From Rhodovulum sulfidophilum (GTDB lineage Bacteria; Pseudomonadota; Alphaproteobacteria; Rhodobacterales; Rhodobacteraceae): a stretch of DNA of 64,000 nt. The notes beneath the pieces are model-generated. The model did not search any database. It saw only the letters and a list, made by a program, of their open reading frames with translations, and had not been told where the DNA came from. This document shows, in pieces, positions 1-64,000 of this stretch. The DNA is taken from positions 53,420 through 117,419 of the forward strand of contig QFPW01000013.1 in NCBI GenBank assembly GCA_003241785.1. Reading direction: 5' to 3'. The position numbers and the translations under genes are program-made. Within the stretch, counting starts at the first letter, position 1. Every line of letters begins with the position of its first letter.

Positions 1-168
1 GGCCGTGATCCATGGGCCGGGCCAGCCCTCGGGCCGCGGCGAACGGTCGGCGCCCAGGACCTCGCTGCCCGCGGCGTTGAGCCTGTCGGCCACCGCGCCG
101 CCGATGCCGCCTCCGGCGCCGACGACCAGGACGCGGCCGGGCAGGTCCAGCGTGACGGCGGCGGTCAC
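1..168 (-). CDS. Short-chain dehydrogenase/reductase (partial; N-terminus only, continues beyond window start)
   Basis: The minus-strand frame starts at GTG 168-166, preceded by GGAGAA. It reads VTAAVTLDLPGRVLVVGAGGGIGGAVADRLNAAGSEVLGADR, a Rossmann glycine-rich loop. The GTG overlaps the stop of the upstream GntR gene (GTGA). This frame is not in the ORF track because it has no stop inside the window. Confidence 0.6.
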   Translation of the reverse strand, partial: MTAAVTLDLPGRVLVVGAGGGIGGAVADRLNAAGSEVLGADRSPRPEGWPGPWITA

Positions 169-842
169 AATCCGTTCTCCGCCAGGATCGTGGCCAGATC
201 CTCGCCCGCGCGGCGAATATGCGCGCGCGCCGCTTCCCGCGCGGCCTCCGGGTCCCGCCGGCGCAGGGCCTCGATCAGCTCGGCGTGCTCGGCGATGGTC
301 AGGCTGGCCCGGCCGGGAATGAGCTGGTAGCCCAGGCGGTAGCGGGCCGAGCCGGTCCAGACATCCTCCAGCATGCGGCTGAGCTGGTCGCTGCCCGTCG
401 CCTGGAGGATGCGGCGGTGGAGCGCCCAGTTCGCCACCCCCATGGCGGTGAAGTCCTGGCGCTCGTACGCCTCGGCGAATTCGGCGTTGATCTCGGTCAG
501 GTCGTCTGCGAGCGCCGTGTCGGCGGACCGGGCGGCGCGCCAGGCCGCCAGCCCCTCCAGCTCGCAGCGGATCTCGAACAGGTCCCGCGCCGTCTGCGCC
601 GAGAGGCCGACCACCCGCATCCCCTTGTGCGGCTCGCTTTCGACGAGGCCTTCGCGCTCGAGTTTCAGGAGCGCCTCGCGAACCGGCATGTTCGAAAGGC
701 CGAGCTCCTGCGACAATTCCGCCAGCGTCATGCGCTGGCCGGGCGCGTAGGTGCCGTTGATGATCTGCTCGCGCAGGAATTCGTAGACCAGATCCGCCTT
801 GCGGCGGTGGAGGATCGGGCCGGTCTTGAGGTGTTCGATCAT
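165..842 (-). CDS. GntR/FadR-family transcriptional regulator (225 aa)
   Basis: This is the C-terminal 225 aa of ORF 165..1580(-), starting MIEHLKTGPILHRRKADLVYEFLREQI. It has the winged-HTH stretch LAELSQELGLSNMPVREALLKLEREGLV followed by an all-helical FCD-like domain. The ATG at 842 overlaps the upstream gene stop (ATGA). Confidence 0.85.
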   Translation of the reverse strand: MIEHLKTGPILHRRKADLVYEFLREQIINGTYAPGQRMTLAELSQELGLSNMPVREALLKLEREGLVESEPHKGMRVVGLSAQTARDLFEIRCELEGLAAWRAARSADTALADDLTEINAEFAEAYERQDFTAMGVANWALHRRILQATGSDQLSRMLEDVWTGSARYRLGYQLIPGRASLTIAEHAELIEALRRRDPEAAREAARAHIRRAGEDLATILAENGL

Positions 843-1582
843 CGTCTGTCCTTGCGCGGGCGCCACGTGTCGCGGGGGACGGGCCGCGGATCGGGGTCGT
901 GGATGGGAAGCAGAGCTTCGCTCCGTTCCGCGAGGTCGTCGACCAGTCGATGCCAGAGGCCCGCCTCCTCGGCGGCGCCGAGGGCGACGCCCTCGGTGAG
1001 GTTGCGTGTCGTGAAGACCGGGTCGGCGATGGCGACGCGCCCCTCCGGCGTCTGGACGATGACGGCGGCGGAGGCCGGATGATGCACGCCGACCTCCATC
1101 AGCGCGAGGCCCGGCAGGATCTCCGCCTCCCCGGCCACGGGACGGGCGGCCCGGACGGCCGCGCGCACCTCGGGCGGCAGAGGGTGGACGAGCGCCGGCT
1201 CCTCCGGCAGGGCGAGGTCGGCGAGGCCCCGCGCGGAGGCATGGACCGGGATGCCCGCGAGAGCCGGGAGCCCGCCCGCCGCGTAGGGGCCGAAGCTCGT
1301 GAGCAGGATGGCGTCGGGTCGGATCCCACGCGCCGCGAGCGTCGTCTCCAGTCGGGGTCCGCGGGGGCGGAAGCCCGAAGCCGGCCCCTTCCGCGCCCGG
1401 ATCGCCGCGTTGAGGGCGGCGTGGTCGGCCGGCAGCCCCGTGTCGACCAGCACCGTCGCCGGGCCGTGAAGCAGGAAGGCGTGGATCGCGATGTCTTCCA
1501 TGGTGCCGAAGCCCCGCTGGAAGAACACCTCCGGCCCGGGCACGGCGCAGTCGTAGAGCGGCAGGATCTCGATCTCCCACAT
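839..1582 (-). CDS. Metallo-beta-lactamase-fold protein with degenerate metal-binding motif
   Basis: The 247-aa ORF has MBL-like blocks (ATVLVDTG; LLTSFGPYAAGG where THxHxDHxGG is expected; VGVHHPAS; LLPIHDPD). It is co-oriented and coupled with its neighbours. Confidence 0.55.
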   Translation of the reverse strand: MWEIEILPLYDCAVPGPEVFFQRGFGTMEDIAIHAFLLHGPATVLVDTGLPADHAALNAAIRARKGPASGFRPRGPRLETTLAARGIRPDAILLTSFGPYAAGGLPALAGIPVHASARGLADLALPEEPALVHPLPPEVRAAVRAARPVAGEAEILPGLALMEVGVHHPASAAVIVQTPEGRVAIADPVFTTRNLTEGVALGAAEEAGLWHRLVDDLAERSEALLPIHDPDPRPVPRDTWRPRKDRR

Positions 1583-1586
1583 CGGC

Positions 1587-2483
1587 CTAGCCCGCGATCC
1601 GATGTAGCCAGTCGGTCATGCCGCTCTCCAGCGTGAAGCGGGGTTGCCAGCCAAAATCCGCGCGCGCGCGGTCGAGCCTGCAGGCGCCCCGCAAATGGCG
1701 GGCGGGGTCTATCCCCGGAGCTTGGGCGATCCGCGCGCGCGGGACAAGATGCTTCACCACGCCCGCCAGCTCCCGCCGATAGCGAAGCACGCCCCCGGTG
1801 ACGTTGTAGACGTCGCGCGGCAGCGCCGGGGCCGTCGCGGCGGTCACCAGCGCCTCGGCCAGATCGACGACATAGGTGAAGTCGCAGGGATGGTCGCCCC
1901 CCGCCGCCTCCTCCACCGCCTCGCCTTCCAGGACGCGCGGCAGGAAGTACTCGCCGATCTGGTTGCCGCGGCCGTAGACGAAGCCTGTGCGGAAGGACGC
2001 CACGCTGCCGCCGTAGGTGCGCCGGTGGGTGGCGCAATAGACCTCGGACATCAGCTTGCTGCCGTCGTAGACGGTGAGCGGGTCGGCGCGGTCGTCCTCG
2101 GAGAGCGGCGCGAGATCGGGGCGATCGCCGTAGAGCGTCGCCGTCGAGACGTTGAGAAAGCGCGCGCCGACGGCGAGGGCCTCCTCCAGGAGCGCGGCCG
2201 TGGCCGTCACGTTGACGTCGAGCGTCATGAGCGGGTCCACCCGCGACCGGGCCGGCCCCACGACCGCCGCGCAGTGGATCACGGCCTCGACGTCGCGCAT
2301 CGCCTCCCGCCCGGCGGCGCGGTCGCGGATGTCGAACGTCGCCGTCTCATCTGGCCGCGCCCAGAGCCGGCCGGTCGGCCAGGCGAAATCGGCCAGCCGC
2401 ACCCGGTGCCCCCGCGCCTGCGCGGTCTCGGTGATATGCTGGGCGACCATTCCGCTGCCGCCGGTCACGAGAAAGGTCGCCAT
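1587..2483 (-). CDS. NAD-dependent epimerase/dehydratase family protein
   Basis: The 298-aa ORF starts MATFLVTGGSGMVAQH (GxxGxxG) and carries YDGSK (YxxxK), the extended-SDR architecture. Confidence 0.85.
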   Translation of the reverse strand: MATFLVTGGSGMVAQHITETAQARGHRVRLADFAWPTGRLWARPDETATFDIRDRAAGREAMRDVEAVIHCAAVVGPARSRVDPLMTLDVNVTATAALLEEALAVGARFLNVSTATLYGDRPDLAPLSEDDRADPLTVYDGSKLMSEVYCATHRRTYGGSVASFRTGFVYGRGNQIGEYFLPRVLEGEAVEEAAGGDHPCDFTYVVDLAEALVTAATAPALPRDVYNVTGGVLRYRRELAGVVKHLVPRARIAQAPGIDPARHLRGACRLDRARADFGWQPRFTLESGMTDWLHRIAG

Positions 2484-2836
2484 CAGCCGGGCAGTTCCAC
2501 GGTGGTGACGGGAAGGTCGCCCGTGAGCTGGACGATGTTGAGAAACTGGAGCGGCCCCGCGCCGGTATTGGTCAGCGCGTGCGGGACGTGAGGGGGAGTC
2601 GCGATGACATCCCCCTCGCCCACCGGAATGGCCGCCTCGCCCACGCGGGCCACGCCGGTGCCGGTCAGGATGACCCAGTATTCGGTCTTGCCGGTATGCA
2701 CGTGCAGCGACACCGATTGCCCGGCCGAGACGGAGTAGCGCGAGAGCTTGGCGGGCGGGTCGGCCCTGTTGACCCAGCGGATGGCGAGCCGTTCGGCCCC
2801 GCCATGCAGGATTTCGGGGGAGGCGGGCTGTGTCAT
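2483..2836 (-). CDS. Cupin-domain protein (117 aa)
   Basis: The internal start MTQPASPEIL lies in ORF 2483..3862(-). Cupin motifs are SLHVHTGKTEYWVILTGTG (HxH...E...G) and GDVIATPPHVPHALTN. The ATG at 2836 overlaps the dctM stop (ATGA). Confidence 0.8.
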   Translation of the reverse strand: MTQPASPEILHGGAERLAIRWVNRADPPAKLSRYSVSAGQSVSLHVHTGKTEYWVILTGTGVARVGEAAIPVGEGDVIATPPHVPHALTNTGAGPLQFLNIVQLTGDLPVTTVELPG

Positions 2837-4119
2837 GGGAGAGCAGGTCCGTATACGAGGTCGGGAAGCCACAGCACGAGTTGCGGCACGAAAGTGATGA
2901 GCGCGAGCACGACGAGGAAGCCGCCGATGAAGGGCAGCGCCTCCCTGGCCACGGCCATGATCGGAGCGCGCGCGATGTTGGCGACGATGAAGAGCGCCAT
3001 GCCGACCGGCGGATGGATCATCCCGATCATCATGTTGACGATCATCACCATGCCGAAGTGGACCGGGTCGATCCCGACCGCGACGATGGCCGGGACCACC
3101 ACCGGCGTGACGAGGATGAGCGTGGCGGAGACGTCGAGCAGCATTCCCAGCAGCAGCAGGAAGACGTTGAGGAAGAGCAGCAGCAGGATGGGCGAGAGCT
3201 GCATGTCCAGCACCCACTGGGTGATGCCCTGCGGGATCTGCTCGCGCGCGAGGATCCAGGCGAAGACATTGGCGCTGGCCACGATCACCATGATCCCCCC
3301 GGTGGAGAGCACCGTGTCGCGGAAGGCGAGCGCGATCTCGCTGGCCCGCGTCTGCCGGTGGTAGACCGCCGCCAGCAGGAGGGCGTAGAGCACCCCCACC
3401 GCCGCGACCTCCGTCGCGGTGAAGATGCCGGTGCGCATCCCGCCGATGAGGCCGATCGGCACCACCAGCGCGGGCAGCGCCTTCCAGGTGGCGCGGCCGC
3501 GGTCGGGCCAGTCCATGCGGGGGTGGACGGGCAGGTCCATCGTCTTGCCGCGGTAGTGGACGATGCCCATGAGGACGGCCACCATCAGCAGTCCCGGAAC
3601 CACGCCGGCGAGGAACATCCGGCCGATGGAGACATCGGCGATGAAGGCGTAGAGGACCGCGACGGTCGAGGGCGGCAGCACCGGTCCGATCGTCGCCGAG
3701 GCCGCCGTGATCGCCGCCGAGAAGCGCGCCGTGTAGCCCTTGAGCATCATCGCCCGGATCTCGACCGTGCCGAGGCCGGCCGCGTCGGCGAGCGCCGAGC
3801 CCGACATGCCGGAGAACACCAGCGATCCGATGATGTTGACCTGCGCCAGGCCCGCGCGCCAATGGCCGACCATGGCGACGGAGAAGTCGAAGATCCGCTG
3901 GGTCACGCCGCTCGCGTTCATCAGATTGCCCATGAGCAGGAACATGGGGATGGCGATCAGGGTGAAGCTGTCGATCCCGAAGGCCAGGCGCTGGCCGACG
4001 ATGGAGAGCGGCACTCCCGCCACGACCACGCCGCCGATGCCGACGAGGAGCAGGCTCGCCGCCACGGGGATGCCCGCGGCCAGGAGGGCGAACAGCGAAA
4101 GGATGTAGAGAGCGCTCAT
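2833..4119 (-). CDS. dctM: TRAP transporter large permease
   Basis: The 428-aa polytopic membrane protein starts MSALYILSLFALLAAGIPVAASLLL and contains IAIPMFLLMGNLMNASG, typical of DctM. It follows dctQ with a 4-nt overlap. Confidence 0.9.
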   Translation of the reverse strand: MSALYILSLFALLAAGIPVAASLLLVGIGGVVVAGVPLSIVGQRLAFGIDSFTLIAIPMFLLMGNLMNASGVTQRIFDFSVAMVGHWRAGLAQVNIIGSLVFSGMSGSALADAAGLGTVEIRAMMLKGYTARFSAAITAASATIGPVLPPSTVAVLYAFIADVSIGRMFLAGVVPGLLMVAVLMGIVHYRGKTMDLPVHPRMDWPDRGRATWKALPALVVPIGLIGGMRTGIFTATEVAAVGVLYALLLAAVYHRQTRASEIALAFRDTVLSTGGIMVIVASANVFAWILAREQIPQGITQWVLDMQLSPILLLLFLNVFLLLLGMLLDVSATLILVTPVVVPAIVAVGIDPVHFGMVMIVNMMIGMIHPPVGMALFIVANIARAPIMAVAREALPFIGGFLVVLALITFVPQLVLWLPDLVYGPALP

Positions 4120-4637
4120 GTCAGAGCCTTCGGTAGGTCATGCCCCTCGGCACCGACGGGATCAACGAAGGCGCGCAGCAGGCGCAGCGCGCAGTGGAAC
4201 GCGGTGAGCATCCCGCCCGCGACCAGGGGCCAGGCGAGAAGCGAGGTCGGAAGCTCCGTCGCCACCATGGGCATGCCCCGCACCGCCTGGGCGAGGGCGT
4301 GGCCCTGGGTCGCGACGAAGATGAAGAGCACGACCATGACGGCGTCCCGGATCATGCGGGAGGCGCGGCGCGGCCCGGGCGGCAGCATCTCGACGAATGT
4401 GTCGACGGCGAGGTCGCCGCCCTGGCGCGTGAGGGCCGCGGCGCCGATGAACGTCATCCAGACGAGAAGCAGGCGCGCGATCTCCTCGACCCACATGAAG
4501 GGCGAGTGAAAGAGATAGCGCGAGAAGATCTGGAGGTTGACCACCGCCGCCAGGATGGCGACGGCGGCCATGCCGATCGCATCCTCGGCACGGCCGATGA
4601 GCGTCTCGGCGCGGGTCAGAAGCACATGCGCGGTCAT
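4116..4637 (-). CDS. dctQ: TRAP transporter small permease
   Basis: The 173-aa protein has about four hydrophobic segments and sits between dctP and dctM, overlapping the dctM start. Confidence 0.85.
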   Translation of the reverse strand: MTAHVLLTRAETLIGRAEDAIGMAAVAILAAVVNLQIFSRYLFHSPFMWVEEIARLLLVWMTFIGAAALTRQGGDLAVDTFVEMLPPGPRRASRMIRDAVMVVLFIFVATQGHALAQAVRGMPMVATELPTSLLAWPLVAGGMLTAFHCALRLLRAFVDPVGAEGHDLPKALT

Positions 4638-4640
4638 CGC

Positions 4641-5657
4641 TCAGCCAATCCCCACGTCGCGGATGCGGTCGTAGAGGCCGACGTCGCCCCCCCAGCTCGG
4701 AGCGATGTCCGGTATGGACCTGAGCGCGGCCGCTTCCCAGGCGGCGAGGTCGTCGGGCGCCCGGAGGGTCATGCCGGCGGCCGTGAGCTTCTGCTTGACC
4801 TCCTCCTCGCCGCTCGTGAAGGCCTCGGTGACCAGTTCCGAGCCCGTGCGCAGCGCGGCGGTGAGGGCGGCCTGATCCTCGGGCGCGAGCTGCGACCAGG
4901 CCATGTCCGAGATCAGGATCGGTCCCGGCGCCGCGAAGGACCAGGCGACGAGGTTCACATAGCCCGTCACCTCGAAGAGCTTCTGGCTCAGCACCGTGTC
5001 GAGCGGCACGTCGGCCCCGTCGACGATGCCCGATTCGAGCGCCTGGTACATCTCCGCGAAGGCGATCGGGGTCGGGACGGCGCCGAAGCTGCGGAAGACC
5101 TGCGGATAGGGCGGCAGGTCGGCCACCCGGATCTTCTCGCCGCCGATCGCGGCCAGTGTCTCGTAGGGTTGGTCGCGCGAGATGATGTGGCGCGTGCCGC
5201 GGTGGAACCAGCCGCAGACATGAAGCTGGGATTGCTCGAGCAGGCGGCGGTTCCATTCCGCGCCGATCTCGCCGTAGACCACCTGCTCCCAGTGCGGATT
5301 GTCGCGGAAGAGATAGGGCGCGTCGAGGACGGCCAGCTCCTTCAGATGCACGTTCGCCCCGCCCGGGGAGGCGAGCAGCATGTCCACGCCGCCGGTGCGC
5401 AGCGCGATGTTCATGTCCCGCTCCGTGCCCAGCTGGGAGGAGGGGAAAATCTCGAGCTTCACCCGGCCATCGGTGGCGGCCTCGACCTCCCGCCCCGCGA
5501 GCTCGAGCCCGCGATGGAACTGATGCGTGGCCGCCAGCACATGGCCGACCCGGAGCCGCGTGGTCGCGGCCCGGGCCAGGCCGGGGGCGAGCCCGGCCGT
5601 TCCCGCGAACGCGGCCCCGAGGGCCAGCGCGCGGCGCCGCGTCGTTCTTGTCGTCAT
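4641..5657 (-). CDS. dctP: TRAP transporter substrate-binding protein
   Basis: The internal start MTTRTTRRRALALGAAFAGTAGLAPGLARA is a Tat-like signal peptide, preceded by GGAGGAGAG. A DctP-family body follows (RVGHVLAATHQFH, KLEIFPSSQLG). Confidence 0.9.
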   Translation of the reverse strand: MTTRTTRRRALALGAAFAGTAGLAPGLARAATTRLRVGHVLAATHQFHRGLELAGREVEAATDGRVKLEIFPSSQLGTERDMNIALRTGGVDMLLASPGGANVHLKELAVLDAPYLFRDNPHWEQVVYGEIGAEWNRRLLEQSQLHVCGWFHRGTRHIISRDQPYETLAAIGGEKIRVADLPPYPQVFRSFGAVPTPIAFAEMYQALESGIVDGADVPLDTVLSQKLFEVTGYVNLVAWSFAAPGPILISDMAWSQLAPEDQAALTAALRTGSELVTEAFTSGEEEVKQKLTAAGMTLRAPDDLAAWEAAALRSIPDIAPSWGGDVGLYDRIRDVGIG

Positions 5658-5713
5658 CTCTCTCCTCCCTGAGGGGCGAAAATCACGGTTTCCCGGGATC
5701 CGTTCCGCATTTT

Positions 5714-5735
5714 TTGATAATTGATATTTGATCAA
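5714..5735. promoter_or_regulatory. Candidate operator: three TTGAT direct repeats at 7-bp spacing ending in palindrome TTGATCAA
   Basis: TTGATaaTTGATatTTGATCAA lies in the only AT-rich patch of the divergent dctP / dehydrogenase intergenic region (5658-5781). Confidence 0.4.
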
Positions 5736-5781
5736 ACCATGGTAGATCAGCCCTGGCAAGAGGATTTTTCGGGAGGACGGA

Positions 5782-6747
5782 ATGCACGGGCAACGGGTGG
5801 TGGTCACCGACAGTGGCTTTGAAGACCTGGACCGGGAACGGCTGGCGGCGGAGCGAAGGGGAGCCGCCTTCGAGGCGCGGCAATGCCGGACGGCGGAGGA
5901 GGTGCGGGAGGCGGTCGCCGGGGCCGCCGTCGCGGTGGTGCAGTTCGCGCCGGTCGACGGCCGGGCGCTGGACGGGCTTTCGCCGGGCGCGCGACTGATC
6001 CGCTACGGGGTCGGCTTCGACAATATCGACGTCGCGGCGGCGCGGGCGCGCGGCCATGACGTGGCGTATGTGCCCGATTATTGCGCCGGCGAAGTCGCCG
6101 ACCACACGGCCGCGATGGCCCTCGCGCTTCTGCGCGGCCTGCCGATCCTGGACAGGCAGGTGCGCGACGGCGGATGGGGCGTCGTGAAGGCCACCCCCGC
6201 CATCGCGGCGGGAGGCGACGTCACCGTGGGGTTCCTCGGGCTCGGACGGATCGGCCAGGCGACGCTGGCGCGGCTTCGGGGCTTCGGGTTCAGGTTCGTC
6301 GTCGACGATCCGCGGATCGACGAATCGACGGCGGCGGATCTCGGCCTCGGCCGCGTGAGCCGGGCCGAGCTGCTCGGCCGCTCGGACGTGGTGATCCTGC
6401 ATCTGCCGCTTTGCGACGCCACGCGCCACGTGCTCGACGCGGAGGCGCTGGCGGCGATGAAGCCCGGCGCGCTTCTGGTCAACACGGCGCGCGGCGGCCT
6501 CGTCGACGAGACGGCGCTCGCCCGGGCGCTGGAGGAGGGCCATCTGGGCGGCGCCGCCCTCGACGTGTTCGAGACCGAGCCGCTTCCGGCCGAATCGCCG
6601 CTTCGATCCGCCCCGCGCCTCCTTTTGTCGCCGCACGCCTCCTGGTATTCGCGGACGGCCATCGCCAGGCTGCAGACGCTGGTCGCGGAGGAGATCGATC
6701 GCGCCCTGACCGGCCAGCCGCCGCGCTGCCCCGTGCCCGCCGTCTGA
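5782..6747 (+). CDS. D-isomer-specific 2-hydroxyacid dehydrogenase family protein
   Basis: The 321-aa ORF has a GGGAGGA RBS and the NAD loop GFLGLGRIGQATLARL. Catalytic-region blocks are NTARGGLVDE and LSPHASWYS. Confidence 0.85.
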   Translation: MHGQRVVVTDSGFEDLDRERLAAERRGAAFEARQCRTAEEVREAVAGAAVAVVQFAPVDGRALDGLSPGARLIRYGVGFDNIDVAAARARGHDVAYVPDYCAGEVADHTAAMALALLRGLPILDRQVRDGGWGVVKATPAIAAGGDVTVGFLGLGRIGQATLARLRGFGFRFVVDDPRIDESTAADLGLGRVSRAELLGRSDVVILHLPLCDATRHVLDAEALAAMKPGALLVNTARGGLVDETALARALEEGHLGGAALDVFETEPLPAESPLRSAPRLLLSPHASWYSRTAIARLQTLVAEEIDRALTGQPPRCPVPAV

Positions 6748-6774
6748 TCCCTGGCCACGAAGAAGGAAAGCCAA

Positions 6775-7611
6775 ATGAAACTCGTGAGATATGGTCTGGC
6801 CGGTGAGGAAAGGCCGGGCCTCGTGGACGCGGACGGACGGATCCGCGACCTGTCCGGGCATGTCGGCGGCCTCGGGGGCGCGACCCTCGCCCCGGAGACC
6901 CTCGCACGGCTCGCCGCGCTCGATCCCGCCACCCTGCCCCGCGCGCCGGAGGGCGTCCGGCTCGGGCCCTGCGTCGAGCGCCCGGGGAATTTCATCGCCG
7001 TCGGCCTCAACTACGCCGACCACGCGGCCGAAACGGGAGCCGCCATTCCCGCCGAGCCGATCCTGTTCAACAAGGCGCCCTCCTGCGTCGTCGGCCCGGA
7101 CGACGACATCCGGATCCCGCCCGGCTCCCGGCGGACCGATTGGGAGGTCGAGCTCGCCATCGTCATCGGCCGGCGCGCCTCCTATGTCTCGGAGGCGGAC
7201 GCCCTGGCCCATGTAGCCGGGTTCTGCGTTTGCAACGACGTCTCGGAGCGCGACTACCAGCTCGAGCGCGGCGGAACCTGGACGAAGGGGAAAGGTTGCC
7301 CGACCTTCGGGCCGCTCGGGCCTTGGCTGGTCACCCCCGACGAGGTCCCGGAGGTGGACCGGCTGTCGATGTGGCTCGACGTGAACGGGACCCGGATGCA
7401 GGCGGGCTCGACCGCGACGATGATCTTCGGGGCGCCGTTCCTCGTCGCCTACATATCGCAATTCATGATCCTGGAGCCGGGCGACGTCATCACGACCGGC
7501 ACGCCGCCCGGCGTCGGCATGGGCCAGAAGCCGCCGCGCTATCTGGCCCCGGGCGATATCGTGGAGCTCGGGATCGACGGACTGGGCCGGCAACGCCAGC
7601 GGGTCGTCTGA
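6775..7611 (+). CDS. Fumarylacetoacetate hydrolase (FAH) family protein
   Basis: The 278-aa ORF has a GAAGGAAAG RBS. FAH blocks are GLNYADHAAE, EVELAIVIG, CVCNDVSERDYQ and TKGKGCPTFGPLGPWLV. Confidence 0.85.
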   Translation: MKLVRYGLAGEERPGLVDADGRIRDLSGHVGGLGGATLAPETLARLAALDPATLPRAPEGVRLGPCVERPGNFIAVGLNYADHAAETGAAIPAEPILFNKAPSCVVGPDDDIRIPPGSRRTDWEVELAIVIGRRASYVSEADALAHVAGFCVCNDVSERDYQLERGGTWTKGKGCPTFGPLGPWLVTPDEVPEVDRLSMWLDVNGTRMQAGSTATMIFGAPFLVAYISQFMILEPGDVITTGTPPGVGMGQKPPRYLAPGDIVELGIDGLGRQRQRVV

Positions 7612-7673
7612 CCCGGGGCGCCGCGCCGCCGGCTGGGCGGCCTCCCCAGGAGAGCGGGCGACGCGAGCCCCTG

Positions 7674-7703
7674 CCCCGCCCGCCGACGAAGGCGCGGGCG
7701 GGG
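7674..7703 (+). terminator. GC-rich hairpin downstream of the FAH gene (10-bp perfect stem, no U-tract)
   Basis: CCCCGCCCGC (7674-7683) pairs with GCGGGCGGGG (7694-7703). It sits 63 nt after the stop at 7611. Confidence 0.4.
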
Positions 7704-7841
7704 ATCACAGGGCGCGATGACGGGCCCCCCAAGAGCGGTCTCGATGGCGATCCGCGACCATTCCGGGCCGCCGCGCGTGGAACGTTTCGGACAAACCGCG
7801 GGTTCTCTGGTCTCAACCACCGCGAAAAGGGGGGATCAGGG

Positions 7842-8261
7842 ATGAAACGCCTTTATGGGACGCTGCTCGGCGCCGGGATGAGCCTGAGCGCGGGCATGGC
7901 CTTCGCCGATTGCGCGGCGGAGGTCGCGCGACTGAGCGAGGGGATCGCCAAGGACGGGTCGAACGCGCCGCTGGCCGAGACGGCGCCGTCGCCGGCCGAA
8001 GCCGCGCCTCCGGCGCGGGCGACCTCGCCGGAAGGCCTTCAGCAGGACGGGACCGAGGCGCCGCTCGGGGCGAGCCCCGATATCGCGACCTCGGGCCAGG
8101 ACGCCGCTTCGCAATCCGAGGGCGGCGACACCGCGGCGGCGCAGGCCACCGGCGCGGGCGTCGCGCCGCCGGACAAGGCCGAAGCGCTCGCCCGCGCGCG
8201 GGCGGCGCTCGACGCGGGCGACGAGCAGGCCTGCATGGATGCGATCGGCGACATCATGTAG
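7842..8261 (+). CDS. Small secreted low-complexity protein (139 aa), unknown function
   Basis: The start MKRLYGTLLGAGMSLSAGMAFA is a signal peptide (AFA-DC) with GGGGGGA upstream. About 90 aa of A/P/S/G/E/D-rich sequence are bracketed by two short helices, each with one Cys (C24, C131). Confidence 0.55.
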   Translation: MKRLYGTLLGAGMSLSAGMAFADCAAEVARLSEGIAKDGSNAPLAETAPSPAEAAPPARATSPEGLQQDGTEAPLGASPDIATSGQDAASQSEGGDTAAAQATGAGVAPPDKAEALARARAALDAGDEQACMDAIGDIM

Positions 8262-8450
8262 CGCCGCCGCCGGCCGCGCGCTTTCGCCCGCCGTCGCCGG
8301 AAACGGCCGGGGCGGTCCCCCGCTGCCGCGCCCGTTCGCGCCGGCCCGGGATCGCGGCGTCGCCAAACCCGTCGACGCCACCGGCGGCGGGGCTTGACGA
8401 AGCGTGGGCTTTTCCGGGAAAGGGCATGGCGGCGCGCGAATGGGGAGGTC

Positions 8451-8963
8451 ATGGCCGACTGGGATCCGCGGGAACTGTTCCGGGGTCACGCGGCGGGCGT
8501 CGCGCGATCGCTGCGGCGCGCCGGGCTCAGCCCCGAGACGGCCGAGGACCTGACCCAGGACGCCTTCCTGCGCGTGCTGCTGCGCGCCCCGGCCGCGCCG
8601 GGGCCCGGCGCCACCTTCAATCCGGTCGGCTATCTCTACGCCGTCGCCCGCAACCTGCGCGCCGATCACGCGCGGCGCACGCGGCGCGATCCCAGGGTCG
8701 CGCTTTCCGAGGCCGCCTTCGCCAACATCGCCGATCCGGCGCCGGGGGCGGAAACCGTCGTCTACGACCGCCAGCGGCTCGCGCTGGTCGAGGCCGCGCT
8801 CGCCGAGCTGCCCCCCCGCACCCGCCACGCCTTCGAGGCGCACCGGCTGGGCGAGCGGACGATCGCCGAGGTCGCGGCCGAGCTCGACCTTTCGGTCGGC
8901 CGGACCTGGGCGCTGATCCGCGACGCCTACGCCCATCTGCGGCGCCGGCTCGACGAGGCCTGA
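8451..8963 (+). CDS. ECF (sigma-70 family) RNA polymerase sigma factor, FecI-like
   Basis: The start MADWDP is preceded by GGGGAGG. Region 2 reads DLTQDAFLRVLL...YLYAVARNLRADH and region 4 reads RTIAEVAAELDLSVGRTWALIRDAYAHLR. An anti-sigma gene follows 3 nt downstream. Confidence 0.85.
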   Translation: MADWDPRELFRGHAAGVARSLRRAGLSPETAEDLTQDAFLRVLLRAPAAPGPGATFNPVGYLYAVARNLRADHARRTRRDPRVALSEAAFANIADPAPGAETVVYDRQRLALVEAALAELPPRTRHAFEAHRLGERTIAEVAAELDLSVGRTWALIRDAYAHLRRRLDEA

Positions 8964-8966
8964 GCG

Positions 8967-9884
8967 ATGCCGCGGGGACCGGAGGCCGACGCGCTCTTCA
9001 CCGAAGCCTTCGATCTCGCGATCCTGCTCCAGGAGGCGCCGACGCCGGAACGGCTTGCCGCGGCGCGCGCCTGGATCGCGCGCGGGCCGGACCACGCCGC
9101 GGTCTGGGCCGAGGTGATGGAGATCCACGGCATGGCGGGCAGCGTCCTCGCCGGGCGCCGGCGCGCGCGGCGCGCCGTGACGACCCGGCGCGCGGTGCTC
9201 GCCACCGGGCTCGCCGGCCTCGCCGCCGCCGGGGCCTGGCGGCTGGGGCCCGAGGCGCTGGCGCGGCTGCGCGCGGATGTGACGACCGCGACGGCCGAGG
9301 TGCGCCGGCTCGTCCTGCCCGATGGAACCGTGGCGGTGCTCGGCCCCGAAACCGCGCTCGCCCTCGCCTTCTCCCCCGCCGCGCGCGGCGTAAGGCTGCT
9401 CGCCGGGATGGGCTTCTTCGAGGTGGCGCCGGACCCGGCCGGGCGGCCTTTCTCCGTCGTGGCCGGGACCACGCGGACGCGGGCCGGGGACGCCGCCTTC
9501 GAGATCCGCGCCGACCAAGACCCCGCCTTCGTCGCGGTGGCGCGGGGCGAGGTCGCGCTTTCGGGCGCGGCCGGGACGGTCACGCTCGGCCCCGGCGAGG
9601 CGGCGCGGGGCGGTCCGGGGGGCGGGCTCGCCCGCCTCGGGACCGAAGTCGCGGACTGGCGCTCCGGGATCGCCGTCGCGGATGAGGAGCCGGTCGCGGC
9701 GCTCGCCGCGCGCATCGCGCCCTGGCGCGCCGGGCCGGTGCTGGTCCGGCCCGGCATCGCCGGCCGCCGGGTGAGTGGCGTCTTCGACCTCACCCGGCCC
9801 GAGGCCGCGCTCGACGCCGTGGTCCGGCCGTTCGGCGGCCGCGTGCGGCGGCTCGGCCCCGTTGCCCTGCTCTCGGCGGGATAG
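8967..9884 (+). CDS. FecR-family anti-sigma factor / transmembrane sensor
   Basis: The 305-aa ORF has an N-terminal anti-sigma helix region and a single TM segment (VLATGLAGLAAAGAW). A periplasmic FecR block follows (LPDGTVAVLGPETALAL...GMGFFEV). Confidence 0.8.
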   Translation: MPRGPEADALFTEAFDLAILLQEAPTPERLAAARAWIARGPDHAAVWAEVMEIHGMAGSVLAGRRRARRAVTTRRAVLATGLAGLAAAGAWRLGPEALARLRADVTTATAEVRRLVLPDGTVAVLGPETALALAFSPAARGVRLLAGMGFFEVAPDPAGRPFSVVAGTTRTRAGDAAFEIRADQDPAFVAVARGEVALSGAAGTVTLGPGEAARGGPGGGLARLGTEVADWRSGIAVADEEPVAALAARIAPWRAGPVLVRPGIAGRRVSGVFDLTRPEAALDAVVRPFGGRVRRLGPVALLSAG

Positions 9885-10022
9885 GAAGCGGCGCCGGAGA
9901 AAAGTTCGGCGCCGGGCTGAAAATCCCGGGGTCGGATTCGTAGGGGGAGGCAGAGGGACCGGCTACCCACGGCGACCAGGCATGTCCGCCCTTCCACCAA
10001 GAAGACGCACGGGACAGATGAC

Positions 10023-12443
10023 ATGCCATATCGAACGAAATCGGGGGTACTCGGCGCCCTCCTGATGGGCGCGGCCCTGGGCGGCGCGATCGCGCTTCCC
10101 GCGGTCCCCTCCCCCGCGCGCGCGCAGGCGAGCGGGCAGCGGACCTTCGCGATCCCGCCCGGCCCGCTCGGCGCCGCGCTGACCACCTTCGGCCTCCAGG
10201 CGCCCGCCCAGGTCTCCTACCTGCCCGAGACGGTCACCGGGCTGACGACGCCGGGCGTGACCGGCAGCTACCCGCCCGGGGAGGCGCTCGGCCTCCTGCT
10301 CGAAGGGACCGGCCTGCTCTATGACCTCGCCCCGGACGGCAGCGCCGTGGTGCGCGCGCCCGGCGCCGGGGCCGAGCCCGAGGACGGCGCCTTCATGCTC
10401 GGCACGATCGACGTCTCGGGCGCCTCGGCGAGCGAGGGGACCGGCAGCTATCTCTCGGTCGGGCTCAGCGCCGTGACCGGCCTGCCGCTCACGCTGCGCG
10501 AGACACCGCAATCGGTGACGGTGATGACGCAGCAGCGCATCGAGGACCTCCAGCCCGACACGATCCGCGACACGATCACCGACGCGGTCGGCATCACCAC
10601 CAACCGCCAGGGGATCGGCGGCGACAGCGGCACCGCGATCTATTCGCGCGGCTTCCAGATCGAGAACTACCTCGTCGACGGCATCCCGAACGGGCTGAGC
10701 ACCAGCGGCGCGACCGAGGCCTCGCCCCTGATCTACGACCGGGTCGAGATCGTCCGGGGCTCGGCGGGGATGATGAGCGGCATCGGCTCGCCGGCGGCGA
10801 CGGTGAACATGGTCCGCAAGCGGCCGACCGCCTTCCCCCAGGTCATCGTCGACGCCGAGGCCGGCAGCTGGTCCCGCGCGGGGCTGACGGCGGATGTCTC
10901 GGGGCCGCTCAACCCGGCGGGCACGCTGCGCGGCCGGATCGTGGCGAGCGACCTGCGGCAGGAGAGCTACGTCGATCTCTACACGCGCGAGGATCAGGTG
11001 ATCTACGGCGTGGCGGAATTCGACCTCACCGACAGCACCGTGCTGACGGCCGGCGCGAGCTACCAGAAGATCTTCGAGGACGCGCCGCAGCGGACCGGCT
11101 ATCCGCTGCGCTTCGCGGATGGCTCGCCGACCGACTTCGGGCGCACGCTCAACGGCGCGCCGGACTGGACCTACTACCAGAAGGAGGCGACCAACCTCTT
11201 CGTCGACGTGCTCCACGAATTCGACAACGGCTGGACCGCGAAGGCCGAGCTCAGCCACGCCCGCTTCCAATACGACGCGATCAGCTACTATCTCGACGGC
11301 GCCGAACTCCAGCCCGACGGAACCGGCGCCACGATCTGGCCGACGCGCTGGATCGGCGACGAGAGGCAGACCTCCTTCGACGCGCGCGCGAGCGGTGACT
11401 TCACGCTGTTCGGCCGGACCCACGAGCTCGCCTTCGGCGTCTCGGCCGCGACCCAGGAGAACAAATCGCCCGACTACGGCGGCTGGCTCGGGCCCTGGAC
11501 CGGCTTTCCCGGCGCGATCGACGACATCTTCGCCTGGCGCGGCCACGGCATGGCGGAGCCCGAATTCACCAAGGTCGGAAGCTCCGGCGGCGAGGAGCAC
11601 AGCTACAGCGCCTTCGCGAGCACCCGGCTGTCGCTCGCCGATCCGCTGCACCTGATCGCGGGCGTCCGCGTCATCGACTGGGAACGCGAGGCCTGGTCGA
11701 CCGACGACGCGAGCGGCGTCACGACGCGGAGCACGCAGAAGGAGGACCTGCTGCCGGTTCCCTTCCTCGGCCTCACCTATGACGTGACCGACCGGCTTTC
11801 CGTCTACGGCAGCTTCACGCGCGTCTTCGCGCCCCAGCAGTACTGGGCCCAGGACGTCAACGGCGACCAGCTCGATCCGATGCGCGGCCAGAGCTACGAG
11901 CTCGGCGCCAAGATGGATGTCACCGACGGGCTGATGGTCACGGCGGCGGTCTATCGCACCGACCAGGACAATCTCGCCGTCTACAACGAGACGACCCAGG
12001 CCTATGAGGCGCTCGCGGGCGTCACCACGACCGGCGGCGAGCTCGAGCTGACCGGGCAGATCACCGACCGCTGGCAGGCCAACGCGGGCTATGCCTACAC
12101 GATCAGCGAGAACGCCGACGGGGCGCGCGCCGTGACCTGGATCCCGGAGCACAGCGTGAAGCTCTTCACGACCTATGCGATGCCGGGCGCCCTGACCGGG
12201 CTGACGCTCGGCGGCGGGCTGACCTGGCAGAGCGAGACGAGCGACGATCTCGAGGGCGGCTATCCGGTGCAGCCGGCCTATACGCTCGCGAGCTTGCTCG
12301 CGCGCTACGATGTCAACGAGAACCTGCGCGCCAGCCTGCGGGTCAACAACCTCTTCGACGAGACCTACTACACCGGCATCAGCGACTATGGCGTCTATGG
12401 CGCGCCGCGCAACGTGGTCCTCACGCTTACCGCGCGGTTCTGA
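10023..12443 (+). CDS. TonB-dependent siderophore receptor with N-terminal signalling (STN) domain
   Basis: The 806-aa ORF has a signal peptide ending ARAQA and an STN-like block (FAIPPGPLGAALTTFGLQAPAQVSYLPE...LLEGTGLLYDL). The plug reads ETPQSVTVMTQQRIEDL, and the C-terminus NLFDETYY...VVLTLTARF ends in Phe. Confidence 0.9.
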   Translation: MPYRTKSGVLGALLMGAALGGAIALPAVPSPARAQASGQRTFAIPPGPLGAALTTFGLQAPAQVSYLPETVTGLTTPGVTGSYPPGEALGLLLEGTGLLYDLAPDGSAVVRAPGAGAEPEDGAFMLGTIDVSGASASEGTGSYLSVGLSAVTGLPLTLRETPQSVTVMTQQRIEDLQPDTIRDTITDAVGITTNRQGIGGDSGTAIYSRGFQIENYLVDGIPNGLSTSGATEASPLIYDRVEIVRGSAGMMSGIGSPAATVNMVRKRPTAFPQVIVDAEAGSWSRAGLTADVSGPLNPAGTLRGRIVASDLRQESYVDLYTREDQVIYGVAEFDLTDSTVLTAGASYQKIFEDAPQRTGYPLRFADGSPTDFGRTLNGAPDWTYYQKEATNLFVDVLHEFDNGWTAKAELSHARFQYDAISYYLDGAELQPDGTGATIWPTRWIGDERQTSFDARASGDFTLFGRTHELAFGVSAATQENKSPDYGGWLGPWTGFPGAIDDIFAWRGHGMAEPEFTKVGSSGGEEHSYSAFASTRLSLADPLHLIAGVRVIDWEREAWSTDDASGVTTRSTQKEDLLPVPFLGLTYDVTDRLSVYGSFTRVFAPQQYWAQDVNGDQLDPMRGQSYELGAKMDVTDGLMVTAAVYRTDQDNLAVYNETTQAYEALAGVTTTGGELELTGQITDRWQANAGYAYTISENADGARAVTWIPEHSVKLFTTYAMPGALTGLTLGGGLTWQSETSDDLEGGYPVQPAYTLASLLARYDVNENLRASLRVNNLFDETYYTGISDYGVYGAPRNVVLTLTARF

Positions 12444-12445
12444 CA

Positions 12446-12480
12446 CGCCGCCGCGCCGGGCCGCTCCCGGCGCGGCGGCG
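12446..12480 (+). terminator. Perfect 15-bp GC hairpin immediately after the receptor gene
   Basis: CGCCGCCGCGCCGGG, loop ccgct, CCCGGCGCGGCGGCG. It starts 3 nt after the stop at 12443 and has no U-tract. Confidence 0.5.
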
Positions 12481-12612
12481 CCGATACCGATCTCCCGGTC
12501 ATCCGGCGGGGTCGGTCGCTCACAAGCTTCGTCGCCTACGGACGCGCTCGGGAACCAAAACGCACCCGCCCCGATTGCGTCACCGGAGACTCATGCCGTC
12601 CCGGAGGCGAGC

Positions 12613-13341
12613 TTGGAACAGATCTGGCGGTCCTTCCTGAGCGCGGATATCGGGCTTCCGATGATCGCGAGCCTGCTGACGGGCGTGCTGATCGGCCTCG
12701 AGCGCGAAGCCCGGGGAAAGGCGGCGGGGCTCCGGACGCACGCGCTCGTCTGCTTCGCCTCGACGCTGGTCATGCTCGCCTCGGCGCGCCAGGCGGAATG
12801 GCACGTGGCGTTCATTCCCGGCGGGACCATCGTCGCCGACCCCGGTCGCATGGCGCATGGCGTCCTGACCGGGATCGGATTCCTCTGCGCCGGCGTCATC
12901 TTTCGCGAAGGCGCCTCGGTGCGTGGACTGACGACGGCCGCGTCGCTCTGGGCGACCGCGTCGATCGGCCTTCTCTACGGCGTCGGATTGTACTGGCTCG
13001 CCGTGAGCGGCACCATCCTGACGCTTCTCGTCCTGTCGCTCCTCCGGTTGATCCAGTCCCTGATGCCGCGGCGCATCGACGCGCGCCTGGTCGTGGTGAC
13101 GCGGGCGGGCGGCGGGCTCTCGGCCGGCGCGCTGCGCGAAATCCTGAGCGCGCGGAACCTGCGCGTCGGCGCCATGGCGTGGGACTCGACGGGCGCGGCG
13201 GGCCATCTCGAACTCAGCGCGCGGACCTGGTTCAGCGACGAGCATCAGGCGGACGAGCTCGCGGCGCTGATCGCCGCGACCCCGGGCGTGATCGGCTTCG
13301 CCATCATTCCAGCGCGGGACGATGGCTCGGCGGTCACCTAG
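12613..13341 (+). CDS. mgtC: MgtC/SapB-family membrane protein
   Basis: Family blocks are LLTGVLIGLEREARGKAAGLRTHALVCFAS and GIGFLCAGVIFREG, with an ACT-like C-terminal domain. The first in-frame ATG is at 12661. TTG at 12613 gives a more typical N-terminus, so the start is uncertain. Confidence 0.75.
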   Translation: MEQIWRSFLSADIGLPMIASLLTGVLIGLEREARGKAAGLRTHALVCFASTLVMLASARQAEWHVAFIPGGTIVADPGRMAHGVLTGIGFLCAGVIFREGASVRGLTTAASLWATASIGLLYGVGLYWLAVSGTILTLLVLSLLRLIQSLMPRRIDARLVVVTRAGGGLSAGALREILSARNLRVGAMAWDSTGAAGHLELSARTWFSDEHQADELAALIAATPGVIGFAIIPARDDGSAVT

Positions 13342-13359
13342 ATACATGGATCCCGGGGA

Positions 13360-14997
13360 TCACTGAGGGATCCCGATGACGGGCTCGGCCGCCGTCACGG
13401 AAGATCCGTCCGCGCGGGCCGGCGTCTCCGCCGCGAGGGCGCGGAGCGCGGACCAATAGCGCGCGGCGGGCATGGTCTCGGCGCGCGCCCGCGCGGCGAG
13501 CCGGGCGTAGCGGGCCGGATCGGGGGCGCGGTCGGCGGCGGCGCCGAGGCGCGCCCAGGCGAAGCCGAGCGCGACGGTCGCGGTCAGCTTCATGAAGGCA
13601 TGCGCCGCCGCCTCCGGCCGTTCGGCCGCGAGCTGCGCGCGGCGCGCCTCCTGCCAGAGCCCGAGCGGCCCGGCGATCTCCGGCGCCTCCGCCATCAGCG
13701 CCGCGAAGGCCTCGGCCCCGGCGCCCCCGGCGTGGGTCAGGCCGCGGGTGGCGAGCGCCCGGGCATGGATGCCGTTCGCGCCTTCGTAGATCGCCGTCAC
13801 CCGCGCGTCGCGCCAGGTCTGCTCGACCCGGTACTCGCGCAGATAGCCATAGCCGCCGAGGATCTGGATCGCGAGATCGGCGGCGGAGATCCCCGCCTCG
13901 GTGCAGAGGACCTTGCAGACCGGGGTCAGGAAATCGACGAGCGGCGTGTCGCCCCGGGCGGCGAGCTCGACCTGGGCGATCTGCGCGAGGAGACGCCCGC
14001 CGAGCGCCGCGATCTCGGCGGTGTCGAGCATCCGCGCCACGTCGGCGTGCGCCCCGATCGGGGCGCCGCCCTGGCGCCGCTCGGCGGCGTAGCGCCGGGC
14101 GACGTCCACCGCCCGCGCCGCGTGCGCCACGCCCTGCGCCGCCACGTCGAGCCGGGCGTGGTTCATCATGGTGAACATCGCGCGGAGCCCGCCCCCCTCG
14201 GCGCCGATGATCTCGGCCGGCGCGCCCTCGAAGGCGAGCTGGCAGGTCGGGGAAGCGTGGAGCCCCATCTTCTCCTCGATCCGTGTCACCGCGACCGGCG
14301 TCCGCGCGCCCGAGGCGTCGTGCGAGGGCACGAGAAAGAGCCCGAGGCCGCGGGTGCCCGAGTCCGCCGCCCCGGTCCGCGCAAGCACGAGATGCAGGAT
14401 GCGCGGCGTCAGATCCTGGTCGCCGCCGGAGATGAAGATCTTCTCCCCCGCGATCCGCCAGGCGTCGCCGTCCCGGATCGCCCGGGTCCGGAGCCCGGAG
14501 AGATCCGACCCGGCGCCGGGCTCGGTGATCGCCATCGTCGCGAGCCATTCGCCGGAGGCGAGGCGCGGCAGCCAGCATGCCTTCTGCGTCTCCGTGCCGA
14601 AGGCGAGGATGGTGCGCGCGGCGCCGGGAACGAGCGCCGTCACCATCTGGAGCGCGTGGTTCGCCCCGGCGAAGATCTCGCTCGCCGCGCCGAGCAGCGG
14701 ACCGGGCAGGCCCTGGCCGCCCCGATCCTCCGGCAGGCCGATCGCGTGCCAGCCCTGCTCGACCAGCGCGGCCCATGCGGCCGCGAAGCCTTCGGGCATC
14801 GTCACGCGCCCCGCCTCGAGCCGGCAGCCCTCGCGGTCGCCCGGCTCGTCGAGCGGGGCGATCTCGCCCTCGGCGAACCGCGCGAACTGGGTCAGCACCT
14901 CGCGCGCGAGCTCCTCGTCCCAATCCGGCAGCCGGCCGGCCCCGGCGAGATCGAGCGCGAAGAGGATGTCATCGACGGGCGCCTGAAACGCGATCAT
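13360..14997 (-). CDS. Acyl-CoA dehydrogenase (long, about 545 aa form with C-terminal extension)
   Basis: ACAD N-terminal, middle and C-terminal blocks are present (GWHAIGLPEDRGGQGLP; ITEPGAGSDL; IFISGGD; IYEGANGI). Confidence 0.85.
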   Translation of the reverse strand: MIAFQAPVDDILFALDLAGAGRLPDWDEELAREVLTQFARFAEGEIAPLDEPGDREGCRLEAGRVTMPEGFAAAWAALVEQGWHAIGLPEDRGGQGLPGPLLGAASEIFAGANHALQMVTALVPGAARTILAFGTETQKACWLPRLASGEWLATMAITEPGAGSDLSGLRTRAIRDGDAWRIAGEKIFISGGDQDLTPRILHLVLARTGAADSGTRGLGLFLVPSHDASGARTPVAVTRIEEKMGLHASPTCQLAFEGAPAEIIGAEGGGLRAMFTMMNHARLDVAAQGVAHAARAVDVARRYAAERRQGGAPIGAHADVARMLDTAEIAALGGRLLAQIAQVELAARGDTPLVDFLTPVCKVLCTEAGISAADLAIQILGGYGYLREYRVEQTWRDARVTAIYEGANGIHARALATRGLTHAGGAGAEAFAALMAEAPEIAGPLGLWQEARRAQLAAERPEAAAHAFMKLTATVALGFAWARLGAAADRAPDPARYARLAARARAETMPAARYWSALRALAAETPARADGSSVTAAEPVIGIPQ

Positions 14998-15010
14998 CGG
15001 TGTGCTCCGT

Positions 15011-15883
15011 TCATGAAAGCCGCAGCAGTCGCGCGGCGTTGTCCTTGAGAATGGCCGGGCGCGCGTGGTCCCGGATCGGCAGCGCCTCGAATTCGGCGAG
15101 CCAGCCCTCGGGCCGGATCATCGGCCAGTCGGAGCCGAACAGCACCCGGTCGCGCAGCAGGGTGTTGGCGTACTGGATCAGGATCGGCGGGAAGTACTTC
15201 GGCCGCCAGCCCGAGAGGTCGATCCAGACGTTGGGCTTGTGCACCGCGACCGCGAGCGATTCCTCCTGCCAGGGGAAGGAGGGATGCGCCGCGATGATCG
15301 GCATGTCGGGAAAATCGACCGCGACGTCGTCGAGATGCATCGGATTGGAGTATTTGAGCCGCATCCCGTTGCCGCCGCGCATCCCCGCTCCGACGCCGGT
15401 CTGACCGGTGTGGAAAAGCGCGGGCACACCGCTTTCCGCGATCGCCTCGTAGAGCGGATAGGCCAGCCGGTCGTTCGGGTAGAACCCCTGCATGGTCGGG
15501 TGGAACTTGAAGCCCCGGACGCCGTGGTCGGCGACGAGGCGCCGCGCCTCGCGCGCGCCGGCCCGGCCCCGCGCCGGGTCGATCGAGCCGAAGGGGATCA
15601 GGATATCCGCGTGCGCGGCCGCGAGGTCCGCCAGTTCGAAATTGTCGTAGCGGCGAAATCCCGTCTCGCGCTCGGCGTCCACGGGAAAGATGACGGCGGC
15701 GATGCCCTGCTCGCGGTAGTGCGCCGCCGTTTCCGGCAGGGTCGGCGGATGCGCCCAGGGCGCGTTGAAGTATGTCGCCATCGCCGATTGCAGGTCGGCG
15801 TAGCCGTCATCGGGGTGGCACCCGCAAGGCTCCTCGGCATGGGTGTGGAAGTCTATGGCGCGGATCTTCGCGAGATCGATCAT
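15011..15883 (-). CDS. Amidohydrolase-2 (ACMSD/LigI/LigW-type) family protein
   Basis: The internal start MIDLAKIRAIDFHTHAEE (HxH) is preceded by GAGGGAGGA. Downstream blocks are FKFHPTMQG and LFGSDWPM (conserved Asp). The Arg/Pro-rich N-terminal extension in the 403-aa ORF was rejected. Confidence 0.8.
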   Translation of the reverse strand: MIDLAKIRAIDFHTHAEEPCGCHPDDGYADLQSAMATYFNAPWAHPPTLPETAAHYREQGIAAVIFPVDAERETGFRRYDNFELADLAAAHADILIPFGSIDPARGRAGAREARRLVADHGVRGFKFHPTMQGFYPNDRLAYPLYEAIAESGVPALFHTGQTGVGAGMRGGNGMRLKYSNPMHLDDVAVDFPDMPIIAAHPSFPWQEESLAVAVHKPNVWIDLSGWRPKYFPPILIQYANTLLRDRVLFGSDWPMIRPEGWLAEFEALPIRDHARPAILKDNAARLLRLS

Positions 15884-15963
15884 CCCTGTCCTCCCTCGGA
15901 CATCCCGCGAGGGACGCCGCCTGGTCCGGCCCCGCCCGGGATGGGCGGGGCCGGGTCGTGTGG

Positions 15964-17172
15964 TCACTCCGCCGCGAGGGCCAGCTGGCGGGTCCGGCGC
16001 AGGATGAGCGCGACCGTGGCGACGCCGGCGAGGGCCGCGATCGGCATGATCGCGTAGAGCACCTGCGTCGGCCCGAGCCCCTGGGCGAGCAGCGCGCCGG
16101 CGAAGAGCGGTCCCGCGATCGAGCCGAACCGGCCGATCGCGACGGCGAGCCCGACGCCCGTGCCCCGCACCTCGGCCGGGTAGCACTGCGGCGCGACGCC
16201 GTAGAGCAGCGCCTGGGCGCACAGGATCGTGCCGCCGACGAGCGCGCCCGCGGCGAGCGCCGCGCCCATGCTGCCGCCCGGGATCACGCTCAGGATCAGG
16301 AGCGCGGCGATCAGCGCGGCGAAGCAGCCGGCCGTCGAGGTCGCCGGACGCTCGCCGTCGAGCAGGCGCCCGCCGATCACGCTGCCGACGGCGCCGCCGA
16401 GGTTGAAGGCGATCTGCACCAGCGATGCCTGGCTCCGCTCGAAGCCCAGCGAGACGATCAGCTGCGGCAGCCAGTTCAGCAGCAGGTAGACCACGAGCAG
16501 GCCGAAGAAGAAGCCGCCCCAGAGCAGGAGCGTCGTCATGGTCGATCCGGGCGCGAACAAGGCCTGCCAGCGGCTGGTCGGCACGGCGGCGTCATGCGTC
16601 ACGCGCAGCGGGGGGAGCATCCGGTAGAGCGGGACGACGAGGAGCAGCGGCAGGATGCCGCCGACGACGAAGATCGACTGCCAGTCCTCGTGCAGGCCCA
16701 TCATCGCGACGAGGCTCGCGATCGCGCCGCCGATCGGGACGCCCGCGTACATGATCGCGACCGCGCGCCCCCGGCGCTCCGGCGTGGTCGATTCGGCCGC
16801 GATCGAGACGAGATTCGGCAGGGCGCCGCCGAGGCCGACGCCGGTCAGGAAACGCATGACGACGAGATGCTCGAAGGTTCCGGCGAGGGCGGTTCCGAGC
16901 GAGAAGATACCGAAGGCGACGAGCGCGAGCGCGAGGCCGGCGCGGCGGCCCCAGCGGTCGGCGATCACCCCGCCCGCCAGCGCGCCGAAGATGAGGCCGA
17001 AGGTGGCGGCGGAGAAGAAGACGCCCATCTGCGCCGGTTCGAGTCCGAAGGCGGGGGCGAGCTTCGGCGCGGCGACACCGGCCGCCTGCAGGTCGAAGCC
17101 TTCGATGACGGCTGCGAGGGTCGCGAGCGCGAGCGCCCGCGTCCCCGCACCGCCGTGCGAGGTCGTGTTCAT
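15964..17172 (-). CDS. MFS transporter, aromatic-acid:H+ symporter-like
   Basis: The 402-aa protein has about 12 TM segments and MFS motif A (GVIADRWGRRAGL). It sits between the marR and amidohydrolase genes. Confidence 0.8.
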   Translation of the reverse strand: MNTTSHGGAGTRALALATLAAVIEGFDLQAAGVAAPKLAPAFGLEPAQMGVFFSAATFGLIFGALAGGVIADRWGRRAGLALALVAFGIFSLGTALAGTFEHLVVMRFLTGVGLGGALPNLVSIAAESTTPERRGRAVAIMYAGVPIGGAIASLVAMMGLHEDWQSIFVVGGILPLLLVVPLYRMLPPLRVTHDAAVPTSRWQALFAPGSTMTTLLLWGGFFFGLLVVYLLLNWLPQLIVSLGFERSQASLVQIAFNLGGAVGSVIGGRLLDGERPATSTAGCFAALIAALLILSVIPGGSMGAALAAGALVGGTILCAQALLYGVAPQCYPAEVRGTGVGLAVAIGRFGSIAGPLFAGALLAQGLGPTQVLYAIMPIAALAGVATVALILRRTRQLALAAE

Positions 17173-17248
17173 GAGAAGCCTCCCAAAATGCCGCCTTTGG
17201 CGGCGGTTATGATTTGGACCGGCCGGCGACGCCGGCCGTCTTCGGGCG

Positions 17249-17695
17249 TCAGTCCTCTCGCCAGACCCTGGCGAGCAGCCGCACCAGCAGCGCCCGTTCT
17301 TCCGGATCGAGCGCGCCGAAGGTGCGCTCCTCCTGCGCCACGACGCGCGCGCGCCAGCCCGCGACCGCCGCGGCGCCTTCCGGCGACAGATGCAGCCGCT
17401 GGATCCTGTGGTCCTCCCGGTCGGGCCTGCGCTCTATCAGCCCGCGCGCGTCGAAATCGGCGAGCATCGGCGCGAGATTGGCTCGCTGCAGCCGCGCCTC
17501 GCGCCCGATCTCGGCCGCGGTGATCCCGGGGGTTTCGTCGATCAGGCAGAGCACGGTGAACGGCACCGGCTTGATCGCGTCGCCGAGCGCCGAGGCGAAG
17601 CATGCGAGGTCGTGGATCGAGGCGCGCCGCAGGTGATAGCCGATCAGATCCCCGAGCCTGGCGCGCGTGAGCTCGTCGAGCCGCTGATCCGTCAT
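17249..17695 (-). CDS. MarR-family transcriptional regulator (hydroxycinnamoyl-CoA-responsive type by context)
   Basis: The start MTDQRLDELTRARL is preceded by GGAGGCGGAGGA. The winged HTH reads ITAAEIGREARLQRANLAPMLADFDARGLIERR. It is divergent from vdh-ech-fcs. Confidence 0.85.
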   Translation of the reverse strand: MTDQRLDELTRARLGDLIGYHLRRASIHDLACFASALGDAIKPVPFTVLCLIDETPGITAAEIGREARLQRANLAPMLADFDARGLIERRPDREDHRIQRLHLSPEGAAAVAGWRARVVAQEERTFGALDPEERALLVRLLARVWRED

Positions 17696-17744
17696 CCTCC
17701 GCCTCCCCAAGATATGCGCGGAACGCAAATCCGCCCCTTGCCAA

Positions 17745-17789
17745 TTGCATACTGTTATGAGATATAGCAGTCAATCGCTATCTTGCATA
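17745..17789. promoter_or_regulatory. Candidate MarR operator region (repeat TTGCATA x2 flanking imperfect palindromes)
   Basis: TTGCATA occurs at 17745-17751 and 17783-17789. Between the copies lie CTGTTAT-gagat-ATAGCAG and ATAGC-n8-GCTAT. This is the AT-rich core of the marR/vdh divergent intergenic region. Confidence 0.4.
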
Positions 17790-17839
17790 GCGAGCGACCG
17801 GCCCCCGGATGGAGGGGCCCGCGAAGGGAGAAGGCCCCG

Positions 17840-19252
17840 ATGACCGTGATCGACCGCGAGTTCCAGCGGATGAACCCTATCAGCGGCGAGGTCGCGAGCG
17901 TGGCGCCCGCGGCGACGCCGGATCAGGCGCGCGCCGCCGTGGACCGCGCCGCCGCCGCCTTTCCCGCCTGGGCCGCGCTCGGCCCGAACGCGCGCCGCGC
18001 CGCGCTCCTGAAGGCCGCGGACGCGGTCGCCGCCCGCGGCGACGCCTTCGTCGCCGCGATGATGGCCGAGATCGGCGCGACCGAATCCTGGGCACGGTTC
18101 AACGTGATGCTCGCCGCCTCGATGCTGCGCGAAGCCGCGGCGCTCACCACCCAGGTCGCGGGCGAGGTCATCCCCTCGGACAAGCCCGGCTGCCTCGCGA
18201 TGGCGGTGCGCGAGCCCGCGGGCGTGGTGCTCGGCATCGCGCCCTGGAACGCGCCGGTGATCCTCGGCGTGCGCGCGATCGCGACCCCGCTCGCCTGTGG
18301 CAACGCGGTGGTGTTCAAGGCCTCCGAGCTCTGCCCGAAGACGCACGGGCTGATCGTCGAGGCGCTGAACGCCGCCGGCCTGCCCGAAGGCCTCGTCTCG
18401 GTCGTGACCAACGCGCCGGAGGACGCGGCCGAGGTGGTCGGCGCGCTCATTGACCATGAGGCGGTCCGGCGGGTGAACTTCACGGGCTCGACCGCCGTCG
18501 GCCGGATCATCGCGGTGCGCGCGGCCCAGAACCTCAAGCCCTGCGTGCTCGAGCTCGGCGGCAAGGCGCCCTTCCTCGTGCTCGACGACGCCGATCTCGA
18601 CGAGGCGGTGAAGGCCGCCGCCTTCGGCGCCTTCTTCAACCAGGGCCAGATCTGCATGTCGACCGAGCGGATCATCGTGATGGACGCGGTCTACGACGCC
18701 TTCCTCGAGAAATTCGCCGCCAAGGCGCGGACGCTGGTCGCCGGCGACCCGCGCGAGGGCACCTGCCCGCTCGGGGCGGTGGTGGATCGGAAGACCACCG
18801 AGAAGCTCGCCGGTCTCGTCGCCGACGCGGTCGGAAAGGGCGCCGCGGTGATCTCAGCGGGCGAGCCCTCGGGCGTGCTCGTTCCCGCGAGGATCGTCGC
18901 GGGCGTCACGCCGGAGATGCGGCTCTATTCGGAGGAGAGCTTCGGCCCCGTCGTCGCGGTCATCCGCGCGCGGGACGAGGCCGACGCGATCCGGATCGCG
19001 AACGACTCCGAATACGGCCTCTCCGCCTCGGTCTTCACCGGCGACGCGGCGCGCGGACTTCGGGTCGCGCGCCGGATCCGCTCCGGCATCTGCCACGTCA
19101 ACGGCCCGACCGTGCATGACGAGGCCCAGATGCCCTTCGGCGGCGTCGGCGCCTCGGGCTACGGCCGCTTCGGCGGCAAGGCCGGGATCGCCGAATTCAC
19201 CGAGCTGCGCTGGATCACCGTCGAGACCGAGCCCGGCCACTTCCCGATCTGA
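17840..19252 (+). CDS. vdh: Aldehyde dehydrogenase, vanillin dehydrogenase-like
   Basis: The start MTVIDREFQRMNP follows GGGAGAAGG. ALDH blocks are VLELGGKAP (catalytic Glu) and FFNQGQICMSTER (catalytic Cys). It lies immediately upstream of ech and fcs. Confidence 0.85.
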   Translation: MTVIDREFQRMNPISGEVASVAPAATPDQARAAVDRAAAAFPAWAALGPNARRAALLKAADAVAARGDAFVAAMMAEIGATESWARFNVMLAASMLREAAALTTQVAGEVIPSDKPGCLAMAVREPAGVVLGIAPWNAPVILGVRAIATPLACGNAVVFKASELCPKTHGLIVEALNAAGLPEGLVSVVTNAPEDAAEVVGALIDHEAVRRVNFTGSTAVGRIIAVRAAQNLKPCVLELGGKAPFLVLDDADLDEAVKAAAFGAFFNQGQICMSTERIIVMDAVYDAFLEKFAAKARTLVAGDPREGTCPLGAVVDRKTTEKLAGLVADAVGKGAAVISAGEPSGVLVPARIVAGVTPEMRLYSEESFGPVVAVIRARDEADAIRIANDSEYGLSASVFTGDAARGLRVARRIRSGICHVNGPTVHDEAQMPFGGVGASGYGRFGGKAGIAEFTELRWITVETEPGHFPI

Positions 19253-19353
19253 CACCCCCCTCGCGGCGGATCCCGCGCCCGGGACCCGCCGCACCCTTTT
19301 TCCCGATTTTTCGCGCCCCCTTTTGGCGGGGGCCGCGCCGAAGGAGATTTGCC

Positions 19354-20178
19354 ATGACCACAGAAGTCGTCACCTATACCGTCGAGAACGGCGTCGCCTG
19401 GGTGCGGTTCAACCGCCCGGAAAAGCGCAACGCGATGAGCCCGACGCTCAACCGGCGCATGATGGAAGTCCTCGACGCGCTCGAGTTCCGCGACGACGTG
19501 GGCGTGCTGGTCCTGACCGGCGAGGGCACGGCCTTCACCGCCGGGATGGACCTCAAGGAATACTTCCGCGAGACCGAGTCGAAGGGCCTCGCCGGCGTGC
19601 GCCAGAGCCAGCGCGAGAGCTACGGCTGGTGGCGCCGGCTGCGCTGGTACCAGAAGGTGACGATCGCGATGGTCAACGGCTGGTGCTTCGGCGGCGGCTA
19701 CGGCCCGCTCTTCGCCTGCGATCTCGCCTTCGCGGCCGACGAGGCGAAGTTCGGCCTCTCCGAGATCAACTGGGGCATCCTGCCCGGCGGCGGCGCGACC
19801 AAGGTGGCGGTCGAGCTGATGCCCTTCCGCCAGGCGATGTACCACGCGCTGCTCGGCGAGCCGATCGACGGCAGGAAGGCGGCGGAATGGGGCCTCGTGA
19901 ACGAGAGCGTGCCGCTCGCCGAGCTCGAGGCCCGGGTGACGGCGGTGGCGCGGGCGCTGCTCGAGAAGAACCCGGTGACGCTCAAGGCGACCAAGGACGC
20001 GGTGCGCCGGGTCGGCGTCATGACCTATGACGAGGCCGAGGACTATCTCGTGCGCGCGCAGGAGGCGGCGAATTCCTACGACAACGACGGTCGCAAGGAA
20101 GGCATCCGCCAGTTCATCGACGAAAAGAGCTACAAGCCGGGTCTCGGCGCCTACGACAAGAGCAAGGTCCGCGCCTGA
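19354..20178 (+). CDS. ech: Hydroxycinnamoyl-CoA (feruloyl-CoA) hydratase/lyase
   Basis: By recall, the 274-aa ORF aligns over almost its whole length with Pseudomonas HCHL. Shared blocks are NRPEKRNAMSPTLNR, TAGMDLKEYFRE, TIAMVNGWCFGGG, FGLSEINWGI, GLVNESVPLA, LLEKNPV and KSYKPGL. Confidence 0.95.
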   Translation: MTTEVVTYTVENGVAWVRFNRPEKRNAMSPTLNRRMMEVLDALEFRDDVGVLVLTGEGTAFTAGMDLKEYFRETESKGLAGVRQSQRESYGWWRRLRWYQKVTIAMVNGWCFGGGYGPLFACDLAFAADEAKFGLSEINWGILPGGGATKVAVELMPFRQAMYHALLGEPIDGRKAAEWGLVNESVPLAELEARVTAVARALLEKNPVTLKATKDAVRRVGVMTYDEAEDYLVRAQEAANSYDNDGRKEGIRQFIDEKSYKPGLGAYDKSKVRA

Positions 20179-20209
20179 GCGCGACGCCCCGGGAGGGAAG
20201 GCAGACACG

Positions 20210-21712
20210 ATGGAAGACTGGATCGCACCCGATCCGGTGGCCCTGCACGCGCAGGGCCGGCCGGAGAAGCTCGCCCTCATGGAGCTCGCGAGCGGCCGCC
20301 GCTGGACCTACGCCGCGCTCGACCAGGCGATCGAGCGCGGAGTCGCCGCGCTCGCGGCGCTTGGCCTCGGGGCCGGCGACCGGATCGCGGTGCTCGCCAA
20401 GAACGCGGCCGATCTTCTGATCGCCCAGCAGGCGGCGATGCGGATGGGCGCGATCTTCGCGCCGCTGAACTGGCGGCTCGCCGCCGCCGAGCTCGGACCC
20501 ATCCTCGCCGATTGCGCGCCGAAGCTCCTGGTGCTCGACGGCACGGTGACGGTGGACGCCCCGCCCGGATGCCGCGCGATCAGCCTCGCGGAGCTCGGCG
20601 CGGCGATCGCCGCGGCGACGCCGGGGCCGCGCCAGCCGGCGCGCCCGGCGGGCGGCGCCTGCGTCATCCTCTACACCTCCGGCACCTCCGGAGTGTCGAA
20701 GGGAGTGATCCTGACGCCGCAGACGCTGTTCTTCACCGGCGTCAACTTCGGCGTGCTCGGCGGCGTGACCGGAGCCTCGGTCTTCCTCTGCGAATCGCCG
20801 ATCTTCCACGTGATCGGCCTCGTCACCTCGATCTGGCCGCCCTTCGTCCAGGGCGGCGCCGTGCTCGTCTCCGCCGGTTTCGACCCCGCGGTCACCAACG
20901 GCCGGCTCGCGGACAAGGCGCTCGGGATCACGCATTACTTCTGCGTGCCGCAGATGGCCGAGGCGCTGCGCTACGCCGAGGGGTTCGACCCCGGGCGCTG
21001 GTCGCTCACCGCGCTCTTCACCGGCGGCGCGCCCAATCCGCCGACCAACATCCGCTGGTGGGTCGATCAGGGCGTGGCGATGGTGGACGGGTTCGGCATG
21101 ACCGAATGCGGCACCGTGCTCGGCATGCCGCTCGATCCCGACCTGATCGCGACCCATGCCGGCGCGGTGGGTCAGGCCGCGCCCGGCACGGCGGTGCGCA
21201 TCGTCGACCTCGGCGAGCGGGACGTGCCCGACGGAGAGGCCGGCGAGATCCTCGTGAAGGGGCCGAACGTCACGCCCGGCTACTGGAACCGGCCGGAGGA
21301 GCGCGCGAAGGCCTTCACCGCCGACGGCTGGCTGCGCACCGGCGACATCGGCCGGCGCGACGCGGATGGCTACATCGCCATCGTCGACCGCCGGAAGGAC
21401 ATGTTCATCTCCGGCGGCGAGAACGTCTATCCGGTGGAGATCGAATCGGTTCTGGTCGAGCATCCGGCGGTGATGGAGGTCGCGGTGATCGGCGTCCCCG
21501 ACGCGCGCTGGGGCGAGGTCGGCCGCGCCTTCGTCGTGCCGAAGCCGGGCGCGCGCCTGACCGAGGAGGAGCTGGCGCGTCACTGCGAGGCCCGGCTCGC
21601 GCGCTACAAGATCCCGCGACGGTTCGAGATCACCGACGCGCTGCCCCGCACCGGCACCGGCAAGATCCAGAAACACGTGCTGCGCGCGGCGACGCTGACG
21701 GACGCGGGCTGA
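20210..21712 (+). CDS. fcs: Feruloyl-CoA synthetase / AMP-dependent acyl-CoA ligase
   Basis: The start MEDWIAPDP follows GGGAGGGAAGG. The AMP-binding motif is ILYTSGTSGVSKGV. C-terminal motifs are GGENVYPVEIE and PRTGTGKIQK. Confidence 0.9.
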   Translation: MEDWIAPDPVALHAQGRPEKLALMELASGRRWTYAALDQAIERGVAALAALGLGAGDRIAVLAKNAADLLIAQQAAMRMGAIFAPLNWRLAAAELGPILADCAPKLLVLDGTVTVDAPPGCRAISLAELGAAIAAATPGPRQPARPAGGACVILYTSGTSGVSKGVILTPQTLFFTGVNFGVLGGVTGASVFLCESPIFHVIGLVTSIWPPFVQGGAVLVSAGFDPAVTNGRLADKALGITHYFCVPQMAEALRYAEGFDPGRWSLTALFTGGAPNPPTNIRWWVDQGVAMVDGFGMTECGTVLGMPLDPDLIATHAGAVGQAAPGTAVRIVDLGERDVPDGEAGEILVKGPNVTPGYWNRPEERAKAFTADGWLRTGDIGRRDADGYIAIVDRRKDMFISGGENVYPVEIESVLVEHPAVMEVAVIGVPDARWGEVGRAFVVPKPGARLTEEELARHCEARLARYKIPRRFEITDALPRTGTGKIQKHVLRAATLTDAG

Positions 21713-22019
21713 GCCTCGCGCGCCGCCGAGTGATGCGATCCCACACAGGCTTCGGCGGGAGGGCCGCGGGCCATCGATGAAGGGAATTCAGGGACCGGCA
21801 TGCCGGAAGACGGCGGCGGGACACCTGACCGACGCCGGTGGTCGCTCGCTCGCCGCCGAGCTTCATGCCGCCATTATGACTGCGATCCTTGCGCGCTTTT
21901 GCCTGGTCGGGCGCGGCGGCATCGACATGTCACGACGCGGTTTCCGTCGATGGCGAGATGAGCCGGTCGCGGATGCCGCGCGCCGCGTGCCGGCACGGTC
22001 GATGTGACAAGGCCCCCGC

Positions 22020-22625
22020 TCAGCCAGCCAGGAGCTGGCTGTTGCGCGCCGCCTCCTTGTCGGCGATCTCCCGGGCGCGGGCCAGCACCGCCTCGGCCTC
22101 GGCCGCGGCGATCGCGACGAAACCGTCGCCGTCGAGCATGACGAAGTCGCCGTTGCGCACCAGCGTCCCCCCGATCCGCGCATCGGCGTTGACGGAGGCG
22201 GTGTAGAGCCGCCCCGCGCTTCGGAGCGGAGAGGTCCCGCGGTAGAGCACCGGCATGCGGTGGTGGTGGAGCGTGCCCGCGTCGCGGGTCAGCCCATCGA
22301 GGAGCACGCCCGCCACGCCGCGATTGAAGGCTCGAAGCGAGTGAGCTTCGCCCCACGTGGCGCCCTGCGTGTCACCCTCCACCGACATCACGATGATGTC
22401 GCCCGGCTGGGCGAGGCTGAGCGCCACCTCGGGGTGGCGCAGCGGCTTGTCGCAATCCGCCCGCGACCGGATCGGTCTCTGCGCGAGCGTGAAGGCGCGG
22501 CCGCTCACGCTCGCCTCCGGCCCTCCCGCCCATCGGAGGCCGAACCCGCCCGCGCTCATGTCGCAGCCGAGCGCGTCCGCGGCGTCGGCGAGATGCGTGG
22601 TTCTGATCGGCGTGGTCTCGGGCAT
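22020..22625 (-). CDS. RraA-like / class II (HMG/CHA-type) aldolase-decarboxylase family protein
   Basis: The 201-aa ORF has the blocks GDIIVMSVEGD, GVLLDGLTRDAG and GDFVMLDGDGFVAI. Its start abuts the stop of the upstream PrpD-like gene. Confidence 0.8.
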   Translation of the reverse strand: MPETTPIRTTHLADAADALGCDMSAGGFGLRWAGGPEASVSGRAFTLAQRPIRSRADCDKPLRHPEVALSLAQPGDIIVMSVEGDTQGATWGEAHSLRAFNRGVAGVLLDGLTRDAGTLHHHRMPVLYRGTSPLRSAGRLYTASVNADARIGGTLVRNGDFVMLDGDGFVAIAAAEAEAVLARAREIADKEAARNSQLLAG

Positions 22626-24092
22626 CTACGATTCGCTCCCTAGCGCAGTCTCAGCGGCCGCCGCCGCGGGCATGGGTTCCGGCGCGGGCATGGGCGGCTC
22701 GGGGAGGTTCCGCGCCAGCGCCAGCGCTTCGCGCACGTCCGGCAAGGCCGGAAGCGCCGCCACCGCCTCGAAGGCCCTCGCCGCGCGGGCGGGATCGAGC
22801 CTCGCGCTCGCGGCGCAATCGAGAAACTTCTCGCGCATCTCCGGCCAGCCGAGCGGCTGCGACGGATGGCCCGGCGGCACGTCGACGCGGGCGCTCTGCT
22901 CGGTCCCGTCCAGGAGCCGCGCCGTCACGCGCGCGTGGCCCCGGAAACCCCAACTCAGGTTCGCCGCGACCGGGTCCTCCTCGATCTGCGCGGGGTCTTC
23001 CCAAGCGGAGACCTTCTCGATGATCGCGGCGATCTCCGGACGCCCAACCGCCGGGGTCTCGAAGGTCGCGATGCCGAGCCTTTCATCGAGCAGCGCCGCG
23101 GCGACCGCGTAGGGCATGCTGAACTTGGCCTCGAGTCCGGTTCGGGGTCGCGGATACATGAGCGGCTGCAGCGCCCCGGGCGCGACCGAGACGTCCAGCG
23201 CCGCCAGATTGTCGGCGCGGACGCCCTTCGCCTTCAGGGCCAGGACGGCCGCGATCGCCCGATGCTGCGCGATGCAGGACGGGAAGCGCTTCAGCGTGCT
23301 GCCGGGCTCGAGGACCGCCCAGGGCGCGCCGAGGGCGGGTGCGATCGCCGAAGGATCGGAAGCGGCGTCTCCATAGGCGCGGAAAAACCCGAACTTCGCC
23401 TCGAGCGCGTCGCGGGCCGCGGTCACTCCGGCCTCGGCGAGAAGCATCGCCGTGACCGCCTGCTGCGCGGCCTGCCCGGAGTGCAGCGGCTTCGTCATCG
23501 TGCCGAGCTGGCAGAGCAGTCCGCCGGCGGCGGAGGCGACGAGACCGATCCCCGTCTCGATGCGCTCCGGTGAAAGGCGGTGAAGGTGGGCGAGCGCCGC
23601 GAAGGCGGAAAAGCCCGAAAGCGTCGCGGTCGCGTGATACCCCCGCGCGCCGCGTCCCCGTCCGAGCGCCGCGGCGATCTTCGCGCCGACTTCGATGCCG
23701 ACGACATAGGCGTCGATGAATTCGACCCCCGGCACCTCCCGATCGGGCAGCGCGGAGCAGAGGGCCGCGACCACCACCGCGCTCGGATGCGTCGGCGAGA
23801 GCAGGTCGTCGAAGTCGAGCGCGGCCCCGAACGCGCCGTTGACCATCGCCGCGGTCTGGGGCGTCGCGGTCCAAGCGGTGCCGAGGACGGGGGAAACGCT
23901 CCCCGGCTGGGTCTCGAGATAGGCGGCCATGGCCGGGGCGAGTTCGCTGCCGGCGCCCGCGATGATGCAGGAGACGCTGTCGGCGATCACCAGCCGGGCG
24001 CGCTCGCGCGCGGCCCGTGGCACCGGCGTATCCGTCATCTCGCGGATGAAGGCCGCGACCGCCGCGGTCGGGGTCCGGGCTGTCGGGGTCAT
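22626..24092 (-). CDS. MmgE/PrpD-family protein (copy 1, 488 aa)
   Basis: The internal start MTPTARTPTAAVAAFIREM overlaps the tctC stop (ATGA). PrpD-family blocks are VNGAFGAALDFDD, GYHATATLSGF, TMTKPLHSGQAA and GLEAKFSMPY. Confidence 0.85.
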   Translation of the reverse strand: MTPTARTPTAAVAAFIREMTDTPVPRAARERARLVIADSVSCIIAGAGSELAPAMAAYLETQPGSVSPVLGTAWTATPQTAAMVNGAFGAALDFDDLLSPTHPSAVVVAALCSALPDREVPGVEFIDAYVVGIEVGAKIAAALGRGRGARGYHATATLSGFSAFAALAHLHRLSPERIETGIGLVASAAGGLLCQLGTMTKPLHSGQAAQQAVTAMLLAEAGVTAARDALEAKFGFFRAYGDAASDPSAIAPALGAPWAVLEPGSTLKRFPSCIAQHRAIAAVLALKAKGVRADNLAALDVSVAPGALQPLMYPRPRTGLEAKFSMPYAVAAALLDERLGIATFETPAVGRPEIAAIIEKVSAWEDPAQIEEDPVAANLSWGFRGHARVTARLLDGTEQSARVDVPPGHPSQPLGWPEMREKFLDCAASARLDPARAARAFEAVAALPALPDVREALALARNLPEPPMPAPEPMPAAAAAETALGSES

Positions 24093-25045
24093 TGCTTGCC
24101 CAGCCCCGCTTCCGCGGCGATCGCGTTCCACTTCGCCAGATCGGCCGCGAGATACGCGGCGAAATCCTGTCGGGACCGCTGGCGGAGCGTGAAGGCTTCC
24201 TCCTGCCATTTCTGGCCTTGGCCCTCCGTCGCGCCGAAGGCGGCGACCTCGGCGTTGAGTTTGTCGGCGATCTCGTCGGGCAGGTCCTTTGGCCCGAACA
24301 GACCGAACCAGATCAGCACCTCGAACCCCGGATAGGTTTCCGCGACGGCGGGCACGTCCGGCAGCGTCGCCGGACGCTCCCGCGAGGTGACGGCGAGCGG
24401 TCGGACCATGCCCTGCTGGATATTGCCGATCACGATGGAGAGCGAACTGATGGCGACGGGTATGTCGCCGCGCACGAGGTCGATCAGGGCCGGGCCGAAC
24501 TGCTTGTAGTTGGCATGTCGCATCTCGACGCCCGCGGCGTCGGACAGAAGCTCCCCCGCGAGCACGGTCGAATTGCCGACCGATCCGTAGAGCAGCCCGT
24601 CGGGGCTGTCCTTCGCGAGCGCGACCATCTCGGCGAAAGTTTCCGCCTCGAAGTTCGGCCCCGACGTCAGCACCATCGGCGTATCGCCCAGATAGGCGAC
24701 GGGCGTGAAGTCTCCGATCGGATCATAGGTCAGGTTGGGATCCGTCGCGGGACCGACGGAATGCGTCGAGCCCCCGCCGATCAGGAGGGTGTAGCCGTCC
24801 GGCTCCGCGTCGCGGACGTCCTGCGCCCCTACCGCGCCATTGCCACCGGCCTGGTTTTCCACGATCACCGCCTCCCCCAGACGGGTCGACAGATGCTCCG
24901 CGAGATCCCGGCCGAGACGGTCGATCGTCCCACCGGCGGGATAGGGCACCACGAGGGTAATCGGATGGTCGGGGTAGTCCGCCGCCGCCAGCGCGGGCAT
25001 GAATCCGAGGCACAGCGCCGCGGTTCGCGTCAGTTTCTCAAGCAT
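24089..25045 (-). CDS. tctC: Tripartite tricarboxylate transporter substrate-binding protein (Bug/TctC family, copy 1)
   Basis: The start MLEKLTRTAALCLGFMPALAAA is a signal peptide preceded by AAGGAAGGAGGG. The family block is YPDHPITLVVPYPAGGTIDRLGR...VIVENQAGGNG. An alternative start at 25072 overlaps the tctA stop. Confidence 0.85.
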   Translation of the reverse strand: MLEKLTRTAALCLGFMPALAAADYPDHPITLVVPYPAGGTIDRLGRDLAEHLSTRLGEAVIVENQAGGNGAVGAQDVRDAEPDGYTLLIGGGSTHSVGPATDPNLTYDPIGDFTPVAYLGDTPMVLTSGPNFEAETFAEMVALAKDSPDGLLYGSVGNSTVLAGELLSDAAGVEMRHANYKQFGPALIDLVRGDIPVAISSLSIVIGNIQQGMVRPLAVTSRERPATLPDVPAVAETYPGFEVLIWFGLFGPKDLPDEIADKLNAEVAAFGATEGQGQKWQEEAFTLRQRSRQDFAAYLAADLAKWNAIAAEAGLGKQ

Positions 25046-25068
25046 TCCTTCCTCCCTTTCGGTATCGC

Positions 25069-26574
25069 TCATTCAGCGTCCTGGAAGATCACCTCGCGCT
25101 GCTTGCGAAAGCTGGGCGCGACGAGCAGGACGAGCAGCGCGGCGGCGGCGACGAGCAGGGTCAGGCTGATCGGCCGTGTCAGGAAGACGCTGACGTCGCC
25201 CTGCGAGATCGTCAGCGCGCGGCGCAGGTTCTCCTCCATCAGCGGGCCGAGGATGAAGCCGAGGATGAAGGGCGCCGGCTCGCAGTCGCACTTGACGAGA
25301 ACGTAGCCGAGCGCGCCGAAGCCGAAGGCGGCCATCACGTCGAAGGTCGCGTTGCTCAGGCTGTAGAGGCCGATCGAGGTGAAGAGCAGGATCGCCGGCA
25401 GGAGCAGCCTGTAGGGCACCTTCAGAAGCTTCACCCAGAGCCCGACGAGCGGCAGGTTCAGAATGACGAGGATGATGTTCCCGATCACCATCGAGGCGAT
25501 GAGGCCCCAGAAGAGCTCGGGCTGGCGCGACATGATCATCGGGCCCGGCTGGATGTTGTGGACCGTCATCGCGCCGATCATGAGCGCCATGGTCGAGGTC
25601 GCCGGGATGCCGAGCGTCAGCATCGGGATGAACGAGGTCTGCGCCGCGGCGTTGTTCGCGGATTCCGGCCCGGCGACCGCCTCGATCGCACCCTTGCCGA
25701 AGCGCGACGGGTCGCGCGCCACCTTCTTCTCGATCGAATAGCTCGCGAAGGAGGCCAGGACCGCGCCCCCGCCCGGCAGGAGGCCGAGCAGCGCGCCGAT
25801 TCCGGTTCCGCGCAGGACGGGCAAGACCGCAGCGCGGAACTGCGCGCCCGTCAGCCAAAGGCCGCCGACCTTGCTCGTGACCACGCCGGTATCCGGCGGG
25901 GATTCGAGATTGCGCATGAGTTCGGCGAGGCCGAAGACGCCCATGGCGACGACGGCGATCTCGAACCCGTCGATGAGGTTGAGGCTGCCGAAGGTGAACC
26001 GCGCCGCGCCGGAGTTGACGTCGGTGCCCACCGTGCCGAGCAAGAGGCCGAGAAGGACCATCGCGATCGCCTTGGCGGGCGAGCCATGGGCGAGCACGAC
26101 GGCGCCGAGCAGCCCGAGGACCACGAGCGAGAAGTATTCCGGCGCGCCGAAGTAGAAGGCGACGCCCGCGAGCACCGGCCCGAAGGCCGCGATCAGCACG
26201 GTGCCCACGATGCCGGCGAAGAGCGAGCCGAGCGCGGCGACCACCAGCGCGGCGCCGGCCTCGCCCTTCTTGGCCATCGCGTGCCCGTCGATCGCCGTCA
26301 CGACGGAGGAGCTTTCCCCCGGCAGGTTGACGAGGATCGCCGTGGTCGAACCGCCGTACTGCGCGCCGTAGTAGATGCCCGCGAGCATGATGAGCCCGGT
26401 GACCGGCGACAGGACGTAGGTGACGGGCAACAGCATCGAGATGGTCGCGACCGGCCCGATCCCGGGCAGAACGCCGACGAGCGTGCCGAGCAACGCCCCG
26501 AGAAAGGCGAAGCCGAGATTCTGGACGCTGAAGGCGACCTCGAAGCCGACGAGAAGGTTGTGGAACATTTCCAT
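25069..26574 (-). CDS. tctA: Tripartite tricarboxylate transporter large permease
   Basis: The 501-aa polytopic protein starts MEMFHNLLVGFEVAFSVQNLGFAFLGALLGTLVGVLPGIGP, typical of TctA. Confidence 0.9.
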   Translation of the reverse strand: MEMFHNLLVGFEVAFSVQNLGFAFLGALLGTLVGVLPGIGPVATISMLLPVTYVLSPVTGLIMLAGIYYGAQYGGSTTAILVNLPGESSSVVTAIDGHAMAKKGEAGAALVVAALGSLFAGIVGTVLIAAFGPVLAGVAFYFGAPEYFSLVVLGLLGAVVLAHGSPAKAIAMVLLGLLLGTVGTDVNSGAARFTFGSLNLIDGFEIAVVAMGVFGLAELMRNLESPPDTGVVTSKVGGLWLTGAQFRAAVLPVLRGTGIGALLGLLPGGGAVLASFASYSIEKKVARDPSRFGKGAIEAVAGPESANNAAAQTSFIPMLTLGIPATSTMALMIGAMTVHNIQPGPMIMSRQPELFWGLIASMVIGNIILVILNLPLVGLWVKLLKVPYRLLLPAILLFTSIGLYSLSNATFDVMAAFGFGALGYVLVKCDCEPAPFILGFILGPLMEENLRRALTISQGDVSVFLTRPISLTLLVAAAALLVLLVAPSFRKQREVIFQDAE

Positions 26575-26578
26575 GAGC

Positions 26579-27055
26579 TTACCTCCAGGGCAGCAGCGGA
26601 GCCTGGAGGCCCAGCCCGTAGACGAACAGGAAGCCCGCGGTGACCGAAAGCACCGCCGCGCTGATCGCGACCTCGCGCCATCGCCGATCCCTCGGCGCCA
26701 CCCCCGCGACCAGGACGAGCAGGGCGGAGGCGACGATGAGGCCGAAGCCCCGGAGCGTGAGCACGAAGAGGAACATCGCGGCGAAAACGCTCACGATCGG
26801 GCGGAGCGGCAGGCGGAGCGGTTCGTCCCGGCCATCCGACAGCGCCTCGGTCGCGCCCCTGACCCCGATGCCGACGGCGAGGCAGAACAGCAGCGCGCTG
26901 ACGATCCGGGGAAAGAAGCCCGGCCCCATGTCCATCGGGCTGCCGAAGGACAGCCGCAGCGATGTCACGAAGAATGCGCCGGCCGCGATCGCGATCAGGA
27001 CCGCCGAGACGACGTCCTTGTTTCGCGCCACGCGTCGCGCGGTTTCCATGTTCAT
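26579..27055 (-). CDS. tctB: Tripartite tricarboxylate transporter small permease
   Basis: The 158-aa protein has four hydrophobic segments and lies directly upstream of tctA. Confidence 0.75.
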   Translation of the reverse strand: MNMETARRVARNKDVVSAVLIAIAAGAFFVTSLRLSFGSPMDMGPGFFPRIVSALLFCLAVGIGVRGATEALSDGRDEPLRLPLRPIVSVFAAMFLFVLTLRGFGLIVASALLVLVAGVAPRDRRWREVAISAAVLSVTAGFLFVYGLGLQAPLLPWR

Positions 27056-27074
27056 CTTTTCCTCCCCCGAAATG

Positions 27075-28469
27075 TCACGCCCGCCGCAGGGACCGCAGCA
27101 GGCCCGACAGGTCTTTGCTTTCGTTGCATGCGAACAGTTCGATCCCCGCCGCGCGCGTCGCCGCCTCCGTCAGGCCCGCGTAGCGCGCGCAGATCTCGAA
27201 TTTCGCGCCGAGCTCCGCGCGGGAAAGCGGGCGCGCCGGGGTTCCCGGCGCCTTGGCCACGCGCTCCTCAAGGCGCGCGCCATCCCGCGTCGTGATCGCG
27301 ATCTGAGTATAGCCCCGCGCGCCCGAGATCTCCCCGCTCGCCTCGCCGATCCCCTCCTCGCAGGCGGGATCCTCGTGGCAGGTCACCAGGCGCAGGTTCG
27401 ACTGCGCGACCTCGCGCAGGACCGCCGCGTCGGCGAAGCTCGCGAGCGTGATCTCGCCGTCCAGCATCGCGGCGAGGAAGCAGTATTCCATGCTGAACTT
27501 CGCCTGCAGCCCGGTGCGGGGCCGCGAATAGACCATGTTCACCAATCCCTTCGGGGGCAGCCGGCATTCGATCCCCGCGACATCCGCGAGGCGCAGTCCG
27601 TGACGCTCGCGCAGGATCAGCGTGGCCTCGATGCCGCGATGCGCGGCGAAGCAGCACGGGTATTTCTTCAGCGAGACGCCCGGGCTCGACATCGCCCAGG
27701 GATCGGCGATGTTCTCTGTGAGCCGTTCGATCCTGGAATTGGCTGTGCCATAGGCGTTGAAGAAGCCGCGAGGCGCTTCGAGGATATCCTCCGCTCCCCT
27801 GAGGCCGGAGGCGACCAGGTCGGCCGCCGCGGTCGCATTGCGCGCCGCCCAGCCGGAATGGAAGGCTTTCATCTCCGACCCCGTCTGGCCGAGCAGGCCC
27901 GAGGCGAAGGAGCTGTAGATCGCGAGCGTTTGCGCCGCCCCTTCGACGCCCGACCGGCGCAGTCGCGCGAGCGCCGCGGCGGCGCCCATGCCCCCGAGGG
28001 TCCCGGTCGCGTGAAAGCCGCGGACGCGGTGGTGCTCGAGCGAGATCGCGATCCCCATCCGGGCCGCCACCTCGTAGCCGACGATGAAGGCGTCGGTAAG
28101 TTCGGCGCCGGAGACCGGCCGGCGTGCGATCTCGCCGATCAGCGCGGCCAGGATCACCGCCGCCGGGTGACCCGGCATCATCGAGAAGACATCGTCGAAT
28201 TCGAGCGCGTGACCGAACGCGCCGTTGATCATGGCCGCGATCTCGGGGGAGGTCATCAGGGAGGTGCCGAGCACCGGGACCTTCCCCGCCGCGCCCGACA
28301 TTCTGGCGTAGTCGAGCAGCGCGGGGGCCGCTTCGCCGCCCGCGCCGGAGATGATGGCGGCGAAGGTGTCGATGATGATCCGGTTCGCCTCGGCGCGGAG
28401 TTCGGGCGGCTGAGCGCTCGCGGGTGACCCCACGATGAACTCCGCCAGCGATCGGGTGATCGGCTTCAT
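27075..28469 (-). CDS. MmgE/PrpD-family protein (copy 2, 464 aa)
   Basis: It carries the same family blocks as copy 1 (INGAFGHALEFDD, GFHATGTLGGM, SEMKAFHSGWAA, GLQAKFSMEY). It is otherwise clearly divergent and lacks the Ala/Pro-rich tail. Confidence 0.85.
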   Translation of the reverse strand: MKPITRSLAEFIVGSPASAQPPELRAEANRIIIDTFAAIISGAGGEAAPALLDYARMSGAAGKVPVLGTSLMTSPEIAAMINGAFGHALEFDDVFSMMPGHPAAVILAALIGEIARRPVSGAELTDAFIVGYEVAARMGIAISLEHHRVRGFHATGTLGGMGAAAALARLRRSGVEGAAQTLAIYSSFASGLLGQTGSEMKAFHSGWAARNATAAADLVASGLRGAEDILEAPRGFFNAYGTANSRIERLTENIADPWAMSSPGVSLKKYPCCFAAHRGIEATLILRERHGLRLADVAGIECRLPPKGLVNMVYSRPRTGLQAKFSMEYCFLAAMLDGEITLASFADAAVLREVAQSNLRLVTCHEDPACEEGIGEASGEISGARGYTQIAITTRDGARLEERVAKAPGTPARPLSRAELGAKFEICARYAGLTEAATRAAGIELFACNESKDLSGLLRSLRRA

Positions 28470-28509
28470 GGTCGTACCTGCTTGACGGCGGACGCGATTG
28501 GCGCGGCGG

Positions 28510-29472
28510 CTACTGGGAAAGGCCGAGTCCGTCGATGAGCGGAATCCAGGTCGCGAAATCCGCGTCGAGCACCTTCCGGAAGCTCGCGGCCGAGGGATCC
28601 TCGGCCGGCAGAAACCCCTGCGCTTCGATCACGCCGAGGAATTCGGGGCTCTTCAGGACCTTCGCGAGCGCGCCTTCGAGGACCGCCACCTTTTCGTCGG
28701 AAACCCCCGCCCCGGTCATCAGCCCATACCAGGTGATCATGTCGATGCCCGGATACCCCGCCTCCGCCGTCGTGGGCACCCCGGGCAGCTGCGCGGAATG
28801 GCGATGGTCGATGATCGCGAGCGGCGTGATCATCCCGCTCTCCAGGAAGGGGGGCAACGTCGCGACATTGGCGAACACCACGTCGATATTGCCTGCCTGC
28901 AGGTCGGTCAGCGCGGGCGCCAGACCCTTGTAGGGCACATGGACGAGGGTGCCGCCGGTTTCCTTGGCGAAGAGGGCTCCCGCGAGATGCAGCGCGGTGC
29001 CGACGCCGGGGCTGCCGTATGTGAGCTTCGGCTCCTCCCTGGAGCGCGCGACGAGACCCGCGAAGTCGGTGACGCCGAGCGAGGCGCGCACGACGGCGGC
29101 CGATTGCGCCTCCGCGACCTGGCCGATGGGCCGCATGTCTTCCAGCACGTCGTAGGGCAGATCGTAGACACCGGCCGCGAAGACCAGCGAGCCGTTGCCG
29201 CCGAGCACGACGGTGTATCCGTCGGGCTCCGCCGCCGCCGCGAGCCCGACGCCGATCGAGCCGCCGGCGCCCGCGTGGTTCTCGACGATGACCGAGGTGC
29301 CCAGTGCCTTGCCGAGGCCGTCCGCCACGGCGCGGGCGAGCGCGTCGCTCGCGCCGCCCGCCGCGAAGGGCGCGATCAGGGTGATCGGCCGATCCGGATA
29401 GCTCTCCGCGCGGGCCGCGAACGCGGCGAAGGCGGCGAGAATGAAAGCGGCGGTTCCGACGGTTTTTTTCAT
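28510..29472 (-). CDS. tctC: Bug/TctC-family substrate-binding protein (copy 2)
   Basis: The internal start MKKTVGTAAFILAAFAAFAARA is a signal peptide preceded by GGGGAGGAA. The family block is YPDRPITLIAPFAAGGASDALAR...VIVENHAGAGG. Confidence 0.85.
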   Translation of the reverse strand: MKKTVGTAAFILAAFAAFAARAESYPDRPITLIAPFAAGGASDALARAVADGLGKALGTSVIVENHAGAGGSIGVGLAAAAEPDGYTVVLGGNGSLVFAAGVYDLPYDVLEDMRPIGQVAEAQSAAVVRASLGVTDFAGLVARSREEPKLTYGSPGVGTALHLAGALFAKETGGTLVHVPYKGLAPALTDLQAGNIDVVFANVATLPPFLESGMITPLAIIDHRHSAQLPGVPTTAEAGYPGIDMITWYGLMTGAGVSDEKVAVLEGALAKVLKSPEFLGVIEAQGFLPAEDPSAASFRKVLDADFATWIPLIDGLGLSQ

Positions 29473-29495
29473 GATTTCCTCCCCTGTGACCGATG

Positions 29496-30386
29496 CTAGA
29501 AAACGCGGATTCCGCGCGTCCGTGTCCTGAGCCTGAAGATCGCCGAGGACGTGGCGAAGAACAGCTCCGACCGGTCCGCGCCGCCGAAGCAGAAGTTGCG
29601 GCATTGGTCCGGTGTCCGGATGACGCCGATCAGGTCGCCGGACGGGTGGAACACGTGCACGCCGGCCGGACCGGTGCAGTAGATCCTGCCTTGCTCGTCC
29701 ACCTTCAGGCCGTCGGCCTTGCCCGGCTCCGTCCCTTCGAGCCTTGCGATTACCTCGCCCCCGGTCAGCGTGCCATCGGCCGCGAGGTGGAAGCGGCGAA
29801 TATGGTCGCGAGGCGTGTCGTTGACCAGGAGCGATGTCTCGCCGGGTTCGAAGCACAGGCCGTTCGGCTGTTCGAAATCGCTCGCCATCAGCGAAATCGT
29901 TCCGTCCGGATCGAGGCGATAGACCCCGCGATGGTCCTGAGGGATGGGGCGCGCCACGCCGGCGGCGGGACTGGTGCGGCCGTAGGTCGGGTCGGTGAAC
30001 CAGATCGCGCCCTTGCCGTCGACGACGAGGTCATTGGGGCTGTTGAGCTCCTTGCCCGCGTGATGCGTCGCCAGCACCGTCACGTAGCGGCCGTCCGGCT
30101 CCCAGCGGGTCACGCTGCTCGTCGCATGCTCGCAACTGACGATCCGGCCCTCGGCGTCGACGAAATTGCCGTTGGTGATGTTGCTTGGCGTCCTGATGAC
30201 CGAGGTGCCGTCCGCCTCGCTCCACTTGTAGACCTTGCCGTGCGCCATATCGGAGAAGATCAGGTAGTCTTCCCGATGATGCCAGATGATGCCCTCGGTC
30301 AGCTTGTAGCCTTCGGAGACGGCGTCCATGCGCGCGTCCGGCGCGATGAGGGCTTCCAGAGCCGCGTGGGATTTGTCGAAGATCAT
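29496..30386 (-). CDS. SMP-30/gluconolactonase/LRE-family lactonase-like protein
   Basis: The internal start is MIFDKSHAALEAL. Beta-propeller blocks are EGIIWHH, SPNDLVVDGKGAIWFTDP, QPNGLCF and ADGLKVDEQGRIY. Confidence 0.8.
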   Translation of the reverse strand: MIFDKSHAALEALIAPDARMDAVSEGYKLTEGIIWHHREDYLIFSDMAHGKVYKWSEADGTSVIRTPSNITNGNFVDAEGRIVSCEHATSSVTRWEPDGRYVTVLATHHAGKELNSPNDLVVDGKGAIWFTDPTYGRTSPAAGVARPIPQDHRGVYRLDPDGTISLMASDFEQPNGLCFEPGETSLLVNDTPRDHIRRFHLAADGTLTGGEVIARLEGTEPGKADGLKVDEQGRIYCTGPAGVHVFHPSGDLIGVIRTPDQCRNFCFGGADRSELFFATSSAIFRLRTRTRGIRVF

Positions 30387-30402
30387 CACTAGTCCTTGCC
30401 TT

Positions 30403-31008
30403 TCACGACTGGAGCGGGCGGGTCGCGGCGACGGAGGCGCGGGCATTCCGCGCGTCCGCCCATTTCGCGAGTTGGGGATGCGTGCCGCGCCAGTCCCGCT
30501 GGCCCGCGCGGGCGTCCATCCAGCCGAGCGCGCAGACCGCCGCGATGGCGCCGATGTCGAAGACCTCGCCGCGTCGCGGAAGCGCGGCCTCGAGCGCGGC
30601 GAGACAATGGTCGACCTTGGCCCATTGCGCGGCCTCGTAGTCCGGCCATCGCTTCTCGGCCGCCTTGCCGCGCTCGATCGTCGCGAGAACGCCGGCGGTG
30701 ACCAGCGCGTCGGCCGTCGCGTTGAGCGTCAGCGCCGCGCGACGCTCCGGGTGCGTGGCGGGAATGACGCGCGGCGAAGCCTCCAGCTCGTCGAGGTAGT
30801 CGCAGATCACGAGTGAGTCGAAGACGGCGGCGCCGTCGTCCAGGACCAGTGTCGGGATCTTGCCGCTCGGATTGAGACGCAGGAGCTCCGCGTTGATCTT
30901 TCCCTGACCGACCGCGGCCGGCTCGATCTCGACCGGCAATCCCTTCTCGTGGACGCAGATCATCACCTTCCGCACATATGGCGAAAGCTTCCCGTGCAGG
31001 ATTTTCAA
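30403..31008 (-). CDS. Glutathione S-transferase family protein
   Basis: The thioredoxin-fold N-terminus reads KILHGKLSPYVRKV...GKIPTLVLDDG..FDSLVICDYL. I place the start at TTG 31008, preceded by GGGAGA at 5-6 nt. The ORF-track ATG at 31065 adds an atypical basic 19-aa extension. Confidence 0.75.
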   Translation of the reverse strand: MKILHGKLSPYVRKVMICVHEKGLPVEIEPAAVGQGKINAELLRLNPSGKIPTLVLDDGAAVFDSLVICDYLDELEASPRVIPATHPERRAALTLNATADALVTAGVLATIERGKAAEKRWPDYEAAQWAKVDHCLAALEAALPRRGEVFDIGAIAAVCALGWMDARAGQRDWRGTHPQLAKWADARNARASVAATRPLQS

Positions 31009-31078
31009 GAGATTCTCCCAAGTGCCTTTTTGGGTCACCCTGCGCTTCCGCGGCGCGTCAGTCAATTATAAATCGCGC

Positions 31079-31108
31079 ATTGTGAGATTTTATCGAAAAA
31101 ATCACAAT
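31079..31108. promoter_or_regulatory. Candidate operator: inverted repeat ATTGTGA-N16-TCACAAT
   Basis: Perfect 7-bp arms (31079-31085 and 31102-31108), flanked by partly complementary T/A runs, lie in the AT-rich GST / IclR divergent intergenic region. Confidence 0.45.
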
Positions 31109-31171
31109 GTGTGGATTCCAGATATGCTCCAGATGCGGAATGTGAAAAAAGACGGGCTGGGAGGCATGAGG

Positions 31172-31954
31172 ATGGATGGAAGCGACGCGCGTGGTCGAGC
31201 AAGCAGCACCAGGATGCTGGCGGCTCTGGACCTTTTCTCGGTGGAACGGCCCGTCATCAGCGCGATGGACATCGGCGCGGAACTCAGCTTGCCGCGGGCG
31301 ACGACCTATAGGCACCTGAAGACACTCTGCGAGGCGGGACTTCTGCTCCGCCTCGGGAACAGCGACTTTTGCCTTGGTCCGCGGATCGTCCAGCTCGACC
31401 GGCAGATCCAGCTCTCCGATCCACTGATCGCCGCCAGCCGCGCGCCCATGGTGGAATGTCTGCGAACGCAGGGCTGGGACGGCATGTTGCTCTGCAGCTT
31501 TGTGCGCGACTTCGTCCTCTGCACGCATCAGGAGGTTCGACCCGGTTCCGAAATCCAGCTGAAACGCGCGCGGGGCATCCCCTTTCCGATGTTCCACGGA
31601 CCCGCCTCCCTCATCATCGCGGCGCACCTGCCCATCGGGCGGGTGCGCGAACTCTATATCCGGGCGCTGGAGGAGGACGGCGCCTCGGCGCGGGCTCTCG
31701 GCCCCGACTGGGACAGCGCCCGGAAGCGTCTGCGCGCGATAAAGCAGCGGGGGTTCGTGGTCTCGCAGAACGAGTTCCAGACCGGAATGACGGGCGTCAG
31801 CGCGCCGATCTTCGATTCGAAGCACGGAATCGTGGGCAGTGTCTCGGCCGTGCTCGGTCCGGCGGTGACCGGCCAGGACGAAGCCAAGATGGGGCGAGGC
31901 ATCCTGGACTGCGCGAGAACGATCACGGATCGATTGGAGAAGCGGATCGGTTGA
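31172..31954 (+). CDS. IclR-family transcriptional regulator
   Basis: The HTH reads ISAMDIGAELSLPRATTYRHLKTLCEAGLL. The effector domain carries GMTGVSAPIFD. ATG 31172 has GGAGG 7 nt upstream. In-frame alternative starts are at 31166, 31133 and 31124. Confidence 0.8.
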   Translation: MDGSDARGRASSTRMLAALDLFSVERPVISAMDIGAELSLPRATTYRHLKTLCEAGLLLRLGNSDFCLGPRIVQLDRQIQLSDPLIAASRAPMVECLRTQGWDGMLLCSFVRDFVLCTHQEVRPGSEIQLKRARGIPFPMFHGPASLIIAAHLPIGRVRELYIRALEEDGASARALGPDWDSARKRLRAIKQRGFVVSQNEFQTGMTGVSAPIFDSKHGIVGSVSAVLGPAVTGQDEAKMGRGILDCARTITDRLEKRIG

Positions 31955-32033
31955 CCGGCGAACCGGGGCCCCCGTTCGCCGCGCCGAGGAACCAGCCCCC
32001 GTCTGGACTCGAGTTCCGGGGGTGCCGTTCCGG

Positions 32034-32070
32034 CCTTCCGCGGGCCGGAACGGCGCTTTTCGCGCGGCCG
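32034..32070 (+). terminator. Rho-independent terminator downstream of the IclR gene
   Basis: A perfect 12-bp stem GCCGTTCCGGCC / GGCCGGAACGGC has a 7-nt loop and is followed by GCTTTTC. Confidence 0.7.
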
Positions 32071-32419
32071 GAATGCGCGCGCCTGGAAAACCGGCGCGCA
32101 AGCCCGCCGCCCGGCACGATTGACCCATCCCGATCCGCCAGCGGGCGCGAGGCCCGCCGTGAGCTGCGCCACCAGATGGAGGAGGATCGCGCCGGGGGCG
32201 GGCCTTCGTCGGAATCTCCTCCAGTGCGTCGCCCGGCGGCTGATAACGCGAAGCCCGAAATCTGTGCAGCGCGCGCTCGAGGTGGCCGCGCTTTCATCGT
32301 TCGATGCCTTGGCCCGGCCGAGCGTCTATTTTTTAGTATTACGAATTGATTTTTTGATGAGTATGAATTTTGCCCGTCCCGGACGTGGCGAAGTTTTCAT
32401 CGTATTCAGCGGGCTTTGT

Positions 32420-33646
32420 ATGGACCGATCAATCCTTCTCGCCTCCCTCCTGGTAGCCGGCGCGGCGCTCACCCCCGTCCATGCCGAGGAAACCGAGGTT
32501 TTGCACTACTGGACATCGGGAAGCGAGGCGGCCGCGCTGGCCCGGATCGCAGAGGCCTTCGAGGCCAAGGGCGGCGTCTGGAAGGACCTGCCGGTGGCCG
32601 GTTTCGAGGCCGAGCGGACCGTGGCCATGACGCGCTTCGCCGGCGGCACGCCGCCCGCGGCGATGCTGACCGAACTCGGGCAGGAGACGAACAAGCTCGC
32701 GGAGGCCGGCGTGCTGCGCGACCTGACCGAGATCGCGACGGCGGAAAACTGGGACGCCGTTTTGCCGCGCCCGGTCGCGGACGCGGTGAAGGTGGACGGC
32801 GCCTTCTTCGCGGTGCCGGTCGATATCGGCGGGCGGAACTGGATGTACACCTCGCCGAAGGTCCTCGCCGAGGCGGGCGTCGCGGCGCCGACGACCTGGG
32901 AGGAGTTCTTCCCCGCCGCCGAGGCGATCAAGGCCAAGGGGCATATCCCGCTCGCGCTCGGCGGCGAGAGCTGGCAGGAGGCGATCCTGTTCTCGGCCGT
33001 CCTCGCGGGCGTCGGCGGCAACGACTTCTTCAAGGCGATCTACGAGGACGCCGACGCCGACGCCGCCCGATCGGACAAGATGGTCGAGGTCTTCGACACC
33101 TTCCGGCGCCTGGGCGGCTACGTCGATCCCGGCAGCCCCGGCCGCGCCTGGAACGACACCACCAATCTCGTCATCACCGACCAGGCCGGCATGATCATCA
33201 TGGGCGACTGGGCCAAGGGCGAGTTCGTCTCGGCGGGCAAGACGGCGGGCGCGGATTTCGGCTGCGCGCTCGCGCCCGGGACCGCGCATTTCTACGACGC
33301 CATCGTCGACGCCTTCGTCTTCCCGACCGTGAAGGGCGACGCCTCGGCGCAGGACATGCTCATCGCGACGATGATGGATCCGGCGACACAGGTGGCCTTC
33401 AACCGCGTCAAGGGCTCGCTGCCGCCCCGGAGCGACGCCGACACCGCCGCGCTCGACGCCTGCGCCGTCCTCGGCGCGACGACCATGGCCGATCCCGAGA
33501 CCTATGTTCCGGCGATTGCCAGCCGCCCGACCAACGACGTCTCGGGCCAGCTCGAGGATATCGTGTCCGGGTTCTGGAACGACCCCGCCATGACCTCCGC
33601 CGACGCCGCCGAGGCCTACGCGGCGGTGCTCGAGAGCGTCGAGTGA
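32420..33646 (+). CDS. ABC sugar transporter substrate-binding protein (family 1 SBP)
   Basis: The internal start MDRSILLASLLVAGAALTPVHA is a signal peptide. The body is typical of CUT1 SBPs (EVLHYWTSG..., IPLALGGESWQ, MGDWAKGEF). Confidence 0.85.
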   Translation: MDRSILLASLLVAGAALTPVHAEETEVLHYWTSGSEAAALARIAEAFEAKGGVWKDLPVAGFEAERTVAMTRFAGGTPPAAMLTELGQETNKLAEAGVLRDLTEIATAENWDAVLPRPVADAVKVDGAFFAVPVDIGGRNWMYTSPKVLAEAGVAAPTTWEEFFPAAEAIKAKGHIPLALGGESWQEAILFSAVLAGVGGNDFFKAIYEDADADAARSDKMVEVFDTFRRLGGYVDPGSPGRAWNDTTNLVITDQAGMIIMGDWAKGEFVSAGKTAGADFGCALAPGTAHFYDAIVDAFVFPTVKGDASAQDMLIATMMDPATQVAFNRVKGSLPPRSDADTAALDACAVLGATTMADPETYVPAIASRPTNDVSGQLEDIVSGFWNDPAMTSADAAEAYAAVLESVE

Positions 33647-33713
33647 CGCGCGACCGCGACGAGAAGACGGCCGGCCCGACCCCGGAGCCGGCCGCGCGGA
33701 GGACGGAACCCAG

Positions 33714-34670
33714 ATGAAAGCCAATCTCTCCGGCGCCGGGGGCGTCGCGCTCGCCGCCCCCGCGCAGACGCCGGCCGCCGGAGGCGCGGCCGGCCGGCCG
33801 ATCCGGCTGCCCAACCGGGCCGCGCTCGCCATGACCGTGACGCCGATGATCGTCATGGTCGGGCTCTGTTTCTACGGGACCCTGCTCTGGACGCTCTACG
33901 TCTCCTTCACGAAATCCGGGCTGCTGCCCAGCTACGAATTCGCGGGCCTGGTCCAGTACGAGCGGCTGGCGCGCACGCCGCGCTGGTGGGTCGCGGTGGC
34001 GAACATGTTCATCCTCGGCGGCCTCGGCATCACCATCTCGATGCTGTTCGGGACCTTCCTCGCGATCCTGCTCGATCAGAAGGTGCGCGCCGAGGGCGTC
34101 TTCCGCACCGCCTTCCTCTATCCGCAGGCACTTTCCTTCATCGTGACCGGTCTCGCCTGGCAGTGGTTCCTGAATCCCCAGATGGGGTTCGAGCGGTTCG
34201 TCCGCGGCCTCGGCTTCGAGAGCTTCCAGTTCGACTGGATCACCGACCGGGACAAGGCGATCTACACCATCGCCTTCGCGCTGATCTGGCATTCCTCGGG
34301 CCTCGTCATGGCGATGATGCTCGCGGGGCTCCGGTCGATCGACGGCGACGTCTGGCGGGCAATCCGCGTCGAGGGCATTCCGAAATGGCGCGCCTATGTC
34401 TCGATCATCCTGCCGATGCTGCGCCCGATGATCGTCACCAACATCGTCATGATGGCGATCGCCGTGGTGAAATCCTATGATCTCGTCGTGGCGATGACCA
34501 AGGGAGGCCCCGGAAACGCCACAGACGTGCCCGGCCTCTTCGTGGTCGATTACGCGTTCGAGCGCGCGAACCTCGGCCTCGCCTCGGCGGCGGCGGTGGC
34601 GATGCTGCTCATGGTGGCGGCGTTGCTCGGCCCCTATTTCTACTTCGAGACGCGGAGGAGCGGACGATGA
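33714..34670 (+). CDS. ABC sugar transporter permease (MalF/UgpA-like)
   Basis: The 318-aa protein has 6 TM segments and the EAA-loop block RAIRVEGIPKWRAYVSIILPMLRP. Confidence 0.85.
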   Translation: MKANLSGAGGVALAAPAQTPAAGGAAGRPIRLPNRAALAMTVTPMIVMVGLCFYGTLLWTLYVSFTKSGLLPSYEFAGLVQYERLARTPRWWVAVANMFILGGLGITISMLFGTFLAILLDQKVRAEGVFRTAFLYPQALSFIVTGLAWQWFLNPQMGFERFVRGLGFESFQFDWITDRDKAIYTIAFALIWHSSGLVMAMMLAGLRSIDGDVWRAIRVEGIPKWRAYVSIILPMLRPMIVTNIVMMAIAVVKSYDLVVAMTKGGPGNATDVPGLFVVDYAFERANLGLASAAAVAMLLMVAALLGPYFYFETRRSGR

Positions 34671-35530
34671 CGCTCGCGCCCGCCGGACGCGTGGCGCGGT
34701 ACGGCCTCTATGCCTTCCTGATCTCCGCGGTCCTCTTCTACGCGATCCCGCTCTTCATCGTGATCTCGACCTCGCTGAAATCGATGGAGGAGATCCGCGC
34801 CGGCTCGATCTTCGCCCTGCCCCAGGCCCCAAGCCTCGCCGCCTGGGGCAAGGCCTGGTCGGGCGCCTGCACCGGGCTCGCCTGCGAGGGGATCTCGGCG
34901 GGGTTCCGCAACTCGGTGATGATCCTCGTCCCCTCGATGATCCTCTCGATCCTGTTCGGCGCGATGAACGGCTACGCACTGGCGCAATGGCGCTTCAAGG
35001 GCGCGGACGCGCTGATGGCGGCGATCATGATCGGCGCCTTCATCCCGTATCAGGTCGTGCTCTATCCGCTGGTGCGCCTCGCCGCGACCGTCGGGATCTA
35101 CGGCAGCCTGGCGGGGATCGTGCTGATCCACGTCGTCTTCGGCCTGCCGCTCATGACGATGATCTTCCGCAACTTCTATGCTTCGCTGCCAACCGAGATC
35201 CAGCGGGCGGCCCGCGTCGACGGCGCCGGCTTCTTCCGGATCTTCTTCCAGATCATGCTGCCGATGAGCACCAACGTGCTGATCGTCGCCGTGATCCTGC
35301 AATTCACGGGGATCTGGAACGACTATCTGCTCGGTCTCGTCTTCGCCGGGCCAAACTACCAGCCGATGACGGTTCAGCTCAACAACCTGGTCGGCGTGAC
35401 CAAGGGCTCCGTCGAATACAACGTCAACATGGCGGCGACGCTGCTGACCGCGATCCCGCCCCTGCTCGTCTACCTGATCTCGGGCCGTTACTTCGTGAAC
35501 GGCGTGGCGTCGGGCGCGGTGAAGGGATAA
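34667..35530 (+). CDS. ABC sugar transporter permease (MalG/UgpE-like)
   Basis: The 287-aa ORF has an ATGA overlap with the preceding permease. Its EAA loop reads RAARVDGAGFFRIFFQIMLPM. Confidence 0.85.
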   Translation: MTLAPAGRVARYGLYAFLISAVLFYAIPLFIVISTSLKSMEEIRAGSIFALPQAPSLAAWGKAWSGACTGLACEGISAGFRNSVMILVPSMILSILFGAMNGYALAQWRFKGADALMAAIMIGAFIPYQVVLYPLVRLAATVGIYGSLAGIVLIHVVFGLPLMTMIFRNFYASLPTEIQRAARVDGAGFFRIFFQIMLPMSTNVLIVAVILQFTGIWNDYLLGLVFAGPNYQPMTVQLNNLVGVTKGSVEYNVNMAATLLTAIPPLLVYLISGRYFVNGVASGAVKG

Positions 35531-35534
35531 TCCG

Positions 35535-36623
<1,089 letters not shown>

Positions 36624-36636
36624 TGAACCGAAAGAC

Positions 36637-39012
36637 TTGCCCGTGACCGAAGAGACCAGAACCCTGCCCGCCCATGCCCCCGAGGCGCTGTTCCACGGCC
36701 GGAGCATCGCCGAAACGGTGGCCGCGATGACCCTCGACGAGAAGGTCGATCTCGTCTCCGGGCGCGGCATGTGGCGCAGCCGGAACATCGACCGGCTCGG
36801 GATTCCGTCGATCCTGATGACCGACGGCACCTATGGCGTGCGCTATTCGATCGACCAGATCGATCGCGAGGCGGGCAAGGTCGACCTCGCCGCCTTCCTC
36901 GGCGTGGTCAACCAGAAGGCGCGCGGCATGTCCGAGGCCTTCGGGCGCACCAGGCCCGCGACCTGCTTTCCGAACGGCTCCTCGCTCGGCTGCTCCTGGG
37001 ACGTGGAGCTCGCCCATGAGATCGGAAGCGCGCTCGCGGCCGAATGCCGGGATTTCGGCGTGCACCTGCTGCTCGGGCCGGGGATCAACACCCGCCGGAC
37101 GCCGCTCGCCGGACGGGCCTACGAATATTACTCCGAGGATCCGATCATCAACGCCGACCTGGCGGCGGGGGTGATCAACGGCCTGCAGGAGAACGGCGTC
37201 GGCGCGACGCTGAAGCATTTCGCCTGCAACAATTCCGAGGTGCAGCGCACCACGATGGACAGCGTCGTCGACGACCGCGCGCTGCGCGAGATCTATCTCT
37301 ACGGCTTCGAGCGGACGATCGAGAAGTCCCGGCCCTGGGCCGTGATGTCGAGCTACAACCGGTTGAACGGCGCGCAGGCGTCGGAGGATCCCTGGCTGCT
37401 CACCAAGGTGCTGCGCGAGGACTGGGGCTATGACGGGCTTCTGATCAGCGACTGGCACGGGATCAAGGATCCCGTCGCGGCGATCGCGGCGGGATCGGAC
37501 CTCGACATGCCCGAGGCGCCGGCGCGGATCGCCGAGCTGCGCGCGGCGGCGCAGGCGGGAGCGCTCGACATCGAGGCGCTCGACCGGGCCTGCGCGCGGG
37601 TGCTGGAGCTTATCGCGAGGGTCAAGGCCGGCGAGGCGCCGGGCACGGGCTTTGACATCGCAGCCCACCATGATCTCGCGATCCGCGCGGCGCGGGAGTC
37701 GATCGTGCTGCTGCGCAACGCGGGGAGCGCGCTGCCGGTGGCTCCCGGAGCCCGGATCGCGGTGATCGGCCGGGCGGCGGAGCATCCGATCATCCAGGGC
37801 TCGGGCTCGGCGACGACCAATCCCTATCGCGTCGAACGCCCGCTCGACGCGATCCGCGCCCTCGCGCCCGGCTGCGCCTATGCCCCCGCCTACGAGGCCG
37901 GCGGCGAGGCGACGCCGCCGTTGATCGAGGAAGCGCTCGCCGTGGCGCGGGCCGCCGAGGTCGCGCTGGTCTTCGTCCATGCCGAGAATGGCGAGGATGG
38001 CGAGGGCGCCGACCGCCGCTCCCTCGGGCTCGCGCAAGGGCAGGACGCGCTCATCGCGCGTCTGGCCGAGACCGGGACGCGGATCGTCGTGGTCGTCGCC
38101 TCGCCCGACGCGGTCGAGATGCCCTGGGCGGAGGATGTCGGCGCGATCCTCGCCTGTTTCTTCGCTGGGCAGGGATTCGGCGCCGCGCTCGCGGATCTCG
38201 TCTTCGGCCGGGCCAATCCCTCGGGGAAGCTCTCCGTGACCTTTCCCCGGAGCCTCCGCGACGTGCCGGGCTATCTGAGCTATCCGGGCGAAAACGGCCG
38301 GCATCCCTATGTCGAGGGGATCTACGTCGGCTACCGCGGCTACGAGAAGCGCGGGGTCGCGCCGCTCTATCCCTTCGGCCACGGGCTGAGCTACACTTCC
38401 TTCGAGTATCAGGCGCTCTCTTGCGACCGCTACATGATCGGCAAGGGCGAGAGCATCCGGGCGCGGTTCGAGGTCACAAACACCGGCGCGGTCGCGGGGC
38501 GGGAGATCGCCCAGCTCTACCTGCGCCCCGTCTCCCGCGATCTCGCCCGGCCGGAACGCGAGCTCAAGGCCTTCGTCAAGCTCGCCCTCGCGCCGGGCGA
38601 GACGCGCCAGGTCACGCTCACGCTCGCGCCCCGGGATTTCGCCGCCTGGGATCCCGGGTTCGGCGCCTGGGTGGTCGAGGATGGTCCCTGCGCGATCGAG
38701 ATCGGCGCCTCGCTCACCGATATCCGCCTGCGCTGCGACCTCATGGTCGCCACGGGCGAGGCGCGGCATGGCTTCGTCACGCTCGAGACCCAGCCGAAGT
38801 TCATCCTCGCCTATCCGAAGGCGCGCGCGGCCTTCGTCGCTTTCCTGACGGAGCGGATGTCGGTGACCGAGTCGGAGGCGGACCGGATGCTCGCCTTCTG
38901 CGTCACCTCCTTCTTCGGCATCCACACGACGCTCAACTACTTCTTCAAGCAGTCCTTCGGCCGCGCGGAGATCCAGGGCGTGATCGACGCGATCAACAGC
39001 CCGGCGCCCTGA
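36637..39012 (+). CDS. Glycoside hydrolase family 3 beta-glucosidase
   Basis: GH3 blocks are MTLDEKVDLVSG, KHFACNNSE, GLLISDWHG (SDW nucleophile region) and the FnIII-like C-terminal EIAQLYL. No in-frame ATG lies near the 5' end, so the start is TTG 36637 or GTG 36643. Confidence 0.85.
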   Translation: MPVTEETRTLPAHAPEALFHGRSIAETVAAMTLDEKVDLVSGRGMWRSRNIDRLGIPSILMTDGTYGVRYSIDQIDREAGKVDLAAFLGVVNQKARGMSEAFGRTRPATCFPNGSSLGCSWDVELAHEIGSALAAECRDFGVHLLLGPGINTRRTPLAGRAYEYYSEDPIINADLAAGVINGLQENGVGATLKHFACNNSEVQRTTMDSVVDDRALREIYLYGFERTIEKSRPWAVMSSYNRLNGAQASEDPWLLTKVLREDWGYDGLLISDWHGIKDPVAAIAAGSDLDMPEAPARIAELRAAAQAGALDIEALDRACARVLELIARVKAGEAPGTGFDIAAHHDLAIRAARESIVLLRNAGSALPVAPGARIAVIGRAAEHPIIQGSGSATTNPYRVERPLDAIRALAPGCAYAPAYEAGGEATPPLIEEALAVARAAEVALVFVHAENGEDGEGADRRSLGLAQGQDALIARLAETGTRIVVVVASPDAVEMPWAEDVGAILACFFAGQGFGAALADLVFGRANPSGKLSVTFPRSLRDVPGYLSYPGENGRHPYVEGIYVGYRGYEKRGVAPLYPFGHGLSYTSFEYQALSCDRYMIGKGESIRARFEVTNTGAVAGREIAQLYLRPVSRDLARPERELKAFVKLALAPGETRQVTLTLAPRDFAAWDPGFGAWVVEDGPCAIEIGASLTDIRLRCDLMVATGEARHGFVTLETQPKFILAYPKARAAFVAFLTERMSVTESEADRMLAFCVTSFFGIHTTLNYFFKQSFGRAEIQGVIDAINSPAP

Positions 39013-39034
39013 AGCGGCCGGGCCGGATCGGCGC

Positions 39035-39982
39035 TCAGGCGGCGACGTCGACGCAGAGCTTCACGTTCGGCGAGGCCGCCTGGCTCTTCCAGACCTCGGC
39101 GATGTCGCTCAGCGCGACCCGCCGGGTCGGCACCGAAAGCCGCCCGGCGAGCGCATGGGCGCAGAGATCGGCATAGGCCCCGCGCCGCGTCTCGGGCGCC
39201 GCGACCGACGAGGAATAGCCGAGGATGGCCGCCGGCTTGCCGCGCATGAAGGCCGGGGCGAGATCGACCGAGCGCGAAGCGGAATGGCCGAGCTGGACCA
39301 GCCGGCCGTTCCGGGTCGCGGCCATCAGCGCGGCGACGGCGGGCACGCCCCAGACAGGGTCGATGACGACGTCGAGCCGGCCGGCGCAGGCCGCGCGCAT
39401 CCGTTCGGCGAGCGCCTCGGGCGTCTCCCCGTCCTCGAGCACCACGAGCGCGTCGGCCCCGAGCGTCTCGAGCCTGGCGAGGGTCGCGCGGTCGCGCCCC
39501 GCCGCGACGACCCGGCCCGCGCCGAGGAGCTTGGCCGCCTGAACCGCGAACTGCCCGACGATCCCGGTCGCGCCGAGCACGAGAACCGTCTCGCCGGGGG
39601 CGAGCGCGGCGCGGTCGGTCAGCGACGTCCAGGCGGTCAGCCCGCCGATCCCGAGCGCGACCGCCATCTCGTCGGCGAGACCGTCGGGGATGTCATAGAC
39701 CCGCTCCGGCGCGGCCAGCGCCTGCTCGGCCATCGCGCCCGCCGGCGCCTGCGCCCCGAAATAGACCCGGCGGCCGCCGGCCAGGCCGACGCCCTCGTTG
39801 CCGGGAACCCGCGGGAAGCCCGCCCCCGGCTGGGTCGCGAGGAAGATGTCGATCGGATTCATCCCCGCGAGCGTCACGTCGATGAGCAGGGTCCCGTCCC
39901 GGGCCTCGGGCCGGGCGACCGTGCCATAGGCGGGGGCGCCGGGTCCGGTGAGGACGGCGGCTTTCATTTCGGAAGCTGTCAT
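39035..39982 (-). CDS. Zinc-type alcohol dehydrogenase / NADPH:quinone oxidoreductase family protein
   Basis: The start MTASEMKAAVLTGPG follows GGAGTGG and overlaps the upstream permease stop (ATGA). MDR blocks are PGNEGVG and LVLGATGIVGQFAVQAAKLLGA. Confidence 0.8.
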   Translation of the reverse strand: MTASEMKAAVLTGPGAPAYGTVARPEARDGTLLIDVTLAGMNPIDIFLATQPGAGFPRVPGNEGVGLAGGRRVYFGAQAPAGAMAEQALAAPERVYDIPDGLADEMAVALGIGGLTAWTSLTDRAALAPGETVLVLGATGIVGQFAVQAAKLLGAGRVVAAGRDRATLARLETLGADALVVLEDGETPEALAERMRAACAGRLDVVIDPVWGVPAVAALMAATRNGRLVQLGHSASRSVDLAPAFMRGKPAAILGYSSSVAAPETRRGAYADLCAHALAGRLSVPTRRVALSDIAEVWKSQAASPNVKLCVDVAA

Positions 39983-40737
39983 TTTCCACTCCAATGCACA
40001 GCGCGGCGTTCCAGATAGAGGAACAGCAGATTGAGGGCGTAGCCGAGCAGGCCGGCGGCGAGGATCGCGGCGTACATCCGCGGCATGTCGAAGATCATCT
40101 GCGCGTTCATGATCCGCTGTCCGAGCCCGTCGGTCGAGCCGATGAACATCTCGGCCACGATCACGATGACGAGCGCGATCGAGATGCCGTTGCGCATGCC
40201 GACGAAGGTCTGCGGCAGTGATTCCCAGAGCGTGACGTCGATCAGCACCCGAAGGCGGCCCGCCCCCATTACCCGCGCCGCGAGCTGGCGCAGCTTGCGC
40301 GCGTTCATGACGCCATAGGCGACGTTGAACAGGATCGCGAGCGCGGCGCCGAAGGCCGCCACGGCGATCTTGGTCGCCTCGCCGGTGCCGAAGAGCACGA
40401 GAAAGAGCGGGAAGAGCGCCGAGGCGGGCGTCGAACGGAAGAAGTCGATCAGAAGCTCGATCGAGCGATAGACCCGCTCGGAGGCGCCGAGCAGGATGCC
40501 AAGCGGCACCGCCACCGCGGTCGCGATCAGGAAGGACCAGGTGGCGCGCAGGATCGTGCGCGAGAAATCGGTCCAGAGCGTGCCGCGGAAAAGATCCTGG
40601 ACGAAGGCGGCGAGCGCCTCCCCGGGCGAGGGCAGAAGCACGGGATCGACCACGCCGAGCCGGGCGACCACCGCCCAGATCAGCAGGAGGCCGATGGCGC
40701 CGTAAAGCGGCCGCAGGCATGCGAGCGTCGCCTTCAT
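39979..40737 (-). CDS. ABC transporter permease (NitT/TauT family)
   Basis: The internal start MKATLACLRPLYGAIGLLLIW begins a 6-TM BPD-transport domain. ATGA overlaps link it to both neighbours. Confidence 0.8.
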   Translation of the reverse strand: MKATLACLRPLYGAIGLLLIWAVVARLGVVDPVLLPSPGEALAAFVQDLFRGTLWTDFSRTILRATWSFLIATAVAVPLGILLGASERVYRSIELLIDFFRSTPASALFPLFLVLFGTGEATKIAVAAFGAALAILFNVAYGVMNARKLRQLAARVMGAGRLRVLIDVTLWESLPQTFVGMRNGISIALVIVIVAEMFIGSTDGLGQRIMNAQMIFDMPRMYAAILAAGLLGYALNLLFLYLERRAVHWSGK

Positions 40738-41546
40738 CTGCGCACCTCGCGCTGGAAGATCTCGAGCGTCGCGGTCTTTACCGCGATGAATTCGGGCGAG
40801 AGGCTGGTCTCGGCCGTGCGGGGCCGCGGCGCGTCGAAGGCGACGCGGCCCGCGACCCGCGTCGGCTTCTTGGTCAGGAGCAGGATCTCGTCCGCGAGAT
40901 GCACCGCCTCGTCGAGATCGTGGGAGACGAGCAGCGTCGTCACCCCCCGCCCGACCAGCGCGTGCTGCAGCTTCTCGCGCAGGAAGAGCGTCATTTCGTA
41001 GTCGAGCGCCGAGAAGGGCTCGTCGAGGAACAGGACCTCGGGCTCGATGACCATGGCCCGCATGATCGAGACGAGCTGCTGCTGACCGCCCGACATCTCG
41101 TAGGGATAGCGGTGGAGGTCGACGCGCACGTCGAAGGCCGCGAGGACCCGCTCGAGCCGCGCCTCGCGCTCGCGCCTGGCGAGGCCGAGGAACTTCAGCG
41201 GATAGCGGATGTTGTCGATCGCGCGGAGCCAGGGAAAGACCGCCTCGCGATAGTTCTGGAAGACATAGCCGATCCGGGTTTCCCGCACCGGCTTGCCGTC
41301 GAAGAGCACGCTGCCCGCGTCCATCGGCAGGATGCCGGAGATCATGTTGATGAGCGTGCTCTTGCCGCAGCCGTTCGGGCCGAAGATCGACACGATCTTG
41401 CCCCGCTCGATATCGAGATCGAAATTCTCGTAGAGCGGGGCGCCGTCGAAGCGCTTGCACAATCCCCGGATCGCGATGTGGGTCGCGGCTCGCGGCGCCA
41501 CTCCGGCGGAGCCTTCCGGCCGCGCGCGTCGCAGGCTTGAAATCAT
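40734..41546 (-). CDS. ABC transporter ATP-binding protein (NitT/TauT family)
   Basis: The start MISSLRR follows CAGGAGG. Motifs are Walker A GPNGCGKST, signature MSGGQQQL and Walker B LFLDEPFS. Confidence 0.85.
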   Translation of the reverse strand: MISSLRRARPEGSAGVAPRAATHIAIRGLCKRFDGAPLYENFDLDIERGKIVSIFGPNGCGKSTLINMISGILPMDAGSVLFDGKPVRETRIGYVFQNYREAVFPWLRAIDNIRYPLKFLGLARREREARLERVLAAFDVRVDLHRYPYEMSGGQQQLVSIMRAMVIEPEVLFLDEPFSALDYEMTLFLREKLQHALVGRGVTTLLVSHDLDEAVHLADEILLLTKKPTRVAGRVAFDAPRPRTAETSLSPEFIAVKTATLEIFQREVRR

Positions 41547-41626
41547 CCTGGCCTCCTGTCCGGAATGGCCGGCGGGACGGAGGCGCCGGAGCCGCCCGTC
41601 CACCGGGATATCGACCGCGGCGCGGC

Positions 41627-42598
41627 TCAGAGCGGGGCCAGCAGGCTCCGCGCGTCGACGTCCGCGTTCACGACGCCGAAGGAGACGCCGGTGTCGATGA
41701 ACTTCTGGAAATCGGCGATCTGCTTCTCCGTCAGGTCCCGGGCCATGACGAAATGCGCGAGCGGCACGTCGGCCGCCACGGAGTCCGGCACGTTGAGATC
41801 GGAGGTGAGGAAGGCGCGCACGCTCGGATCGTCGCGCACGTCGGCGAGGGCCTTTTCCCAGGCCCGGGCAAAGCGCGCCGCGACCTCGGGCTTCTCGGCG
41901 AGCAGCCTGCCCGAGACCGCCGCGCCGGCGGCGTAGGTGTCGGCCTCGGGATCTTCGAGCAGATAGGTCGACATGACGCCGGCCTCGATCCGCCGCGCGA
42001 TGCCCGCCTGGATCATGATGCTCGCCACCGGCTCGAGCGTGTAGCCGCCGTCGAAATTGCCGGATTTGAGCGCGCCCACCTGCACCCCGAGCGGCTGTTC
42101 CTGCATCTGGTAGTCGGCGCCGTCGGCGAGGCCGACCTTGCCGAGGATCGCCTTGGCCGAGGCGATGTTCGCGGGTCCCGGCGAGGTGAAGAGCGTCATG
42201 CCCTTGAGATCGGCCAGGGTCCGCGCGTCGCTGTCGGCGCGCACGACGAACTGCTCGAAGACGTGTTCCCGGTTCTGGCCGACGAGCGAGATGTATTTGA
42301 CGGTGTCCGGCCGGCGGGAATCGATGTTCGCGCCCTCGAGCGTCACGAGGTTCGAGGTGGCGTCGATCTCGCCCGTCACCAGCGACTGGACGATGAGCGC
42401 CGGGGTGCCGAGCAGCACGGTCTCGGGCTCCAGCCCTTCCTCGGCGAAATAGCCGCGATCGAGCGCGACGTAATAGGGCAGCGCGGCGCCGACCGCGAAG
42501 ACGCCGACCTTGATCTTGTCGGCCGCGAGGCCCGGCTGCGCGGTCAGCGAGAGGAGGGCGGCCCAGAGCGCGGCCGAAAGGAGACGGGGTCTTCGCAT
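41627..42598 (-). CDS. ABC transporter substrate-binding protein (NMT1/SsuA-like)
   Basis: The internal start MRRPRLLSAALWAALLSLTAQPGLAA is a signal peptide. A periplasmic-binding fold typical of NitT/TauT systems follows (KIKVGVFAVGAALPYYVALDRGYF). Confidence 0.75.
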   Translation of the reverse strand: MRRPRLLSAALWAALLSLTAQPGLAADKIKVGVFAVGAALPYYVALDRGYFAEEGLEPETVLLGTPALIVQSLVTGEIDATSNLVTLEGANIDSRRPDTVKYISLVGQNREHVFEQFVVRADSDARTLADLKGMTLFTSPGPANIASAKAILGKVGLADGADYQMQEQPLGVQVGALKSGNFDGGYTLEPVASIMIQAGIARRIEAGVMSTYLLEDPEADTYAAGAAVSGRLLAEKPEVAARFARAWEKALADVRDDPSVRAFLTSDLNVPDSVAADVPLAHFVMARDLTEKQIADFQKFIDTGVSFGVVNADVDARSLLAPL

Positions 42599-42633
42599 GG
42601 ATCTCGGATCCTTCTGGGAGGGGATGACGCGGG

Positions 42634-43173
42634 TTATTTCATCTCCGGCGGCGGGTGGTCGAGGCCACCGGCCGACAGGAACAGCGCCAGGAGCGGATAG
42701 TAGCCGGAGATCGCCACGACCTCGCTCGCCGCGGTCCGGCCGAGCAGCGCCGCGAGCTCGGCGAGCGTGTCCGGGGGCACCCGGTGCTCGCGCACCGCGG
42801 CCCGGCAGAGCGTGATGACGAGGCAGGCGGCGCGATCCTCGGGGATCGTCTCGACCGCCCCCGAGAGGGTCGCCGCGATCACCGCCTCGGACATGCCGAG
42901 ATCGCGCGCGATGGCGGCGTGATAGTCCCATTCATAGCCCGAGCCGAAGGCGCCGGCCGCGGCCATGATCGCGACCTCGCGCGCCGGGGCGTCGAGCGCG
43001 CCGTCGAAGCGGATCGCGGCGCCGACCGCCTGGATCGCATCGGCGAGCCCCGGCGCGTCGAGCATCGCGAGGAAGGGATAGGGCACGTCCCGGCGCGGGC
43101 CGGATGCGATCAGGTCGTAGGTGCGACGTTGGACGGGCGTGAACGCGTCCTTGTCCCGGGCGCCGATGAGCAT
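42634..43173 (-). CDS. Carboxymuconolactone decarboxylase (AhpD-like) family protein
   Basis: The 179-aa all-helical protein carries the block AAGAFGSGYEWDYHAAIARDLG, typical of CMD-family members. Confidence 0.65.
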   Translation of the reverse strand: MLIGARDKDAFTPVQRRTYDLIASGPRRDVPYPFLAMLDAPGLADAIQAVGAAIRFDGALDAPAREVAIMAAAGAFGSGYEWDYHAAIARDLGMSEAVIAATLSGAVETIPEDRAACLVITLCRAAVREHRVPPDTLAELAALLGRTAASEVVAISGYYPLLALFLSAGGLDHPPPEMK

Positions 43174-43246
43174 GGTCCTCGCTTTCAGGTTCTGGGCGGG
43201 AAGGCCGCGCGGCGGCGGCCCTCCCCGGGTGTCTCGGCGGCGTTTC

Positions 43247-44095
43247 TCAGCGCCGGTCGAAGATCGCCTTGGCGACGTTGCCGACCGCCTCGACCTTCTC
43301 TTCGACGTCTTCCATCAGCAGGATGCGGCAGGGGCTCGCCTCCAGTCCGTCATAGCGCCACGGATAGGCGCCGATCACCCCGCGCTTGTTGAGGCAGAGC
43401 TCGATGTCGCCGCCGATGTTCTCCGCGTGGATCAGGCCGCGGTCGAACCCGTAGGCGTGGAAGGGGAAGATATTGTCGGTGATCTCCCGGCCCGAGAGGG
43501 AATGGGTGTAGTTGAAGTCGCCGAAGAATTCGGCGCAGCTCATGCCGACCTTCTCCTCGAACTTCTTCGCGAGGTCCGGGCGCATCTCGCGGATCGAGGT
43601 GTTCATCGCATGGTCGCCCGAGCCACAGTCGACGCCGAACCACTTGATCTTCCTGTCGAGCATCCATTCGAGCAGCTCGACCTTGCCGCCCGGGTGCATG
43701 CAGAAGTACTTCACCAGATCCTGCTCGGGCTGACCTTCCCAGTGGCGGTGCCAGCCGGTGTGCAGGATCAGGATGTCGCCGTCCTTCACCTCGACCGGCG
43801 CGCTCTCGATCATCTCCGGCGTGATGATCGCCCAGTCCTCCATATGCTCGGAGACGTCGACGACCGCGCCGGGACCGACCAGGAAATCCATCGCATAGGA
43901 GGCCATGTCGCCCATGCCGTCGGTGCCGTGCATCGCGCCGTCGATATGGGTGCCCGTGTGCAGCGCCACGTCGACCCGCTGCGCGACGATGCGCTTGGTC
44001 TGGAGGTTCTGGGCGTAGTACATCTTGTTGCCCGCGTAACCGACCCATCCCGGCGTGTGGATGTTCATCAGATGGGTCATGTCGGTGATTTTCAT
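43247..44095 (-). CDS. Putative cyclase / arylformamidase (KynB, isatin-hydrolase) family metal hydrolase
   Basis: The start MKITDMTHLMN follows GGAGAAG. The metal motif LHTGTHIDGAMHG (HxGTHxDxxxH) is present, plus GDILILHTGW and FGVDCGSGD. Confidence 0.75.
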   Translation of the reverse strand: MKITDMTHLMNIHTPGWVGYAGNKMYYAQNLQTKRIVAQRVDVALHTGTHIDGAMHGTDGMGDMASYAMDFLVGPGAVVDVSEHMEDWAIITPEMIESAPVEVKDGDILILHTGWHRHWEGQPEQDLVKYFCMHPGGKVELLEWMLDRKIKWFGVDCGSGDHAMNTSIREMRPDLAKKFEEKVGMSCAEFFGDFNYTHSLSGREITDNIFPFHAYGFDRGLIHAENIGGDIELCLNKRGVIGAYPWRYDGLEASPCRILLMEDVEEKVEAVGNVAKAIFDRR

Positions 44096-44167
44096 CGTCT
44101 TCTCCGTTCGGTTCGTTTCGGCCGCGCGGCTTCGCAAGCGCGCGCGGGCAGTCTCGGACCCGCGAGG

Positions 44168-45160
44168 TCAGGGCATGTAGCTCGCGGGAAGGTCGAGTTC
44201 GCGCAGCATCCGGCGGTAGAGGATCGCCGGGGCGTCGGGCAGCCGGATGTGCAGTTCGTCACGCAGATCGGTCGGGATCTGCTCCGGACGCTGGCTCTCC
44301 ACGATCTCGCGGTCCTGCTCCATGATCGTGTCGAAGCCGCCGGTGAAGTCGCTGTCGGGCCGGTCGAGGGAATGGTTGCGCGACACCATGACGTGGATGC
44401 GGGTGGTCGTCTCGTCGAGCGGGGCGGCGAGGAAGCTCAGCAGCGTCACGTCGCCCGAGGCGCTGCGGCCGGCGGCGTCCGACCAGGTGCGCCCGCCCTC
44501 CGGGTTCACGACGCTCTTGCGATCATGGACGATGAAGGGGAACTCGACCGTGTAGTCGCGCAGCAGGTGACCGTCGTCGTAGGCGTAGGTGAATCCATCG
44601 CCCGAGCGGGCCACCTCGTAGGGCTTGATCACCGGCCCGTCGGACAGCTCGGTGTAACCCTGGTGCACGAAGTTGAAATGCGAGAAATCCATCGCGTTCT
44701 CGAGCACCCGCCCGGCCGAGGTCTTCCAGTCCCAGCTCGCGACGTAGGTCATGCGGAAGCCGGGGTCCGCCGCCACCCCCGCGAGATAGTCGGGGAAGGG
44801 CGCGGGATCCGGATCGAGCGCGACCCAGACGAAGCCATAGGCCTCGCGCACCGGATAGGCGATCGCGCGCGCCTTCCTCGGCAGCGAGGCGCCTTCCGGC
44901 AAGGACGGGATCCGGGTGCAGGTCCCGTCCGCGCCGTATCGCCAGCCGTGATACGGGCAGACGATGCCGTCGCCCTCGACCCCGCCCCTGGAAAGCGCGG
45001 CGCCGCGATGGATGCACAGGTCCTTCATCACCGCCACGACGCCGCTCTCGCCGCGCCAGAGGACAAGCTGCTCGCCCAGCATGAAGCGGCGAAGCGGCGT
45101 GGTGGTCGCCTCCTCGCTTCGGGCGATGGGGTTCCAGAAGCGGCGCAGCGGTTCGAGCAT
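44168..45160 (-). CDS. Rieske [2Fe-2S] non-heme-iron oxygenase, VanA/phthalate-family type (alpha subunit only)
   Basis: The Rieske motif is CIHRGAALSRG...CPYHGWRY. The mononuclear-iron motif is ENAMDFSHFNFVH (NxxDxxHxxxxH). The ORF is 330 aa with a GGAG RBS. Confidence 0.85.
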   Translation of the reverse strand: MLEPLRRFWNPIARSEEATTTPLRRFMLGEQLVLWRGESGVVAVMKDLCIHRGAALSRGGVEGDGIVCPYHGWRYGADGTCTRIPSLPEGASLPRKARAIAYPVREAYGFVWVALDPDPAPFPDYLAGVAADPGFRMTYVASWDWKTSAGRVLENAMDFSHFNFVHQGYTELSDGPVIKPYEVARSGDGFTYAYDDGHLLRDYTVEFPFIVHDRKSVVNPEGGRTWSDAAGRSASGDVTLLSFLAAPLDETTTRIHVMVSRNHSLDRPDSDFTGGFDTIMEQDREIVESQRPEQIPTDLRDELHIRLPDAPAILYRRMLRELDLPASYMP

Positions 45161-45188
45161 GGCTAACTCCGGTTGGTTGGCTCGGGCC

Positions 45189-45902
45189 TCACACCCCGAG
45201 GAAAAGCTCGCGGAAATTGTCCGCGGCGAGCAGGTCGCGGGCCGTCTCGCGCAGCCGGACGGTTCCGGTCGACATCACGATCACCTCGTCTGACAGACCG
45301 ATCACCTGCTGCGGGTTCTCCTCGACCACCCAGACGACGCCGACGCCGCCCCGATTGATCTCGGCGATGCCGCGCGCGACCTCGTCGGTCATCGAGGGGG
45401 AGAGGCCCGAGACGGGCTCGTCGAGGATGATGAGCTTCGGCTCGTTGATCAGCGCCGAGGCGATGGCGAGCATTTGCCGCTCGCCGCCGGAGAGCGAGCT
45501 GCCGTGCTGGGAGCGTCGCTCGACGAGCCGGGGGAAGCGCGCATAGGCCGCGTCGATCGCCCGCCGCCGCGCGGCGGCCGAGAGGAGCAGGCTGCTCATC
45601 TCGAGATTTTCGTGCACCGTCAGCGAACGGAAGACGTTGCGCGTCTGGGGCACGTAGCCGAGCCCCGCCGCGGCGATCTCCTGCGTCGGCCTGCCGGTGA
45701 TGTCCCGCCCGTCGAAGAGCACGCGCCCGCCCATGACCGTGCACTGGTTCATGATCGCGCGGGTGAGCGAGGTCTTGCCCGCGCCGTTCGGTCCGATGAC
45801 CGACAGCATCGTTCCCTGGGCGAGATCAAGCGAGACGTCGTGCAGCACCGGCAGCTTGCCGTAGCCGGCGACGAGGTTCTGGATCGACAGGATCGGTGTC
45901 AT
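45189..45902 (-). CDS. livF: Branched-chain amino acid-type ABC transporter ATP-binding protein (LivF-like)
   Basis: Motifs are Walker A GPNGAGKTS, signature LSGGERQM and Walker B IILDEPVSGL. Confidence 0.85.
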   Translation of the reverse strand: MTPILSIQNLVAGYGKLPVLHDVSLDLAQGTMLSVIGPNGAGKTSLTRAIMNQCTVMGGRVLFDGRDITGRPTQEIAAAGLGYVPQTRNVFRSLTVHENLEMSSLLLSAAARRRAIDAAYARFPRLVERRSQHGSSLSGGERQMLAIASALINEPKLIILDEPVSGLSPSMTDEVARGIAEINRGGVGVVWVVEENPQQVIGLSDEVIVMSTGTVRLRETARDLLAADNFRELFLGV

Positions 45903-45967
45903 GGGACGCTTTCGGGGGGGGCGGGTCCGGGAGGCCGACGGGCCTTCCGGACCCCGAGGGAGGGGGA

Positions 45968-47218
45968 TCAGTTCGTCGGATAGGCGCTCGAATCGACCGT
46001 CTTCACGGTCACCCAGTCGCCCTCGTCGGAGATCTCCAGCAGGCGCGTCGCCGGGATCGTCACATTGCCATGCGCGTCGAAGTCGACCGAACCCGAGGCG
46101 CCCTCGTAGTCGATCTCCTTGCCCTCGGCGAGCGCGGCCTTGCCGGCCGCGAAGGAGACGACCTTCTCGCCGCCCGGGCCCGCGACCTCGGTCAGATGCG
46201 CGTCGATCCCCGCGCCGCCAGCGTCCTTGGCCGCCTCCATCGCCAGCGCGGTCACCATGACCGCGTCATAGGTCTCGGCCTGGTAGAAGCCCGGCTCCGG
46301 CTTCTCGCCGAAGCGCTTTTCGTAGGCGTCCGAGAAGCGCGTCCAGCTTTCGGCGCCCTCGACCTGGGAGGAGACGGGATTGAGCGCGCCCTTGACGATG
46401 TCGACGCCGGCGGCGCTGACGAAATCCGGCGACTGCAGCTCGGCCGTCACCCAGTATTTCCAGTCGTAGCCACGCTGATAGGCCTGCTTGACGAAGGCGA
46501 CGCCGGCGGTCTGTCCGACGGCGAGGAAGACCATCGAGGGATCGGCGTCGGCGACGGCGCGCACCTCGGACTGGTAGTTGGTCTGGCCGGGCGCCAGCAC
46601 GACCTCCTTCACCACCTTGCCGCCGAACCGCTCGTAGGCGTCCTTGAAGGTCTTGGCGCCGGACTGGGTGCCTTCGAGGTTCTCGACGACGAGGACGATC
46701 TCCTTCTGGTCGAGCTCGTCGAGCAGCATCTTGGCATGGACCACGCCGAGGAAGCTGTCCGAGGCGTTGGTGCGGTAGATGTAGGTCCCGGTGCCGCCCA
46801 CCTCGTCGAGCGCCTCGGTCCCGGCCGAGGTCGAGATGACCGGGATCTCATGGTCCTTGGCGAAGGCGCGCAGCGCGAGGATCGGGTCGGATTCCGGGCC
46901 GATGATCGCGCTGACTCCCTCGACCGAGACGAGCTTGGTCGCGCCGCGGATCGCGCCGTCGACGGTCGAGGCATTGTCCTCGGCGACGAGCTCGACCGGG
47001 CGGCCCAGCACGCCGCCGTCGGCGTTGATCTCCTCGATCGCGAGCAGCGCGGCGTTGTTGAGCGCCGGCGCCCAGGGGCCCATGTCGCCGGTGAAGCCGA
47101 CGAGCAGGCCAAGCTTCACCGGGCCGTCCTCGGCCATCGCCGGCAGCGCGAGGGCGAGGGCGGACGCCGTCATCAGGGCGCGCGCCAGACGGGCGGTCAG
47201 CGGGGAGGCGAAGGTCAT
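45968..47218 (-). CDS. Leu/Ile/Val-binding-protein-family periplasmic substrate-binding protein
   Basis: The 416-aa ORF has an AAGGAGA RBS and a signal peptide ending ALPAMAED. Type I PBP blocks are VKLGLLVGFTGDMG and AIIGPESD. Confidence 0.85.
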   Translation of the reverse strand: MTFASPLTARLARALMTASALALALPAMAEDGPVKLGLLVGFTGDMGPWAPALNNAALLAIEEINADGGVLGRPVELVAEDNASTVDGAIRGATKLVSVEGVSAIIGPESDPILALRAFAKDHEIPVISTSAGTEALDEVGGTGTYIYRTNASDSFLGVVHAKMLLDELDQKEIVLVVENLEGTQSGAKTFKDAYERFGGKVVKEVVLAPGQTNYQSEVRAVADADPSMVFLAVGQTAGVAFVKQAYQRGYDWKYWVTAELQSPDFVSAAGVDIVKGALNPVSSQVEGAESWTRFSDAYEKRFGEKPEPGFYQAETYDAVMVTALAMEAAKDAGGAGIDAHLTEVAGPGGEKVVSFAAGKAALAEGKEIDYEGASGSVDFDAHGNVTIPATRLLEISDEGDWVTVKTVDSSAYPTN

Positions 47219-47256
47219 TGTCTCAGTCTCCTTTGATGGATGCCTGACGCGGCGGC

Positions 47257-48012
47257 TCAGGCGGGTTCTTGGGTCGCGGGGGCGCCGATGTAGAGGCGGA
47301 CGACCTCGGGGTTGTTGAGCACCGCGTCGGTCGGGCCGCGGGCGATGACGCGCCCGTCGGCCATGGCGACGCAGCTGTCGCAGACGTCGGCGATGAAGCG
47401 CAGGTTGTGGTCCACGAGCAGGAAGGTGACGCCCCGATCGCGGAGCGCGCGGATATGCCCGACCAGGTTCTCGAGCGCCGCCGGATTGACCCCGGCCGCC
47501 GGCTCGTCGAGCAGCAGGATTTTGGGCTCGGCCATCGAGGCGCGCGCGAATTCGAGCATCTTGAGCTCGGGCGCGGAGAGGTCCTGCACCCAGATATTGG
47601 CTCGCTCGGCGAGGCCGAATTCGGCCAGGACCTCGAGGCAGCGCGCGATCAGGCGCGCGTCGGGCCGCGCGCCGCCGAGCAGCCGCGTCCGCGTCATCCG
47701 CTCGTCGCGCGAGAAGACCAGCATGTTCTCGAGCACTGTCATGCGCGGAAAGCCGGTCGGCGTCTGGAAGGTGCGCACCATTCCGGCCGCCGCGATCCGC
47801 GCCGCGGGCCAGCCGTCCACGCGGTCGCCGCGGAAGGTGACCGCGCCGGAATCGGCGGGAGTGAAGCCGGTGATGACGTTGAAGAGCGAGGTCTTGCCGG
47901 CGCCGTTGGTGCCGATGAGGCCGACGATCGCGCCTTCCGGCACGTCGAGCGACACGCCGTCGACGGCGTGGATGCCGCCGTAGCTCAGCCGGATGTCACG
48001 CGCGCTGAGCAT
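47257..48012 (-). CDS. livG: Branched-chain amino acid-type ABC transporter ATP-binding protein (LivG-like)
   Basis: Motifs are Walker A GTNGAGKTS and Walker B LLLDEPAAGV. A LivG-type C-terminal tail is present. Confidence 0.85.
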   Translation of the reverse strand: MLSARDIRLSYGGIHAVDGVSLDVPEGAIVGLIGTNGAGKTSLFNVITGFTPADSGAVTFRGDRVDGWPAARIAAAGMVRTFQTPTGFPRMTVLENMLVFSRDERMTRTRLLGGARPDARLIARCLEVLAEFGLAERANIWVQDLSAPELKMLEFARASMAEPKILLLDEPAAGVNPAALENLVGHIRALRDRGVTFLLVDHNLRFIADVCDSCVAMADGRVIARGPTDAVLNNPEVVRLYIGAPATQEPA

Positions 48013-48973
48013 GGGCGATGCCTCCTCGGGGCTTGGCGGCGAGATCGATGACCTCTGGGCGCTCGGGGAAGATCCCGTCCGGGCGGAAGCGCAGGATCAG
48101 GATGAGCACGAGCCCGACGAGCGCGGTGCGGATCGAGGTCAGCGCCACGGCGAGCTCGCCCGAGACCTGCAGGAAGCGCAGCGAGTCGTGCAGCAGGATG
48201 AAGACGAAGGCCCCGAGCAGCGCGCCGCGCTGGTTGCCGATCCCGCCGATGATCAGGGCGGCCCAGATGAAGAAGGTGAAATCCGAGGTGAACTGGCCCG
48301 GGATGATGAGCGTGTTGTACCAGACGTAGACCATGCCGGCGACGCCGGTGATCGCGCCCGAGATCACGTAGAGGCGCTGGCTCGTCCGGCGCGGGTCGAT
48401 GCCCGCGGTGATGGCGAGCGCCTCGTTCTCGCGCAGCGCCTTGCAGGCGCGGCCGAAGGGCGAGAGCGCGAGATGGCGGGTCAGCGCCCAGGTGAGCGCG
48501 AGCCCGGTCAGCGCGAGCCCCAGCAGCACGTAGCCGTAGCTCGTCGCCGGGACCGCCGTCTTGAACGGCTGGTCGAGCCCGTAGATGCCCGCGACGCCGT
48601 TCGTCAGCCAGGCCGCGTTGGTGTAGAACTGCCGGATCACCTCGGCGAAGGCGAGGGTCACGATCAGGAAGTATTCCCGGCGGAGCCGCAGCGTCGGCAG
48701 GCTGATGAGCCAGGAGGCGAGGCCGGCGGCCGCGGCGGCGCCGATCGCGCCCACCCAGATCGGCAGGCCGAGGCCGAGGACATAGACCTGATAGGATTCC
48801 GCGGGCCGCGCCGTCAGCAGCACATAGGCGTAGGCGCCGATGCCGAAGGGGGCCACGATGCCGAGGTCCCAGAGCGGCCCGACGCCGGCCTCGAGGTTGA
48901 GCGCGAGGCAGACCATGCCGTAGATCGCCCCGAGGCTGGCGAGGCTGATCGCGAAGAGGATGAAGCCTTCCAT
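47996..48973 (-). CDS. livM: Branched-chain amino acid-type ABC transporter permease (LivM-like)
   Basis: The 325-aa polytopic protein overlaps the livG-like start by 17 nt. Confidence 0.85.
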   Translation of the reverse strand: MEGFILFAISLASLGAIYGMVCLALNLEAGVGPLWDLGIVAPFGIGAYAYVLLTARPAESYQVYVLGLGLPIWVGAIGAAAAAGLASWLISLPTLRLRREYFLIVTLAFAEVIRQFYTNAAWLTNGVAGIYGLDQPFKTAVPATSYGYVLLGLALTGLALTWALTRHLALSPFGRACKALRENEALAITAGIDPRRTSQRLYVISGAITGVAGMVYVWYNTLIIPGQFTSDFTFFIWAALIIGGIGNQRGALLGAFVFILLHDSLRFLQVSGELAVALTSIRTALVGLVLILILRFRPDGIFPERPEVIDLAAKPRGGIAHAQRA

Positions 48974-48985
48974 GGAAATCCGCCC

Positions 48986-49873
48986 TCAGTGCGCGCGCGC
49001 GGCGCCGCCGCCCCAGAGGGACTGGAGCCCCCGCGGACGGATGAGCAGCACGACGATGATGATGAGAAAGGCGAGAGCCGACCGGTAGGAGGGCTCGACG
49101 ACGAGCAGGCCGAGCTCGATGCCGAAGGCGAGCACGAAGGCCGCGAGCATCACGCCGTAAAGGCTGCCGAGCCCGCCGAGAACGGTCGTCGCGAGAATGA
49201 TGATGATCTGCTGCCAGCCCATCGCGAGATGCAGCGAGCCCATGATCCCGAGGAACACGCCCGCGAGCCCGCCGAGCGCGGAGGCGGCGAACCAGACGAG
49301 ATAGGAGCTGCGCAGCGGGTCGATGCCCCGCGCGCGCGCCAGCTCCTCGTTGTCGGAAACCGCGCGGATCGACTTGCCCATCGTGGTCAGCGTCATGAAG
49401 AGATGGATCGCCAGCGCGGAGAGCAGCGCGACCGCGACGATCGCGAGCTCGTAGGGCGTCATGAAGGGCTCGCCGAAGAGCTGGATCGCCCGGACCGGCG
49501 GCAGGTCGTAGGCGAGCATCCGCTTGCCGGCCGCCGCGCCCACGAGGCCGTAGATCACATAGGCGGCGCCGACCGAGGTGAAGAGCAGGACGAGCGTGCC
49601 GCGCGCCTTCACCGGGCGAAAGAGCACGCCGTAGAGCAGCGCCCCGACCGCCCCGGTCAGCAGCGCGGCGCCGAGCGCCGCGAGGACGATCGGCAGGCCC
49701 GCGTTCGAGAGCCAGAGGCCGAGATAGGCGCCGAGGAGCAGCATCTGCCCGTGCGCGATGTTGAGGAAGCCCTCCACCTTCACGATCAGCGCGAAGCCGA
49801 CCGAGGAAAGCAGGATCACGCTGCCGGTGATCAGGCCGAAGATGACGATGTCCAAAGTCCCTCCCTTTCGCAT
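48986..49873 (-). CDS. livH: Branched-chain amino acid-type ABC transporter permease (LivH-like)
   Basis: The LivH-like N-terminus reads DIVIFGLITGSVILLSSVGFALIVKVEGFLNIAHGQ. The start is ATG 49873 or TTG 49855 (AAGGGAGGG upstream). The ORF-track ATG at 49930 adds an Arg/Pro-rich extension. Confidence 0.8.
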   Translation of the reverse strand: MRKGGTLDIVIFGLITGSVILLSSVGFALIVKVEGFLNIAHGQMLLLGAYLGLWLSNAGLPIVLAALGAALLTGAVGALLYGVLFRPVKARGTLVLLFTSVGAAYVIYGLVGAAAGKRMLAYDLPPVRAIQLFGEPFMTPYELAIVAVALLSALAIHLFMTLTTMGKSIRAVSDNEELARARGIDPLRSSYLVWFAASALGGLAGVFLGIMGSLHLAMGWQQIIIILATTVLGGLGSLYGVMLAAFVLAFGIELGLLVVEPSYRSALAFLIIIVVLLIRPRGLQSLWGGGAARAH

Positions 49874-49971
49874 CGGCGAGACCGGCCGTCCCGCGACCCG
49901 GGGGTCGCGAGCGCGCGGCGGCTCAGTCATGAACGGGGCGGCGCGCCTTCGCGCGCCGGACCCTCCCGGGC

Positions 49972-50610
49972 TCAGGCGCTGCGGCGCAGCAGCGAGCGGA
50001 ACCAGCCTCTCAGCGACAGCCAGACAAGGCGCGCGCCGCTTATCGGCTTCGCCTTGGGCGCGACCGCCCCGGTGCTGGCCCGCGGCGAGACCCCGGTCTC
50101 GCAGACGTCGTAGATCCCCTTCCGCTCCGCGGCGAGGGGCGCCTCGGCCGCCGCGACGGGCGAGGCCGCCGGAAGCGCCTGTTCGACATTGGCGACGAAA
50201 TCGCCGATCAGCACCGAGGCGATCTCCTGGATGATGCCGGTGCGGCCGAACTGGGCGATCGTGCCCGAGAGCTGCACGTCGGCGTCGACGCTGACCTTGG
50301 TCCCGCCGTCCACCTCGGCGATGGCGCAGTCCATTGTCATCTTGCCTCGGGAGGCGCCCTTCTTGTCGACGCCCTTGCCCTCCATCTTCGCCCGGCGCGC
50401 CTCCTCGTCGTATTCGACGGTGGCGGCGCCCTCGAAGGCGGCCTGGAACGGACCGACCTTCATCGACATCTTGCCCGAGAGGCTGCCGTCCGGCTTGGTG
50501 CCGAGATATTCCGCCCCGGGCAGGCAGCTCGCGACGGCGGGAACGTCGTGGAAGAAGGCCCAGACCTGGTCGCTCGGGCGGTCGAGGGTGAATTCCTGGA
50601 TGATCTTCAT
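49972..50610 (-). CDS. coxG: CoxG / SRPBCC-family protein (carbon-monoxide-dehydrogenase subunit G-like) with C-terminal extension
   Basis: It starts MKIIQEFTLDRPSDQVWAFFHDVPAVASCLPGAEY and contains GPFQAAFEG, typical of CoxG. About 70 extra C-terminal residues end in a basic amphipathic tail. Confidence 0.75.
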   Translation of the reverse strand: MKIIQEFTLDRPSDQVWAFFHDVPAVASCLPGAEYLGTKPDGSLSGKMSMKVGPFQAAFEGAATVEYDEEARRAKMEGKGVDKKGASRGKMTMDCAIAEVDGGTKVSVDADVQLSGTIAQFGRTGIIQEIASVLIGDFVANVEQALPAASPVAAAEAPLAAERKGIYDVCETGVSPRASTGAVAPKAKPISGARLVWLSLRGWFRSLLRRSA

Positions 50611-50646
50611 CTCTGCGGTCCTGTTCTGACGATCCCGAGGCCCGGC

Positions 50647-51504
50647 CTAGAAGCTCTGCCCGGAGACGGTGATCCGATAGACATCGGTGCGGCGATCCTC
50701 GCGCGGGCGCACGAGGGGCGAGCGGACCCGAGCCGCGCGGATCTCGTCGAGCGAGAGCCGGGCCCGGATCGCGGTCGTCTCGTCCTCGCCGAGCGGCCCG
50801 GCGAGGCAGTCGCCGAAGGCGTCGGCGATCATCGAGGAGCCGAGGAAGCGGATCCCCTGGTCGCGCCCCGACTGGCTCGCGCAGACCATCGGCAGCTGGT
50901 CGAGATTGGCCTGCGCGAGCGCGCCGCGCACCTGGCCGATCCGGCCCATGGCATCCCGGGGCGTCTTGTCGAAGCCGCCGACCCAGGCGGTCGGGACGGC
51001 GAGGATGTCGGCGCCCGCCAGCGAGAGACCGCGCGCGACCTCGACGAACCGCAGGTCATAGCAGACGCAGAGGCCGATCCGGCCGAGATGGGTCTCGGCG
51101 AGGACGAGGCCGAGGTCCCCCGGAGCGAAGACCGCCTTCTCGCCGTCGAAGAGATGGAGCTTGCGATAGAGCGCCGGCGCGCGCCCCGGGGCCGCGAGCA
51201 GCGCGGCGTTGAAGAGCGCGCCCGACGGCCCCCTCTCGCAAAAGCCGCAGGCGACGACGACGCCGAGCTCCTCGGCGAGCGCGGTCAGCAGGGTCCGGGT
51301 CGGCCCGTCGGCGGGCTCCGCCGCGCCGGCGAGACCCTCGGGATCGAGCCCGTAGCCCGAGACCGCGAGTTCCGGCAGCACGATCAGGGCCGAGCCCGCC
51401 CGGGCCTCGGCCCGGATGAGTTCCGCGATCCGTTCCCGGTTCTCCACCGCCGCGTAGAGGCGCGCGCCGAACTGGACGGCGGAGACCTGGAACGGGGCGC
51501 TCAT
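50647..51504 (-). CDS. Carbon-nitrogen hydrolase (nitrilase superfamily) amidase
   Basis: The internal start is MSAPFQVSAVQF. Catalytic-triad contexts are VLPELAVSGY (Glu), YRKLHLF (Lys) and GLCVCYDLRF (Cys). ATGA overlap links it to the upstream cupin gene. Confidence 0.85.
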   Translation of the reverse strand: MSAPFQVSAVQFGARLYAAVENRERIAELIRAEARAGSALIVLPELAVSGYGLDPEGLAGAAEPADGPTRTLLTALAEELGVVVACGFCERGPSGALFNAALLAAPGRAPALYRKLHLFDGEKAVFAPGDLGLVLAETHLGRIGLCVCYDLRFVEVARGLSLAGADILAVPTAWVGGFDKTPRDAMGRIGQVRGALAQANLDQLPMVCASQSGRDQGIRFLGSSMIADAFGDCLAGPLGEDETTAIRARLSLDEIRAARVRSPLVRPREDRRTDVYRITVSGQSF

Positions 51505-51923
51505 CGCGGCAGCTCGCCGCAATAGGTCGCGGGCACGTCGCAATCCTCGGCCAGGGCGCCGACGCGGCGGAGCAGCGGCACGTCCGCCGGCGCGGGGCCG
51601 CCCACCGACACGACGCGCTCGCCCTGGTCGGCGCGGATCGCGTGCTTCACGCCGATCGGCACGTGCACGACGCACCCGGCGTGGAACGGCAAGCTCTCGC
51701 CATGCGTGTGATCGACCGCGGTGCCGCGCCCTTCGATGATGAAGATCGTATCTTCCGAAATCGGGTGGACATGGGGCACGTTCGCCTCGCCCGGCTCGAG
51801 CACCACGTAATTCACGTTGGCGTTCCAGGCGTCGGTGCCCGGCCAGACGACGAACCGCGCGTCCTTCGAGATCAGCGGCAGGCGCAGCGTCGGATGATCG
51901 CGGTGAAAGACCCGGATACTCAT
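51501..51923 (-). CDS. Cupin-domain protein (140 aa, intact metal motif)
   Basis: The internal start is MSIRVFHRD. The cupin motif 1 is PHVHPISEDTIFIIEGRG and motif 2 is GCVVHVPIGVKHAI. ATGA overlaps link it to both neighbours. Confidence 0.8.
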   Translation of the reverse strand: MSIRVFHRDHPTLRLPLISKDARFVVWPGTDAWNANVNYVVLEPGEANVPHVHPISEDTIFIIEGRGTAVDHTHGESLPFHAGCVVHVPIGVKHAIRADQGERVVSVGGPAPADVPLLRRVGALAEDCDVPATYCGELPR

Positions 51924-52321
51924 TCGGCGGCCTCCGTCGCGCTGATCTCGTAGAGCGCGGGATCGGCCGGGACCGTGCCGCCGATCGCCGTCATGCCCGC
52001 CTGCCCCGCCTCGAGCCGGTAGGCGTCCTCGGCGCCGATGTGGATCATCGACCCCTCGGCGAGGTCCGTCGCGGCGCCGTCGGCGAGATCGCGGATCAGC
52101 CCGGCTCCCGCCGCGATGTAGTAGACGCATTCGTAGCGGTGGCGCAGGTCGACGGTCCGCGCCCCCGAGCCGAGCTCGAGAATGTTGACGGTGCGATAGG
52201 TGGCGCCGTTCTCAGGGCCCAGGACCGCGTAGGCGGACCCCTCGCCGGTTACGATGGGCAGGGGTTTCCGCGTGACCGCGGTGTCAAGGACCTGTACCCT
52301 TCCTTGGTCGGGGCTCGGCAT
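51920..52321 (-). CDS. Cupin-like protein (133 aa, degenerate metal motif)
   Basis: Beta-rich cupin-like blocks are present (YAVLGPENGATYRTVNILEL; YECVYYIAAGAG; GSMIHIGAEDAYRLEAG). The first His-x-His is missing. It is the first gene of the long minus-strand array. Confidence 0.6.
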   Translation of the reverse strand: MPSPDQGRVQVLDTAVTRKPLPIVTGEGSAYAVLGPENGATYRTVNILELGSGARTVDLRHRYECVYYIAAGAGLIRDLADGAATDLAEGSMIHIGAEDAYRLEAGQAGMTAIGGTVPADPALYEISATEAAE

Positions 52322-52648
52322 CTGATCGTCCTATTTGGTGTGGTCTATTTTCTTTGAGCCTGGATAAAATTTTGATGACAGTCAACGCGCTTTGGCGCGG
52401 CGAGCAGCCAGCTCGCCGGGAGTGCCTGCTTTTTCCGCTGATTTTCGATGCTGCGTCCGTAACTTAGGCAGAAGCCACCCCGCAGCGCTTGGGAATCGCG
52501 GTCCACGGCCCGGCGCGGCGGGGAGGGATTTTTAATTTCATCAAGTTCGATTTATGTTAGTCAGGACATGTGCCCCTCCATCACGGGAGTGGGAACGTCC
52601 GAACGGTCCCGCATTCCCGGGATAGAACGCGAAGACAGGTAAAAAGAC

Positions 52649-53257
52649 TTGGCAAACCCTCAGCAGAACCCCGAACGCGAGCCAGACGCGCAACTCAACG
52701 AGAGCGCCTCGCGCGCTCTCATCGCGATCGGCCAGCGCGTCCGCGAATTGCGAAAGGCGCGCGGAATGACGCTGCAGCAGCTGGCGGACAAGAGCGGGAT
52801 CAGCGCCTCGATGCTCAGCCTCGCGGAGCGCGGCCTGGCCTCGCCCTCGATCGGCTCGCTTATCGTCGTGAGCGAGGCGCTCGGCACCAGCATGTCGAAG
52901 CTGCTCGAGACCAGCGACCATACCGACGATCTCGTCGTGCGCGCCTCCGACGTGCAGGTGGTCGTCACCCCGCATAACGTCGTGCGCCGGGTGCTGAAGG
53001 AGGACCGCAAGACCGGCGTCTCGATCGCGCTCAACGAATACGCGCCGAACACCGCCTCGAACGAGACGCCGCTGTCGCACGAGGGTTTCGAATACGGGCT
53101 CGTGCTCGAGGGCAGCATCGAGGTGGTGGTCGACGGCGTGAGCCACCTGCTGTCGGAAGGCGACCTGATCTCCTACGCCTCGCAGCGCCCGCACCGGATC
53201 CGCAATATCGGCGCGGGCGTCGCGCGCACCGTCTGGTTCAACACCGCGCGGCCGTGA
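52649..53257 (+). CDS. XRE-family HTH transcriptional regulator with C-terminal cupin sensor domain
   Basis: The HTH_3 block is IGQRVRELRKARGMTLQQLADKSGISASMLSLAERG. The cupin block is SHEGFEYGLVLEGSIEVVVDG...RPHRIRN. The start is TTG 52649, with no upstream in-frame ATG. Confidence 0.8.
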   Translation: MANPQQNPEREPDAQLNESASRALIAIGQRVRELRKARGMTLQQLADKSGISASMLSLAERGLASPSIGSLIVVSEALGTSMSKLLETSDHTDDLVVRASDVQVVVTPHNVVRRVLKEDRKTGVSIALNEYAPNTASNETPLSHEGFEYGLVLEGSIEVVVDGVSHLLSEGDLISYASQRPHRIRNIGAGVARTVWFNTARP

Positions 53258-53278
53258 GAGGGCGGGGGATGGCGGCCC

Positions 53279-55555
53279 TCAGCGGGCCGCGATCCAGCCG
53301 AAGAGCCGGTCAGGGCTGATCGGCAGGCGATCGACGGTGCCGGCGCGGCCGAGCGCGTCGTCGACCGCCGAGGCGATCGCCGCGCCGGCCGCAGTGATGC
53401 CGCCCTCCCCGGCGCCCTTGACGCCGAGCGGGTTGATCGGGCTCGGCGCGTCCTCGCGAAGCAGGACCTCGACCGCCGGCACCTCGAGCGCGGTCGGCAT
53501 CAGATAGTCGGCGAAGCTCGCCGCGAGCGGCTGGCCGGCGTCGTCGTAGACGAATTCCTCGTAGAGCGCGCCCCCGATCCCCTGCGCGACCGCGCCGACG
53601 ATCTGGCCCTCGACCAGCATCGGATTGATCGCGCGGCCGACGTCGAAGGCCACGACGTAGCGCTCGATCTCCACCCCCGCCGTTTCCGGGTCGATCCGCG
53701 CCTGGACGAAATGGATGCCATAGGGATAGGTCATGTGATCGGAGGCGAAAGTGCCCTCGGCGACCAGATCCTCCCCCTGCGCCGCCGCGATATCGGCGAG
53801 GCGCATCGCCTGCGCCCCTTCGGCGGCGCTGATCCGCCCGGCCTCGTAGCGCAGACCGGGGCGGTCGGCCTGCAGCAGCTCGGCGGCCCGGTCGAGCGCG
53901 CGCTCGATCAGCGCCTCGGCGGCGATCTTGACGGCGGATCCCGTCATCACCGTCACCCGCGTCGCGAAGGCGCCGAGACCTTTCTCGATCAGCGCGGTCT
54001 GGCCGTGGATCACCTCTATTCCCGCGACGTCGATGCCGAGGGTCGCGGCGCAGATCTGCGCCATCGCGGTCTCGACGCCCTGCCCGATCGAGGCGACGCC
54101 GGTGATGATCCGGATCGTGCCGTCGGCGCGGACGTGGACGCGCACGAGATCCTCGGGGCCGAGCCCGCTCTTCTCGACGAAATAGCCGATGCCGTAGCCG
54201 ACCGACTCCCCCGCCGCGCGCCGGCGCGCGAGTTCGGTCTCGAGCGCGGGCAGCTCGACATGCGCGGCGAGGCGGCGCAGCAGATCATGATACTTGCCGC
54301 TGTCATAGACGACCCGCGTGCCGAGGGCGTCGATCCCCCGATCGTGCGGCATCGCCGCCTCGGGCAGCAGGTTGCGGCGCCGGATCTCGAAGCGGTCGAC
54401 TCCGACGCGCGCCGCGATCGTGTCGATGAGCCGCTCGCGCGCGAAGGTGCTCTCGTAGCGGCCGGGCGCGCGATAGGTGCCCGAGGGCGTCTTGTTCGTC
54501 AGCCGGATATGGCCCGCCACGCGGTAGGCGGGCACGCGGTAGGGCCCGGGCAGCAGCGCGGCGGCGAGGTCCGAGACCGTGCCGCCATGCGTGCGCACAT
54601 AGGCGCCCTGATCAGTGAAGAATTCCGCGTCGAGCCCGAGGATCACCCCTTCGGCGTCGATCGCGGCGCGCAGCCGGTAGCGCTGGTCGCGGGAATGGTT
54701 CGCGGCGAGCAGGTGCTCGCGGCGGTCCTCGATCCATTTCACCGGCCGGCCGAAGCGCTTGCTCGCGAGGCAGACGAGCACGTCCTCGGGATAGAGCTCG
54801 CCCCGGATGCCGAAGCCTCCGCCGACATGGCCCTCGGAGAGCTGCACCCGCTCCGTCGGCGTCCGCAGCATGGCCGCGATCGCCATCCGGTTGTAGTGCG
54901 GCACCTTGGCCGCGCCGAACATGGTGATCGTATCCGAGGCGGCGTCATAGGTCGCGAGCGCGCCGCGTGTCTCGAGCGGCACACCGGTGTGGCGCCCGAC
55001 CGCGACCTCGAGCGAGACGACCTCCGCCGCCGCGGCGAAGGCGGCGTCGAGATCGCCGTAGGCCTTGCGCAGCACGCAAGGCTCACTCAGGAGCCCCGGC
55101 AGCGTCTCGGGCATGAAGGGCGAAGGTTCCTCGGCGCTGTCGAGCACCGCGTCGAGCTCATCGAGATCGGGAAAGATGAGCTCGGCCGCGTCCTCGGCGA
55201 CATAGGGATCGGTCGCGAAGACCACCGCCATCGGCTCGCCGACATAGCGCACGTAGTCCCGCGCGAGGCACCATTGCCGGTAGGGTCCGAGCCCTTGGAT
55301 CCGGGTCATCCGGAAGTCGATCTGCGGCAGGTCGGAGATGTCCTCCGACGTCCAGACCGCGATCACTCCCGGCAGCGCCCGCGCCTCCTCGGCGTCGATC
55401 TCGAGAATGCGCGCGAAGGCGACCGGCGAGCGCGCGATCCGCATGTGGATCTGGCCCTCGCGCATCTCGTCGGCGGCGAAGCGGCCGGCGCCGAGGAGCA
55501 GCGGCCGGTCCTCGATCCGGAGGATCGACCGGCCGATGGCATTGGTTTCCGTCAC
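53279..55555 (-). CDS. Xanthine-dehydrogenase-family molybdopterin-binding large subunit (copy 2, 758 aa)
   Basis: The GTG start at 55555 overlaps the 2Fe-2S subunit stop (GTGA) and gives VTETNAIGRSILRIEDRPLL. Family blocks are HVGGGFG, TYRAPGR and GVKGAGEGG (catalytic Glu region). Confidence 0.85.
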   Translation of the reverse strand: MTETNAIGRSILRIEDRPLLLGAGRFAADEMREGQIHMRIARSPVAFARILEIDAEEARALPGVIAVWTSEDISDLPQIDFRMTRIQGLGPYRQWCLARDYVRYVGEPMAVVFATDPYVAEDAAELIFPDLDELDAVLDSAEEPSPFMPETLPGLLSEPCVLRKAYGDLDAAFAAAAEVVSLEVAVGRHTGVPLETRGALATYDAASDTITMFGAAKVPHYNRMAIAAMLRTPTERVQLSEGHVGGGFGIRGELYPEDVLVCLASKRFGRPVKWIEDRREHLLAANHSRDQRYRLRAAIDAEGVILGLDAEFFTDQGAYVRTHGGTVSDLAAALLPGPYRVPAYRVAGHIRLTNKTPSGTYRAPGRYESTFARERLIDTIAARVGVDRFEIRRRNLLPEAAMPHDRGIDALGTRVVYDSGKYHDLLRRLAAHVELPALETELARRRAAGESVGYGIGYFVEKSGLGPEDLVRVHVRADGTIRIITGVASIGQGVETAMAQICAATLGIDVAGIEVIHGQTALIEKGLGAFATRVTVMTGSAVKIAAEALIERALDRAAELLQADRPGLRYEAGRISAAEGAQAMRLADIAAAQGEDLVAEGTFASDHMTYPYGIHFVQARIDPETAGVEIERYVVAFDVGRAINPMLVEGQIVGAVAQGIGGALYEEFVYDDAGQPLAASFADYLMPTALEVPAVEVLLREDAPSPINPLGVKGAGEGGITAAGAAIASAVDDALGRAGTVDRLPISPDRLFGWIAAR

Positions 55556-56037
55556 GCCGGCACGCCCCGCATCGCCGCCGCGGCCTGGCGCACCGCCTTG
55601 AGGATGTTCTGATAGCCGGTGCAGCGACAGAGGTTGGAGGACAGGACCTCGCGGATCTCCGCGTCGCTCATGTCGGGGCTCTCGCGCAGCGCGCCCGCCG
55701 CCAGCATGAGGAATCCGGGCGTGCAGAAGCCGCATTGCAGGCCGTGGTTCTCCCAGAACGCCCGCTGGAGCGGGTGGAGGGTCTCGCCGTCGGCGAGGCC
55801 CTCCACCGTCTCGATCTCCATCCCCTCGGCCTGGACCGCGAAGGTCAGGCAGGCGCGGACCGGCTTGCCGTCGAGAAGCACCGTGCAGGCGCCGCAGACG
55901 CCGTGCTCGCAGCCGACATGCGTGCCGGTGAGCCCGCAGTCCTCGCGCAGCGCGTCGGCGAGGTTGCGCCGCGGCTCGACCTCGACCGGGTGGGCCGCGC
56001 CATTTACCCGCAGGGTGAGCTTCGTCTTTTCCGCCAT
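55552..56037 (-). CDS. (2Fe-2S)-binding small subunit of xanthine-dehydrogenase-family enzyme
   Basis: The 161-aa ORF has CEHGVCGACTV (plant-type cluster) and CGFCTPG...CRCTGY (second cluster). Confidence 0.9.
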   Translation of the reverse strand: MAEKTKLTLRVNGAAHPVEVEPRRNLADALREDCGLTGTHVGCEHGVCGACTVLLDGKPVRACLTFAVQAEGMEIETVEGLADGETLHPLQRAFWENHGLQCGFCTPGFLMLAAGALRESPDMSDAEIREVLSSNLCRCTGYQNILKAVRQAAAAMRGVPA

Positions 56038-56047
56038 GGCAGATCCC

Positions 56048-58360
56048 CTAGTTGGCCCCGGCGGCGCGGATCGCCGCCCGGATCCGGTCCGGCGTGGCCG
56101 GCATGGTGTTGAGCACGGCGCCGAGCGGCGCCAGCGCGTCGTTGATCGCCCCGATGATCGCCGCCGGCGCGCCGATCGTTCCGCCCTCGCCGACGCCCTT
56201 GGCCTTGGTCACGGTCTCGGGCGAGATGGTCTCCATATGGACGATCTCGATATCCGGGATCTCCATGGCCGTCGGCGGCAGGTAGTCGGCGAGCGAGGTG
56301 GTGAGCAGCGTGCCGAAATCGTCGTAGATCAGCTCCTCGTAGAGCGCGTTCGCCACGCCCTGCGCGACGCCGCCGGCGATCTGGCCGTCGACGATCATCG
56401 GATTGATGAGCAGGCCCGCGTCCTCGACCACGAGGAAGCGTGTGATCTCGACCCCGCCGGTCTCGACGTCGACCTCGACCTCGCAGACATGCGTCGCGTT
56501 CGAGAAGGTGCCCTCGGGGTCGTAGAAGGCCTGCTCCCTCAGCCCGGCCGTCAGCCCCTCGAATTCGTGGCTGCGGTGATGGATGGCGCGCGCCGCCTCG
56601 GCGATCCGGACCGAGCGGTTGGTACCCTCGGCGATCGCGAGATCATCGGCGAGCCGGATCGTCGCCGCGTCGACCTCGAGCATCCGGCCCGCGACCCGCC
56701 GGAGCTTGTCCGCGAGCTTGTCGGCGGCGAGCTGGCTCGCGCCGCCCGAGATCACCATCGAGCGGCTCGCGAAGGTGCCCCAGCCATAGGGCGTCGCGTC
56801 GGTGTCGCCGCTGATGACGCGGATCCGGTCCGGCGAGACGCCGAGCCGGTCGGCGACGAGCTGCGCGAGCGCGGTCTTCAGCCCCTGGCCGTGCGGCGAG
56901 GCGCCGATCCGCAGCGTCACCTGGCCCGAGGGGCCCATGTCGCAATCGACGGTCTCGTAGCCCGGGACGATGCCCATCTTGCGCGCGGCATAGGCGGGCG
57001 TCCCGTAGCCGGTGCGTTCGGAGAAGACCGCGAGGCCGAGGCCGAGATAACGCCCCTCGGCCCGCGCCGCCGCCTGGCGCGCGCGAAAGCCGGGAATATC
57101 GGCGCGCTCCGCCGCCGCCTCCATCGCCTCGAGGTAGGATCCCTCGTCGTACACGAGCCCGGTGGGCGAGCGATGCGGGAAGGACCTGATGAGGTTGCGC
57201 CGGCGGATCTCGACCGGATCGAGGCCGAGCCGGGCCGCGGCGCGGTCCATCAGCTGCTCCATGGTCAGCGTCAGCATCGGCCGCGCCACGCCGCGATAGG
57301 GCGCCATCATCGAGGTGTTGGTCGTGACGCCGCGCGAGCGCACGCCGTATTCGGCGAAATCATACGGGCCGGGCAGCTCGGCGAAGGCCATCAGGGGTTC
57401 GACCCCGCAGGTCACCGGATAGCAGGAGAAGGCGCCGACGTTGGAGCGCAGATCCGCCTCGACGCCGAGCAGCCGGCCTTCGGCGTCGAAGGCGCCGCGC
57501 ACGCTGAACTTCTGGTCGCGCGAATGCGACGAGGCGAGGAAGTTCTCGCGCCGGTCCTCGATCCAGGCGAGCCGGCGCCGGAGCCGGAAAGCCGCCCAGA
57601 CGAGCGCGACATATTCCGGGAAGAGCGACATCTTCTGCCCGAAGCCGCCGCCCACGTCGGGCGCGACCACGCGCAGGTCGGCCTCGTCGATCCCGAGCAC
57701 GTCGGCGAGGCCGGTGCGCAGCATATGCGGCATCTGCACCGAGGCATGGAGCGTTACCCGGCCGGTGACCCGGTCGTAGTCGGCCACCCCGCCCCGGCCT
57801 TCGAGCGGCATGGCGGACTGGCGCCCGGACCTGAGCTCGAGCGCGACCACCGCGGCGGCGCCGGCGAAGGCGGCGTCGAGACCCGGTGTGCGCAGCGCGC
57901 CTTCGACCATGACATTGCCCGGCGCCTCGGGATGCACGTCGCGCGCGTCCTCGGCCAGCGCGGTGTCGAGCGAGGTGATCGCATCCTCGGCCTCGATATC
58001 GACGAAGACCTGCTCGGCGAGATCCTCGGCCTCGGCCTCGCTCGACGCGACCACCATCGCGACCGCCTGGCCCGCGAAGACCACGCGGTCCCGCGCGAGC
58101 ACCGGATGCGGCACCCGGCGGTAGTCGGGCCGGTGCAGCACCGACTGGATAGGCCCGACCCCGGCCGCGTCGAGATCCTTCGCGGTGAAGACGATTCCCT
58201 TCTCGGGCAGCTCGATCGCGGTGATCGCGCCGGCCGCCTCGGGGCTGCGCACGAACTTGACCGACAGGGCGCCCGCGCTGAGATCCGAGACATAGCGTCC
58301 CTCGCCCCGGAGCAGCGTCGGATCCTCGAGCCTCGGAAGCGTGCGGCCGATCCAGCTCAT
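56048..58360 (-). CDS. Xanthine-dehydrogenase-family molybdopterin-binding large subunit (copy 1, 770 aa)
   Basis: The internal start MSWIGRTLPRLEDPTLLRGEGRYV overlaps the FAD-subunit stop (ATGA). Family blocks are DVGGGFGQK, APYRGVARP and KAKGVGEGG. Confidence 0.85.
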   Translation of the reverse strand: MSWIGRTLPRLEDPTLLRGEGRYVSDLSAGALSVKFVRSPEAAGAITAIELPEKGIVFTAKDLDAAGVGPIQSVLHRPDYRRVPHPVLARDRVVFAGQAVAMVVASSEAEAEDLAEQVFVDIEAEDAITSLDTALAEDARDVHPEAPGNVMVEGALRTPGLDAAFAGAAAVVALELRSGRQSAMPLEGRGGVADYDRVTGRVTLHASVQMPHMLRTGLADVLGIDEADLRVVAPDVGGGFGQKMSLFPEYVALVWAAFRLRRRLAWIEDRRENFLASSHSRDQKFSVRGAFDAEGRLLGVEADLRSNVGAFSCYPVTCGVEPLMAFAELPGPYDFAEYGVRSRGVTTNTSMMAPYRGVARPMLTLTMEQLMDRAAARLGLDPVEIRRRNLIRSFPHRSPTGLVYDEGSYLEAMEAAAERADIPGFRARQAAARAEGRYLGLGLAVFSERTGYGTPAYAARKMGIVPGYETVDCDMGPSGQVTLRIGASPHGQGLKTALAQLVADRLGVSPDRIRVISGDTDATPYGWGTFASRSMVISGGASQLAADKLADKLRRVAGRMLEVDAATIRLADDLAIAEGTNRSVRIAEAARAIHHRSHEFEGLTAGLREQAFYDPEGTFSNATHVCEVEVDVETGGVEITRFLVVEDAGLLINPMIVDGQIAGGVAQGVANALYEELIYDDFGTLLTTSLADYLPPTAMEIPDIEIVHMETISPETVTKAKGVGEGGTIGAPAAIIGAINDALAPLGAVLNTMPATPDRIRAAIRAAGAN

Positions 58361-59235
58361 GCCACGGCCGCCGCGCGCGGTTCGGCCGCGGCGGCCGCGA
58401 GCGCGCGGCGCGTCACCGTCGCCGAGAGCTCGCGGCGGTAGGCCGCCGAGCCGTGGATGTCGGACAGGGGATCGACCGTGTCGCGGACCCGGGCCGCCGC
58501 CTCGGTGAAGACCGTCGCGCTCGCCGGCTGGCCGACCAGCGCCGCCTCGACCTCGCGCATCCGGAGCGCGGTGCCCGCGAGACCGCCGAGGCCCAGCCGC
58601 GCCTCGCGGATCACGCCGCCCTCGACGCGCAGCGCGGCGAGCGCCATGGCGAGCGCGAAATCGCCCTTGCGGCGTGAGAATTCGTAGAAGCCGGTTCGCC
58701 AGCCCGCGGCGAGGCGCGGCAGGCGGACGCGGACGAGCAGCTCGTCGGGCTGGACCGCCGTGACGAAGGTGCCGCGGAAGAACTCCGCCGCCGGGACGCG
58801 GCGGGCGCCCGAGGGCCCGTGGATCTCCATCTCGGCGCCGAGCGTGGTCGCCACGAGACACCATTCCGACGCGGGATCCGCGTGGCTCAGCGATCCGCCG
58901 AAGGTGCCGCGCTGCCGGATCGGATAATGCGCGATGTGGCGCACGACATCGGCGAGCATGTGGCCGAGCGGATCGTCGCTGACCGGCGCGTGAAACGCCG
59001 CGTGTCGCGTCACCGCGCCGATCACGAGCGCGCCGGGCTCGGCGGCGAGGCCCTGGATCTCCGCGACGCCATTGATGTCGATCAACACCTCCGGACGGGC
59101 CAACCGGAAATTCATCGACGGGACGAGGCTCTGCCCCCCCGCGAGGATCTTGCCGTCCAGCCCGTGCTCGGCCAGCGCGGCGCGCGCTTCCGCGAGATCG
59201 GCGACTTTAAGGTACTTGAAGACTGCTGGCTTCAT
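58357..59235 (-). CDS. FAD-binding (CoxM-like) medium subunit of xanthine-dehydrogenase-family enzyme
   Basis: The 292-aa ORF reads MKPAVFKYLKVADLAEARAAL...ILAGGQSLVPSMNFRLARP...RGTFGGSL, with a CO-dehydrogenase flavoprotein C-terminal domain. Confidence 0.85.
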   Translation of the reverse strand: MKPAVFKYLKVADLAEARAALAEHGLDGKILAGGQSLVPSMNFRLARPEVLIDINGVAEIQGLAAEPGALVIGAVTRHAAFHAPVSDDPLGHMLADVVRHIAHYPIRQRGTFGGSLSHADPASEWCLVATTLGAEMEIHGPSGARRVPAAEFFRGTFVTAVQPDELLVRVRLPRLAAGWRTGFYEFSRRKGDFALAMALAALRVEGGVIREARLGLGGLAGTALRMREVEAALVGQPASATVFTEAAARVRDTVDPLSDIHGSAAYRRELSATVTRRALAAAAAEPRAAAVA

Positions 59236-59483
59236 TTTTTCAGTCTCATCAAAATTCCTTCAATGAGATACGCTGTCGTCGCGACCCAGGCAAGCCGGGT
59301 TGGCGATAATCTTCGCTTTGGTCGCGAGATGCATATCATTTAGGCAGACGCGCCCACGAGCGACGCAGGCCGTGAAGTCTCGGGCCGCCCAGCCGGATCG
59401 CCGTCCGAAGCTTGGCGCTCCCGCCCGCGCGACGCGCCCGCCGCCGCGCGCATCGGCGCGACCGTGTAGGAGGGTTGGCCAGC

Positions 59484-60419
59484 TCACCCCTTGGCCAGGG
59501 GCACGTCTCCGGCACCATGGAAATCGCAGAGCTCCACGCAGAGCGCGGTTATCTCCTCGCAGAAGGCGACATAATAATTGTTCCGAAACGTCGCGAAGTA
59601 CTCGAGCGACGGCAGCGCCATTTCGGTCTCGACGACCCGCAGCCTGCCATCGGCGACCATCTGCCGGAAGAAGGCATGCGGCAGGATCGTCACACCCATG
59701 CCCCGCTCGGCGAGATGCGCGAGCGCGCCCATGTTGTTGCAGGAAATCGACCGGGTGAACGGCAGGGTGTCGTCATCGATGATCTCGTGCAGGATCGGGC
59801 GGAGCACCGATCCCTTCGTCTGGATCAGCAGCGGATACCGCGCGAGATCGCGGAGCGTGGGCGTGTCGATCCCCTCGACCAGCGTCGGGCTGCACATCCA
59901 GGCAAGTTCGATCCGCCCGAGCGGCACGCTGATGAATTGCGCGTCCTGGATGGCCCGCGGGCAAATAATGAAATCGAGCTTCTGCTCGGACAATCGCTCG
60001 AGCAGCACGGTCGTGAGATTGATCTCCGGCTCGAAGCTCATGGTGGGGTAGCGCTCCATGATCCCGCTCAGCAGTTCCGGCATCCAGGACAGCGCGATCA
60101 GATCGGTCACGCCGAGGCGAAACCGAAAGGTCGGCACTTTCGAATCCTTCGCCAGCGCCACGAGCCGGTCGTTCAGGCGCAGCATCTGCTCGGCGATCTG
60201 CCGCACCTCCTCGCCATGCGAGGTCAGCGCCGAACCGCGCCCGTTGCGCCGGAGCAGCGGCGTGGAGAAATTCCGCTCCAGTTCGCCGATGCGCTTCGAG
60301 ATCGTGGATTGCACGACATTCAGGAATTCCGCCGCCGCCTCGAAACTGCCGAGCGTGCTGACCCAGTAGAGGGCCTCCATCTGCTTGATCGTAAACAAGA
60401 CTCTCCCCAAAACATGCAT
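59484..60419 (-). CDS. LysR-family transcriptional regulator
   Basis: The HTH reads LGSFEAAAEFLNVVQSTISKRIGELE and is followed by a LysR substrate-binding domain. ATG is at 60419. TTG at 60398 (GGGGAGAG upstream) gives a more canonical N-terminus. Confidence 0.85.
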   Translation of the reverse strand: MHVLGRVLFTIKQMEALYWVSTLGSFEAAAEFLNVVQSTISKRIGELERNFSTPLLRRNGRGSALTSHGEEVRQIAEQMLRLNDRLVALAKDSKVPTFRFRLGVTDLIALSWMPELLSGIMERYPTMSFEPEINLTTVLLERLSEQKLDFIICPRAIQDAQFISVPLGRIELAWMCSPTLVEGIDTPTLRDLARYPLLIQTKGSVLRPILHEIIDDDTLPFTRSISCNNMGALAHLAERGMGVTILPHAFFRQMVADGRLRVVETEMALPSLEYFATFRNNYYVAFCEEITALCVELCDFHGAGDVPLAKG

Positions 60420-60473
60420 AAAGGCGATGGCGTTTCATGCGGCAATATCGCTTTTTTTCCGCTTTGGCCATTG

Positions 60474-60492
60474 CTATGCGCTTGAAGCATAG
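60474..60492. promoter_or_regulatory. Candidate LysR box (T-N11-A): CTATGC-N7-GCATAG
   Basis: This perfect 6-bp inverted repeat contains ATGC-N7-GCAT. It lies in the LysR / RraA-like divergent intergenic region, 33 nt upstream of the 60525 start. Confidence 0.45.
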
Positions 60493-60524
60493 GAGACCCC
60501 CGAAGAACGCAAGGACCCCTCTCG

Positions 60525-61151
60525 ATGAGCATCACCGAACTCAAGCCGGCCGATCTGCTGCCTCCCGACCTGCTGCGCGAATACGCCGGCGTGCCCACCT
60601 CGATCATCAGCGACAACCTGGACCGGATGCCGGGCGCCGTCGGACTCATGCCGATGCGCGAAGGTCTTCATCTGGTCGGCACCGCGCTGACCGTGCGGAC
60701 CCGGCCCGGCGACAACCTCGCGATCCATACCGCCCTGCGCGCGGCGCGGCCGGGCGAGGTGATCGTCGTCGACGGCGACGGCGATCTCAGCCGGGCACTG
60801 ATCGGCGAGGTGATCCTCGCGCACGCCGAATCGCGCGGCGTGGCGGGCTTCGTGATCGACGGCGTGATCCGCGATGTCGCGGCCTTCCGCGTGTCACCGA
60901 TCCCCTGCTACGCGCGCGGCGTCATCCATCGCGGGCCCTACAAGAACGGCCCGGGCGAGATCAACGGCTGCGTCTCGATCGGCGGGCTCGTGGTAAATCC
61001 CGGCGACCTCATCGTCGGCGACGACGACGGCGTCGTGGCGGTGCCCCCCGCGCTGGCTGCCAGCCTGCTGCCGGGCATCCGCGCGCAGGAAGAGCACGAG
61101 CGCCAGAAGCTCGAGGGCTACCGGAGCCGCGAGCGGCTGCGCGCGGTGTGA
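60525..61151 (+). CDS. RraA-like / class II aldolase-decarboxylase family protein (copy 2)
   Basis: The 208-aa ORF has an AAGGA RBS. Family blocks are GEVIVVDGDGD, GFVIDGVIRDVA and GDLIVGDDDGVVAV. Confidence 0.8.
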   Translation: MSITELKPADLLPPDLLREYAGVPTSIISDNLDRMPGAVGLMPMREGLHLVGTALTVRTRPGDNLAIHTALRAARPGEVIVVDGDGDLSRALIGEVILAHAESRGVAGFVIDGVIRDVAAFRVSPIPCYARGVIHRGPYKNGPGEINGCVSIGGLVVNPGDLIVGDDDGVVAVPPALAASLLPGIRAQEEHERQKLEGYRSRERLRAV

Positions 61152-61202
61152 CGACGGCCCTGATCTCATCCAAAATCAAAACAAGACGCGCTGGAGGATT
61201 GA

Positions 61203-62732
61203 ATGCACATGTTGAAGGGAACGCTGCTCGCACTGTCCGCGACCGCCCTGCTCTGGTCGACGACCTCGGGCTTCGCCCAGGGAGCGGATGAGAGCGTGAC
61301 GATCGTGCTGCCCGGAAGCCCGGACCGGCTCGATCCCTGCGAGACGCCGCGCTCGGTGATCGGCCGGATCATCAAGCAGAACGTGGTCGAGACGCTCGTC
61401 GAGCTCGACTACGCGAACCACGCGGTGCTGCCGCGCCTCGCCGAGAGCTGGACCCAGGTCTCGCCGACCGAATGGCGGTTCAAGCTGCGCGAGGGCGTGA
61501 CCTTCCACGACGGCACGCCCTTCGACGCCGACGCGGTGGTCTACTCGCTGGAGCGCACCCTCGACCCGACGCTCACCTGCATCACCCGCACCAAGTATTT
61601 CGGCGGTGTCGAGCTGACCGCCAAGGCCGCCGATCCGCATACCGTCGTCTTCACCACGGCGACGCCGATGCCGATCCTGCCGACCCTGCTGGCGCAGGTG
61701 GCGATTTCCTCGGTCAACACGCCCAAGGGCGAGTACACGGCCGATCCGATCGGAACCGGCCCCTTCGAGTTCGACAGCTGGACCCAGGGCGAGAACGTCA
61801 AGCTCTCGCGCTTCGACGGTTACTGGGGCGCCGCGCCGAAGATCGCCGGCGCGACCTATGTCTGGCGCACCGAATCCTCGGTCGCGGCGGCGATGGTCGC
61901 GACCGGCGAGGCGGATCTGGCGTTCTCGATCGCGCCGCAGGACGCGACCGACCCCGCGACGGACAAGGTCTATCCGAATTCCGAGACGGCCATGTTCCGG
62001 CTTTCGGTCGACATTCCGCCGCTGAACGACATTCGCGTGCGCAAGGCGATCAACCTCGCGATCGACCGGCAGGCCTTCCTCGGCACCGTCGTCAGCCCGG
62101 AGGCCGAGCTCGCCGAGCAGCAGGTCGGGCCGAGCGTGCTCGGCCACAACCCGAACCTGAAGCCCTGGCCCTACGACCCGGAACAGGCGAAGGCGCTGCT
62201 CGCGGAGGCCGCCGCCGACGGCGTCCCGGTCGATACCGAGATCCGCATGATCGGCCGTCCGGCGATGTTCGCCAACAGCAGCGAGTTCGTCGAGGCCGCC
62301 GCCGAGATGCTGCGCGCGGTCGGGCTCAACATCAAGCTCGACAATCTCGAGATGACGCAATGGCTCGCGATGGCCAACAAGCCCTTCGCCCCGGATCGTC
62401 AGCCGAACGTGTTTCTCACCATGCACGACAACAACGGCGGCGACGCGGCCTTCACCGCGTTCTTCAAATACGACAGCGACGGGCGGCAGAGCGAGATCCA
62501 CGACCCTGAGATCGACAGCCTGATCGAGCGCGCGGGCGCGGCCTCCGGCGAGGAGCGCGCGGCGCTCTACCAGGAGGCGTTCCGTCGCGTCTACGAGGAC
62601 ATCGTCGCCGACGCGCCGCTGTTCCACATGGTCAACTACATGCGGGTGGGCGAGCGCCTCGACTTCACGCCGACGATCGCGAACGCGGTCGAGCTGCAGT
62701 TGACGAAGCTCAACGTCAAGTCGCCCTCGTAA
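61203..62732 (+). CDS. ABC transporter substrate-binding protein, family 5 (DppA/OppA/nickel-opine type)
   Basis: The 509-aa ORF has a GGAGGA RBS and a signal peptide ending SGFAQG. Family-5 blocks are WRFKLREGVTFHDGTPFDADAV and KLSRFDGYWG. Confidence 0.85.
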   Translation: MHMLKGTLLALSATALLWSTTSGFAQGADESVTIVLPGSPDRLDPCETPRSVIGRIIKQNVVETLVELDYANHAVLPRLAESWTQVSPTEWRFKLREGVTFHDGTPFDADAVVYSLERTLDPTLTCITRTKYFGGVELTAKAADPHTVVFTTATPMPILPTLLAQVAISSVNTPKGEYTADPIGTGPFEFDSWTQGENVKLSRFDGYWGAAPKIAGATYVWRTESSVAAAMVATGEADLAFSIAPQDATDPATDKVYPNSETAMFRLSVDIPPLNDIRVRKAINLAIDRQAFLGTVVSPEAELAEQQVGPSVLGHNPNLKPWPYDPEQAKALLAEAAADGVPVDTEIRMIGRPAMFANSSEFVEAAAEMLRAVGLNIKLDNLEMTQWLAMANKPFAPDRQPNVFLTMHDNNGGDAAFTAFFKYDSDGRQSEIHDPEIDSLIERAGAASGEERAALYQEAFRRVYEDIVADAPLFHMVNYMRVGERLDFTPTIANAVELQLTKLNVKSPS

Positions 62733-62814
62733 GCCACCGGGGCCGAGGCCGGCATCGCCTCGGCCCCCTTTCGGCGCGGTCAAGAAACGGATGTCCGGCG
62801 GAGGAGGCGGGACA

Positions 62815-63732
62815 ATGGGTTATTTCATCTTCAGGCGATCAATCCAGAGCCTGTTTTCCCTCGTGGCGCTGGTCATTCTGGTGTTCTTCCTGTCGCGGCT
62901 GACCGGTTCGCCGGCGGATCTCTACCTGCCGCAGGACGCGACCGACGCGATGCGCCAGCAATTCGACGCCCAGCACGGTCTCGACAAGCCGATCCATCTG
63001 CAGTTCGCGCAATTCCTGATCGGGCTCGCCCGTTTCGACCTCGGCCAGTCGATCCAGTTCTCCCGTCCCGCGATCGACGTGGTCCTGCAGGCCTTTCCCA
63101 CGACCCTGATGCTGGCTGCTGTCACGCTGCCGATCATCCTGACGGTCTCGATCGTGACCGGCTCGCTCGCGGCGATGCGGCCGGGCGGGCTTTTCGACCG
63201 GGTCGCGAGCATCCTCTCGCTGATCGGGGCCAGCACGCCGAACTTCTGGGTGGCGATCGTGGGGGTGATCGTCTTCGCGGTGACGCTCAAATGGCTCCCC
63301 ACCTCGGGAACGGGGACGCCGCTGCACTGGGTGCTGCCGGTCACCGTCCTCGCGCTGCGGCCGACCGGCGTGCTGGTGCAGGTGGTGCGCAGCTCGATGG
63401 TGACGGCGCTCGGCTCGGTCTACGTGAAGACCGCGCGGTCCAAGGGCGTGAGCAGGCGGGCGATCGTCTTCGTGCACGCCCTGCGCAACGCTCTGCTGCC
63501 GGTCATCACCGTGGCGAGCGACCAGCTCGCCGGCATCGTGAACGGCGCCGTGATCGTCGAGACCGTGTTCGGCTTTCCGGGCATCGGCAAGCTGATGATC
63601 GACTCGGTCCTGCTGAAGGATTTCGCCGTCATCCAGGCCGCCGTCCTCGTCACCGCGCTCGCGGTCTTCATCATCAACATCATCGTGGACATCACCTATG
63701 CGCTCGTCGATCCTCGCATCCGGCACAGCTGA
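62815..63732 (+). CDS. ABC transporter permease (DppB/OppB-like)
   Basis: The start MGYFIFRRSIQSLFSLVALVILVFFLSRLTGSPADLYLP is a classic DppB N-terminus preceded by GGAGGAGG. The EAA-region block is YVKTARSKGVSRRAIVFVHALRNALLPVIT. Confidence 0.85.
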   Translation: MGYFIFRRSIQSLFSLVALVILVFFLSRLTGSPADLYLPQDATDAMRQQFDAQHGLDKPIHLQFAQFLIGLARFDLGQSIQFSRPAIDVVLQAFPTTLMLAAVTLPIILTVSIVTGSLAAMRPGGLFDRVASILSLIGASTPNFWVAIVGVIVFAVTLKWLPTSGTGTPLHWVLPVTVLALRPTGVLVQVVRSSMVTALGSVYVKTARSKGVSRRAIVFVHALRNALLPVITVASDQLAGIVNGAVIVETVFGFPGIGKLMIDSVLLKDFAVIQAAVLVTALAVFIINIIVDITYALVDPRIRHS

Positions 63733-63733
63733 G

Positions 63734-64000
63734 ATGGCAACCACGGCCACCGACCCCCGCGACGCGCCGGCGCCCTCGGCCTTCCGCGAGATTCTCTCGA
63801 CGCTCGGCCAGGACAGGTTCGCCGCCGTCTCCGCCGCCTTCCTGACGCTGGTGCTGCTCTGCGCCATCTTCGGGCCGACGCTGCTCGGCGAGCAGGCGCG
63901 GGCGATGAACCTGACGCAGCGCAACGCGGCGCCGTTCCAGCTCGACCGGCCCTGGCTCTACATCCTGGGCGCCGACGCGCTTGGCCGCAGCCTGCTCGCG
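63734..64000 (+). CDS. ABC transporter permease (DppC/OppC-like), partial, runs off window end
   Basis: I translated this by hand from ATG 63734: MATTATDPRDAPAPSAFREILSTLGQDRFAAVSAAFLTLVLLCAIFGPTLLG...YILGADALGRSLLA. This is a DppC-type N-terminal TM segment with the G-x-D-x-LGR motif. There is no stop before 64000. Confidence 0.75.
   Translation, partial: MATTATDPRDAPAPSAFREILSTLGQDRFAAVSAAFLTLVLLCAIFGPTLLGEQARAMNLTQRNAAPFQLDRPWLYILGADALGRSLLA

Follow-up and report, generated by a model that had tools for sequence, protein, structure and literature searches.

A single horizontally mobile catabolic operon for a carboxylated lactone, probably under IclR control, is our reading (probability about 0.6) of ten adjacent genes in the window, the 64,000-nucleotide stretch of Rhodovulum sulfidophilum DNA that was analysed. 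Its most likely role is the uptake of a lactone-forming polycarboxylic acid and the degradation of that acid to pyruvate through an uncharacterised pathway of hydrolysis, isomerisation, (de)hydration and then C-C cleavage. The minus-strand run at 22020-31008 comprised nine tightly packed genes, transcribed in the order GST, SGL, TctC2, PrpD-A, TctB, TctA, TctC1, PrpD-B and RraA-like, with the IclR gene divergent from them:

22020-22625, minus strand: RraA-like protein, 201 aa (PZQ48178.1 / DI556_15260), last operon gene; PF03737, 80 bits
22626-24092, minus strand: PrpD-B, MmgE/PrpD family, 488 aa; PF03972 and PF19305
24089-25072 (alternative start 25045), minus strand: TctC1, TTT periplasmic solute-binding protein; PF03401, 184 bits
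25069-26574, minus strand: TctA, large membrane subunit of the TTT transporter; PF01970, 496 bits
26579-27055, minus strand: TctB, small membrane subunit of the TTT transporter; PF07331, 71 bits
27075-28469, minus strand: PrpD-A, second MmgE/PrpD paralogue, 464 aa; PF03972 and PF19305
28510-29472, minus strand: TctC2, second periplasmic solute-binding protein; PF03401, 185 bits
29496-30386, minus strand: SGL, SMP-30/gluconolactonase-type lactonase, 296 aa; PF08450, 170 bits
30403-31008, minus strand: GST, YibF-like, 201 aa, TTG start, first operon gene; GST_N_2/GST_N_3/GST_C_2
31009-31165, no strand: divergent promoter/operator region between GST and IclR
31166-31954, plus strand: IclR-family transcriptional regulator, 262 aa, ATG start behind GGAGG; HTH_IclR and IclR_C

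The nine operon proteins and IclR (10/10) well exceeded the curated Pfam cutoffs for their families (RraA-like; MmgE/PrpD N and C, twice; TctC, twice; TctA; TctB; SGL; GST N and C; IclR HTH and C). These families and the refined coordinates agreed with the nine minus-strand genes and divergent IclR of the original prediction, including its TTT importer, of which TctA, TctB and both TctC proteins passed. The gaps from the RraA-like gene upward were 0, -4, -4, +4, +19, +40, +23 and +16 nt (the third becoming +23 nt with the alternative TctC1 start), matching the 0-40 nt or ATGA overlaps described before. No operon enzyme reached a curated equivalog cutoff, and every enzyme activity given below is therefore a superfamily-level assignment.

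The operon arrangement does not stem from misassembly. It recurred at 100% identity in two independent read sets (contigs L008, from SRR5420290, and L009, from ERR12726589), and the sole suspicious junction was spanned by L009. A sibling contig, L007, was 100% identical to window positions 21415-26384 and then diverged, its switch to a different upstream context falling inside TctA with the joint at about 26385-26491. As L007 carries the lower half in another upstream context, the operon halves can exist apart, which counts against the single-operon reading.

The gene set was syntenic across bacterial orders, more than expected by chance. Ensifer sp. YR511 had all ten genes in the same order and orientation, encoding proteins 48-84% identical to those of the window, and Ensifer sp. 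ENS05 had the same ten-gene layout by gene calls, with ~79% DNA identity to the YR511 locus; both are cultured strains. Trimmed or rearranged versions were found in Sinorhizobium sp. RAC02 and several metagenome contigs, with these gene orders (a slash separating blocks):

RAC02: IclR / TctC-PrpD-TctB-TctA-SGL-GST-RraA
L001: TctA-ALDH-SGL-GST-RraA-PrpD-TctC
L005 and L104: PrpD-TctC / IclR-TctC-Amidohydro_2-GST-RraA
P0010 contig: SGL-GST-RraA / IclR / TctC-PrpD-TctB-TctA
L092: GST-TctC2-PrpD-A-TctC1-PrpD-B-RraA

The RAC02 unit is self-contained and its flanking genes are unrelated, so four enzymes appear to suffice. Together, the loci formed a modular hierarchy, with a core of TctC1-PrpD-B-RraA and an add-on of lactonase and GST, with or without TctC2-PrpD-A. 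L007 and L101 carried the core but not the add-on. The core was also present on L097, L100 and L094/L095, contigs too short or truncated for the absence of the add-on to be judged. The lactonase and GST add-on was seen only in loci also holding the RraA-like gene. All nine distinct loci with a GST orthologue carried RraA-like and PrpD genes, and the GST adjoined a lactonase in each of them bar L092, where no lactonase was found.

The transporter genes followed the same pattern. TctA and TctB were 84% and 62% identical to their Ensifer counterparts, and TctC2 was 64% identical to Ensifer TctC2. TctC1, which pairs with PrpD-B in related loci, was 63% identical to Ensifer TctC1 but only 35% to TctC2; its N-terminus carries a hydrophobic run that closes with ALAAA, which points to a signal peptide. 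The best matches of TctC2 beyond Ensifer were the TctC beside Amidohydro_2-GST in L005 (43%) and the TctC beside PrpD in L001 (41%), and its closest relatives in related loci adjoined a GST, lactonase or PrpD gene. We propose that TctA/TctB and the two periplasmic binding proteins import two related substrate forms, TctC2 taking the lactone and TctC1 the open-chain di- or tricarboxylate.

The SGL protein was 76% identical to its Ensifer orthologue and had no N-terminal signal peptide, and is therefore probably cytoplasmic, where it would open the ring. Among solved structures it came closest to 3e5z and 3dr2 (E 1e-50 to 1e-48), gluconolactonases described as putative or exported. Other loci filled the lactonase slot with a 23%-identical SGL (L001 and RAC02) or an Amidohydro_2 protein (L005, L104 and L094/L095) whose best family matches were L-fucono-1,5-lactonase and 4-sulfomuconolactone hydrolase. 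Each of the three lactonase types is closest to enzymes whose substrates are saturated sugar lactones. No isomerisation step is expected for such substrates, a point against the proposed pathway.

The GST scored 130 bits against YibF-like 4ibp and 45 against the MaiA model TIGR01262 (cutoff 171), and its motifs LSP(F/Y)VRK (Ser) and NPxGKIP (GSH-binding) were invariant in seven orthologues. It is predicted to be a GSH-dependent isomerase, a Ser-type enzyme that with glutathione would catalyse a cis/trans or allylic/keto-enol shift in the ring-opened product. The literature yielded no characterised case of a GST working at a step between lactonase and PrpD-type enzyme, which also weighs against the pathway.

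The two PrpD paralogues were 41% identical. Among solved structures, PrpD-B was closest to IDS epimerase 2hp0 (188 bits) and to YxeQ of B. subtilis (7bra), and PrpD-A scored 199 bits against 2hp0. PrpD-B kept equivalents of D93/H103/H159/K207/K272, with Gly at the Tyr145 position, and PrpD-A kept the family catalytic set, with Arg at that position; carboxylate-binding residues were also conserved in the PrpD proteins (mechanistic background in PMC12290011). Unlike the epimerase type, both window paralogues thus lacked the second base, Tyr145. The MmgE/PrpD enzymes would act through enolate chemistry on a backbone of the succinate type (1,4-dicarboxylate), by hydration/dehydration or, alternatively for PrpD-A, a decarboxylation or stereo-variant reaction. 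However, the Tyr145 equivalent was present in the single-PrpD variants L005, L104 and RAC02, so the reaction may differ among variants or be an isomerisation after all, and this counts against the proposed pathway. PrpD-B orthologues (52-66% identical) in Ensifer, L001, L005, L100 and L101 had the RraA-like gene adjacent or in the same locus. PrpD-A, with orthologues in Ensifer YR511 (63%) and L092 (61%), was accessory, being seen only in long operon forms and always after TctC2.

In the GST-IclR intergenic region, the predicted repeat (given as 31079-31108) proved to be inverted, its two 14-nt arms (31078-31091 and 31096-31109) being 86% complementary (CATTGTGAGATTTT-ATCG-AAAAAATCACAATG). The only promoter-like site picked up by a consensus scan lay in the same region, oriented for the operon (31115-31087), and the repeat overlaps its -10 hexamer. 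Terminator-like matches elsewhere in the scanned stretch were at chance level (3 found, 4.0 expected), and an Rfam search of the region matched no family. The intergenic region of Ensifer YR511 contains identical blocks GATAAAATCTCA, GCGATTT and TTGAC, along with an inverted repeat of its own (AATCGCATAATAT/ATTTTATGCGATT). Alignment with the Ensifer promoter/start region fixed the GST TTG start, the common pattern being GGGAG-N6-TTG/GTG AAA AT(C/T). The window IclR was 62% identical to the divergent YR511 IclR and scored 52 on the PcaR/PcaU subfamily model (cutoff 285); an IclR gene likewise borders the module in L005, L104, RAC02, L091 and the P0010 contig. The operon is probably under IclR control, and the regulator, binding the palindrome of the divergent promoter, may repress it until an intermediate accumulates.

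The original prediction of a catabolic unit for a lactone-forming polycarboxylate was upheld by the synteny, the RAC02 unit, the three lactonase-type proteins and the RraA-like catalytic residues. Its PDC/OMA/CHA assignment was not supported, and PDC is one candidate substrate of low probability. The ferulate-type genes placed about 300 bp away were indeed there, in a convergent cluster ending 307 bp from the operon with a p-hydroxycinnamoyl-CoA hydratase/lyase (HCHL; 464 bits, equivalog cutoff 276), but this adjacency was not conserved beside the operon in Ensifer or Sinorhizobium. Neither the annotated genes around related loci nor the window at 9.9-64 kb held a ring-cleavage dioxygenase or LigC/LigI/LigJ-type families, and the lactonases were nearest to sugar-lactone hydrolases. 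As the core can stand alone with its own binding protein, we infer that its substrate is taken up from outside, which would be awkward for OMA.

The proposed carboxylated-lactone pathway would end with the RraA-like protein, a predicted divalent-metal-dependent, pyruvate-forming retro-aldolase or beta-keto-acid decarboxylase. Its Mg2+-dependent retro-aldol or beta-decarboxylation reaction would yield pyruvate and one further central metabolite, be it oxaloacetate, a semialdehyde or CO2. The subfamily is tiny, with 14 representatives at E<=1e-30 among 1.84 billion; the best PDB match was an uncharacterised protein (3k4i), and the RraA model NF006875 scored 28 (cutoff 136). The likeness to HMG/CHA aldolases raised in the original prediction held for the catalytic tetrad but not for the family model: E93/R114/D115/E191 aligned with D102/R123/D124/E199 of the P. 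putida HMG/CHA aldolase 3noj, so that all four catalytic residues were kept, whereas the LigK/PcmE model TIGR02798, with its cutoff at 304.5, gave 52 bits.

The nine minus-strand genes and their divergent IclR gene are a genuine, rare operon of conserved gene order, and it combines known superfamilies in a way not previously described. We class it as a catabolic operon that is linked to a tripartite tricarboxylate transporter (TTT) and associated with an IclR regulator. All nine products matched their Pfam families far above the curated cutoffs, and the spacing of the genes ranged from a 4-nt overlap to 40 nt. The original prediction had described nine tightly packed minus-strand genes facing a divergent IclR gene, and this description was accurate.

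Features of the operon and its surroundings (window coordinates; the Pfam match of each of the nine operon products was far above the curated cutoff)
17249-21712, hydroxycinnamate side-chain-cleavage cluster, convergent with the operon, its MarR gene divergent from three enzyme genes
22020-22625, minus strand, RraA-like protein
22626-24092, minus strand, PrpD-B (MmgE/PrpD paralogue)
24089-25072, minus strand, TctC1
25069-26574, minus strand, TctA
26385-26491, switch point inside tctA, from comparison with contig L007 (1-6241)
26579-27055, minus strand, TctB
27075-28469, minus strand, PrpD-A (MmgE/PrpD paralogue)
28510-29472, minus strand, TctC2
29496-30386, minus strand, SMP-30/gluconolactonase-type (SGL) lactonase
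30403-31008, minus strand, GST
31078-31109, inverted repeat CATTGTGAGATTTT-ATCG-AAAAAATCACAATG, inside the 157-bp GST-IclR intergenic region
start at 31166, divergent from the operon, IclR gene, ATG after GGAGG

The G+C content of the window was ~70%, and the RraA-like protein encoded in it was identical to PZQ48178.1 (DI556_15260), from a metagenome-assembled genome (MAG) labelled Rhodovulum sulfidophilum by NCBI. The GST start was placed at a TTG (31008) by comparison with the orthologous Ensifer region. A consensus scan revealed one promoter-like site in the scanned stretch, within the GST-IclR intergenic region, and terminator-like matches no more numerous than expected by chance. The inverted repeat overlaps the -10 hexamer of the promoter-like site, and several blocks of the promoter region (GATAAAATCTCA, GCGATTT, TTGAC, and the RBS and start) were identical in the window and in Ensifer sp. 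YR511. The regulator had both an HTH_IclR domain (31.4 bits) and an IclR C-terminal effector domain (28.5 bits) over their cutoffs, and fell below the cutoff of the PcaR/PcaU subfamily model (52 versus 285). An Rfam search of positions 21000-32500 gave no match.

Metagenome contig L007, a sibling of the window, was 100% identical to window 21415-26384 and then diverged abruptly inside tctA. Upstream of the break it carries another TctB together with a divergent PrpB-like ICL/PEP-mutase, an HD-domain protein and a TctC, and this set replaces PrpD-A, TctC2, SGL and GST. The break had raised the suspicion that the window was an assembly chimera. That was ruled out, as two contigs from other read sets (L008 and L009) were 100% identical to the window and one of them, L009, from another sample, crosses the tctA joint at 100% identity. 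The L007 form is therefore a natural alternative arrangement that marks a module boundary. The switch point in this conserved transporter gene looks like a recombination joint.

The RraA-like subfamily is small, with 13 matches in an indexed search of 5.8 billion proteins and 14 representatives at E<=1e-30 in an exhaustive search of 1.84 billion, and its genomic contexts were strikingly consistent. A long form with the same ten-gene layout was found in the cultured isolates Ensifer sp. YR511 (FNGR01000026.1; PrpD-B, WP_090300238.1) and Ensifer sp. ENS05 (WP_192443408.1), and in YR511 each of the ten proteins was the reciprocal best match of its window counterpart (48-84% identity). A short form, with unrelated flanking genes, was found in Sinorhizobium sp. 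RAC02 (NZ_CP016452.1, at about 627-635 kb), the one record (unannotated) returned by a protein-mode search of plasmids; megablast of plasmids with the operon DNA matched tctA alone (72-79% identity). Scanning of GTDB representative genomes with RraA-like family motifs found no relative, and scanning with PrpD motifs found 80 loci (42-50% identity), none of which held the GST/RraA module, so that no functional context came from them. G+C was 65-70% over most of the operon (window 24001-32000), lower than the 71-73% of the upstream stretch at 12-24 kb, a shift that horizontal acquisition could explain. The G+C content of the Ensifer locus was 57.6%.

Gene layouts of variant loci (all but RAC02 are metagenome contigs)
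Sinorhizobium sp. RAC02: IclR / TctC-PrpD-TctB-TctA-SGL-GST-RraA
L001: TctA-ALDH-SGL-GST-RraA-PrpD-TctC
L005 and L104: PrpD-TctC / IclR-TctC-Amidohydro_2-GST-RraA
P0010 contig: SGL-GST-RraA / IclR / TctC-PrpD-TctB-TctA
L092: GST-TctC2-PrpD-A-TctC1-PrpD-B-RraA

The triple TctC1-PrpD-B-RraA stood without any further enzymes of the operon's upper part at two loci (L007 and L101), and was also present on contigs too short or truncated for the presence of such genes to be judged (L097, L100 and L094/L095). GST was found only in loci that also held RraA-like and PrpD genes. Three kinds of protein occupied the lactonase slot, namely the SGL type of the window, a second SGL that shares only 23% identity with the first, and an Amidohydro_2 protein. 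Lactonase, GST and RraA genes adjoined, with 4-nt overlaps, in the short variants of the operon. From these variants we therefore describe the anatomy of the operon as a lower core, made up of a binding protein, PrpD-B and the RraA-like protein, and an upper add-on, the latter consisting of the lactonase and GST with or without TctC2 and PrpD-A.

Several other genes were observed near individual copies. An aldehyde dehydrogenase gene lies beside the module in L001 (896-2368), where it heads the variant and its product scored in the SSADH subfamily (688 bits versus a cutoff of 646), and in L091 (2694-4110), where it appears frameshift-split. Fragments of a class III aminotransferase (106-157 aa), which may be pseudogene remnants, adjoin the module on two unrelated contigs (L005 66-539 and P0010 contig 8376-8696). 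An octopine/nopaline dehydrogenase-family gene is divergent from the operon copy in L092 (2911-3996), and a Cucumopine_C-domain protein is encoded ~2 kb downstream of the YR511 operon (L099 14082-15014). The expansion of the RraA-like family in ENS05 is unusual: three tandem genes lie just upstream of the operon's IclR (L103 1-1688), and a second locus holds four more paralogues (L003/L004 433-1089, 6111-6866, 10001-10600 and 15723-16502) with TTT, ABC and opine-oxidase-like genes as neighbours.

The window is a patchwork of catabolic islands. The hydroxycinnamate cluster encodes an aldehyde dehydrogenase, a p-hydroxycinnamoyl-CoA hydratase/lyase (HCHL; 464 bits versus 276) and an acyl-CoA synthetase (664 versus 696). 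The proximity of ferulate-to-vanillate-type genes, predicted at about 300 bp, was upheld at 307 bp for the window, and the cluster was not beside the operon in Ensifer or Sinorhizobium. Farther away are a VanA-like Rieske oxygenase with a cyclase-family protein and a branched-chain-type ABC transporter (43247-50610), and a CoxG-like protein with a nitrilase-family protein and two xanthine-dehydrogenase-type molybdopterin subunits (53279-58864). At 9921-12443 lies a TonB-dependent receptor with an N-terminal STN domain (a FecA-type signalling receptor), and the ORFs just upstream of it (8262-9884) may be a sigma/anti-sigma pair.

The last enzyme of the core has the RraA-like fold (PF03737; 80 bits versus a cutoff of 24.5). 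In the Pseudomonas putida HMG/CHA aldolase the metal- and pyruvate-binding residues are Asp102, Arg123, Asp124 and Glu199. Residues E93, R114, D115 and E191 of the RraA-like protein align with Asp102, Arg123, Asp124 and Glu199' of that enzyme and were invariant or nearly so in ten family members, the change of Asp102 to Glu being conservative. The LigK/PcmE/GalC equivalog cutoffs were not reached (TIGR02798, 51.8 versus 304.5; NF006731, PRK09262, 61.1 versus 179), and the best PDB match was the uncharacterised 3k4i, not 3noj. Assignment as the RNase E regulator RraA was rejected based on score (NF006875, 27.9 versus 136) and length (201 aa versus ~160 aa). On the proposed check for a grouping with HMG/CHA aldolases rather than with RraA, the catalytic residues agreed with the aldolases, as did the N-terminal extension of aldolase-type members, which the protein shares, and the equivalog score did not. 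Our reading is that the protein has a predicted class II pyruvate aldolase/decarboxylase-like mode and is not a LigK orthologue.

The two PrpD paralogues were 41% identical to one another, and both had the MmgE/PrpD N domain (147-174 bits) and C domain (103-106 bits) well over the cutoff of 32.1. Their nearest solved relatives were IDS epimerase and Bacillus subtilis YxeQ. The CAD-numbered residues D93, H103, H159, K207 and K272 were kept in PrpD-A (with E at 93), in PrpD-B and in all 11 aligned relatives; this acidic, His and Lys set binds the 1,4-dicarboxylate and stabilises the enolate in all characterised MmgE/PrpD members (PMC12290011). The second base, Tyr145 in IDS epimerase numbering, is replaced by Arg in PrpD-A and Gly in PrpD-B, which favours a one-base reaction (hydration, dehydration or decarboxylation). 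We hold this suggestion softly because the single-PrpD variants L005, L104 and RAC02 keep the equivalent Tyr. Neither paralogue was accepted as a 2-methylcitrate dehydratase, as PrpD-A scored 32.9 versus 950 on the equivalog and PrpD-B had no match.

The lactonase matched the SGL beta-propeller domain with 170 bits over profile positions 1-245 of 246, and its best solved matches were the putative or exported gluconolactonases 3e5z and 3dr2 (E 1e-50 to 1e-48). On inspection of the sequences, it had no signal peptide, and both TctC proteins had N-terminal hydrophobic stretches that suggest signal peptides. The best family matches of the Amidohydro_2 protein that takes the lactonase slot in some variants were L-fucono-1,5-lactonase and 4-sulfomuconolactone hydrolase; it was not accepted as LigI-like, as it matched the putative 2-pyrone-4,6-dicarboxylate (PDC) hydrolase 2ffi at E = 3.5e-4 only and its best family was fuconolactonase. 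The GST was YibF-like (4ibp, 130 bits), with a thioredoxin-like N domain and a helical C domain by Pfam, and the motifs LSP(F/Y)VRK (catalytic Ser) and NPxGKIP (cis-Pro, GSH-binding) were invariant. It fell below the zeta-class MaiA cutoff (TIGR01262, 44.9 versus 171), and a dehydroascorbate reductase assignment was discarded since its catalytic residue is Ser, not Cys. The TTT set was complete, with TctA, TctB and TctC encoded together and TctC twice. Solved TctC proteins matched TctC1 with 93-168 bits and TctC2 with 73-185 bits (terephthalate-binding proteins, 170-173 bits for TctC2), scores too alike to be informative about the ligand of either.

Based on the genes that travel together, we propose a scheme in which one TTT permease with two binding proteins would take up two forms of one substrate family, one binding protein being predicted to take a lactone form and the other an open-chain acid. 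In the cytoplasm the lactone form would be opened, and the GST would convert the ring-opened product to the compound handled by the core. PrpD-B would make or rearrange a 2-oxo acid on a succinate-type backbone, from which the RraA-like enzyme would produce pyruvate and a second product by cleavage or decarboxylation. The GST is tied to the lactonase and missing from core-only loci, which suggests that ring opening gives an isomer of the core's substrate, for example a cis- instead of a trans-unsaturated acid. The SSADH-type aldehyde dehydrogenase at the head of the L001 variant hints that the second product is a semialdehyde in some variants.

For the substrate, the reading to which we give the most weight, at a rough probability of 0.2, is a saturated hydroxy-di- or tricarboxylic acid in equilibrium with its lactone. 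Hydroxycitrate and its lactones, isocitrate or homocitrate lactone, 2-hydroxyparaconate/itatartarate and tartrate-type acids are the candidates. The lactone would be taken up through TctC2 and the free acid through TctC1, the lactonase would open the ring, PrpD-B would dehydrate the product, like PrpD on 2-methylcitrate, to an oxaloacetate-type 2-oxo acid (oxaloacetate or oxalosuccinate), and the RraA-like enzyme would decarboxylate or cleave it. HMG/CHA aldolases have oxaloacetate decarboxylase activity, which counts in favour of this scheme. A saturated acid would explain the hierarchy of the loci, with the core serving the free acid and the lactonase add-on the lactone, and also the affinities of the three lactonase types, all nearest to hydrolases of saturated sugar lactones, and it would do both better than PDC. 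It is likewise consistent with the epimerase Tyr missing from both window PrpDs and with the tricarboxylate-type enzymes (PrpB-like lyases and TcuA-like flavoproteins) among the neighbours of core-only loci. Citrate-like dehydration is, moreover, the archetypal MmgE/PrpD reaction (PMC12290011), and the part of PMC9875883 consulted holds no catabolic route for 2-hydroxyparaconate/itatartarate. However, the saturated acid leaves the GST without a function, although every GST locus has RraA-like and PrpD genes and translational coupling links the GST to the lactonase or RraA genes. No named substrate was directly supported, and a literature search found no hydroxycitrate catabolic genes.

The original prediction was of a non-orthologous lower pathway of protocatechuate 4,5-cleavage, and we retain this as an open minority candidate. 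PDC would be imported and opened by SGL (the LigI role) to 4-oxalomesaconate (OMA), which the GST would isomerise (LigU), a PrpD would hydrate to 4-carboxy-4-hydroxy-2-oxoadipate (LigJ), and the RraA-like enzyme would cleave to pyruvate and oxaloacetate (LigK). In its favour, four enzymes fit four steps one-to-one, the RAC02 copy has exactly four enzymes, and the fold and catalytic residues of LigK are found in the RraA-like protein. OMA, the oxalyl analogue of aconitate, would suit PrpD-type chemistry, PrpD-family enzymes being known to use substrates of aconitate type that have a succinate backbone (PMC12290011). A member of LigI's superfamily, Amidohydro_2, occupies the lactonase slot of some variants, and the window has a bona fide HCHL in the cluster 307 bp from the operon. 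The LigK score, the lactonase affinities and the neighbours speak against it. The RraA-like protein scored far below LigK/PcmE and PRK09262 (52 versus 304.5 and 61 versus 179) and matched 3k4i better than 3noj; the Amidohydro_2 protein resembled 2ffi only distantly (E = 3.5e-4), SGL was closest to gluconolactonases, and all three lactonase types were nearest to sugar-lactone hydrolases. The ferulate genes converge on the operon and do not occur at its Ensifer or Sinorhizobium loci. No ligI, ligJ, ligU or ring-cleavage dioxygenase genes were identified within ~10 kb of the annotated loci or in window 9.9-64 kb, nor were genes of the LigAB, LigC or gallate-dioxygenase type; this screen covered loci with annotated flanks, and some short contigs were compared with the module's own proteins only. 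In addition, the occurrence of the core by itself, with a binding protein of its own, implies that an open-chain substrate is available outside the cell. Under this pathway that substrate would have to be free OMA or KCH as an environmental nutrient, and the second PrpD has no role in the pathway. A route in which a GST and an MmgE/PrpD protein replace the PrpF-type isomerase and the amidohydrolase-type hydratase, taking an imported pyrone or unsaturated lactone tricarboxylate such as PDC to pyruvate and oxaloacetate, would be new, and is unlikely in our estimation. If true, it would be the first hydratase function of the MmgE/PrpD family on an aromatic ring-fission product, and the first physiological role for YibF-like GSTs, which are now without an assigned function.

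It is somewhat less probable still that two unrelated TTT-linked modules with different substrates, [GST-SGL-TctC2-PrpD-A-TctB-TctA'] and [TctB-TctA-TctC1-PrpD-B-RraA], were joined by recombination in tctA. In favour of this, L007 is identical to the window over 21415-26384 and switches inside tctA, the lower module occurs alone in several loci, and a separate TctC and a separate PrpD belong to each half. However, the upper genes were never found without the lower, every GST locus having RraA-like and PrpD genes in one of several gene orders, and a MAG labelled as Rhodobacterales and two Ensifer strains have kept the fused layout although their proteins diverge by 16-52%. The short variants with their adjoining lactonase, GST and RraA genes (4-nt overlaps), the single promoter-like site and the single regulator gene also argue for one unit.

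We consider it very improbable that the substrate is a heteroatom-substituted succinate (an N-(1,2-dicarboxyethyl) opine- or iminodisuccinate-like compound, or an S-succinyl/glutathione adduct), with the PrpDs as epimerases or eliminases like IDS epimerase and the GST adding or removing a thiol. In its favour, both PrpDs have IDS epimerase and YxeQ as their nearest relatives of solved structure, the epimerase Tyr is retained in the single-PrpD variants, some copies have opine-type genes in their vicinity (the octopine-dehydrogenase family in L092, Cucumopine_C in YR511), and opine-oxidase-like genes and SBP_bac_5 ABC systems occur in the Ensifer loci, but both window PrpDs lack the Tyr, the conserved module has no C-N lyase or oxidase, the opine-type neighbours vary by locus and lie outside the operon, and neither the lactonase nor the RraA-type C-C lyase would have an obvious role.

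For the operon as a single catabolic unit, the original statement that the gene set was not known as characterised agreed with our literature search, which found no paper linking MmgE/PrpD with RraA-like proteins or describing this gene set. Four subfamilies without an assigned function (a YibF-like GST, two IDS-epimerase-like MmgE/PrpD clades and a rare RraA-like clade) are locked in one conserved operon, so that several orphan families would be annotated together once the substrate is identified. The characterised MmgE/PrpD activities, as of 2025, are 2-methylcitrate dehydratase, cis-aconitate decarboxylase, IDS epimerase and methylsuccinate isomerase (PMC12290011), and identification of the substrate would add a new reaction type to this short list. 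The presence of the operon in cultured, genetically tractable rhizobia (Ensifer YR511, ENS05 and Sinorhizobium RAC02) makes it directly testable. Should the substrate turn out to be PDC, or a different lactone acid derived from lignin or plants, the enzymes encoded here would be an alternative set with which to engineer the funnelling of such compounds.

Compared with the lower pathway of protocatechuate 4,5-cleavage or gallate (LigI-LigU-LigJ-LigK; GalD-GalB-GalC), the operon has the same logic of lactone hydrolysis, isomerisation, hydration and class II aldol cleavage to pyruvate, the same tricarboxylate substrate class, and a last enzyme of RraA-like fold with the same catalytic Arg-Asp, acidic residue and Glu. 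It differs in that an SGL beta-propeller, or else a distant Amidohydro_2 protein, takes the lactonase position in place of LigI, its isomerase candidate is a GST, not the PrpF-fold LigU, its hydratase candidate an MmgE/PrpD protein, not the amidohydrolase LigJ, and its aldolase one that fails the LigK equivalog; it also has a second PrpD and a second binding protein, and ring-cleavage genes were not identified in the annotated flanks.

With the 2-methylcitrate cycle (PrpD/PrpB), cis-aconitate decarboxylase, IDS epimerase and methylsuccinate isomerase the operon shares the two-domain architecture and the conserved acidic, His and Lys residues (PMC12290011), and, as in the cycle, a PrpD is paired with a C-C lyase, a PrpB-like gene being present in some core-only loci. 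In contrast to the cycle, the partner lyase is RraA-like and not of ICL/PEP-mutase fold, and there is no PrpD equivalog match (33 bits versus 950); from IDS epimerase and YxeQ the PrpDs differ by low identity and by the Arg (PrpD-A) and Gly (PrpD-B) at Tyr145. The order of lactonase, dehydratase and pyruvate-forming aldolase is also that of the non-phosphorylative sugar-acid routes (Dahms, glucarate/galactarate), the SGL and Amidohydro_2 lactonases are nearest to sugar lactonases, and L001 and L091 have an aldehyde dehydrogenase. Unlike in those routes, the dehydratase is MmgE/PrpD rather than of enolase, IlvD/Edd or GarD type, the aldolase RraA-like rather than of DapA/HpcH type, uptake is by a TTT system for carboxylates, and a GST belongs to the module.

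Maleylpyruvate and maleylacetoacetate isomerases, the zeta GSTs of the gentisate and homogentisate pathways, are likewise Ser-type cytosolic GSTs in catabolic operons, and the operon's GST would resemble them in standing beside a hydrolytic step that gives a cis-configured unsaturated acid. It is YibF-like, however (4ibp, 130 bits; MaiA, 45 versus 171), and the operon is without a dioxygenase or an FAH-type hydrolase. In comparison with the IclR-controlled TTT uptake of aromatic dicarboxylates (terephthalate TphC/TpiBA), two binding proteins serve one membrane unit and the TctC scores single out no ligand; the arrangement of a full TctA/TctB/TctC set beside catabolic genes, with a divergent IclR gene, is the same in both.

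Follow-up and report, generated by a model that had tools for sequence, protein, structure and literature searches.

Does a run of sixteen co-directional genes in a 64-kb stretch of Rhodovulum sulfidophilum DNA (the window) form one catabolic unit, and for which class of compound? An earlier note on this DNA had proposed an undescribed catabolic supercluster acting on an N-containing aromatic or heterocyclic compound. We assessed this proposal using family assignment, motif reading, a terminator scan, and synteny comparison.

Organization of the locus

The ORF listing gave sixteen consecutive minus-strand genes, running from 52321 down to 39035, and a divergent plus-strand gene (52649-53257) facing them. 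Gene calls made independently on metagenome contigs of identical sequence agreed, which confirms the arrangement. A Moco hydroxylase operon of the order M-L1-S-L2, with two large subunits, occupies positions 53279-59235 of the window. The features are as follows.

58357-59235, minus strand: Moco hydroxylase medium (FAD) subunit M (ORF; NCBIfam FAD-subunit families, below cutoffs)
56048-58360, minus strand: Moco large subunit L1, NdhL/Qor-like (PDB and reciprocal best hit)
55552-56037, minus strand: Moco small [2Fe-2S] subunit S (ORF; NCBIfam small iron-sulfur-subunit families, below cutoffs)
53279-55555, minus strand: Moco large subunit L2, KdhL-like (PDB and reciprocal best hit)
52649-53257, plus strand: XRE-HTH and cupin regulator, divergent from cupinA (Pfam HTH_3 and Cupin_2)
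52322-52392, no strand: AT-rich block upstream of cupinA, candidate promoter/operator (alignment of 21 loci)
51920-52321, minus strand: cupinA, divergent cupin without a full metal site (hhalign to cupinB)
51501-51923, minus strand: cupinB, metal-binding cupin (Pfam Cupin_2; HxH..E..H)
50647-51504, minus strand: C-N hydrolase, nitrilase-superfamily amidase (Pfam CN_hydrolase, 4.9e-38)
49972-50610, minus strand: CoxG/SRPBCC protein (Pfam COXG)
45189-49855, minus strand: Liv-type ABC importer (Pfam: two BPD_transp_2, two ABC_tran, Peripla_BP_6), made up of the next five
48986-49855, minus strand: LivH
47996-48973, minus strand: LivM
47257-48012, minus strand: LivG
45968-47218, minus strand: Liv-type SBP
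45189-45902, minus strand: LivF
44168-45160, minus strand: Rieske/VanA_C oxygenase, NdmA/SxtT/HpxD-like (Pfam Rieske and VanA_C)
43247-44095, minus strand: PF04199 'cyclase'-family metal amidohydrolase (Pfam Cyclase; HxGTHxDxxxH)
42634-43173, minus strand: CMD-family protein, candidate decarboxylase (Pfam CMD)
39979-42598, minus strand: NMT1-type ABC importer, a lineage-specific insertion (Pfam: NMT1, ABC_tran, BPD_transp_1), made up of the next three
41627-42598, minus strand: NMT1 SBP
40734-41546, minus strand: NMT1-importer ATPase
39979-40737, minus strand: NMT1-importer permease
39035-39982, minus strand: MDR-family quinone-oxidoreductase-like reductase, QOR (Pfam ADH_zinc_N; PIG3 family below cutoff)

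The gaps between the sixteen genes range from -17 to +116 nt (from cupinA onwards: -4, -4, 36, 116, 12, -17, 38, 65, 28, 72, 73, 35, 80, -4, and -4), and the 116-nt gap shrinks to 41 nt if LivH starts at 49930. The terminator scan yielded seven sites against 4.5 +/- 2.4 expected. Both minus-strand sites are intragenic (the 3' end of LivF and QOR), so no intergenic terminator-like site was seen in the block. The short gaps and overlaps without a terminator described earlier thus hold, and the overlapping stop and start codons, together with the lack of intergenic terminators, argue for co-transcription of the sixteen genes.

The families named in the earlier note were all recovered by Pfam, save that the first cupin was placed by profile-profile comparison instead. 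CupinA had no Pfam or NCBIfam match; judged from its alignment with the cupinB profile (hhalign probability 98.5%, E 1.8e-15), it is a divergent paralogue of cupinB, to which it is fused as a bicupin in Rhodococcus ruber. It keeps one of the four metal ligands, and the HxH..E..H motif of cupinB, a 3-His-1-Glu site, is invariant. Direct reading indicated intact catalytic motifs in the Rieske oxygenase (CxH...CxxH plus HxxxxH), the C-N hydrolase (triad E44/K115/C148), the cyclase, and cupinB. The N-terminus of the Liv-type SBP, MTFASPLTARLARALMTASALALALPAMAEDGP, was signal-peptide-like by eye.

Conserved core and swappable modules

About 40 related loci (42 in some counts; numbered with the prefix L) were compared, with a well-flanked set of 21 having at least 6 kb on each side of the cyclase orthologue. 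The order M-L1-S-L2, XRE, cupinA-cupinB-(C-N hydrolase)-(CoxG)-cyclase-(CMD), in which bracketed genes are optional, recurs in Rhodobacterales, Rhizobiales, soil metagenomes, and Acidimicrobiia. Of all proteins in the system, the cyclase is conserved best, its identity across Proteobacteria and Acidimicrobiia (64-89%) lying above that of its neighbours. In the well-flanked set, it was accompanied by L2 in 16 loci, cupinA/B in 13, the XRE-cupin gene in 12, M, S, and L1 in 11-12, CoxG in 8, and the C-N hydrolase in 7. Orthologues of M (48-63% identity) adjoin the cyclase in 11-13 loci, and S, the sole small subunit for two large subunits, shows 66-81% identity in related loci. Calling the Moco operon merely adjacent, as had been done, understated its place: no other partner accompanies the cyclase as constantly, and the operon belongs to its system. 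CMD lies downstream of the cyclase in L006, L084, L088, L099, L108, and L116, and at 30% identity in L091. Minimal loci (L110, L152, L154, and L163) contain the Moco, XRE, and cyclase genes without cupins, with an isochorismatase gene nearby. In L007, L091, and L116, a Rieske/VanB pair stands in place of the Moco genes.

The Rieske oxygenase is missing from most related loci. Orthologues of the Liv importer (58-78% identity) occur only in Rieske-bearing loci (L006, L084, and L108), and the two travel together as one accessory module. A VanB-type reductase gene directly follows the Rieske gene in L084 and L108; no reductase gene for the oxygenase was found anywhere in the 64-kb window. QOR recurs solely in L006, straight after CMD (63% identity). 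A Rhodococcus zinc dehydrogenase at the QOR position was rejected as an orthologue (28% identity over 127 aa).

The NMT1 importer, which has no orthologue in any of the roughly 40 loci, the single counterpart of QOR, and the sub-module order, which differs between the window and both L108 and L006, would fit a chance juxtaposition of independent operons with no common pathway. We consider this highly improbable, however, since the core linkage is kept across phyla and dozens of metagenome contigs, L108 holds every gene of the window's cluster save the NMT1 importer and QOR, and stop and start codons overlap with no terminators between genes. The cluster is a conserved core with swappable modules, not one fixed 16-gene unit. 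The co-occurrence comparison that the earlier note had suggested thus retained a smaller core of its supercluster, whereas the NMT1 importer, QOR, and the Liv/Rieske module proved variable.

In 21 of 42 loci, an orthologue of the XRE-cupin protein (PuuR-like by NCBIfam, below cutoff) is encoded divergently at the corresponding place, which supports this protein as a conserved partner. When the intergenic DNA next to cupinA was aligned across 21 loci, a common AT-rich block emerged, TTG...TTTT..TA.A.T.AAA..AATT...AAAA, in GC-rich genomes. This block is a candidate promoter/operator, and the cupinA promoter would be under XRE-cupin control. The claim that this regulator is the sole one stands within 39035-53257 but not beyond, where a LysR gene (59484-60419) lies just upstream of the Moco operon.

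Candidate reactions and substrate

Judging from gene content, the cluster is probably a catabolic island, modular in build, that serves to degrade an N-heteroaromatic (azine) compound, and the catabolic character and N-heterocyclic substrate class proposed earlier are supported, the latter as the best reading. We tentatively suggest a ring of the pyridine type in which the two carbons flanking the nitrogen are free; each specific candidate compound (nicotinate/nicotinamide/trigonelline, or 3-hydroxypyridine) would be unlikely at best.

The best PDB match of L1 was quinoline 2-oxidoreductase (1t3q, 3.2e-147), and L1 and NdhL of plasmid pAO1 were reciprocal best hits (40% identity). A form I CO dehydrogenase was ruled out for L1 because the CSFR motif is absent. 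L2 best matched 7dqx, the large subunit of 6-hydroxypseudooxynicotine dehydrogenase (3.7e-185), was the reciprocal best hit of pAO1 KdhL (43% identity), and carries a loop, GTYRAPGRY, similar to the KdhL active-site loop GAYRAPGRY. From these homologies, we infer that the Moco/FAD/FeS enzyme would hydroxylate the substrate with water as the oxygen source, L1 and L2 being alternative large subunits on common M and S. L1 would catalyze a first alpha-hydroxylation, and L2 a second on the already hydroxylated ring. CoxG shares 35% identity with the SRPBCC protein encoded between dhpH and NIT on pAO1 and probably serves the hydroxylase as a fourth subunit, accessory or anchoring. The 3-hydroxypyridine dehydrogenase HpdA requires a separate SRPBCC subunit (bioRxiv 10.1101/2020.01.08.898148).

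The di-oxo (lactam or imide-like) ring would then be opened hydrolytically by the PF04199 amidohydrolase. Its fold resembles isatin hydrolase and kynurenine formamidase, the predicted model being poor, and it is only 24% identical to pAO1 PKC, over 137 aa only, so that family membership and gene linkage, rather than orthology, support the proposed ring opening. As a guess, the split bicupin (catalytic cupinB and degenerate cupinA) and CMD would process the ring or open-chain product, e.g., by isomerisation or decarboxylation. Alternatively, the route might be oxygenolytic and maleamate-like, built from non-orthologous enzymes: cupinA/B would cleave a dihydroxy- or trihydroxypyridine as a dioxygenase, the cyclase would be an N-formyl (kynurenine-formamidase-like) deformylase, and the C-N hydrolase or isochorismatase a maleamate-type amidase. 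The 3-His-1-Glu site of cupinB, its weak PDB matches (quercetin 2,3-dioxygenase and oxalate oxidase/decarboxylase), the formamidases within the cyclase family, and the recurrence beside the module of the isochorismatase family, to which NicF belongs, are consistent with such a route. However, the cyclase scored 30 bits against the arylformamidase model (cutoff 223), no maleate isomerase-type gene was seen, and the existence of cupin-free loci indicates a closer link of the cyclase to L2 (16 of 21 loci) than to the cupins (13 of 21). We regard oxygenolytic cleavage as unlikely.

Following hydrolytic opening of an azine ring, the C-N hydrolase would release ammonia from the amide or carbamoyl group, and an isochorismatase-family hydrolase may replace it in other genomes. 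It shares 31% identity with the pAO1 omega-amidase NIT. Its nearest NCBIfam model was N-carbamoylputrescine amidase, below cutoff; that its nearest named models are N-carbamoyl amidases counts against the azine reading. Nucleobase/nucleoside-type transporters, isochorismatase, and Rut-like luciferase-like monooxygenase genes elsewhere count against a pyridine-type ring and fit a pyrimidine- or purine-like substrate at least equally well. A xanthine-permease-like NCS2 carrier (L094) and Bmp/PnrA SBPs (12 of 42 loci) lie beside the module, and genes of the isochorismatase family (RutB/BiuH) recur in 15 of 42 loci and of the luciferase-like monooxygenases (RutA superfamily) in 5. With the same architecture, the substrate might thus be a nucleobase-like cyclic ureide, a pyrimidine or oxopurine analogue, as in an oxidative uracil/thymine-to-barbiturate-type route. 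The Moco enzyme would oxidise the ring, the cyclase would be a cyclic amidohydrolase and CMD a decarboxylase, and the C-N hydrolase would liberate NH3 and CO2 as an N-carbamoyl amidohydrolase. The best named C-N hydrolase matches (N-carbamoylputrescine amidase and beta-ureidopropionase-type proteins) agree with this, as do NdmA, SxtT, and HpxD, the nearest characterised relatives of the Rieske oxygenase, which all work on purine-like rings. Nevertheless, the nearest relatives of L2 and L1 are pyridine hydroxylases (KdhL and NdhL/Qor) rather than xanthine dehydrogenases, no Rut, BiuH, or PncA model came near its cutoff, and the described barbiturase and ureidomalonase are members of families different from those of the cluster enzymes. 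A cyclic ureide is, in our estimate, somewhat unlikely.

The Rieske oxygenase matched SxtT, GxtA, and NdmA in the PDB (about 1e-38), and its closest annotated plasmid relatives were HpxD proteins (33-38% identity). HpxD is an O2-dependent hydroxylase of carbons adjoining a ring nitrogen. In the azine pathway, the Liv importer and this NdmA/HpxD-like enzyme would be an uptake-plus-oxidation module added in this genome, probably turning a related compound (N-methylated or less oxidised) into a pathway intermediate. The lineage-specific NMT1-type importer and a reductase would be further additions, and any role of QOR is a guess.

Relation to known pathways

A literature search gave no published description of this gene cluster, in agreement with its having been called undescribed. 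No NCBIfam equivalog passed its cutoff for the cluster proteins, and, as stated earlier, the cluster corresponds to no nic, pic, quinoline, kynurenine, or isatin gene set. That list, however, missed the nearest known analogue, the lower nicotine/2-hydroxypyridine route (kdhL-PKC-SRPBCC-NIT of pAO1, and HpoH/HpoI). Hydrolytic cleavage of the 2,3,6-trihydroxypyridine ring has been proposed for PKC, and 2-ketoglutaramate is the compound that NIT deamidates (PMC6214936). KdhL, a PF04199 cyclase (PKC), an SRPBCC protein, and a C-N hydrolase (the omega-amidase NIT) are placed together on pAO1 as well, and its pyridine route is the only precedent combining these four families, which also argues against a cyclic ureide as the substrate.

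Layout, gene families and motifs of the cluster

The ORF listing gave 16 consecutive genes on the minus strand, from 52321 to 39035, and a divergent XRE-cupin gene. Independent gene calls from identical metagenome contigs matched this listing, and both agree with the earlier note, which had described a co-directional run of 16 genes facing an XRE-cupin gene. The genes and gene groups are as follows.

52649-53257, plus strand: XRE-cupin gene
51920-52321, minus strand: first cupin gene (cupinA)
51501-51923, minus strand: second cupin gene (cupinB)
50647-51504, minus strand: C-N hydrolase
49972-50610, minus strand: SRPBCC-family CoxG gene
45189-49855, minus strand: Liv-type ABC importer, five genes
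44168-45160, minus strand: Rieske oxygenase
43247-44095, minus strand: PF04199 cyclase
42634-43173, minus strand: CMD-family protein
39979-42598, minus strand: NMT1-type importer
39035-39982, minus strand: quinone oxidoreductase (QOR)

The G+C content of the window is approximately 70%, and the intergenic gaps in the run range from -17 to +116 nt. A terminator scan showed no enrichment of terminator-like hairpins (7 found versus 4.5 ± 2.4 expected), and just two were on the coding strand, both intragenic. Of these two, only the one at 45209-45225 (minus) is well formed; it falls within the 3'-terminal part of LivF, shortly before the Rieske gene, and could dampen transcription running on from the importer genes into the enzyme genes.

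Pfam agreed with all family calls of the earlier note except that of the first gene, cupinA, for which neither a Pfam nor an NCBIfam match was obtained; yet profile-profile comparison identified it as a divergent paralogue of cupinB (probability 98.5%, E 1.8e-15). CupinB retains the HxH..E..H metal site, of which cupinA keeps one ligand, and in Rhodococcus ruber the two form one fused bicupin. Read from the sequence, the Rieske protein, C-N hydrolase and cyclase all have intact catalytic motifs, and CoxG carries a C-terminal hydrophobic/basic tail. NCBIfam equivalog cutoffs were reached by none of the cluster enzymes, Moco hydroxylase subunits, neighbouring isochorismatases or solute-binding proteins (SBPs).

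The Moco hydroxylase operon and its flanks

Directly upstream of the cluster, on the same strand, is a Moco hydroxylase operon of unusual composition, preceded by a regulator gene.

59484-60419, minus strand: LysR regulator, co-directional, 249 nt upstream of the operon
58357-59235, minus strand: FAD subunit (M)
56048-58360, minus strand: first large subunit (L1)
55552-56037, minus strand: [2Fe-2S] subunit (S)
53279-55555, minus strand: second large subunit (L2)

L1 and L2, both full-length, are only 37% identical to each other, and the operon encodes just one FAD subunit and one [2Fe-2S] subunit beside them. The order M-L1-S-L2 is kept in dozens of loci. L2 was closest to KdhL, the large subunit of 6-hydroxypseudooxynicotine dehydrogenase (PDB 7dqx, 3.7e-185; 43% identity), and its active-site-type loop reads GTYRAPGRY, compared with GAYRAPGRY in KdhL. 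L1 was closest to quinoline 2-oxidoreductase and to the nicotine dehydrogenase NdhL (40%), and the pairs L2-KdhL and L1-NdhL are reciprocal best hits. An assignment to aerobic CO dehydrogenase (CoxLMS with CoxG) was rejected: the form I loop AYxCSFR is missing, with no CSFR in either large subunit, and the NCBIfam CODH models scored 374-594 bits against cutoffs of 950-991.

A divergent RraA/aldolase-like gene (60525-61151, plus; NCBIfam PRK06201, above cutoff), followed by a peptide-type SBP_bac_5 transporter, lies beyond the LysR gene; neither the LysR nor the RraA-like gene is conserved beside the module in other loci. Downstream of the cluster, 32120-39012 (plus) holds genes for a GH3 glycosidase and for a sugar ABC transporter of the CUT1 type, with an SBP_bac_1 protein, two permeases and a MalK-like ATPase, convergent with QOR. 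In Consotaella, their orthologues (62-74%) come after the CMD gene on the same strand (11483-18730 of locus L088), interrupted by an isochorismatase gene. This block may be a glycoside-feeding module of the same pathway or a coincidence. A separate cluster at 22020-28469 (minus) encodes a tripartite tricarboxylate transporter (TctABC), two members of the MmgE/PrpD family and another RraA-like protein, the second in the window; MmgE/PrpD and TctC genes are also found near cyclase homologues in three compared loci (L094, L085 and L151).

Conserved core and variable modules

Related loci were gathered by look-ups of exact and homologous proteins, a Rieske-anchored genome scan, a cyclase-anchored metagenome scan and a plasmid search. 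The Rieske-anchored scan returned mostly 30-40% identical paralogues without partner genes, and the cyclase was the better anchor. All window proteins were compared with the loci by tblastn, and the ORFs of 42 cyclase-bearing loci were clustered all against all; the two methods gave a consistent picture. The recurrent order is M-L1-S-L2, divergent XRE-cupin gene, then cupinA-cupinB-(C-N hydrolase)-(CoxG)-cyclase-(CMD), as seen in Roseisalinus antarcticus (L084), Consotaella aegiceratis (L088) and many soil and peat contigs (L099-L157). An Acidimicrobiia genome (L089) has the same architecture, rearranged. Frequencies were counted where the cyclase gene has 6 kb or more of flanking sequence on either side, which applies to 21 loci.

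Occurrence of window genes in the 21 loci in which 6 kb or more flank the cyclase gene on either side
L2: 16/21
cupinA/B: 13/21
XRE-cupin: 12/21
M, S, L1: 11-12/21
CoxG: 8/21
C-N hydrolase: 7/21
Rieske: 5/21
CMD: 4/21
Liv importer: 2/21
NMT1 importer: 0/21
QOR: 0/21

Homology and linkage of the genes are what these comparisons show, and the module occurs in three grades: a full one, as in the window; one without the C-N hydrolase and CMD genes (for example L094, L100, L113, L120 and L129); and a minimal one with only the Moco, XRE and cyclase genes (L110, L152, L154 and L163). The single 16-gene supercluster of the earlier note was not borne out: synteny shows a conserved core plus modules, with the Moco operon included. 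L108 has every window gene minus the NMT1 importer and QOR, plus a VanB-type reductase gene after the Rieske gene. Because a QOR orthologue (63%) directly follows the CMD gene in Pseudogemmobacter humi (L006), the NMT1 importer is regarded as a lineage-specific insertion. Chance juxtaposition of independent genes is excluded for the core but may account for the NMT1 importer. A Rhodococcus zinc dehydrogenase was rejected as a QOR orthologue. Alignment of the region upstream of cupinA revealed an AT-rich block common to 21 loci; an operator search by k-mers found no universal palindrome, and this block was all that the alignment showed to be shared.

The cyclase is the most conserved protein, with 64-89% identity versus 41-78% for its neighbours; in P. 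humi, for example, the values are 89% for the cyclase and 66% for the Rieske protein. Its mean column identity across Alphaproteobacteria and Acidimicrobiia was 76% (alignment A2). It is abundant in soil, peat, freshwater and marine metagenomes, where several 90%-identity clusters contain more than 1000 sequences each, and the metagenome scan yielded at least 534 confirmed relatives among the matches listed (at least 600 matched stretches). In the plasmid collection, a close cyclase was found only on Rhodococcus ruber pmega_2, and pAO1 was absent among the tblastn matches at E ≤ 1e-8. The protein carries the HxGTHxDxxxH motif. As a kynurenine formamidase KynB it was rejected (TIGR03035, 30 bits versus a cutoff of 223). 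Orthology with the ring-opening PF04199 enzyme PKC/HpoH was rejected too: PKC of plasmid pAO1 is of the same Pfam family, but the identity is 24% along an alignment of 137 aa (E 3e-6). An AlphaFold model built on a 14-sequence alignment was poor (pLDDT 65, below 50 in the metal-site region), and Foldseek comparison of this low-confidence model with isatin hydrolase and KynB gave TM values of about 0.45-0.5. The cyclase is therefore placed in the superfamily but outside the KynB and isatin hydrolase families proper, and it represents a new, very conserved PF04199 subfamily.

The cyclase gene also occurs in contexts without cupin or Moco genes (L096 and L097). In L085/L086 and L095, the only Moco subunit that accompanies the cyclase orthologue (64-71%) is a large subunit of the L2 type; its other partners are an alpha/beta hydrolase, an SDR, a Liv ABC importer and a MarR regulator in L085, and an SDR, a UbiD decarboxylase, an Amidohydro_2 protein and an isochorismatase in L095. 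A convergence of several peripheral routes on one cyclase substrate is suggested.

The Rieske protein belongs to the alpha-only VanA_C-type subfamily, matches NdmA and SxtT at about 1e-38, is 33-38% identical to HpxD-annotated proteins and has both the Rieske and the mononuclear-iron motifs. It shares its subfamily with the N-demethylase NdmA (VanB-type reductase NdmD) and the Moco-independent xanthine hydroxylase HpxD (VanB-type reductase HpxE), the latter using O2 to hydroxylate carbons adjacent to a ring nitrogen. Its identity to them is too low for orthology, it reaches no NCBIfam equivalog cutoff, and it is located in a Moco/cyclase cluster rather than in caffeine or purine operons. No VanB or ferredoxin-reductase partner was found anywhere in the 64-kb window, whereas a VanB-type reductase gene is immediately downstream of the Rieske gene in both L084 and L108. 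The enzyme must either borrow a reductase encoded elsewhere or be inactive in this genome.

The Liv importer was found only where the Rieske gene is present (the window, L006, L084 and L108), and the two apparently constitute an accessory entry module. Its five-gene architecture matches LivJHMGF; as a Leu/Ile/Val transporter it was rejected, the SBP scoring 64 bits against a cutoff of 477. A PDB search with the SBP gave only generic relatives and no ligand lead. In L007, L091 and L116, Rieske/VanB genes without Moco genes are located beside cupinA/B, the C-N hydrolase and the cyclase, and Rhodococcus ruber carries two such Rieske/VanB pairs. Since Rieske-only loci exist, Rieske enzymes may be able to replace the Moco hydroxylase; in the R. 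ruber locus, O2-dependent enzymes seem to have taken over the hydroxylation steps. That locus (L091; strain MSA14, pmega_2, 93971-122765) has the fused bicupin, a MarR regulator, an MFS transporter and moaA nearby, and no Moco hydroxylase genes are listed in it.

Other families found beside the module in other genomes are an isochorismatase-family hydrolase (15 of the 42 loci), a Bmp/PnrA-type ABC importer (12 of 42), an SDR (7 of 42), a luciferase-like monooxygenase (5 of 42) and an NCS2 xanthine-permease-like carrier. Isochorismatase genes lie beside the module only in those other genomes. The module is accompanied by transporters of three or more types (Liv, Bmp/PnrA ABC and NCS2), and the window adds an NMT1-type. 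The transporter types seen beside the module in other genomes, together with Rut-like families nearby and the resemblance of the C-N hydrolase to N-carbamoyl amidases, would fit a cyclic ureide or nucleobase-like substrate. However, L1 and L2 are specifically akin to pyridine hydroxylases, and we consider such a substrate rather improbable.

Proposed route and comparison with known pathways

From the homologies of the window proteins and the analogous lower nicotine pathway of pAO1, we infer the reaction order, chemistry and substrate as follows. The substrate would be an azine whose two alpha-carbons are both free; L1 would hydroxylate it first and L2 second, with M, S and CoxG as their common scaffold. 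This would yield a lactam or imide-like ring for the cyclase to hydrolyse. Either the ring or the open-chain product would be processed by the split bicupin together with the CMD protein, and the C-N hydrolase, replaced elsewhere by an isochorismatase-type amidase, would release ammonia. The XRE-cupin protein is the predicted regulator of the genes. An oxygenolytic, maleamate-like route, with a cupin dioxygenase and the cyclase acting as a deformylase, is a possible alternative, but it leaves the minimal loci, which have no cupins, unexplained.

Judged by its sequences, the cluster is probably a Moco-hydroxylase-initiated catabolic cluster for an N-heterocycle, unusual in its two large subunits per operon, its new PF04199 subfamily and its split bicupin. 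The N-heterocyclic substrate class proposed in the earlier note is plausible, but its view of the whole run as one unit with a merely adjacent Moco operon does not hold, and an analogue, that of pAO1, does exist. Its description of the cluster as undescribed stands: full-text searches gave no published description, and the cluster lacks the gene families of nic and pic. We tentatively suggest, short of even confidence, that the core encodes an undescribed and widespread route that mineralises a common natural azine, perhaps a pyridine of the vitamin B3 type or some other ring whose two alpha-carbons are free. All ring oxygens would come from water, the ring would be opened by hydrolysis and by no oxygenase, and Rieske hydroxylases would in some lineages be interchangeable, O2-dependent substitutes for the Moco enzyme. 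The core could hold the missing genetics of a Bacillus niacini-type nicotinate pathway or of the oxidative pyrimidine pathway.

Were the substrate identified, a large, conserved gene set would gain a function, and it would become clear how one Moco enzyme employs two large subunits in consecutive hydroxylations. Genes might also be provided for N-heterocycle pathways that, since the 1960s-1990s, have been known from biochemistry alone. The pathway appears modular, Moco and Rieske hydroxylases being seemingly interchangeable, as are the C-N hydrolase and isochorismatase amidases. A mundane substrate such as nicotinate would bring no new biology, the pathway type being already known.

The maleamate pathway of Pseudomonas (nic) and Alcaligenes (pic) was rejected, the families of the NicC/PicB monooxygenase, the NicX/PicD dioxygenase, the alpha/beta-hydrolase deformylase NicD, the isochorismatase-type amidase NicF and the isomerase NicE being absent from the window genes in Pfam, as was the riboflavin/lumichrome pathway, which uses different enzyme types (PMC12746152). 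In the 3-hydroxypyridine dehydrogenase HpdA of Ensifer adhaerens HP1, a Moco hydroxylase of the CoxL type, an SRPBCC protein with a C-terminal hydrophobic tail forms a separate subunit and is essential (bioRxiv 10.1101/2020.01.08.898148). HpdA1A2A3A4 resembles the window system as a pyridine-ring Moco hydroxylase with an SRPBCC protein, the tail of the window CoxG being likewise hydrophobic/basic. In contrast, HpdA has a single large subunit, needs PEP-utilising proteins and feeds classical maleamate pathway genes, none of which was found in the window by Pfam. B. niacini converts nicotinate via 6-hydroxynicotinate and 2,6-dihydroxynicotinate, and on to maleamate, and its candidate cluster reportedly contains a pair of Moco oxidoreductases; the genes of this two-hydroxylase pathway have so far only been sketched (PMC4256190). 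Compared by description only, it resembles the proposed route in that a 3-substituted pyridine undergoes two successive Moco hydroxylations, at C6 and C2, before an amide is hydrolysed. Its cluster is said to have nicF-/nicE-like genes and TetR/IclR regulators, and no cupins, cyclase, C-N hydrolase or XRE-cupin gene.

Of the systems described so far, the closest is the lower nicotine pathway of Paenarthrobacter nicotinovorans pAO1, in which the nicotine-induced PKC is proposed to open 2,3,6-trihydroxypyridine hydrolytically to 2-ketoglutaramate, which NIT deamidates (PMC6214936). Its gene order is kdhL - Dabb - cyclase PKC - dhpH - SRPBCC - omega-amidase NIT. HpoH and HpoI of Rhodococcus rhodochrous PY11 reportedly carry out the same ring-opening and deamidation steps. 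Unlike pAO1, the window cluster is without a flavin-dependent 2,6-dihydroxypyridine 3-hydroxylase and a C-C hydrolase, and Pfam and NCBIfam searches found neither a DhpH-like FAD monooxygenase nor a multicomponent HpoBCDF dioxygenase among the 21 genes. It has, instead, two large subunits on one M and one S subunit in a single operon, and its paired cupins, CMD protein, XRE-cupin protein, Rieske oxygenase and ABC importers are without counterpart at the pAO1 positions. Four families are shared: the KdhL-type large subunit (43% to L2), PF04199, SRPBCC/CoxG (35%) and the C-N hydrolase, which aligns with NIT at 31% over the full length (E 1e-25) with an intact triad and is matched equally well by N-carbamoyl amidase models. 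The route proposed here also follows the logic of pAO1, in which hydroxylation next to the ring nitrogen is followed by hydrolytic opening and removal of the amide as ammonia (PMC6214936).

Follow-up and report, generated by a model that had tools for sequence, protein, structure and literature searches.

The window, which is the whole 64-kb stretch of DNA analysed here, carries four translationally coupled genes on the minus strand in the order M-L1-S-L2. M (58357..59235) encodes a FAD-binding medium subunit of 292 amino acids with the Pfam domains FAD_binding_5 (5e-40) and CO_deh_flav_C (2e-23). L1 (56048..58360) and L2 (53279..55555, with a GTG start) encode Moco subunits of 770 and 758 amino acids, which are of the Qor/NdhL type and of the KdhL type, respectively. 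In both of them an a/b-hammerhead domain and two Moco-binding domains, given by Ald_Xan_dh_C (Pfam: PF01315), MoCoBD_1 (Pfam: PF02738) and MoCoBD_2 (Pfam: PF20256), span the full length. Between them lies S (55552..56037), encoding the small subunit of 161 amino acids with Fer2 and Fer2_2 domains, whose cysteine motifs CEHGVCGAC...C and CGFCTPG...CRCTGY are two [2Fe-2S] motifs. With its L, S and M domains the operon belongs to the xanthine oxidase (XO) or molybdenum hydroxylase family, in its three-subunit L-M-S type.

Read directly from the DNA, the L1 start lies on the M stop in an ATGA overlap, L1 and S are 10 nt apart with an AGGGGA inside the spacing, and the L2 start lies on the S stop in a GTGA overlap. 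Open reading frames, Pfam domains and junctions thus bear out the gene order, overlaps and coordinates of the preliminary description. The GTG start of L2 is backed by homology to Kdh, Qor and the orthologues from residue 5-7 on. In the public record L2 is a shorter call of 728 amino acids. No second M or S gene was found within the 64-kb window, where Pfam gives a gene ratio of 2 L : 1 S : 1 M, in line with the single S and single M described before; further M and S genes may lie elsewhere in this and the related genomes.

None of the curated whole-protein NCBIfam models reaches its cut-off for the operon proteins. Against the models for glyceraldehyde dehydrogenase (NF041018/19/20) and CO dehydrogenase (CODH) group 5 (NF040766), L1 scores 568 bits (cut-off 790), M 226 (cut-off 350), S 223 (cut-off 290) and L2 594 (cut-off 950). 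Form-I aerobic CO dehydrogenase (CoxL) was rejected on the loops PYRGVAR and TYRAPGR and on TIGR02416 scores of 453 and 375 bits against a cut-off of 991.

Distribution and neighbourhood of M-L1-S-L2

We surveyed 80 genome loci seeded with L2, so all counts refer to L2-bearing loci. The M-L1-S-L2 order was found in 48 out of the 80 loci, 46 of them complete and two cut by contig ends, in dozens of genera of Alpha- and Betaproteobacteria and Acidimicrobiia. M orthologues from these loci share 45-69% identity. Four further loci have L1 directly ahead of L2, which brings this adjacency to 52 loci with three gene orders, and it is kept even where M and/or S are encoded elsewhere. The recurrence excludes a chance arrangement: M-L1-S-L2 is a widespread conserved cluster that carries generic annotation only. 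The preliminary description had called the arrangement unusual. We found no published description of it in the literature, but it is not rare and clusters with two L-like genes are already in print.

Close relatives of L2 also occur in ordinary M-S-L2 loci. No L1 adjoins L2 in L018, L024 and L029, and the M-S-L2 locus L018 has retained all accessory genes in spite of the missing L1. Further L2-type genes stand beside complete second sets, as M-S-L2-M-S-Lx. Because of these ordinary M-S-L2 loci, L2 probably works without L1, with the proviso that an L1 may lie elsewhere in those genomes.

Six companions are co-conserved with M-L1-S-L2: two cupins, a PF04199 cyclase, a CN hydrolase, CoxG and an HTH-cupin regulator. 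The regulator (52649..53257, plus strand) has HTH_3 and Cupin_2 domains in a PuuR-like architecture, and 27 of the 46 complete loci have a homologue of it adjoining the cluster. All other neighbours described here are on the minus strand. The small cupin cup1 (51920..52321, 133 amino acids) has no above-threshold Pfam match; its AF2 model (pLDDT 77) resembles monocupin structures, and His61, Glu64 and His94 are conserved. The second cupin, cup2 (51501..51923, 140 amino acids), contains the canonical metal-binding motifs PHVHPISEDTIFIIEG and GCVVHVPIGVKH and matches quercetin 2,3-dioxygenase in the PDB weakly (E 3e-5). The structure matches of the cupins indicate the generic fold only. Homologues of cup2 (60-87% identity) are found in 37 loci, and cup1 likewise occurs in 37 loci, each time with cup2 beside it. 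The pair is present in 36 of the 48 M-L1-S-L2 loci versus one of the 32 others (Fisher p = 5e-11), and it is missing within 10 kb in 12 M-L1-S-L2 loci.

cup2 has ATGA overlaps both with cup1 and with the gene for the carbon-nitrogen hydrolase (50647..51504, 285 amino acids from the ATG at 51504; CN_hydrolase, 9e-38). This hydrolase is below the cut-off of every NCBIfam model and is found in 19 of the 46 complete loci. It is followed by a CoxG/SRPBCC protein (49972..50610, 212 amino acids; COXG, 4e-16), present in 24 of the 46. The metal hydrolase of the PF04199 'cyclase' family (43247..44137, probably 283 amino acids from MKITDM...; Cyclase, 2e-27) has the motif HTGTHIDGAMH, and its homologues (53-86% identity) occur in 23 of the 46. 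A carboxymuconolactone-decarboxylase (CMD) family protein (42634..43173; CMD, 5e-10) comes after the cyclase here, in seven loci and in a Rhodococcus ruber cluster.

The remaining neighbours are less widely shared. Pfam identifies a HAAT-type ABC transporter (45189..49930) with two permeases, an ATPase, a Peripla_BP_6 binding protein and another ATPase, which has close homologues in only about seven retrieved loci (Rhodobacterales, some Hyphomicrobiales and Micropepsaceae); Bradyrhizobium-type loci have a Bmp/PnrA-type transporter in its place. The Rieske/VanA-like oxygenase (44168..45160, 330 amino acids; Rieske and VanA_C) is found in only five of the 46 complete loci. Accessory sets also differ by lineage, as Bradyrhizobium-type loci are without the CN hydrolase and many Acidimicrobiia loci without the cyclase; in Acidimicrobiia the order is cup1-cup2-CNhyd-M-L1-S-L2, all in one direction. 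A plasmid of R. ruber carries bicupin-CNhyd-cyclase-CMD behind Rieske oxygenases, so that the lower module is portable. The identities to this cluster are 60% for the window cyclase, 44% for the CN hydrolase and 38% for the Rieske oxygenase.

Active sites and nearest relatives of L1 and L2

L1 and L2 share 37% identity. The motifs of the preliminary description (GGGFG, G-x-G-E-G-G, PYRGVAR and TYRAPGR) are all present in the translations, as GGGFGQK, PYRGVAR and GVGEGG in L1 and as GGGFGIRGE, TYRAPGR and GAGEGG in L2, and AYxCSFR is indeed absent from both. Within the clades, L1 proteins keep the loop PYRGV[S/A]RP, while TYRAPGR[Y/F]E and GGGFG[I/V]RGE are conserved in L2 proteins. GGGFG and the YR of the active-site loop are invariant across both clades, and the catalytic glutamate (equivalent to Qor E743 and Kdh E748) is present in 51 out of 51 L1 and 81 out of 81 L2 sequences. 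The conserved glutamine adjoining the Mo=O group, which we take to be Q224 in Qor and Q240 in CODH, is found in 51 out of 51 L1 sequences. In the L2 clade the position of Qor Gln224 is a lysine (82 out of 82), and the active KdhL has a histidine there; judging from these sequences, a glutamine beside Mo=O is therefore not universal in the family.

L1 and L2 form two separate orthologue clades, sister to NdhL and to KdhL of plasmid pAO1, respectively, and dN/dS is 0.04-0.20 for each of them. Pairwise distances among L1 and among L2 proteins correlate with r = 0.935, with equal mean divergence. Because of the separate clades, the invariant catalytic motifs and the low dN/dS, both subunits are, as far as sequences tell, intact and under purifying selection, as the preliminary description had supposed, and neither is a decaying duplicate.

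The best PDB matches are quinoline 2-oxidoreductase, Qor (1t3q_B, 495 bits), for L1 and ketone (6-hydroxypseudooxynicotine) dehydrogenase, Kdh (7dqx_A, 621 bits), for L2. Among characterised enzymes, L1 is thus closest to nicotine dehydrogenase (Ndh) and Qor, both of which carry out a first hydroxylation of the ring, and L2 to Kdh, which carries out a second. Within pAO1, the best match of L1 is NdhL (39.8% identity) and that of L2 is KdhL (43.4%). The active-site loops are AYRGVG in Qor and AYRAPG in Kdh (PMC8305194), and L1 and L2 differ from each other in the same way as the Qor/Ndh type differs from the Kdh type. The difference between the two loops had been noticed before; the likeness of the L1 loop to form-II CoxL, also noted then, tells less about it than does its match to the AYRGVG of Qor.

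Proposed role of the two large subunits

The operon probably initiates the degradation of a nitrogen-containing ring compound by a route not described so far. The most likely reading, to which we give about an even chance, is that one N-heterocycle is hydroxylated twice in succession with shared S and M, followed by ring opening and deamidation. L1 and L2 would provide two distinct activities for one electron-transfer set, each docking on the single S and single M, through which the electrons would leave the molybdenum. L1 would hydroxylate an N-heteroaromatic ring beside the nitrogen, and L2 would carry out the second hydroxylation on the pyridone-like product. Subsequently, cup1/cup2 might process the dihydroxylated ring, possibly as an O2-dependent ring-cleaving enzyme, the PF04199 protein might act after the cupins as a formamidase- or lactamase-type hydrolase, and the CN hydrolase could be the amidase that frees ammonia. 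CoxG may be a membrane or assembly partner and the HTH-cupin protein is likely the local regulator. In A. nicotinovorans, Ndh performs the first and Kdh the second pyridine hydroxylation (PMC8305194). The best pAO1 match is NdhL, the first enzyme, for L1 and KdhL, the second, for L2, which lends support to two hydroxylations in succession; at identities of only ~40% and ~43%, the suggested order is an analogy.

It is possible, but more doubtful, that the (LMS)2 butterfly usual in the family, with one L per S and M and a bound Moco (MCD), has turned into an obligate heterodimer (L1-S-M)(L2-S-M), with two different active sites in one complex. The L subunits would then be partners, unlike in the earlier picture of alternative subunits, and the chemistry could still be sequential. 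In Kdh, Qor and CODH, two heterotrimers form a dimer in which they meet through L (PMC8305194). The adjacency of L1 and L2 in three gene orders, their equal evolutionary rates and the position of S between both L genes point in the same direction, whereas L018, L024 and L029 suggest that an L2 homodimer is probably possible. Equally tentative is the broader proposal that this 'two-headed' asymmetric hydroxylase heads a widespread undescribed heterocycle pathway with the cupin pair, the PF04199 hydrolase and the CN hydrolase. If so, the two different active sites would have arisen by divergence within an ancestral homodimer and would perform consecutive hydroxylations in one complex, the intermediate would possibly be handed over, and the substrate would be a common natural heterocycle.

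Parallel use appears rather unlikely to us. Here L1 and L2 would be independent hydroxylases for two substrates, for example if each channelled its own compound into one common lower pathway, and S, M and regulation would be shared only for economy. The ordinary M-S-L2 loci, among them L018 with its full accessory set, and the L2-type genes beside complete second sets are consistent with it. However, the closest characterised relatives are a first-step and second-step pair, the adjacency of L1 and L2 outlasts the relocation of M and/or S, and the divergences of L1 and L2 are tightly correlated.

A form-II CO dehydrogenase or an aldehyde dehydrogenase, with no heterocycle catabolism, is very improbable. 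Homologues are named 'carbon-monoxide dehydrogenase large subunit' in the sources, a coxG lies at the locus and the best NCBIfam matches are to glyceraldehyde dehydrogenase and CODH group 5, but these are far under the curated cut-offs. Moreover, the Cu-ligand loop AYxCSFR is missing, the closest solved relatives are Qor and Kdh, and it is amidohydrolases and cupins, not coxDEF, that are conserved as partners. That one L is non-catalytic, whether as a paralogue in decay or as a scaffold or cofactor carrier, is the least credible reading. The lysine of L2 in place of the family's glutamine near Mo=O would speak for it, but this lysine is conserved throughout its clade and the active KdhL also deviates there. 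Moreover, neither subunit is truncated or lacks any of the three domains, and both have invariant catalytic motifs and low dN/dS.

Comparison with known hydroxylase systems

Qor (QorMSL) of Pseudomonas putida 86 (PDB: 1T3Q) has the Gln224 equivalent, the catalytic glutamate and the YRGV loop in common with L1, but there only one L goes with each M/S set, and the Qor loop opens with alanine instead of proline. The nicotinate dehydrogenase of Eubacterium barkeri (NdhF/S/L/M; PDB: 3HRD) likewise consists of four genes, two of them with Moco domains. There one L is divided into two halves, whereas L1 and L2 are each complete and cover both halves, NdhL and NdhM (3hrd_A and 3hrd_B), which gives two complete catalytic subunits and bears out the contrast with E. 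barkeri drawn in the preliminary description.

A four-component pyridine hydroxylase is also known from an alphaproteobacterium. The 3-hydroxypyridine dehydrogenase HpdA1A2A3A4 of Ensifer adhaerens HP1 is an XO-family enzyme that requires a separate SRPBCC/CoxG-like protein (bioRxiv 10.1101/2020.01.08.898148); this is its fourth component in place of a second L, and it performs a single hydroxylation leading into the maleamate lower pathway. In Sphingomonas melonis TY, ndrB1B2B3B4 comprises one Fe-S gene and two hydroxylase-large-subunit-like genes and is needed for nicotine degradation (PMC5239795). The likeness is by description only, the gene order differs from M-L1-S-L2 and enzyme activity was not obtained there. 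A cluster with two L-like genes has been published from B. niacini (PMC4256190). Again by description only, one pyridine ring is likewise hydroxylated in two successive Mo-dependent steps in a Firmicute system with a nicE/nicF-type lower pathway.

A close parallel to the proposed consecutive hydroxylations by L1 and L2 is pAO1 of Paenarthrobacter nicotinovorans, where NdhLMS and KdhLMS are likewise two XO-family hydroxylases, acting sequentially on one pyridine ring. The Kdh loop is of the same TYRAPG type as that of L2; KdhL is nearest to the L2 clade and shares the loop YRAPGRYE, yet the identity is 43%. The kdhL operon also comes with cyclase-family, SRPBCC and CN-hydrolase genes, with identities of 35% between its SRPBCC protein and CoxG and 30% between the CN hydrolases. 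The two cyclases belong to different subfamilies (24% identity), and the window cyclase is not orthologous to the pAO1/HpoH enzyme that opens the ring. Pfam annotation of the neighbours revealed neither the nicotine-specific genes for DHPON hydrolase and DhpH nor an FAD monooxygenase or a side-chain hydrolase at the window locus, and nicotine itself is an unlikely substrate because the last two are missing. In pAO1 each of the two enzymes has its own M and S (ndhAB and kdhAB), whereas the M-L1-S-L2 operon has one M and one S for two L.

The four-gene operon and its two catalytic subunits

The operon lies on the minus strand of the window, which has a GC content of about 70%, and consists of a FAD subunit M (58357-59235), a first Moco subunit L1 (56048-58360), a 2Fe-2S subunit S (55552-56037) and a second Moco subunit L2 (53279-55555). 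ORF calls and translations place all four genes where the preliminary description had put them. The Pfam domains are FAD_binding_5 and CO_deh_flav_C in M, Fer2 and Fer2_2 in S, and Ald_Xan_dh_C, MoCoBD_1 and MoCoBD_2 in both L1 (770 aa) and L2 (758 aa). The proposed translational coupling of the four genes is borne out by the sequence read directly, with an ATGA overlap at the M/L1 junction, a 10 nt spacer containing AGGGGA between L1 and S, and a GTGA overlap at the S/L2 junction. The GTG start of L2 (55555) is backed by homology from residue 5-7 onward. In the public record, L2 is a protein of 728 aa that starts about 30 residues later; GTG 55555 gives back the conserved N-terminus IGRSILRIEDRPLL. 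No further M or S gene was found within the 64-kb window.

In alignments, L1 and L2 each cover 3hrd_A as well as 3hrd_B, the two halves into which the E. barkeri enzyme is split, and are therefore two complete catalytic subunits. The motifs previously quoted for them were all found in the translations, and the AYxCSFR loop is absent from both. The two subunits share 37% identity. The closest solved structure to L1 is quinoline 2-oxidoreductase (Qor, 495 bits), and the closest to L2 is the A. nicotinovorans ketone dehydrogenase Kdh (621 bits). Within plasmid pAO1 (sequence taken from NZ_CP089294), the best match of L1 is NdhL of nicotine dehydrogenase with 39.8% identity and that of L2 is KdhL with 43.4%. 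In a tree of 157 L sequences built by neighbour joining, without support values, the L1 orthologues all group in one clade beside NdhL, and the L2 orthologues all group in a second clade beside KdhL.

The clades also differ in their active-site motifs, GGGFGQK and PYRGV[S/A]RP in the L1 clade and GGGFG[I/V]RGE and TYRAPGR[Y/F]E in the L2 clade. The second motif of each pair is the active-site loop, which corresponds to AYRGVG of Qor for L1 and to AYRAPG of Kdh for L2, both given in the paper on the structure of Kdh (PMC8305194). The catalytic Glu is present in 51 of 51 L1 and 81 of 81 L2 sequences. The residue beside Mo=O (Gln224 in Qor), a Gln commonly regarded as conserved, is Gln in all 51 members of the L1 clade; at this position L2 has Lys (residue 217), invariant in 82 of 82 members of its clade, and KdhL has His. 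Lys or His here may mark enzymes that work on already hydroxylated (pyridone) rings.

The reading of one L gene as a decaying paralogue fails, given the conserved motifs and dN/dS values, across eight close species pairs, of 0.04-0.20 for L1 and 0.05-0.18 for L2, similar to those of M and S. Judged by their sequences, L1 and L2 are old, distinct and maintained subunits. Among the 120 close homologues listed for each (identity at least 69% for L1 and at least 67% for L2), the names are generic or 'CO dehydrogenase large subunit' throughout, the latter an example of how current names for the cluster are generic or misleading. Scores against the curated equivalog models for CODH, glyceraldehyde dehydrogenase, XDH and 4-HBCR fell widely short of the cut-offs throughout.

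Conservation of the gene order

An L2-seeded scan with one genome per species gave 337 relatives, and the best 80 of these 337 loci were examined with 10-kb flanks. The M-L1-S-L2 order, for which a synteny survey had been proposed, is kept in 46 of the 80 loci, with two more ended by contig breaks. Four further loci have L1 directly upstream of L2 but keep M, or both M and S, elsewhere, which leaves S-L1-L2 or L1-L2. The carriers include numerous Hyphomicrobiales (Bradyrhizobium, Xanthobacter, Methylobacterium, Bosea, Bauldia and Lichenihabitans), Rhodobacterales, Acetobacteraceae, a few Betaproteobacteria and many Acidimicrobiia. Among the individual strains that have the operon are Pseudogemmobacter sonorensis PA1-206B, Bauldia litoralis ATCC 35022, Methylobacterium organophilum NBRC 15689, Rhodovarius lipocyclicus CCUG 44693 and Bosea sp. 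BK604. Over the 46 loci, pairwise distances of L1 and L2 are correlated with r = 0.935 and mean divergence is equal; the pair is therefore inherited as a unit.

A plain M-S-L2 arrangement is found in 10 of the 80 loci. One of them (L018) retains the entire accessory set and two others (L024 and L029) are nested near M-L1-S-L2 relatives in the tree. L2 thus probably functions as an enzyme with M and S alone, and L1 can be lost or moved elsewhere.

Some loci (L032, L037, L039, L045, L064 and L067) carry the L2-type gene in tandem with a full further set of subunit genes, giving M-S-L2-M-S-Lx. Lx represents a third clade, with about 37-41% identity to L1. This arrangement expresses the two-hydroxylase theme in an 'unshared' form. 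Among the L1-L2 and S-L1-L2 variants, locus L035 (4701-7498) is neighboured by TctA, a PdxA-like dehydrogenase, an SDR and an Amidohydro_2 decarboxylase, and locus L044 (4274-6725) by a 384-aa cupin and an LVIVD-repeat protein. These neighbours hint at carboxylated heterocycle substrates in those lineages.

Companion genes

An HTH_3-cupin regulator on the plus strand separates M-L1-S-L2 from a second minus-strand operon, which lies downstream of the L2 gene and encodes, in order, the small cupins cup1 and cup2, a CN-hydrolase, CoxG, a HAAT-type ABC transporter, a Rieske/VanA-like oxygenase, a hydrolase of the PF04199 'cyclase' family and a CMD-family protein. The first three genes are linked by ATGA overlaps. 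cup2 (51501-51923, minus strand) is a small cupin with canonical His/Glu metal-binding motifs; it is 60-87% identical over 37 loci, better conserved than cup1, and is easy to overlook among the overlapping high-GC ORFs. The longest ORF of the CN-hydrolase (50647-51675, minus strand) starts at GTG 51675, encodes 342 aa and overlaps cup2. Its true start is most likely ATG 51504 (MSAPFQVSAV..., 285 aa), overlapping the cup2 stop.

Of the 48 M-L1-S-L2 loci, 36 contain the cupin pair, versus 1 of the 32 others (p = 5e-11). The cyclase (53-86% identical), CoxG and the regulator are co-conserved, as is, less often, the CN-hydrolase. In Acidimicrobiia, cup1-cup2-CNhyd-M-L1-S-L2 forms a single co-directional block.

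Sequence search gave no PDB match for cup1, and assigning its function from structure was abandoned, with an AF2 model and Foldseek returning generic monocupins only. Isatin hydrolase and kynurenine formamidase were likewise rejected as identities of the cyclase, for which all PDB matches were weak (E 1e-6 to 1e-2).

The HAAT binding protein in the window resembles generic HAAT-type proteins. In Bradyrhizobium-type and related alphaproteobacterial loci (L010, 13177-14274, and L009, L011, L014-L016, L021, L022 and L081), a Bmp/PnrA-family (nucleoside/nucleobase-type) ABC transporter takes the place of the HAAT transporter, and an NMT1-like binding protein occurs in addition in Xanthobacter and Methylobacterium loci. 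Conservation of the enzymes does not extend to the type of transporter; since the type differs between lineages, it gives no consistent substrate clue and was dropped as one.

Upstream of M, the region 59484-63732 encodes a LysR regulator, an RraA-like aldolase (NF004850 above cut-off) and a family-5 ABC transporter. None of these genes has a counterpart in any related locus. They were therefore rejected as part of the system and look like an unrelated neighbouring unit.

Proposed pathway and comparison with known systems

The sequences show directly which genes are present, that their active sites are intact, that the genes are inherited together and which enzymes are their closest relatives. 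For the sharing of S and M, the order of reactions, the accessory roles and the substrate class, we infer the following. L1 and L2 would both draw on the one S and the one M and, by analogy with Ndh/Kdh, would hydroxylate the same N-heterocycle in turn, L1 first and L2 second, at positions adjacent to the ring nitrogen. The two L subunits may form an L1-L2 heterodimer or belong to two homodimeric enzymes. After them would come the cupin pair, which may be a ring-cleaving dioxygenase, followed by a formamidase/lactamase-type hydrolase and then an amidase. This order parallels the dioxygenase-deformylase-amidase logic exemplified by TDO/KynB and NicX/NicD/NicF. The homarine, trigonelline, oxidative pyrimidine and isonicotinate routes were set aside as the identity of the cluster, having no matching gene cluster in the literature searched.

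A conserved operon with two L and one S/M would show that the S/M module is shareable; alternatively, it would mean that an XO-family homodimer can turn into a bifunctional heterodimer. No paper on a 2 L : 1 S : 1 M layout or on shared S/M subunits was found in a search that most subscription journals lay outside. The components are ordinary XO-family members and all come from known families, so the advance is in architecture and pathway, not chemistry. The cluster, common in genomes, indicates an enzyme architecture and a pathway that have yet to be characterised, and is a solid, testable lead. Its substrate, once identified, would give a function to a widespread gene set, often present in Alphaproteobacteria from soil and aquatic habitats (Bradyrhizobium, Methylobacterium, Xanthobacter, Bosea and Rhodobacterales) and in Acidimicrobiia, and would probably also define a new route of N-heterocycle mineralisation.

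The pAO1 kdhL operon has the order kdhL-Dabb-cyclase-dhpH-SRPBCC-CN hydrolase. The role proposed for its cyclase is to open the ring of trihydroxypyridine, giving alpha-ketoglutaramate, and its CN-hydrolase is an omega-amidase (PMC6214936). The shared kdhL-cyclase-SRPBCC-CN hydrolase theme made HpoH/pAO1-type ring opening of 2,3,6-trihydroxypyridine (HpoH after PMC6214936) attractive. The pAO1 cyclase is only 24% identical to the window cyclase and 22% to its Rhodococcus ruber homologue, so orthology was rejected; the window cyclase is not an orthologue, and the analogy is kept at family level alone. In the pAO1 record (L084, NZ_CP089294, 6604-10392), ndhA/B/C are labelled '2,6-dihydroxypyridine 3-hydroxylase subunit', probably an annotation error because the literature describes nicotine dehydrogenase subunits.

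The R. ruber plasmid locus (L083, NZ_CP145321, 10133-16615) has the lower module in common with the window cluster, as Rieske oxygenase-VanB reductase-bicupin-CN hydrolase-cyclase-CMD-Zn dehydrogenase. Compared with their counterparts in the window, the CN hydrolase is 44% identical, the cyclase 60% and the CMD protein 30%, and the bicupin reaches 34% across its cup1-like half. There is no Mo hydroxylase beside this cluster, and moaA lies about 4 kb off. The R. ruber and pAO1 comparisons mark the lower module as portable, able to take its input from different hydroxylating systems. The XO-family hydroxylases compared here, unlike the M-L1-S-L2 operon, have one catalytic subunit each, with its own Fe-S and flavin subunits.
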